Notes: a model not told the origin generated them from the sequence alone. Positions 1-29,052 are shown, counted from the stretch's first letter. The stretch: 29,052 nucleotides of DNA from a virus (IMGVR_UViG_2778261515_000007), one strand, 5' to 3'. Numbers and translations: made by a program.

Positions 1-21
1 AACCCGCCTTGTGGGCGGGTT
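1..21 (-). terminator. GC-rich hairpin (AACCCGCC-TTGT-GGGCGGGTT) just 3' of the tRNA-Phe-like remnant on the minus strand; possible terminator or att-flank palindrome
   Basis: 8-bp perfect stem with 4-nt loop read in sequence. The window edge prevents checking for a U-tract. Confidence 0.3.
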
Positions 22-33
22 CTTAAGAATTAG

Positions 34-55
34 TGGTGCCGGACTCGGAATCGAA
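34..55 (-). other. 22-nt remnant of the tRNA-Phe 3' end (att-like direct repeat typical of pheU/pheV-associated islands); not an intact tRNA
   Basis: Minus strand reads TTCGATTCCGAGTCCGGCACCA, matching the recalled tRNA-Phe 3' end (TTCGATTCCGAGTCCGGGCACCA) except for one missing G. The upstream T-arm and body are absent. Confidence 0.5.
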
Positions 56-219
56 GATTGCTTCTATCATGTTGATATAAATCTGATTTGTTTGGTTTGG
101 TGAGAAATGTACCCTCTTTTGTACCCTCGGTCCCTTTTGCTGCGAAAAAGGAATCAAACCCGGGAATTGGGAGATGAGGTGAAAAGAGGGACGCATATCC
201 TGGTCCATTTCAGTATGTG

Positions 220-912
220 TTATCTCTGGTTTTTGCCGTTTCTGCTGTTGTATACCCACTCAGCAATAAACTGTTCAGCGGGTAGTGGAGGTGCATAGCG
301 GTATCCCTGCAGATAGCTGCTTCCTTTCTCTGTCATGAACAACTCCTGTGATTCGGTTTCAATGCCTTCGGCAATGATATCAATACATAACCGACGAGCC
401 AGCTCAATAACATTTTCTACTATATGCCCGGAGATTTCATCCACTCCGACCATTTGTACAAACCCTTTATCGAGTTTGATGTAATCGACAGGAAACGACT
501 GCAGGTAGCTGTGAGTCGCATAACCCGTGCCAAAATCATCCAGTGCGAACAATACTCCTTGTTGATGTAATTTCGCAAATAACGCTTTTGATTCTGCTGT
601 GACGGATAGCTGGTTTCGCTCTGTCAGTTCCAGAAGCAGTTTCACTTTCCCTTTCGGGAAGGTGGATAGAAACTTCATACAGCTATCTTCCAGTCTCGGG
701 GACAGAAAATGCGCTGGTGAAATATTGATCCCAATATGAAATTGATCGGGTAAAAAATCTGCAACAGAATTAAGGCTATGTTCGACCTGAGACATCAACT
801 GTTGCGTTATCGGGGCAATTAATCCGGTGGACTCTGCCAGCGGGATAAACTGATCTGGTGGGATAATCCCGCTGACGGGGTGATGCCAGCGAATCAGTGC
901 GTATTCCGTTAC
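220..912 (-). pseudogene. EAL-domain (c-di-GMP phosphodiesterase) gene fragment, 5'-truncated at the IS2 junction
   Basis: Translation shows the ordered EAL-domain motifs EYALIRW, INIS, ELTE, DDFGTG, KLD, EGIE, QGY. The frame is closed by a stop at 913-915, only ~26 nt from the IS2 boundary, and no N-terminal sensor or GGDEF region is present. Confidence 0.75.
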
Positions 913-940
913 TCACCGATCTCCTTCACGGTAATACGCA

Positions 941-1228
941 GAACCGGGGATGACGGTCTCCCTCGTTGCCCGGCAACATGGTGTAGCAGCCAGCCAGTTA
1001 TTTCTCTGGCGTAAGCAATACCAGGAAGGAAGTCTTACTGCTGTCGCCGCCGGAGAACAGGTTGTTCCTGCCTCTGAACTTGCTGCCGCCATGAAGCAGA
1101 TTAAAGAACTCCAGCGCCTGCTCGGCAAGAAAACGATGGAAAATGAACTCCTCAAAGAAGCCGTTGAATATGGACGGGCAAAAAAGTGGATAGCGCACGC
1201 GCCCTTATTGCCCGGGGATGGGGAGTAA
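941..1228 (+). pseudogene. insC: IS2 InsC (OrfA) N-terminally truncated fragment
   Basis: In-frame sequence ...[30 protein letters not shown]... matches the recalled IS2 InsC C-terminal part. The start codon and about the first 38 codons are missing. Confidence 0.8.
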
Positions 1229-2091
1229 GCTTAGTCAGCCGTTGTCTCCGGGTGTCGCGTGCGCAGTTGCACGTCATTCTCAGACGAACCGATGACTGGA
1301 TGGATGGCCGCCGCAGTCGTCACACTGATGATACGGATGTGCTTCTCCGTATACACCATGTTATCGGAGAGCTGCCCACGTATGGTTATCGTCGGGTATG
1401 GGCGCTGCTTCGCAGACAGGCAGAACTTGATGGTATGCCTGCGATCAATGCCAAACGTGTTTACCGGATCATGCGCCAGAATGCGCTGTTGCTTGAGCGA
1501 AAACCTGCTGTACCGCCATCGAAACGGGCACATACAGGCAGAGTGGCCGTGAAAGAAAGCAATCAGCGATGGTGCTCTGACGGGTTCGAGTTCTGCTGTG
1601 ATAACGGAGAGAGACTGCGTGTCACGTTCGCACTGGACTGCTGTGATCGTGAGGCACTGCACTGGGCAGTCACTACCGGCGGCTTCAACAGTGAAACAGT
1701 ACAGGACGTCATGCTGGGAGCGGTGGAACGCCGCTTCGGCAACGATCTTCCGTCGTCTCCAGTGGAGTGGCTGACGGATAATGGTTCATGCTACCGGGCT
1801 AATGAAACACGCCAGTTCGCCCGGATGTTGGGACTTGAACCGAAGAACACGGCGGTGCGGAGTCCGGAGAGTAACGGAATAGCAGAGAGCTTCGTGAAAA
1901 CGATAAAGCGTGACTACATCAGTATCATGCCCAAACCAGACGGGTTAACGGCAGCAAAGAACCTTGCAGAGGCGTTCGAGCATTATAACGAATGGCATCC
2001 GCATAGTGCGCTGGGTTATCGCTCGCCACGGGAATATCTGCGGCAGCGGGCCAGTAATGGGTTAAGTGATAACAGGTGTCTGGAAATATAG
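1186..2091 (+). CDS. insD: IS2 transposase InsD (OrfB), apparently intact 301-aa reading frame
   Basis: 301-aa ORF overlapping insC in the -1 frame, as in IS2. Sequence matches recalled IS2 InsD, with DDE-type integrase-core motifs. Confidence 0.85.
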
Positions 2092-2255
2092 GGGCAAATC
2101 CAATGGCGCAGATACGCTTGCGGGTTGATACCATTCAGGCAGCAGGTCCGTTCACTACCGTAATCACTGCCGAAGAACACATTGATTGCCCCTCAATAAT
2201 CCTGCCGTCAACGTCAAAATTGCTGGTCGGGCTCGACTTATTTAATTGTGTAAAC

Positions 2256-2278
2256 AGGGCCTCTCAGCGAAAGGCCCT
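2256..2278 (-). terminator. Possible intrinsic terminator for the 2295-2861 gene
   Basis: AGGGCC / GGCCCT 6-bp stem with 11-nt loop, 17 nt downstream of the stop on the minus strand. The following tract is only weakly T-rich. Confidence 0.3.
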
Positions 2279-2294
2279 TATGCATCACCTGACG

Positions 2295-2861
2295 TTAAAA
2301 GTCACTACATCCAAGATGACGTTCAATGGCACCATGCGATTCAATGTAAGCCTGGGCCGTCTGTTCCAGTACACCAAGCTCAGCGTTGTATGTGTTAGCT
2401 GCATCAAATATTAACGACAGCACTTCAGGATACACAACCAGATGTGTAACTGAGTTATCTTCGTCCAATACTTTTCCCCACGCCTGCTCAATCAGATTTC
2501 TGAGAACCACCACCTCACGACTCTTACACCAGACATCGTTATTAAGTAGCAGTACCATAAGATAAGGAGTGGTATCGTTAGCCATGGCCTCCCTACTCCA
2601 GAGATAATATAAAGGGGTGGGCTCAACAGATTTATCTTTACGTCGCTTGCACTGCAAATATTCAGAAATTAGTCTATGCAGTTCACCAGTAAAATCAGCC
2701 ATCAGAGAGGGAATTGCCTTATTCATACCTGGGCAAGGTATTAATTTAAATTGTAATAATTTAATTTTAGGATGTGTAGCTGCAGCCCGATACAGAGTTG
2801 CAAGGACACACTTTTGCCAGAGGACGTTACAGGAAAGCTTAATGTTTGATTCTGTATACAT
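2295..2861 (-). CDS. Hypothetical island protein (188 aa)
   Basis: ORF with SD-like AAGGTGA about 7 nt upstream of the ATG at 2861. No motif recognised. Confidence 0.5.
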   Translation of the reverse strand: MYTESNIKLSCNVLWQKCVLATLYRAAATHPKIKLLQFKLIPCPGMNKAIPSLMADFTGELHRLISEYLQCKRRKDKSVEPTPLYYLWSREAMANDTTPYLMVLLLNNDVWCKSREVVVLRNLIEQAWGKVLDEDNSVTHLVVYPEVLSLIFDAANTYNAELGVLEQTAQAYIESHGAIERHLGCSDF

Positions 2862-2888
2862 AATAAATCACCTTACAGTTACAATAGG

Positions 2889-3503
2889 TCAAAAACCGCT
2901 GTAGCCAAAGTTACGCTGGCCTGATGCTTTAGTGTCGAGCTTCGTCAGATAATCCAGACGTGCCAATAAGCGCTGATACTGCTCAGGGAAATCAGGATCG
3001 TTAATATCCAGGATGTAACGTCCATTAACAGGGAAATGAACTAGTCCCTGGTGATCTTCCAGTTCTAACCCTAAGGCACTGTACCAGGCTCCGGTAATTA
3101 ACCCTCTCAGGGTGTCAGAGCGCTCATAGTCTCCCAGGTGGTAATAGGCGTCTTTGTTAAAAAAAAGGCAGACGTGATAATGACATTTAAAGGACTGCGT
3201 ATATTCTTTCGCCCAGATAATACAAACCGACGTTGCGTAGGTGCGTTTGCCTTGTTGTTTTTTACGGTGTTGATCTGCATTAATTTTCGCATTCAGCGAG
3301 TTACGGAAACGAGATATCTCTCCGGGACTCAGGTTAGGAAAACAGGTAATGGTATCCCCGTTGTCAATCACGGGAGGATAATGGAGATCCACCCGTATTG
3401 CCGTTATTCTGGGATGTTTCTGGAAGAGGTTATTCACCTGGTTTCTTATTTTTAACCCGTGAGCCTCATGACATTCACCGTAAAGAGTTTCAATCGTAAT
3501 CAT
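2889..3503 (-). CDS. Hypothetical island protein (204 aa); possibly YagK/YfjJ-like family of CP4-type cryptic prophages (unverified)
   Basis: ORF with AAGGA 9 nt upstream of the ATG. Position next to a resolvase-like gene resembles the int-distal gene block of K-12 CP4-6, recalled from memory and not verified by alignment. Confidence 0.5.
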   Translation of the reverse strand: MITIETLYGECHEAHGLKIRNQVNNLFQKHPRITAIRVDLHYPPVIDNGDTITCFPNLSPGEISRFRNSLNAKINADQHRKKQQGKRTYATSVCIIWAKEYTQSFKCHYHVCLFFNKDAYYHLGDYERSDTLRGLITGAWYSALGLELEDHQGLVHFPVNGRYILDINDPDFPEQYQRLLARLDYLTKLDTKASGQRNFGYSGF

Positions 3504-3593
3504 GTTAATATTCCTTTTGCTTTCAGGGATAAGCTAATAGTTAACCTACCCAATACACAACAGAAGCAGATATTAATATTCGTATCAGTAGTT

Positions 3594-3619
3594 CCCAGAG
3601 GGATATATAACCCTCTGGG
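3594..3619. repeat. Perfect 9-bp inverted repeat with 8-nt AT spacer (CCCAGAGGG-ATATATAA-CCCTCTGGG), 26 bp overall
   Basis: Read directly in sequence. Lies in the 390-bp AT-rich intergenic region between the serine-recombinase-like gene and the 204-aa gene. Confidence 0.6.
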
Positions 3620-3893
3620 CGTCAATTAAGAAAAACGCTACTGCCTATTGTTACATTAGAGAACAGGATGATGTTACACAGTTACATTAGAACGTTTTAA
3701 AACATTAAACAGAGTTATGATCTACACACAACTAATTATTTGGTATTAGAATACCATTAGCTCTATTAGTACATCATATCCATCATTACACATATACCAG
3801 ATACTATACAGCACAGATATAATATATATATTACCTATCCAACGCACATGCATTTATAACTCCATTGCCAATAGCTACAAGGACTATAAAATA

Positions 3894-4454
3894 TTACTCT
3901 GCAGTTAGATCAACAATACCTTTATCCCAGTGTCTTTTTACAGTGGATAAACTGATGCTTAATTTTCTGGCTGTTTGTGACTGACTGAACCCCTGCAATT
4001 TCAACTGTCTGATATTTTTACTATGAATACTCCCTTCTTTCCTTCCTGGTTTTCTTTTAATTTTCCGGATACTGATGTCGGGAATTTTTCCTCTAATATC
4101 TGTAGGTAAAATCATCCCGGTGAGTACCACAGGGATATCATCACCATCCGGCAACTCTGATGACATAAAAAAGCAAATATTAATACCTTGTCTGATACTT
4201 AAAGATAAAACCTCCTGTATTTTTTCCGGCGTATTACCAAAACAAGTTAACGATTTAGTAATCAGAATATCACCCCTTTGCATATCCTGCGTCAGGAGTC
4301 GAACTAACCGTTTTCTGTCTGCCAGAGTATAATCCGGGCGACCCAATTCGCCTGTTAACTGCAATAGTGGTTCTTTAAAATATCTCTGAATCATGGATTT
4401 TAAGCGATTAAGTTTTGACCATTTTTCAGAGTCTATGTATGCAAAACTCGCCAT
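3894..4454 (-). CDS. Serine-recombinase (resolvase/invertase)-like protein with C-terminal HTH, catalytic residues apparently absent
   Basis: Core region GDILITKS...IRQGINICFF resembles the Hin/Pin segment GDTLVVWKLDRLGRS...RGINFRSL, and the C-terminus has the HTH FSQSQTARKLSISLSTVKRHW. The N-terminus reads AYIDSEKW where YxRVSTxxQ is expected, and the DR..R motif is missing. SD GAGG is 5 nt upstream of the ATG. Confidence 0.55.
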   Translation of the reverse strand: MASFAYIDSEKWSKLNRLKSMIQRYFKEPLLQLTGELGRPDYTLADRKRLVRLLTQDMQRGDILITKSLTCFGNTPEKIQEVLSLSIRQGINICFFMSSELPDGDDIPVVLTGMILPTDIRGKIPDISIRKIKRKPGRKEGSIHSKNIRQLKLQGFSQSQTARKLSISLSTVKRHWDKGIVDLTAE

Positions 4455-4675
4455 AATGCCTCAAACTGGTGTCATGAATTAATTATTGAACCTGTTTTTT
4501 CCTGAGTCGCATTACTCTTTTCTAAGGGAGACTCTCCAGATACATCGGAAAAGTACTCGATAAAAGAGTTGGCCACTCCCGGGTAATGATTGCTCTCTTT
4601 AACCTCAGAAAGCGGTTTCTGTTCATCATTTACACCACGATTTCTGGGTTATGAATAAATCTACGCGGGCCATAA

Positions 4676-5422
4676 TCATTCATCTTCAAATGGGTTAATA
4701 ATAATAACATCTCCACCTGTTCTGGAACTTTGTGAAACTTCCTCTGTTCTCAGAACAGGCACTATTACAGCCTTATTATTGATATAAAAAATCGGAATAT
4801 GAAAAGTACAAAATCCTGTACTACGAATCTGATGTCGCCTCACTGTTTCTTTCGTACCATACTCAATCAACTCATCTATCTGCAGGCAAACTGAATTGCA
4901 AAAGTCAAAAAAATAATCCCCAAAAACACTGGTTTTAATCAGAATGGTTTTATAAAACCCTCCTGCACGATTCAGGGTATGGGAAACTTTTCTGTTCGTG
5001 TAAATACAAATTGCCTTCTCAACTTTATAATATTCCAGCATTAAGGTCGCATTCTCTTTAATTCCCTTTTTCTCTGCAACTCCCATAGCATTTCTGGTGC
5101 TTTCATGAGGAAATATCTTTCTATCGAGAACATCATATTCATATTTGATATGCGATTTATAAATGCTATGAAAAAACTCTCCTTTTGTTATTTCAGGCTT
5201 TGTCCGTTGCACAAATGGTTCCTCATTAAAAAACTGACGTAGCTTATCCTCTATATCAGTTATAGCAACAATATTTTCATTTATCTTGTTTAAAACAGGA
5301 GCCCCTAGCTTTAAACACTCTTTAATCGCTGCTGAAAATGAGCATTTTTTTAAATGCTGATACTTTTTAATTACATCAGCTTCATATGTTTCTGCAAGAG
5401 AGAAAGAGACACGTTTCATCAT
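4676..5422 (-). CDS. Hypothetical protein (248 aa) with possible ribbon-helix-helix-like N-terminus
   Basis: Strong SD AAGGAG upstream of tandem ATG ATG. N-terminal KRVSFSLAETYEADVIKKY...SFSAAIKECLKLG has a strand-helix-helix pattern; the rest is unrecognised. Confidence 0.5.
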   Translation of the reverse strand: MMKRVSFSLAETYEADVIKKYQHLKKCSFSAAIKECLKLGAPVLNKINENIVAITDIEDKLRQFFNEEPFVQRTKPEITKGEFFHSIYKSHIKYEYDVLDRKIFPHESTRNAMGVAEKKGIKENATLMLEYYKVEKAICIYTNRKVSHTLNRAGGFYKTILIKTSVFGDYFFDFCNSVCLQIDELIEYGTKETVRRHQIRSTGFCTFHIPIFYINNKAVIVPVLRTEEVSQSSRTGGDVIIINPFEDE

Positions 5423-5484
5423 GAAACTCCTTTTTAATTATAAAATTAAAATATAGAAAGATATATTATTCTGATACTATAAGG

Positions 5485-5712
5485 TTAATACTGACTAATC
5501 CACCACAATAGATCACTTAATAACCATCCACAGGATTTCTTTCCAATAGTTTTACGTGGCGGGAATTTTCCTTCACGTTCCAGTTTCCAGGCTTGTGAAC
5601 GAGAAATAGACGTAATGTTCTGACGTTCCTCTTCTCGTACCAGTCTGTCACAGGTGTATCCATAGATCTTCAAAATTGATAAACGGTTCTCATCTCTTAA
5701 CGGCTTCCACAT
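5485..5712 (-). CDS. AlpA-family prophage transcriptional regulator (putative integrase/excision activator)
   Basis: RLVREEERQNITSISRSQAWKLEREGKFPPRKTIGKKSCGWLLSDLLWWI follows the AlpA/MerR-like HTH pattern. SD AAGGAG is 7 nt upstream of the ATG at 5712; the longer ORF start at 5730 lacks an RBS. Confidence 0.65.
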   Translation of the reverse strand: MWKPLRDENRLSILKIYGYTCDRLVREEERQNITSISRSQAWKLEREGKFPPRKTIGKKSCGWLLSDLLWWISQY

Positions 5713-6487
5713 ATTGCTCTCCTTATACATTCATGATTTTCAGATTGTATATGCATGTGAGCTGCTCAAATCACTACATCTATCTGTAGTGGTATGCTGT
5801 TGAACAGCACCAGCAACTCACGAGCAAAACAATACCTTTGCACAACAAAGAAATCAAATTGCGAGAATTGATTTAATTAACTGACTTCTAATAACACAAT
5901 AACAACAAAGAAAGTCGCAATATAAAAATAATTCAAACAATACTTTTTAATATACAAAATAAAAACCAAAATCATAATCTTCGTAGGTTATTTTATGCAG
6001 ACAAAAACAAAAAAAATCTTGTTATGATCTATGATATCAAGAGGAGGGGTAGTGACCAAAAATTTTCCCCAGAAAAGCCCCCACAACATTAGTTTGAAAA
6101 CGTGACGAAGTTCACAAAATTATCTTCTGGCGATAATAGAACTTGTAAGAGGGAGTTGATTTTTGCCAACTTGCTAAAGCTAAAGTGCAGACAAAAGATA
6201 ATAATTGAATGAAAACGATACATATTTTCAGATGAAAGTGACGTGACTGTAGAGGGCTATAACCGTAAAATCATTTACGTCCTGAGCAATATGCAACAAA
6301 AGGGAATGCTCGTAAAAAAATCAGGAATAAACGCTAAGGATATCGTATTAGATTCAGCATCGTAGCCACTGCATAACTGATTCCCATTTCGTAGAGGCTG
6401 TTAACTCTGTATCAATGTCCTGACAAAGGACTGTATCAAGTTTCTCTACTGGAAACAGCTATGCAATAGACGGAAGAATTTAACATT

Positions 6488-8092
6488 ATGGTAACTAAAA
6501 AGGTAAAAACAAACCACCCGTACTATCGTGTTTTATCTGGCACCTCCATGCCGTTTCCCCACATACATGAAGCTGTTTCCGAACAGTTGCTTCTACTCAT
6601 TTTCAAAGCACGCAGATTGTATCTGGATCCAGAATATCGTCCCTGGTTTGATGAACAACATCGGATTCTCTCGGCATTACGCGCTAACACAAAACTACAA
6701 AATATTTTAGAGCAAAATAGAGAGGACTACTCCATAGGTGAGACCGATAATCCACTATCTAAAGAGCTGTATGCTGCTTTTCAGGTTATGTGCCATTTAT
6801 ACAATGGTTTTGATAACAGACTCGTCAGCCTGAAAACCTGGGGAGATATGAACAGGGAACCAACAGCAAAATTTGTCGGCCAAAATAGTGGTGGCTGGAA
6901 AACACCTGAGATGGAAGAATTCGTCAGAAACGATTTGTTCAATATTCTGACAGATTGCAAAGCTCATTGCTCACCACTTCCCGCTCTGGTTCGACAAGGA
7001 TATTGCCATCAAGATCTTTCTGTTGCGCACTCATGTACTAAAGAATTACTGGAACAACTGAACCGATACCATCAAATTGATGAATCAGCGATACTTGCCA
7101 GAACCCTTGGTTTGGCTATTAACAACTGCTATCACTCAGAAACAGAGATTCCTGAATGGCTTTCTCCTTTTGAAAATGAATACAAAAGTCCCTGGAATTG
7201 TGAGAAACCAGATACTAACGATGTGAGTAAACTTAGAAAACAATTGCTAACAATCGGGCGTACAGAATTCGTGGACAAAATGTTTTCGCTAGCCAACAAA
7301 AATGCAACAAAGATAATATATGATGGATACGTTAAACTTTATGCTCTGGAAATATATGAATGGTTAAATAAATTAGTGCAATATTTTAAAGGAAATGATT
7401 TTATTCGTTACACCTGGAAATTCACAACAATTATTTCCGATGAAAGTGACACGATTGAAAACACCACCGCATGGGAAAAAGACTATTGTCAAATCACTAT
7501 ACAGCGCGATGAACTTCTGAAACTGATTTATACCAATACCCTGCAGGATGCAGCAATGAATCTTGCTGGTTGCCTGCAACAGGCATACATAGAACCGTTA
7601 AAAAGGGAAATAAATTATCCAGGAATAAACATTGATGCAAAAGAGCGTGAAATTAGAAAATCTATTGAATTCAGGAGCGAACTGAATAACTTCACAAACA
7701 TCATGAAACAACTGGAAACATTTGAAAAATGGTATAACGCCAATAAAATTCTGTTGGTAAGTAACAAAAAGAAACGTACAGAAAAGATTGACGTGAATAT
7801 TCGTCTTGCAGGACTGAAAGGCTATGATCTGAATGAAGGTATACCTGATGGTCAGGGACGCAAAATTAAAGATGGTGTGAATGAACTCGTCAAGGCAGAT
7901 GGCAGTCTACAACTTCCACAAGATATCAGTGACACTTCGCTTAACCGTTACCGTCAAGCAGTTCAACACATTATTAAGGATGAGATCGACACGTTGCTGA
8001 TAGCACAGAGGGAAAAAAATAAAATAAATCCATATAGCGAAGATAGATACTCGATACGACCTTTATGGGGAAAATGTCTGGTCGAACAGTAA
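6488..8092 (+). CDS. Hypothetical protein (534 aa), orphan cargo gene
   Basis: Long ORF opposite in orientation to neighbouring island genes, preceded by a ~775-bp very AT-rich leader. No P-loop, signal peptide or other motif recognised; the RBS is weak (GGAAG about 12 nt upstream). Confidence 0.55.
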   Translation: MVTKKVKTNHPYYRVLSGTSMPFPHIHEAVSEQLLLLIFKARRLYLDPEYRPWFDEQHRILSALRANTKLQNILEQNREDYSIGETDNPLSKELYAAFQVMCHLYNGFDNRLVSLKTWGDMNREPTAKFVGQNSGGWKTPEMEEFVRNDLFNILTDCKAHCSPLPALVRQGYCHQDLSVAHSCTKELLEQLNRYHQIDESAILARTLGLAINNCYHSETEIPEWLSPFENEYKSPWNCEKPDTNDVSKLRKQLLTIGRTEFVDKMFSLANKNATKIIYDGYVKLYALEIYEWLNKLVQYFKGNDFIRYTWKFTTIISDESDTIENTTAWEKDYCQITIQRDELLKLIYTNTLQDAAMNLAGCLQQAYIEPLKREINYPGINIDAKEREIRKSIEFRSELNNFTNIMKQLETFEKWYNANKILLVSNKKKRTEKIDVNIRLAGLKGYDLNEGIPDGQGRKIKDGVNELVKADGSLQLPQDISDTSLNRYRQAVQHIIKDEIDTLLIAQREKNKINPYSEDRYSIRPLWGKCLVEQ

Positions 8093-8104
8093 CTCACTGA
8101 GAAA

Positions 8105-8127
8105 GGGGATAGCAGTTCGCTATCCCC
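8105..8127. terminator. Hairpin shared by convergent genes (GGGGATAGC-AGTTC-GCTATCCCC)
   Basis: Perfect 9-bp stem with 5-nt loop between the stop of the 534-aa gene (8092) and the stop of the minus-strand gene (8175). A TTTCTC tract follows on the minus strand. Confidence 0.45.
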
Positions 8128-8174
8128 AAGGGAGACTTTCCAGCAAGATCTCAAAAAACGAGATACTCGGCAAA

Positions 8175-8771
8175 TTATGCGGCTTTACCATTAACAGATT
8201 CAGCCACAAGAACGACAGCGTGTCTGTTTCGCTCAGGATGTTCACTCCAGATTTCTGATTCCGGGATGCTTTTCCCGTCATAACTGATCCGTTCGCCATC
8301 AAACGGGTAATACCGTGCGGAATCAGTATCTAAAATAAACACCTTCAGATTCGTTGAACGACGCGCAATATGCTGCCAGAGAGCTTTACCTCCTTCATAT
8401 TGCTCGTTATCACTTAATAGTACAACGCCCGCTTTTGTGACTATCGTTTCATAAACAAACGTTGCAAGACCAACATCACGTACAGCGCCATCGACAACAA
8501 TCCCTTCAATCTGAGCAACATCCTGTTCTTCCCAGAATTTCTGGACAAACACGCCTTCAAGCCGGGGACGACGCTGAAGCTCCAGAGTGGCAACAACCTT
8601 ATGGCGAACATCACCATCAATAACAGAAGGTGCAGCTTAGATTACCGCAGCAAACGGAGTCTTTGGATCCCAGATGATCTGGTAAAGCACGCCCTGAATA
8701 GTTACTCCATCCAGTATCGAAAAACGACGAGCTACAGTAGCAGGGGAGTAAGACATTGGAATTACAGCCAT
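8175..8771 (-). pseudogene. Hypothetical ~198-codon gene interrupted by a single in-frame TAA (codon 45)
   Basis: ATG at 8771-8769 with SD GAGGGG 8 nt upstream. The same frame continues through a TAA at 8639-8637 into the 8175-8552 ORF, which the ORF track starts at a GTG. Confidence 0.5.
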
Positions 8772-8900
8772 TTTTGAATCCCCTCTGAGTAATACCGGCA
8801 CGAAAATTTACCTCAATAATTATAGTAAACAATACAAGAACCAAGTGCATCAACAATACTCATCAATTGTACACAATTCGTACAGCGACCAGGAACTCCC

Positions 8901-10217
8901 TCACCTTCTGCCAAACAGATTGACAACATTATTGCCTGTTTGCTGTTGATAGTTATTAACCCGGTCCTCCCAGATCTCAAGTGCTCTGCGTTTTTCTGGC
9001 AAATAATCGTATCGATCATAATGTTTTGAACTGACATCGTTCAACGCATGATTTTGAATACGATCGCGGATTTCCTTACTGATCCCAGCTTCTCCCATTA
9101 ACGTTTTACAGGTCCGACGTAAGTCACGTGCTGTAAAAATTTTAAAGTCAGGATTAAAAGCCCGGAAATACATGATAGCGCGAGCCAGACTGTCCGTACG
9201 AACCGGACGCTTACCATTAGTCGAAAGTGGAAAAATGTAAGGGCTGGATTTTTCTTTTGTTAACTCCTGCACACAGGATAATTCCTGTAATGCTGATTCA
9301 GTCAACGGTATCAAATGCTCTCGTTTATTTTTAGAGACATCAGCAGTCACCAGCAGCGTTTTTTGTTGAAAATCAACATCACACCACTGACTGGCGATCA
9401 TTTCGAAGGGACGTTGCCCTCCGGTATAGATACAGAATCGGATCAAATGTTGCATCAATAATCCAACGTTGGTTGCTTCAGCAAAATGTTCCATTAGAAA
9501 ACGCAACTCTTCAAGTGTCAGCCAGGTATCACCGACTTTTTCAGCAGATGACTGTTTCGGTATCACTGACACCGGATTTGCCTCCAGCCCAAAAGTAATC
9601 CCTGCACTTGTGTTCATCGGATCGTTATCTGCTTTCAGTCCATAGTTAAATGCAGCCATCAGGTAAGAACGGATCCGGTTAGAGTGAACCACAGCACCAC
9701 GCTGAATGATCCCGGCCAGGATATGTTTAATCTGTCCGGAAGTCACATCTTTAGCTTTAGTTTCACGGGGGATCACTGTATAGCATTCATTTTCAAGGCG
9801 TTTCAGAACATCCTGCCATGTCCTCTTATTATCAATTTTCATTTTGTTAACATAACCATGAATCAATGCTTCAAATGAGCCCTGTGATTGATGGAGTTGT
9901 ATCCGCTGCTGTTCTGCAAACTGTTGTCGTTCCAGTTCTGCCTGGGGATCCTTTCCTTCAATGAGCCAGGCACCATACTTTTTTGCCAGTTCATTCGCTG
10001 TGGCCAGTTTCATCTCAGGCCATATACCCAATTGAATGAATCTTTCTTTTTTCCCTTTTTCCACGTAATAGCGGAAATAGAAAATCTTGCTGCCAGAAGA
10101 CTGAACTTTGACACCAAGTCGTCCAGTGCCACGTTGAGAGCTGTTGCTCCAGACATAGAACGATGTCTTTTTTGCTTTCAATGCTCGGATGGCTGTTTCA
10201 GTAAGATTGACGGCCAT
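8901..10217 (-). CDS. P4-type tyrosine integrase (site-specific recombinase)
   Basis: 438-aa ORF with C-terminal tyrosine-recombinase motifs (RDLRRT ... NHALNDVSSKHYDRYDY) and a P4/CP4-like N-terminal arm-binding region. Its start lies ~200 bp from the tRNA-Ile remnant. Confidence 0.85.
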   Translation of the reverse strand: MAVNLTETAIRALKAKKTSFYVWSNSSQRGTGRLGVKVQSSGSKIFYFRYYVEKGKKERFIQLGIWPEMKLATANELAKKYGAWLIEGKDPQAELERQQFAEQQRIQLHQSQGSFEALIHGYVNKMKIDNKRTWQDVLKRLENECYTVIPRETKAKDVTSGQIKHILAGIIQRGAVVHSNRIRSYLMAAFNYGLKADNDPMNTSAGITFGLEANPVSVIPKQSSAEKVGDTWLTLEELRFLMEHFAEATNVGLLMQHLIRFCIYTGGQRPFEMIASQWCDVDFQQKTLLVTADVSKNKREHLIPLTESALQELSCVQELTKEKSSPYIFPLSTNGKRPVRTDSLARAIMYFRAFNPDFKIFTARDLRRTCKTLMGEAGISKEIRDRIQNHALNDVSSKHYDRYDYLPEKRRALEIWEDRVNNYQQQTGNNVVNLFGRR

Positions 10218-10413
10218 AGAACCTCTTTTCTAAACCAGTAACAATCAGAATAACTCGTGATTTTGGGTCAGGTAATGGGTCAGGTAACGATCGTACAATG
10301 AAGAAAAAACGGAACCAAGCGGAGACAGAGAAAATTACATAATTCATTGATTATAAACAACTAATAAAGCAATCACGAACAAACAAAAACAATATAGAAC
10401 GAACTTGCCTCAT

Positions 10414-10460
10414 GACTCATAATCGCTTGGTCGCTGGTTCAAGTCCAGCAAGGGCCACCA
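10414..10460 (+). other. 47-nt 3' remnant of tRNA-Ile2 (anticodon CAU, ileX/ileY-type) = att-site copy; not an intact tRNA
   Basis: GACTCATAATCGCTTGGTCGCTGGTTCAAGTCCAGCAAGGGCCACCA matches the recalled ileX/ileY 3' portion from the anticodon loop to CCA, with one acceptor-stem mismatch. The 5' half of the tRNA is absent. Confidence 0.6.
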
Positions 10461-11210
10461 AATCATTATTTACGTATCAGGAAGAGTTAAGGGTACAAGG
10501 GGTACTCGATGGCGGTCTATATTTCATGACTAACGCCATTTCAAGGAAGAAGTGCGGTGGGTGGTTTCGAATGAGGGCTGGTGTTTTGGTACGTGGCACG
10601 CCACTGCAATGTATTTATCCATCAGTACTCATTCAAAAGTACCTGGAAAAAATGCCTGCTATGCCAAGCGGGCAAATTGCTTACATGTGGAATTAAGTAA
10701 TTAACGATAAAGCCAGAGTATTATCATTTATTATACCCCTTCATTTAATCAGGTTAATTACTCAAATCACTGAACTATTCTCTGTTCGCTCACTGATGAT
10801 AAGTGAGTACCACAACCAATGTATGTAGAACAATGCCGTAGAGTAAGGATGAAATGTCTCTGCCACGCCTTAAACATCTACTACTGACCAGAACACCCGC
10901 CGCAGGCAGATGAGTTTTGTGAGCGTTACAGGAGCGTGGCTATGCTCATTAACCAACGCTATTGAGATATAAATTTCTAACACTTGAAAAACGATTTTCA
11001 CTAATAAATTATAACGGTTTTTTTTATCATACAGCGAAATAACCTTTTGTTTATTAAATTTAACATTCCTGTGCTAATTTAATTAAAAGTTCCATGCGTA
11101 GCAAGTGAAGCAGTTAATGTCAGTAATTGTCTCAAATGAGCGTTTTTTTATAGTGACAAACAGTAATAACATTAAAAATAGCCATGTAGACATTAATTGA
11201 GGAATAGACA

Positions 11211-11693
11211 ATGTTAGTTAGTAAAAGCAACGGATTTAACGCTAGCGCAGTTTTGGGTAGTGGAAGTTATAATGAAAATAAATCTTCTAAACACATGGAG
11301 CTACTAGCTCATAGTATTTTAAAATTAATTTGTAAGGAAGCTGCATCAGAGACGTATCGCGGTGCTCTTGAAACTTTACAAAAAATGATGTCTGAATGTA
11401 TATATCAAGAAGGCAACGCCTTTGTCATTATGGGAGCTGGAGAACAATTAAAACGTATTAAATATGAAGTTGGTGAAAATAACTTAAAGGTATTCAACGT
11501 ACACTTTAATAATAATCACGAGTTAGTTAGTTCTGGTGAGCCTGACGTAATATGTTTAAGCAAGCAGGTCTGGGAAAATCTTCTCATTAAACTAAAGCTG
11601 GAAAACAATGAAAATGTGTTTTCTGAAACTAAAAAATTATCGAATAAAAATAATGCCGATCAGTTTTTTGAATGCGCTAAAAGAAATGAATAG
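11211..11693 (+). CDS. Hypothetical protein (160 aa), AT-rich
   Basis: ORF with SD GAGGA 8 nt upstream of the ATG. No motif recognised. Confidence 0.5.
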   Translation: MLVSKSNGFNASAVLGSGSYNENKSSKHMELLAHSILKLICKEAASETYRGALETLQKMMSECIYQEGNAFVIMGAGEQLKRIKYEVGENNLKVFNVHFNNNHELVSSGEPDVICLSKQVWENLLIKLKLENNENVFSETKKLSNKNNADQFFECAKRNE

Positions 11694-11792
11694 AACCTTT
11701 TCGATAATATAAGAAAAAGTGATTTTCATGTTGGTTTACTTAAGCCAAGTAGTACGCGTAGTGTTATTTTAGAAACGCCGCCAAATGTCTGT

Positions 11793-12584
11793 ATGGAATC
11801 ACGTAATTCATATGAAAACAAAATAGATGAGATTTCATCTTTGTCAGAGTCAAAGGAACACCCCATAGATATTCAAGAAAAAAAAGATGCGTTTGTGAAT
11901 GAGTTCAAGGGGGTATTATTTGATAAAAATACAAGGTCTTCAGAGCTTCTGTTTAATTTTTATGAGTGTTGCTATAAGTTTTTACCAAGAGCTCAGCCTC
12001 AAGATAAAATCGATAGCTATAATTCAGCACTGCAAGCTTTTTCCATTTTTTGTTCATCTACGTTGACACATAATAATATAGGCTTTGATTTCAAATTATT
12101 TCCTGAAGTCAAGCTGTCTGGAGAACATCTTGAAACGGTATTCAAATACAAAAATGGCGATGATGTCCGGGAGATAGCCAAAATTAACATTACTCTCCAA
12201 AAAGAAGAGGGTGGTTTATATAATTTACGTGGATTGGATTTTAAGGGGTGCTTCTTTTCTGGACAGAACTTCAGTAACTATGATATTCAATATGTGAACT
12301 GGGGAACGTCATTGTTTGATGTTGATACTCCGTGTATTTTTAATGCGCCTGCTTACAACAAGAGTAATGAAAAATCATTAAAACCTGTGAGCGAAAACGG
12401 TTTAAGTGGAGTATTGACTGATCGTAATAATAAAATAAAACTCATCACGGGCGTGGCACCATTCGATGATATTTTATTTATGGATGATGACTTTGATGAT
12501 AGTTCCTCTGAGGATGATCCCGTTGAGAATAGTCCTGTTGTGACTAGTCCCGTTGTATCAAGTTCTAAAAGCAGTTTTCAATGA
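11793..12584 (+). CDS. Hypothetical protein (263 aa) with pentapeptide-like periodic segment and acidic/Ser-Pro-rich C-terminal tail; positionally equivalent to K-12 ypjB (unverified)
   Basis: Segment RGLDF KGCFF SGQNF SNYDI QYVNW GTSLF has a hydrophobic residue at every fifth position. C-terminus reads DDDFDDSSSEDDPVENSPVVTSPVV. RBS is weak. Confidence 0.5.
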   Translation: MESRNSYENKIDEISSLSESKEHPIDIQEKKDAFVNEFKGVLFDKNTRSSELLFNFYECCYKFLPRAQPQDKIDSYNSALQAFSIFCSSTLTHNNIGFDFKLFPEVKLSGEHLETVFKYKNGDDVREIAKINITLQKEEGGLYNLRGLDFKGCFFSGQNFSNYDIQYVNWGTSLFDVDTPCIFNAPAYNKSNEKSLKPVSENGLSGVLTDRNNKIKLITGVAPFDDILFMDDDFDDSSSEDDPVENSPVVTSPVVSSSKSSFQ

Positions 12585-12853
12585 TTAATAAATGGCAATT
12601 TTTACAAAGAGATAATAACGTAGATTGAAACAATATGTATTATTGATTGAGTAAACGGGATTATTCTTCACACTACATCCATTTTAGTGTCACTACCAAA
12701 GAAAAAGGGGCTACGTTTTCATGTAACCCCTTGATTTATTTGGTGGGCTGGCAGTGACTGAATTGGTGCTGTAATTGGTTGAAATATTTCATCTAATGTC
12801 TGGTTCAACTTTCCTTAGCTGCCTGAAAGTTTTTTGATCTTACCCAGCAATAA

Positions 12854-12919
12854 CAGCGTTACGGTGCACCACGCCTGACTGAAGAACTGCGTGCTCAGGG
12901 TTACCACTTCAACGTAAAA
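12854..12919 (+). pseudogene. IS3-family transposase OrfB remnant (short fragment)
   Basis: Frame encodes [22 protein letters not shown], resembling the recalled IS3-type OrfB motif [20 protein letters not shown]. It is bounded by stops and diverges afterwards. Confidence 0.35.
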
Positions 12920-13157
12920 CCGTGGCAGGAGGTCCGGACTGAAAAAACTGGTCAGGACATCATCGGCAGGGAACGCACTGCTAGTCTGTAAACTGAACCG
13001 ACTGGGGCGCAGTATGTGGCATCTTGTCGTGCTGTTGGAGGAGCTGTGCGAACGTGGTATTAACTTTCGTGCTCTGGCCCAATCTATATTTGCCCAACAA
13101 TGGGGGGACGAATGCTGTAAAAGTAAAACAATCTGCGATCTCAAAGTTATTGTGTGA
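12918..13157 (+). pseudogene. pinH: DNA-invertase (Pin/Hin serine recombinase) fragment lacking the catalytic N-terminus
   Basis: Frame encodes ...[51 protein letters not shown]..., matching the Hin/Pin middle region (TLVVWKLDRLGRS...RGINFRSLTDSI). The N-terminal Ser region is missing and the C-terminus is degenerate. Symbol assigned from recalled K-12 synteny (pinH fragment beside ypjA). Confidence 0.55.
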
Positions 13158-13495
13158 TTTTTATGTGAGCAGAAGATATTCATCAGAAACGATTATGTAA
13201 ATCATTTTATTTTGCCAACTGCCTGATTGTCGAAAGAAAAGAATACGCCCGTGTTTCCTGAATAGATTGACTTTTTTATCCAACCACACTTCAGCGCACT
13301 GCGTTTAAAAAATGCCTCATTCTTATGCGGAATATCACCATTTCATCATGATGTCTTTGATGAGCGGTGAACACAATACACTTGCGCTGTCTCTTCAGGA
13401 TGAATCCCCTGGTCTGGTGCCTGTGGGCTGATGTTGCAGCAAAGCTAAGGTCGCTTAAACGCTACTCAGTATTCACTTTTCAGAGGATGAAATTT

Positions 13496-16400
13496 ATGAA
13501 CAGGACCAGTCCCCATTATTTTCGCCGCTCAGTACTTTCCTTATTGATATCTGCCTTGATATATGCCCCGCCCGTGATGGCGGCCTTTACTACTAATGTT
13601 ATTGGTGTGGTAAACGATGAGACTGTAGATGGTGTCCAAAAAGTAGATGAACGAGGTACAACAAATAACACTCATATTATCAACCATGGCCAGCAGGAGG
13701 TCTATGGTGGGATATCTAATAGTAGTATTATTGAAACTGGTGGCGAGCAACTAGTATCAATCCATGCCGATATTAACGGGCAAGCTAATAATACAACCAT
13801 TAATGGAGGCAGACAGTCAATTGAGTACGGAGGAATTTCTACTGGCACGATAATCGAAAGTGGCAATCAATATGTTCATAAAGGTGGTACCAGCAATGAC
13901 ACGACAATTAAGGGCGGTACTTCACGCATAGAGGGGGGGACTGCGAATGGAACAATCATTGATGGTGGCAGCCAACGAGTAACAACTCAGGGGCATGTCG
14001 ACAGTACAACGATAAATAAGTCTGGCTCTCAGGACATCACGCAAGGAAGTCTGGCAACGAACACAACCATAAATGGTGGTCGACAGTATGTTGAACAGAG
14101 CACAGTAGAAACAACCACCATTAAAAATGGCGGTGAGCAAAGAGTATATGAGAGCCGTGCGCTGGACACGACGATTGAAGGCGGAACTCAGTCTCTGAAT
14201 AGTAAGTCAACGGCAAAAAATACGCATATCTATTCTGGTGGCACGCAAATTGTTGATAACACCAGCACCTCGGATGTTATTGAAGTTTATTCTGGTGGCG
14301 TGCTTGATGTTAGTGGTGGTACGGCAACAAATGTTACCCAGCACGATGGTGCAATTTTAAAAACTAACACTAACGGTACGACGGTGAGCGGTACGAATAG
14401 TGAAGGTGCATTCTCCATCCACAATAAAGTGGCAGACAATGTGTTGCTGAAAAATGGAGGCCATTTAGAAGTATCTCATTCCGCAAACAAGACGATTATT
14501 AAAGATAAAGGAACAATGTCAGTTTTAACCAATGCTAAAGCTGATGCGACCCGAATAGATAATGGCGGGGTTATGGATGTTGCAGGAAACGCGACAAATA
14601 CCATAATTAATGGTGGCACACAGAATATTAATAATTATGGCATAGCCACAGGCACCAATATCAACAGCGTAACGCAAAATATCAAAAGCGGCGGGAAAGC
14701 TGACACAACAATTATATCCTCCGGGAGCCGGCAGGTTGTTGAGAAAGATGGTACGGCAATTGGCAGCAATATTAGCGCCGGAGGCTCGCTGATTGTCTAT
14801 ACCGGCGGTATTGCACATGGGGTTAACCAGGAGACGGGCAGTGCTTTAGTTGCCAACACGGGCGCAGGGACTGATATCGAAGGATACAACAAGCTCTCTC
14901 ACTTCACTATTACCGGAGGGGAGGCTAATTATGTTGTGCTGGAAAATACCGGCGAACTGACGGTAGTGGCTAAAACCTCGGCGAAAAATACCACCGTTGA
15001 TGCTGGCGGTAAACTGATCGTCCAGAAGGAGGCCAAAACAGATACCACCAGACTTAACAATGGCGGCATTCTGGAGGTTCAGGACGGTGGAGAGGCTAAG
15101 CATGTAGAGCAACAATCCGGCGGCGCATTAATTGCTTCCACGACTTCCGGAACACTTATCGAAGGAACCAACAGTTATGGTGATGCTTTCTACATCAGGA
15201 ATTCAGAAGCTAAAAATGTAGTGCTGGAAAACGCTGGCTCATTAACAGTCGTCACTGGTTCCCGGGCAGTTGATACGATTATTAATGCCAACGGCAAAAT
15301 GGATGTTTATGGAAAAGATGTTGGCACTGTACTTAATAGTTCTGGCACCCAAACAATATATGCCAGTGCCACTTCTGATAAAGCAAATATCAAAGGTGGC
15401 AAGCAAACGGTATATGGTTTAGCCACTGAGGCAAATATCGAAAGTGGTGAACAAATTGTTGATGGTGGGTCAACAGATAAAACACACATCAATGGTGGCA
15501 CGCAAACCGTTCAGAATTATGGTAAGGCGATCAATACCGATATCGTCTCTGGCCTACAACAAATTATGGCAAACGGGACAGCGGAAGATTCCATTATTAA
15601 TGGGGGTTCACAGGTAGTTAATGAGGGCGGTCTGGCTGAAAACTCGGTGCTTAATGACGGCGGCACACTCGATGTGCGGGAGAAAGGCAGCGCAACGGGG
15701 ATACAGCAGAGTAGCCAGGGCGCTTTGGTTGCAACCACCAGGGCGACGCGGGTCACAGGAACACGCGCGGATGGCGTCGCGTTCAGCATCGAGCAGGGTG
15801 CGGCGAACAATATCCTGCTGGCAAATGGCGGCGTGTTAACCGTGGAGTCAGACACCTCTTCTGACAAAACACAGGTCAATATGGGCGGACGGGAGATCGT
15901 CAAAACAAAAGCCACTGCGACAGGCACGACGCTCACCGGCGGTGAACAAATTGTCGAGGGTGTGGCGAATGAGACAACAATTAACGACGGCGGAATACAA
16001 ACAGTTTCAGCTAACGGAGAGGCAATAAAAACAAAGATCAATGAAGGCGGTACGCTGACAGTCAACGATAATGGCAAAGCGACAGATATCGTCCAGAACA
16101 GCGGTGCCGCTCTCCAGACGAGCACGGCTAACGGTATTGAAATCAACGGTACTCACCAGTACGGTACTTTTTCCATTTCCGGCAATTTAGCGACCAATAT
16201 GTTGCTGGAAAATGGCGGTAATTTATTGGTATTAGCAGGTACCGAAGCTCGCGACTCCACGGTTGGCAAGGGTGGGGCAATGCAAAACCTGGGTCAGGAC
16301 TCCGCCACAAAGGTTAACTCTGGCGGGCAATATACCCTTGGGCGGTCAAAAGATGAGTTTCAGGCTCTGGCCCGGGCAGAAGATCTCCAGGTCGCTGGCG

Positions 16401-18070
16401 GTACGGCAATCGTCTACGCAGGTACGCTGGCGGATGCATCGGTCAGTGGCGCGACAGGAAGCCTGTCGTTAATGACGCCACGGGATAATGTTACGCCAGT
16501 TAAACTCGAAGGGGCGGTCCGGATTACCGATAGCGCGACATTGACTCTGGGAAATGGCGTCGATACCACGCTTGCCGACCTGACGGCTGCCAGCCGGGGC
16601 AGTGTCTGGCTTAACAGCAATAATTCCTGTGCAGGTACCAGCAACTGCGAATATAGAGTAAACAGTTTGCTACTCAACGACGGTGATGTTTATTTGTCAG
16701 CACAAACAGCAGCGCCTGCCACAACTAACGGTATCTACAATACGCTGACAACCAATGAACTTTCCGGTAGCGGTAATTTCTACCTGCATACCAACGTTGC
16801 AGGCTCCCGGGGCGATCAACTGGTCGTCAACAACAACGCCACTGGTAATTTTAAAATCTTTGTTCAGGATACCGGCGTCAGCCCACAGTCTGACGACGCG
16901 ATGACGCTGGTGAAAACAGGGGGAGGGGATGCTTCGTTTACGCTGGGCAATACCGGCGGTTTCGTTGATCTTGGGACCTATGAGTATGTCCTGAAAAGTG
17001 ACGGCAACAGCAACTGGAACCTGACCAATGATGTCAAACCCAACCCGGACCCCATCCCAAATCCAAAGCCAGACCCAAAACCCGATCCAAAGCCAGACCC
17101 AAATCCAAAACCAGACCCTACTCCCGATCCAACGCCGACACCCGTTCCGGAGAAACGCATTACGCCTTCTACGGCAGCCGTACTCAATATGGCAGCAACA
17201 TTACCGTTGGTATTTGATGCTGAGCTAAACAGTATTCGCGAGCGGTTGAACATAATGAAAGCGAGTCCACACAACAATAATGTCTGGGGGGCGACGTATA
17301 ACACCCGTAATAATGTCACCACCGATGCGGGTGCCGGGTTTGAGCAGACGCTGACCGGAATGACAGTGGGGATCGACAGCCGTAATGATATTCCTGAAGG
17401 AATTACCACGCTAGGCGCTTTTATGGGCTATTCCCATTCACATATCGGTTTTGATCGCGGAGGACATGGCAGTGTGGGCAGTTATTCTCTGGGCGGCTAT
17501 GCCAGTTGGGAACATGAAAGTGGTTTCTATCTGGACGGTGTCGTGAAGCTGAACCGTTTTAAAAGTAACGTAGCAGGTAAAATGAGCAGCGGTGGAGCCG
17601 CCAATGGCAGTTACCACAGCAACGGGCTGGGCGGTCACATTGAAACCGGGATGCGATTTACCGATGGTAACTGGAACCTGACGCCGTATGCATCGTTAAC
17701 GGGGTTCACCGCTGATAACCCCGAATATCATTTATCCAATGGCATGAAATCGAAATCAGTCGATACCCGCAGTATATATCGTGAACTGGGCGCAACGCTG
17801 AGTTACAACATGCGTCTGGGGAACGGTATGGAAGTTGAGCCGTGGCTGAAGGCGGCTGTGCGCAAAGAATTTGTCGATGATAACCGGGTGAAAGTGAATA
17901 GTGACGGTAATTTCGTCAATTATTTGTCGGGCAGACGTGGAATATACCAGGCAGGTATTAAAGCCTCATTCAGCAGTACGTTAAGCGGGCATCTTGGGGT
18001 GGGGTATAGCCATAGTGCCGGTGTGGAATCCCCGTGGAACGCGGTAGCTGGTGTGAACTGGTCGTTCTGA
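13496..18070 (+). CDS. ypjA: AIDA-I-type autotransporter adhesin (~1524 aa)
   Basis: N-terminal signal peptide (MNRTSPHYFRRSVLSLLISALIYAPPVMA), long passenger of ~19-aa GG-x-Q/T beta-helix repeats, Pro-rich linker, and C-terminal beta-barrel ending ...VAGVNWSF. SD GAGG is 8 nt upstream of the ATG at 13496; the ORF-track start at 13367 is a GTG with no RBS. Symbol from size and synteny recalled for K-12. Confidence 0.8.
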   Translation: MNRTSPHYFRRSVLSLLISALIYAPPVMAAFTTNVIGVVNDETVDGVQKVDERGTTNNTHIINHGQQEVYGGISNSSIIETGGEQLVSIHADINGQANNTTINGGRQSIEYGGISTGTIIESGNQYVHKGGTSNDTTIKGGTSRIEGGTANGTIIDGGSQRVTTQGHVDSTTINKSGSQDITQGSLATNTTINGGRQYVEQSTVETTTIKNGGEQRVYESRALDTTIEGGTQSLNSKSTAKNTHIYSGGTQIVDNTSTSDVIEVYSGGVLDVSGGTATNVTQHDGAILKTNTNGTTVSGTNSEGAFSIHNKVADNVLLKNGGHLEVSHSANKTIIKDKGTMSVLTNAKADATRIDNGGVMDVAGNATNTIINGGTQNINNYGIATGTNINSVTQNIKSGGKADTTIISSGSRQVVEKDGTAIGSNISAGGSLIVYTGGIAHGVNQETGSALVANTGAGTDIEGYNKLSHFTITGGEANYVVLENTGELTVVAKTSAKNTTVDAGGKLIVQKEAKTDTTRLNNGGILEVQDGGEAKHVEQQSGGALIASTTSGTLIEGTNSYGDAFYIRNSEAKNVVLENAGSLTVVTGSRAVDTIINANGKMDVYGKDVGTVLNSSGTQTIYASATSDKANIKGGKQTVYGLATEANIESGEQIVDGGSTDKTHINGGTQTVQNYGKAINTDIVSGLQQIMANGTAEDSIINGGSQVVNEGGLAENSVLNDGGTLDVREKGSATGIQQSSQGALVATTRATRVTGTRADGVAFSIEQGAANNILLANGGVLTVESDTSSDKTQVNMGGREIVKTKATATGTTLTGGEQIVEGVANETTINDGGIQTVSANGEAIKTKINEGGTLTVNDNGKATDIVQNSGAALQTSTANGIEINGTHQYGTFSISGNLATNMLLENGGNLLVLAGTEARDSTVGKGGAMQNLGQDSATKVNSGGQYTLGRSKDEFQALARAEDLQVAGGTAIVYAGTLADASVSGATGSLSLMTPRDNVTPVKLEGAVRITDSATLTLGNGVDTTLADLTAASRGSVWLNSNNSCAGTSNCEYRVNSLLLNDGDVYLSAQTAAPATTNGIYNTLTTNELSGSGNFYLHTNVAGSRGDQLVVNNNATGNFKIFVQDTGVSPQSDDAMTLVKTGGGDASFTLGNTGGFVDLGTYEYVLKSDGNSNWNLTNDVKPNPDPIPNPKPDPKPDPKPDPNPKPDPTPDPTPTPVPEKRITPSTAAVLNMAATLPLVFDAELNSIRERLNIMKASPHNNNVWGATYNTRNNVTTDAGAGFEQTLTGMTVGIDSRNDIPEGITTLGAFMGYSHSHIGFDRGGHGSVGSYSLGGYASWEHESGFYLDGVVKLNRFKSNVAGKMSSGGAANGSYHSNGLGGHIETGMRFTDGNWNLTPYASLTGFTADNPEYHLSNGMKSKSVDTRSIYRELGATLSYNMRLGNGMEVEPWLKAAVRKEFVDDNRVKVNSDGNFVNYLSGRRGIYQAGIKASFSSTLSGHLGVGYSHSAGVESPWNAVAGVNWSF
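17037..17152 (+). repeat. Tandem Pro-X dipeptide-coding repeats (PNPDPIPNPKPDPKPDPKPDPNPKPDPTPDPTPTPVP) forming the autotransporter linker
   Basis: Directly visible periodic CCA/CCC-rich DNA repeats inside the ypjA-like gene. Confidence 0.7.
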
Positions 18071-18080
18071 CCATCAACGA

Positions 18081-18109
18081 AAAAGCCCACATCTGTGGGC
18101 TTTCATGTT
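18081..18109 (+). terminator. Intrinsic terminator of the autotransporter gene
   Basis: AAAAGCCCAC-ATCT-GTGGGCTTT hairpin followed by TCATGTT, 11 nt after the TGA stop. A second palindrome GGAGCCGCGGCTCC follows at 18114-18127. Confidence 0.6.
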
Positions 18110-18230
18110 ACCAGGAGCCGCGGCTCCTTTGCGTATCCTTTTATGTCTCCTCACCGTCTGGTCGGTGTTTTGCTGAGACTTCTAACTTCCTGTTTTTGTT
18201 GGTGTTGTCCTTACACCGTCCAATCATGAT

Positions 18231-18257
18231 TGGTGGAGCTGGCGGGAGTTGAACCCG
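18231..18257 (-). other. 27-nt remnant of the tmRNA (ssrA) 3' end = prophage att core copy; not an intact ssrA
   Basis: Minus strand reads CGGGTTCAACTCCCGCCAGCTCCACCA, identical to the recalled 3' end of E. coli tmRNA. Sequence diverges immediately upstream. Confidence 0.6.
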
Positions 18258-18389
18258 TGATCGTGATTAATCCAATTTATTGAATATGAACGATTTATTT
18301 TTTCAAACAATGAATTATGTGCATTTTACGTACATATTGTTGTCCCGGTAACGTCCTGATTCTGTACAACATTTTGAAATATTTTGCCG

Positions 18390-25861: not shown

Positions 25862-25886
25862 AAAAAAGCCGGGCAGTGGCCCGGCT
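25861..25886 (-). terminator. Leftward-oriented intrinsic terminator at the 3' end of the Rha gene
   Basis: GCCGGGC-AGTG-GCCCGGC hairpin preceded on the plus strand by 7 A (so followed by 7 U on the minus strand). No T-tract for the plus direction. Confidence 0.4.
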
Positions 25887-26274
25887 CGCTCAACGTTAGT
25901 AAAGGCAACTTCACAAAAGAAGTAAGCCAGTAACATCCAAGAACATTTGCGTTAGTAAAAATACCAGTAAGCATATGAATGTTTCAAGCCTAAATATTGA
26001 TTCTGCAATTTCGGGACGTTACACTGTCTCCGCACCTTATAAAGCGGGTGCCGGGATTGGAACCCCGGAATTGCTCGAGGCGATATACGACGCGCCAGCG
26101 TCTTTTTTATCGTCCATGCTCGCGCACGCCAGAATTATGGTGGGCTGGGCAGGGGAGCCGAAAGGCTCGCCGGTTTCCTTGAGCGCCGGTAGTTCCAACC
26201 CTGTTCAGTCCGCCACCAGCGAGCTTGGAACCTCCGGTGGTGGAAGTTTTTCACTGCTCAAGGAGGCTGCCATC

Positions 26275-26637
26275 ATGGCTACTGTCCCAACTTCCCCATT
26301 TCTCAAAATCGAAGTCGTCAACGGCAAGGCCGTTATTTTCTCTCTGCATGTTGCCTGTCATTTCAAGCGCATGCACCAGAACATCGTCGACAAAATCGAG
26401 TATCTGAACTGCTCGCGCGAATTTTTTACCTGCAATTTCATACCGGGTACTTATCACATCTATGGTGATTCTCTGCATGGTTATTACATCACCCTTGATG
26501 GTTTGATGATGCTTCAGCTTGGGTTAAGTCTCCGCACAATGCGGTACTACGAGAGCTGTATTGAAGCATTCCATGAGGCAGAAACTAACCTGAATCACAC
26601 CGCTTTCCGCCGTAATCAATGGGAGGTGCGCCCATGA
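26275..26637 (+). CDS. Hypothetical prophage early protein (120 aa)
   Basis: ATG at 26275 with SD AGGAGG 8 nt upstream; stop overlaps the next start (ATGA). The ORF track extends the frame upstream to 25975, but that extension is low-complexity and lacks an RBS. Confidence 0.5.
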   Translation: MATVPTSPFLKIEVVNGKAVIFSLHVACHFKRMHQNIVDKIEYLNCSREFFTCNFIPGTYHIYGDSLHGYYITLDGLMMLQLGLSLRTMRYYESCIEAFHEAETNLNHTAFRRNQWEVRP

Positions 26638-26858
26638 TTCGTCGCGTTGTGAATTCTCTGTATCACCGATACAACCGTTGCCCCCGTGTGGGGCAGTGGT
26701 TTGCCACCAGCAACGGTCACGTTCTGCGGGTTTGCCTGGTCAGTACCGAAAGCCAGAAAGTTGTGTGTGAATTACTGGGGCGTAACTACACCATTAGCTA
26801 TCCGTTGATGGCGTTTCAGTCCGGAAAAATGTTTAAACGCCTGGGAGGTGCCGTGTGA
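26634..26858 (+). CDS. Hypothetical prophage early protein (74 aa)
   Basis: ATG at 26634 with SD GGGAGG 7 nt upstream. Translationally coupled on both sides. Confidence 0.5.
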   Translation: MIRRVVNSLYHRYNRCPRVGQWFATSNGHVLRVCLVSTESQKVVCELLGRNYTISYPLMAFQSGKMFKRLGGAV

Positions 26859-27766
26859 GTAGCAAAATTCTCGGTAACGTCTGGGATGCATGTGCCGCGT
26901 ATGGAGTCAAAGGTGCAAAGCTGATGATCATGGCGCGTCTGGCTGATTATTCGAATGATGACGGGGTGTGTTATCCCGGTGTTGAAACAATATGCCGACA
27001 GCTTGGGTTGGGAGAAAGCACAGTAAGAACAGCAATTTCAGAGCTGGAGGCTGATGGCTGGCTGACGCGTCAGTCACGCCGCAAAGGTAATCGTAATACG
27101 TCCAATCTTTATCATCTGAATGCTGATCGGCTTGAACAGCTTGCCAGAACGGAGCGGGATAAGGTCGCAGAACTAAAACAGCAGCGCAGACTTTCAGTAC
27201 TACGTGACCCGTCAAAATCTGAACCGTCAGAATCTGAATGTTCAGGTGTGTTTGACCCTTCAGATTCTGGCAAAAAAACGGTTTTGACCCTTCAGAATCT
27301 GGACCCAGATCCACAAGGTTTAAAACATGATCCGCAAGTAAATTCAAAACATGATCCGCAAGATATTGGCGCATCCGCTGACGCGTCTGCACCAGCGCGC
27401 TCTGCCCGACAGGAATATTCACCGGAATTTGAACAGGCCTGGCAGGAATATCCCAAACGTGCTGGTGGTAATTCCAAGTCGGCAGCCTTCAAAGCCTGGA
27501 AAGCCCGTCTCAGGGAGGGAATAAAACCGGAGACCATGCTTGATGGTGTGAGACGTTATGCCGCTTGGGTACGTGCTACAGGAAATACCGGCACACAGTT
27601 CGTGAAGCAGGCTGCGACGTTCTTTGGACCCGATCGTCACTTCGAAGACTTCTGGCAACAGCCAGCCGCTCCCGGAGGTGGGCGACAGCGACAGGTCGAT
27701 GTCCTGGCTGGCCTGGGAGCCATGTCTGACAAATTCGGTAAATCCAGTGACAAATTGACATTCTGA
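26855..27766 (+). CDS. Replication initiation protein (lambda O-like / replisome organiser) containing internal iterons
   Basis: GTG start with SD GGGAGG 6 nt upstream. N-terminal HTH-like region; iteron-like direct repeats inside the coding sequence; immediately followed by a DnaC-like loader gene. Confidence 0.65.
   Translation: MSSKILGNVWDACAAYGVKGAKLMIMARLADYSNDDGVCYPGVETICRQLGLGESTVRTAISELEADGWLTRQSRRKGNRNTSNLYHLNADRLEQLARTERDKVAELKQQRRLSVLRDPSKSEPSESECSGVFDPSDSGKKTVLTLQNLDPDPQGLKHDPQVNSKHDPQDIGASADASAPARSARQEYSPEFEQAWQEYPKRAGGNSKSAAFKAWKARLREGIKPETMLDGVRRYAAWVRATGNTGTQFVKQAATFFGPDRHFEDFWQQPAAPGGGRQRQVDVLAGLGAMSDKFGKSSDKLTF
27204..27363. repeat. Iteron-like direct repeats (putative prophage replication origin) inside the O-like gene
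   Basis: TTGACCCTTCAGATTCTGG at 27252-27270 and TTGACCCTTCAGAATCTGG at 27284-27302, related TGACCCGTCAAAATCTGA at 27204-27221, and AAAACATGATCCGCAAG at 27322-27338 and 27346-27362. Confidence 0.5.
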
Positions 27767-27767
27767 G

Positions 27768-28655
27768 GTGACAGCGATGATGACGTTTAACCTGCGTGAA
27801 CAACAAAAAAGACTACAGGCGCGAATGGATGAGTTACGGGCAGAGATTGCATTTGCTCAGAAGGGCGAAAAGCCATGGCCTTATCGTTCCTGCCTGATGC
27901 GTGAAGGTCGCGGATATTGCGAAAAACACGGTAAATACCATACGCATATACTGGTGTGGAGCGATCGTAATGGCGAGGACAGAGAAAAAATTTCATGCTG
28001 CCCTGACTGCTTGATCGCTGAGGCCAACGATTTGACCATGGAATTGTCGTCCATCAAGGCGGAAGAGCTGACTGATAACGCCGGAATTGCCCTGCGTTTT
28101 CGGGACTGCGAGTTTGATAATTATCTGGAGGTTAATCCTGACGCAGCCAGAAATCTTGCAGCCTGTCGCCGCTATGCGGAGAACTGGCCAGATATGCTGG
28201 AGAACGGCACCAGTCTTGTTATGACTGGCAGTTGCGGTACCGGGAAAAATCATCTGGCGGTATCAATGGCAAAACACATCATCCGTAACTATCTGGCCAG
28301 TGTGGAGATCACCGACGTGATGCGTCTTACCCGTGCTGTGAAAAACTGCTGGCGGAATGACAGCGAAAAAACAGCGGATGAAGTTATTGAGCATTATGCG
28401 TCAATGGATTTGCTGATCATCGACGAAGTTGGTGTTCAGTTTGGCAGCGCGGCTGAAATGGCTATTTTGCAGGAAATTATCAATGCCCGGTACGAAAGTA
28501 TTCTGCCCACCATCCTGATTAGCAACCTTTCACCGGATGAGTTGTGGGCGTTCATCAGCCCCCGCATTGCCGACAGGATCACAGACGGGGGGCGCAACTG
28601 GTTGTCGTTCAACTGGCCCAGCTACCGTTCTCGTATCAGAGGTGTGGCTGCATGA
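27768..28655 (+). CDS. DnaC-like helicase loader (IstB/DnaC AAA+ family) with N-terminal Cys-rich region
   Basis: Walker A GSCGTGKNHL (DnaC-type GTGKNHL), Walker B LLIIDEVG, and a Cys/His cluster in the N-terminal 80 aa. Confidence 0.8.
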   Translation: MTAMMTFNLREQQKRLQARMDELRAEIAFAQKGEKPWPYRSCLMREGRGYCEKHGKYHTHILVWSDRNGEDREKISCCPDCLIAEANDLTMELSSIKAEELTDNAGIALRFRDCEFDNYLEVNPDAARNLAACRRYAENWPDMLENGTSLVMTGSCGTGKNHLAVSMAKHIIRNYLASVEITDVMRLTRAVKNCWRNDSEKTADEVIEHYASMDLLIIDEVGVQFGSAAEMAILQEIINARYESILPTILISNLSPDELWAFISPRIADRITDGGRNWLSFNWPSYRSRIRGVAA

Positions 28656-29052
28656 CAATACCAGTCTGGCGTAACGATGACCTGGAAGGCGCTGTTATTG
28701 GCGCGTTCTTTCTGCGTGGGGCAGATCCTGAAGTGATGGATATTCTGGCCACATTGCCGGCGGACGTTTTTTCTGTACGAGCGTATCGGGATATCTACAC
28801 AGGTATCTGCAGACAGGCCCGTGTTTCAGGTGTGATTGACCCTGTGCTGCTGTGTAATGAGATGCCGGAACTTGCCCCGGTGATTACTGATACCGGGCGC
28901 AAAACCTGGGTGAAGTCGTCACTGGAGCACTATGTTGCAGCGTTGCGGCGCAATGCCGCATTGCGCGATGCAGAAAAAACACTGAATGAGGCGTTACTGA
29001 ACCGCCCCGGGTTTCCTGGAGAGTGTTTTATCTGTGAACTCAGGCTGCCAGA
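28652..29052 (+). CDS. DnaB-like replicative helicase, N-terminal part (runs off the window end)
   Basis: ATG overlaps the upstream TGA. N-terminal domain pattern LEGAVIGAFFL...VRAYRDIYTGI resembles the DnaB N-terminal domain. Confidence 0.45.
   Translation, partial: MTIPVWRNDDLEGAVIGAFFLRGADPEVMDILATLPADVFSVRAYRDIYTGICRQARVSGVIDPVLLCNEMPELAPVITDTGRKTWVKSSLEHYVAALRRNAALRDAEKTLNEALLNRPGFPGECFICELRLP

Follow-up and report, generated by a model that had tools for sequence, protein, structure and literature searches.

The window analysed here, a stretch of 29,052 nt whose coordinates count from its first letter, corresponds to positions 1251944–1280995 of the chromosome of Escherichia coli rl0044, a pig isolate, and differs from RefSeq NZ_CP121356.1 at two positions only. 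It lies in the ileY–ypjA–ssrA hotspot, where rl0044 has, in this order, ygaQ, intact tRNA-Ile, island, ileY', ypjCB, ypjA, ssrA', prophage, intact ssrA and smpB (Table 1). In general, the region is a mosaic of horizontally acquired elements of ordinary and already known kinds, in line with the earlier note, which had described a mosaic of integrative elements with three 3'-end remnants, of tRNA-Phe, tRNA-Ile(CAU) and SsrA. The remnants are all present at the reported positions, with small corrections, each keeping its native downstream flank, and the two integrases lie where that note placed them. The ARAGORN search that it had proposed revealed no intact tRNA or tmRNA gene in the window and located intact ileY and ssrA outside it. 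A 25-mer from the Ile end and one from the ssrA end are each found a single time in the sequence, whereas 100 shuffles gave 0 occurrences even when 3 mismatches were tolerated; these counts, together with the native flank at each remnant, exclude chance matches. The three fragments are thus real but ordinary scars.

Table 1 Features of the window, with the evidence on which each assignment is based.
Feature	Position	Strand	Evidence or remark
Native pheV downstream flank, terminator hairpin	1–33	-	Identical to K-12 pheV downstream
pheV' remnant, 22 nt; fossil attR of a pheV island, internal cargo	34–55	-	TTCGATTCCGAGTCCGGCACCA
pheV-type island distal end; EAL-domain gene 3' part, 5'-truncated	56–898 (CDS 220–897)	-	Pfam EAL, 6e-36
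42-nt filler at the EAL'/IS2' junction	899–940	.	Also in ETEC1749 and EC361
IS2 without left end; right edge of captured segment	941–2091	+	PGAP: IS3-like element IS2 family transposase, missing N-terminus
Two YagK/YfjJ-family genes	2295–3503	-	Pfam YagK_YfjJ_C, 1.8e-10 and 8e-55
YagL-like HTH protein	3894–4454	-	35% identity to K-12 YagL, E 2e-25; HTH_7 domain
YagM homologue	4676–5422	-	31% identity, full length, to K-12 YagM, E 9e-33
AlpA-family regulator, candidate excisionase/activator	5485–5730	-	Pfam Phage_AlpA, 8e-14
534-aa ORF, low G+C, within integrase module	6488–8092	+	ORF only
P4-type tyrosine integrase of the ileX/ileY island	8901–10217	-	Arm-DNA-bind_3 + Phage_int_M + Phage_integrase (Pfam)
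Tandem dodecamer (TGGGTCAGGTAA)x2, integrase-proximal arm	10264–10287	+	Candidate arm-type integrase binding site
ileY' remnant, 47 nt; right-hand att site of ~59-kb island	10414–10460	+	Native 3' part
Ancestral segment between convergent ileY and ssrA	10461–18230	+	Same order as K-12
ypjCB pseudogene	11211–12584	.	NCBIfam Ecoli_YpjCB
pinH fragment	12921–13088	.	Within ancestral ileY–ssrA segment
ypjA autotransporter	13496–18070	.	Within ancestral ileY–ssrA segment
ssrA' remnant, 27 nt; integrase-proximal prophage att site	18231–18257	-	Equals 3' end of intact ssrA, same genome
Left 10.8 kb of ~42.5-kb phiP27-like lambdoid prophage	18258–29052	.	Gene content and phiP27 similarity
Prophage integrase	18390–19589	-	Arm-DNA-bind_2 domain

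The ancestral segment provides the frame for the two insertions. The K-12 neighbourhood reads psaA–ypjA–pinH–ypjB–ypjC–ileY, and in SLK172 the ypjCB–ypjA segment lies flush against an intact ssrA. The empty ileY site is seen in K-12 and most genomes, with an intact ileY beside ypjC and 100% identity to window 10414–10700. In rl0044, the intact tRNA-Ile(CAU) gene (record 1203127–1203202) lies ~49 kb left of the window, where it forms the left end of the island, and the 47-nt repeat of its 3' part lies on the same strand 59.2 kb away, adjacent to a tyrosine recombinase gene, which is the arrangement of a tRNA-integrated (Campbell-type) island. The att ends, reported earlier as mismatched, in fact match (Ile/Ile), because the real left end is the intact ileY outside the window and the Phe remnant is no element end.

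The Ile remnant is 100% identical to the K-12 ileY 3' part from the anticodon loop to CCA and is followed by native ileY downstream flank; any 'mismatch' suspected here is the difference between ileY and ileX and does not reflect decay. The 5' half of the intact ileY is that of the host and its T arm is of the element type (GTTGGTTCAAACCCAAC, compared with GCTGGTTCAAGTCCAGC in the native gene), which makes the gene a hybrid. Within the 47-nt core, the first 20 nt are identical at both island ends and 5 differences follow, which therefore places the crossover in the anticodon-loop region. A CP4-6-like island of ~59 kb has been inserted into ileY by its P4-type integrase, whose attP core equals the 3' 47 nt of tRNA-Ile(CAU); at the far island end the tRNA gene has been made whole again, with a 5' half supplied by the host and a 3' half supplied by the element.

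The island integrase (438 aa) lies 196 nt from the remnant and is transcribed away from the att site. It aligns with CP4-57 IntA over its full length (24% identity, E 1e-24) and with IntF over 167 aa only (25%, E 1e-5), and is not an IntF-family member. Integrase and Ile remnant were detected in 456 of 5426 E. coli genomes. The 24-mer made up of the tandem dodecamers is found once in each att arm of this island family, on the integrase-proximal and the tRNA-proximal side alike, and at no other place in the 15 loci fetched, a distribution by which the repeats qualify as candidate arm sites of the integrase. The 534-aa ORF of the same module had no match in Pfam, NCBIfam, PADLOC, PHROGs or PDB sequences.

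The parallel that the earlier note drew with K-12 CP4-6 (thrW … intF), an integrase beside a tRNA fragment, extends to the whole architecture. Both elements have an intact tRNA beside a toxin-antitoxin/DUF987/RadC/antirestriction/DUF932/GTPase module, IS-rich metabolic cargo in the middle, and a yagK–yagL–yagM…integrase arrangement at the far end, with the integrase by the displaced att fragment and transcribed inward; gene order, the homology of YagL and YagM, and the YagK/YfjJ-domain genes identify the rl0044 island as CP4-6-type in its architecture. The target of the rl0044 island is tRNA-Ile(CAU) (ileY/ileX) whereas that of CP4-6 is thrW, the cargo differs, and the rl0044 integrase is nearer to the P4-type IntA than to IntF. 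CP4-57 (ssrA–intA–alpA–yfjJ) shares the P4-type integrase with Arm-DNA-bind_3, the AlpA-family and YfjJ-family genes and the chromosomal neighbourhood, but its integrase lies beside the intact ssrA, whereas that of the ileY island lies beside the fragment because its att core has the opposite orientation with respect to the integrase. Throughout the ileX/ileY family the core points away from the integrase, which is therefore found beside the displaced native 3' fragment.

The second insertion is a lambdoid prophage in ssrA. The 27-nt repeat is present at both of its ends, with the integrase at one, and its genes follow the order integrase…repressor…replication…Q…lysis…head…tail…tail fibre. The intact ssrA (record 1312676–1313038) lies 42.5 kb to the right, past the tail-fibre genes, and the integrase is thus at the remnant end, distal to intact ssrA, as had been noted before; in 33 of 33 genomes with this integrase it is located beside the ypjA-side remnant. 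The phiP27-like prophage sits in the final 27 nt of ssrA, its integrase next to the displaced fragment and the intact gene past the tail fibres. Behind the integrase, the window contains early genes, the repressor, replication genes and, at its end, an IS3-family insertion that splits the DnaB-like helicase gene, suggesting that the prophage may be defective. Similarity to the Stx2e phage phiP27 (94.5% nucleotide identity over 67% of window 18200–29052) covers early, immunity and replication functions, and the lambdoid gene order and HK97/P27-type morphogenesis genes are also shared. The integrase/att module differs, the match beginning past the integrase at window 19732, as does the IS-interrupted helicase gene; no stx gene was annotated in the stretches fetched for the rl0044 prophage.

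The Phe remnant equals the last 23 nt of K-12 pheV minus one G of the GGG run, and the same one-G deletion is present in the native pheV-side remnant elsewhere in rl0044. With native pheV flank adjoining it and no intact tRNA in the window, the 22-mer is neither a chance match nor part of an intact tRNA, two of the ways in which the earlier note thought its reading might fail. The EAL match next to it covers profile positions 68–236 only, and HNSQ2209, which has a variant of the locus, carries the gene in full. In 455 genomes, pheV islands end on the right with this remnant and the EAL gene. Such islands have a ~23-bp direct repeat and a terminal EAL gene, the LAA and pic/set PAIs use the same pheV site, and window 34–898 is 99.1% identical to the right end of the strain 3059 island, where the EAL gene is complete. 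The difference is that the ileY island of rl0044 keeps the last ~0.85 kb only, detached from pheV and from any integrase, inside another island and with 17.5 kb of former chromosomal flank.

This flank and the EAL' end belong to an 18.4-kb segment (glcA'–sslE–T2SS-beta–yghD–pheV'–EAL') between an IS1 and the truncated IS2, with the genes glcA', sslE, pppA, gspS-beta, gspC-M and yghD, the pheV terminator, pheV' and the EAL gene. It runs leftward beyond the window through yghD, gspL..C, pppA, sslE and glcA', so that the Phe remnant is separated from intact ileY by 18 kb of chromosomal genes and, beyond these, by another 31 kb of island. We consider it very probable that two Campbell-type insertions flank ypjCB–ypjA and that the Phe fragment is cargo and the att site of neither; the pheV-island fossil attR would have entered the ileY island inside this piece of another E. 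coli's chromosome. The earlier statement that the Phe and Ile fragments do not stem from one integration event is thereby borne out, with Phe as a passenger.

Another copy of these genes is present in rl0044. The native sslE–gsp–yghD cluster is retained at its pheV locus, followed by an SPI-7-type ICE, and homology between the two loci begins inside glcA and stops precisely at window position 55, with 98.1% identity over 11,971 nt (228 mismatches), 95.9% in sslE (1,859 nt) and 96.1% in the 2,400 nt of glcA' and the sslE 5' part. Since the two T2SS-beta copies are 96–98% identical and the native one is kept, the island copy is regarded as a xenolog, and import from another lineage accounts more readily for these values. 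Alternatively, the pheV-flanking region of rl0044 itself might have been translocated or duplicated into the ileY island without any foreign donor. This, too, would yield DNA of the same species in an unchanged gene order, with IS elements on either side; its variants are an old duplication, or a native copy later replaced by recombination. We consider this unlikely in view of 228 mismatches over 11,971 nt and 4% sslE divergence in one genome, and of an island allele for which identities of at least 99.7% are confined to a handful of pig strains, the best other loci reaching no more than 97.6%.

The same observations bear on the chimeric island proposed in the earlier note, in which a pheV and an ileY island recombined reciprocally in this chromosome to give a single hybrid element that has the Phe and the Ile remnant as its genuine ends. 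Positions 56–898 do derive from the end of a pheV-type island, the sequence from 941 onward belongs to the tRNA-Ile island, and IS elements lie at the joint. The Phe remnant is internal, however, with chromosomal genes and island extending left to intact ileY; the native pheV locus is undisturbed and has lost neither its T2SS-beta nor its pheV' remnant; and the divergence between the two copies is 2–4%. The hybrid, which we hold to be very improbable, is refuted by where intact ileY lies and by the native locus still being in place, and the proposal gives way to a Phe remnant carried in 18.4 kb of foreign E. coli chromosome that is bordered on either side by IS elements.

Tandem arrays at tRNA and tmRNA genes are known, as in the traffic at ssrA. 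The pheV, ileX and ssrA genes are recognised integration sites (PMC7545054, PMC7067040), which would suit tandem or nested insertion of a Phe-targeting element at a Phe-tRNA-like site within the Ile island or adjoining it. There is hardly any room for such an event: no tRNA-Phe gene was found by ARAGORN in 145 kb around the window and no second Phe repeat within it, and neither an intact nor a second Phe fragment occurs in the island, whose sole integrase is the Ile-associated one, with none of pheV type in the island or near the remnant. Furthermore, the DNA past the remnant is chromosomal pheV flank (yghD, gsp) rather than island, and the junctions have IS elements, not att repeats, with no Phe repeat bracketing 56–898 or more.

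Assembly error deserves little credence either. Two T2SS-beta copies at 96–98% identity and many IS copies can confuse assemblers, and mis-joining or collapse over these repeats could create a false yghD–pheV'–IS2–integrase junction, but the copies are diverged enough to be distinguished and the same junction is present in independent complete assemblies. Misassembly, which the earlier note had allowed for, is excluded by the EAL'/IS2 junction in five of these (ETEC1749, EC361, ETEC1717, ETEC1718 and, in a variant form, RM10740) and by the less-deleted variant in HNSQ2209. Window 1–940 is 100% identical in the independent assemblies of rl0044, ETEC1749 and EC361 (Switzerland, Belgium, elsewhere), and the junction has an ISCro1 insertion in ETEC1717 and ETEC1718; it recurs in other pig isolates. 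Among the loci fetched, the 42-nt filler was seen only in rl0044 and ETEC1749, and EC361 also has it within its match to all of window 1–940.

The captured segment is not a composite transposon with the same IS at both ends: IS1A forms the left edge, and the right edge is the truncated IS2 in rl0044 or an IS3-family element plus IS21 in HNSQ2209. Roughly 190 nt are estimated to be missing from the left end of IS2, and BA92 has a complete IS copy at this position. Given the truncated IS2, the filler alongside it and the different families (IS1 versus IS2), later deletions are taken to have erased the original joints. No donor strain with a capture intermediate was found. We infer that IS elements mediated the capture in a donor strain, two successive inversions between a tRNA-Ile island and a nearby pheV island being one possible route, and that the loaded island then moved horizontally.

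The clonal relative ETEC1749 informs on mobility. It has a sister island newly and site-specifically integrated at ileX, which lends indirect support to excision and reintegration, and ~552 kb are inverted between the sister islands at ileX and ileY. The exchange maps to the equivalent of window 10345–10450, 106 nt that include the att core, which suggests recent integrase activity and points to site-specific rather than general homologous recombination; the integrase of the ileY island may still be active. No excised circle or attP-type junction was detected in metagenome contigs, GTDB genomes or the 5426 E. coli genomes. It is a tentative possibility that the ileX/ileY family is currently active, that T2SS-beta and SslE have been made mobile cargo, and that the integrase catalyses attR x attR inversions. 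If so, some pig-associated E. coli would have gained a second, foreign copy of T2SS-beta and the SslE mucinase from a core-genome operon, and attR x attR recombination between inverted ileX and ileY copies would produce half-megabase inversions as in ETEC1749. An integrative element at leuX in O145:H28 was generated by inversion between integrative elements (PMC7067040). The inversion between islands in ETEC1749 resembles that case, but differs in that its exchange lies within the att-core interval.

The window matched positions 1251944-1280995 of the chromosome of E. coli rl0044, an isolate from pig faeces in Switzerland (NZ_CP121356.1; hereafter, record), and differed from RefSeq at only two positions: a T-run ahead of ypjCB is longer by one T (11025), and a G replaces the T that lies one base ahead of the stop codon of the integrase (18389). 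The locus is the ileY–ypjA–ssrA region, which in the K-12 backbone, in the opposite orientation, reads ssrA, CP4-57, psaA (an ssrA fragment), ypjA, pinH, ypjB, ypjC, ileY and ygaQ. The three tRNA/tmRNA 3'-end remnants reported in the earlier note are real: 25-mers from the Ile and ssrA ends each occurred once and were found in 0 of 100 shuffles (≤3 mismatches allowed), and the Phe remnant sits on native pheV flank. The ARAGORN search proposed there detected no intact tRNA or tmRNA in the window, and recovered an intact tRNA-Ile outside it, labelled Met from its CAU anticodon. Within 10461-18230, no additional ssrA, Ile or Phe fragment by which the ypjA segment could be recognised as an old island was found at ≤3 mismatches. 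A 94-aa "hypothetical protein" called by PGAP starts with an ATG two bases before the Ile remnant and reads through it; it is without a family match and is probably spurious.

Coordinates of the features discussed (window positions unless marked "record" or given for a fetched locus: L001, L004, L005 and L007 from rl0044; L008, L009, L010 and L017 from ETEC1749)
Feature	Position or aligned length	Strand	Detail
pheV native terminator and flank	1-33		as in K-12
Phe remnant	34-55	minus	reads TTCGATTCCGAGTCCGGCACCA; pheV 3' end, one G missing
534-aa ORF	6488-8092	plus	in low-G+C integrase module
P4-type integrase	8901-10217		Arm-DNA-bind_3, Phage_int_M, Phage_integrase
Tandem dodecamer, right arm	10264-10287		126 nt before Ile remnant
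PGAP 94-aa ORF	10412-10696	plus
Ile remnant, 47 nt	10414-10460	plus	100% identical to K-12 ileY 3' part, anticodon loop to CCA
ssrA remnant	18231-18257	minus	last 27 nt of ssrA
Prophage integrase	18390-19589		Arm-DNA-bind_2, Phage_integrase
isrK and C4 antisense RNA	26032-26220	plus	Rfam, 63 and 84 bits
IS3-family element	28652-29052		region where the IS splits the DnaB-like helicase gene; the IS runs off window end
Intact tRNA-Ile(CAU)	record 1203127-1203202 (L004 16128-16203)	as Ile remnant	adjoins ygaQ
Tandem dodecamer, left arm	L004 16261-16284		57 nt after intact tRNA
CBASS operon	record 1214624-1219218 (L004 27625-32219)		outside window
Island-borne sslE–pppA–gspS-beta–gspC-M	record 1234437-1251828 (L001 1-14885; L004 47438-49901)
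Native sslE–gsp–yghD cluster	record 787-804 kb		at pheV locus
Native Phe remnant, ~48 nt	L007 13913-13960
Intact ssrA, with smpB	record 1312676		after prophage
Prophage part between Q and lysis genes	L005 3127-6402		outside window
ETEC1749 inversion loci	L008 30345-30450, L009 23182-23287, L010 32093-32168, L017 29933-30008
Island vs native copy, gsp genes to Phe remnant	11,971 nt		98.1% identity
Island vs native copy, sslE	1,859 nt		95.9% identity
Island vs native copy, glcA'–sslE 5'	2,400 nt		96.1% identity

The Ile remnant and the adjacent integrase form the right-hand boundary of one ~59-kb island (hereafter, the ileY island), the left end of which lies beyond the window. The intact tRNA-Ile(CAU) is located 59.2 kb away, and the Ile remnant is followed by native ileY downstream sequence. 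The earlier note had read the Phe and Ile remnants as mismatched ends that suggest a chimeric island, or tandem or nested insertions; its remnants and integrase positions stand, but the mismatch does not, as the true boundary is outside the window and the two ends of the ileY island match. At the left end, the intact ileY is a hybrid tRNA gene that joins a 5' half of ileY-type host sequence (GGCCCTT…) to a 3' half supplied by the element, the latter carrying a variant, internally compensated T arm (GTTGGTTCAAACCCAAC vs GCTGGTTCAAGTCCAGC) and an ileX-like acceptor strand; the displaced remnant in the window is still native ileY. Between the two ends, the 47-nt core is identical in its first 20 nt and has five differences in the other 27 nt, indicating a crossover in the anticodon-loop/variable region. 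The element half also brings G67, and with it a U6-G67 wobble in the acceptor stem of the hybrid ileY; the pairing of this element half with the 5' half of ileX is perfect.

Both arms of the island contain a tandem dodecamer, (TGGGTCAGGTAA)x2, and among the loci fetched this 24-mer was present once per att arm of the ileX/ileY island family and nowhere else. From this distribution, we infer that the tandem dodecamers are candidate arm-type integrase sites. The attP junction of an excised or tandem form would consist of …CGAACTTGCCTCAT, GACTCATAATCGCTTGGTCG, TTGGTTCAAACCCAACAGGGGCCACCA and TACACAACAAAGGG…, in that order. An exact 40-mer of this junction had no match in metagenome contigs or GTDB genome contigs, and a 440-nt synthetic attP gave no spanning match in 5426 E. 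coli genomes; both results are uninformative and are not negative evidence.

Directly left of the window are yghD (gspM), gspL to gspC, gspS-beta, pppA, sslE and the 3' ~530 nt of glcA, and beyond the truncated glcA are an IS1 and then island DNA again (asrABC, a hemagglutinin fragment, several IS, a CBASS operon, cah and a TA module). In K-12 and other strains, pheV is directly beside yghD, or has only islands or capsule genes in between, and pheV islands typically end on the right in an EAL-domain gene with a 22-23-nt Phe repeat (455 genomes). The rl0044 chromosome has retained its native sslE–gsp–yghD cluster at the pheV locus, followed by a longer Phe remnant and a SPI-7-type ICE, so that the island-borne cluster is a second copy, apparently intact. 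On the right, the two copies are homologous up to window position 55 and no further; on the left, their homology stops within glcA, beside the IS1. Given these limits, the flanking island DNA and the retained native cluster, the Phe remnant is internal cargo, i.e., a fossil pheV-island attR (right end) within an 18.4-kb segment of another E. coli's chromosome. Identity of ≥99.7% to the island-borne allele was confined to a few isolates from pigs (ETEC1717/1718, ETEC1749, EC361 and RM10740), and the best other loci were ≤97.6% identical. The recurrence of the same junction in these independent assemblies rules out the misassembly that the earlier note had allowed for.

Our first idea for the yghD–pheV'…integrase–ileY' junction, a loss or relocation of the ~325-kb pheV–ileY interval, was dropped because the left flank is island DNA that leads to an intact ileY, and the native pheV locus is intact. 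The right joint of the captured segment in rl0044 consists of a 5'-truncated EAL-domain gene, 42 nt of filler and an IS2 without its left end, of which presumably ~190 nt are absent. The corresponding joint in HNSQ2209 is less reduced (a complete EAL gene, then IS3-family and IS21 elements, then the same IS2 remnant), which shows that the rl0044 joint has since lost sequence by deletion. The native ~48-nt Phe remnant and the island-borne 22-mer have a one-G deletion in common. The SPI-7-type ICE at the native locus encodes ParA, DnaB-PI, ParB and TraD, among others, and gspH and gspL are frameshifted in the ETEC1749 island copy. The CBASS operon of the ileY island is complete (phospholipase, DncV, E2/UBC and Cap3).

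Capture as a composite transposon is excluded because the segment has different IS elements at its two ends. One consistent route is a model with two inversions, given that ileX and pheV are only ~100 kb apart. The joint glcA→…yghD–pheV'–EAL–IS–YagK…integrase–Ile' would arise by a first inversion, between an IS copy in an ileX-borne island and one at the distal end of a pheV island. If IS1 copies then recombined in a second inversion, the backbone would be restored with the segment trapped in the island, and the loaded island would then have been transferred horizontally into a strain with its own T2SS-beta, giving two copies. No intermediate of this capture was found.

A tRNA 3' fragment within an island is thus not necessarily its att site and can be a fossil in captured chromosomal DNA; boundary callers that pair an integrase with the nearest tRNA-like repeat would here bracket 10 kb of a real element of 59 kb. 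On a tRNA-Ile island, a few E. coli associated with pigs, ETEC isolates among them, have an additional T2SS-beta/SslE cluster that has diverged and seems to be intact, which matters for studies of SslE in colonisation and as a vaccine antigen. In a limited, non-exhaustive keyword search of the literature, neither the rl0044 ileY island nor a second T2SS-beta/SslE cluster borne on an island was found to have been described.

An integrase usually lies next to the intact tRNA, as in CP4-57 of K-12, where it is beside the intact ssrA, whereas the integrase of the ileY island is beside the fragment. The layout of CP4-6 in K-12 is the same as that of the ileY island, and the two share their gene order: a toxin–antitoxin/DUF987/RadC/antirestriction/DUF932/GTPase module beside the intact tRNA (thrW in CP4-6), IS-rich cargo in the middle, and yagK–yagL–yagM…integrase (intF in CP4-6) at the far att end. 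Proteins of 186 and 248 aa in rl0044 are homologous to K-12 YagL (35%, E 2e-25) and YagM (31%, E 9e-33), respectively, and the island integrase is nearer to IntA (24%, full length, E 1e-24) than to IntF. Of 5426 complete E. coli genomes, 456 have the integrase together with the Ile remnant, at ileY or ileX. The shared layout shows that an integrase beside the fragment is a trait of this family, with the att core inverted relative to the integrase gene, and no anomaly, in agreement with the earlier comparison to CP4-6. In the other islands fetched, the 534-aa ORF is conserved along with the integrase module to which it belongs; it had no match in Pfam, NCBIfam, PADLOC, PHROGs or PDB sequences.

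ETEC1749 (NZ_CP122712.1) is a clonal relative of rl0044, with core flanks 99.99% and the island 99.985-100% identical. The integrase end of its counterpart of the ileY island (island A) is joined to ileX'–nfeF, and we rejected the reading of this as the same island moved to ileX, i.e., as evidence of mobility, because the distal end is still joined to ileY–ygaQ, which denotes an inversion. A sister island with different cargo (island B) lies between mug–ileX and ileY'–ypjCB, with an integrase module of 99.3% identity (53 mismatches in 8.25 kb). The ileX of ETEC1749 is a hybrid with an element-type T arm, and ileX of rl0044 is empty; island B was therefore acquired site-specifically at ileX in the ETEC1749 lineage, followed by a ~552-kb inversion between the two inverted attR sites. 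The exchange is bracketed by the last A/B marker (window-equivalent 10344) and an ileX/ileY marker (10451) to 106 nt that include the core, or ~1.3% of the ~8.36 kb of shared homology. On this post hoc argument from marker positions, integrase-mediated attR × attR recombination is favoured over a RecA-dependent exchange. In place of the CBASS operon of the rl0044 island, island B carries a methyltransferase/helicase/GIY-YIG nuclease cluster.

The sister islands at the inverted ileX and ileY are a natural example of a large inversion with its crossover at the att core. pheV, ileX and ssrA are recognised integration sites, and recombination between islands and inversions have already been described (PMC7545054, PMC7067040). 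Mechanistically, nothing new was found at this locus, and the understanding of such elements is unchanged.

The genes right of the 27-nt ssrA remnant have a canonical lambdoid order: integrase, early genes, LexA-family repressor, a cro-like gene, Rha/ash, replication and Q, then lysis, P27-type terminase, HK97-type head, tail, J, lom and tail fibres. The intact ssrA and smpB follow the prophage, and thus the integrase is indeed at the remnant end, far from the intact ssrA, as the earlier note had proposed. In SLK172, without the prophage, the intact ssrA directly adjoins ypjA. The integrase was beside the ypjA-side remnant in 33 of the 33 genomes carrying this integrase, which makes this orientation a fixed property of its attP. 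The early region is 94.5% identical to that of phiP27, whereas the integrase/att module differs. A DnaB-like helicase gene is split by the IS3-family element, and the prophage may for this reason be defective in replication. The isrK and C4 antisense RNA matches lie in the immunity region beside the ash/Rha genes, and constitute a P1/P7-type antirepressor control module within a lambdoid prophage. Between Q and the lysis genes, the prophage also carries an ompC-like porin gene, a DNA methyltransferase and a tRNA-Gly(UCC).
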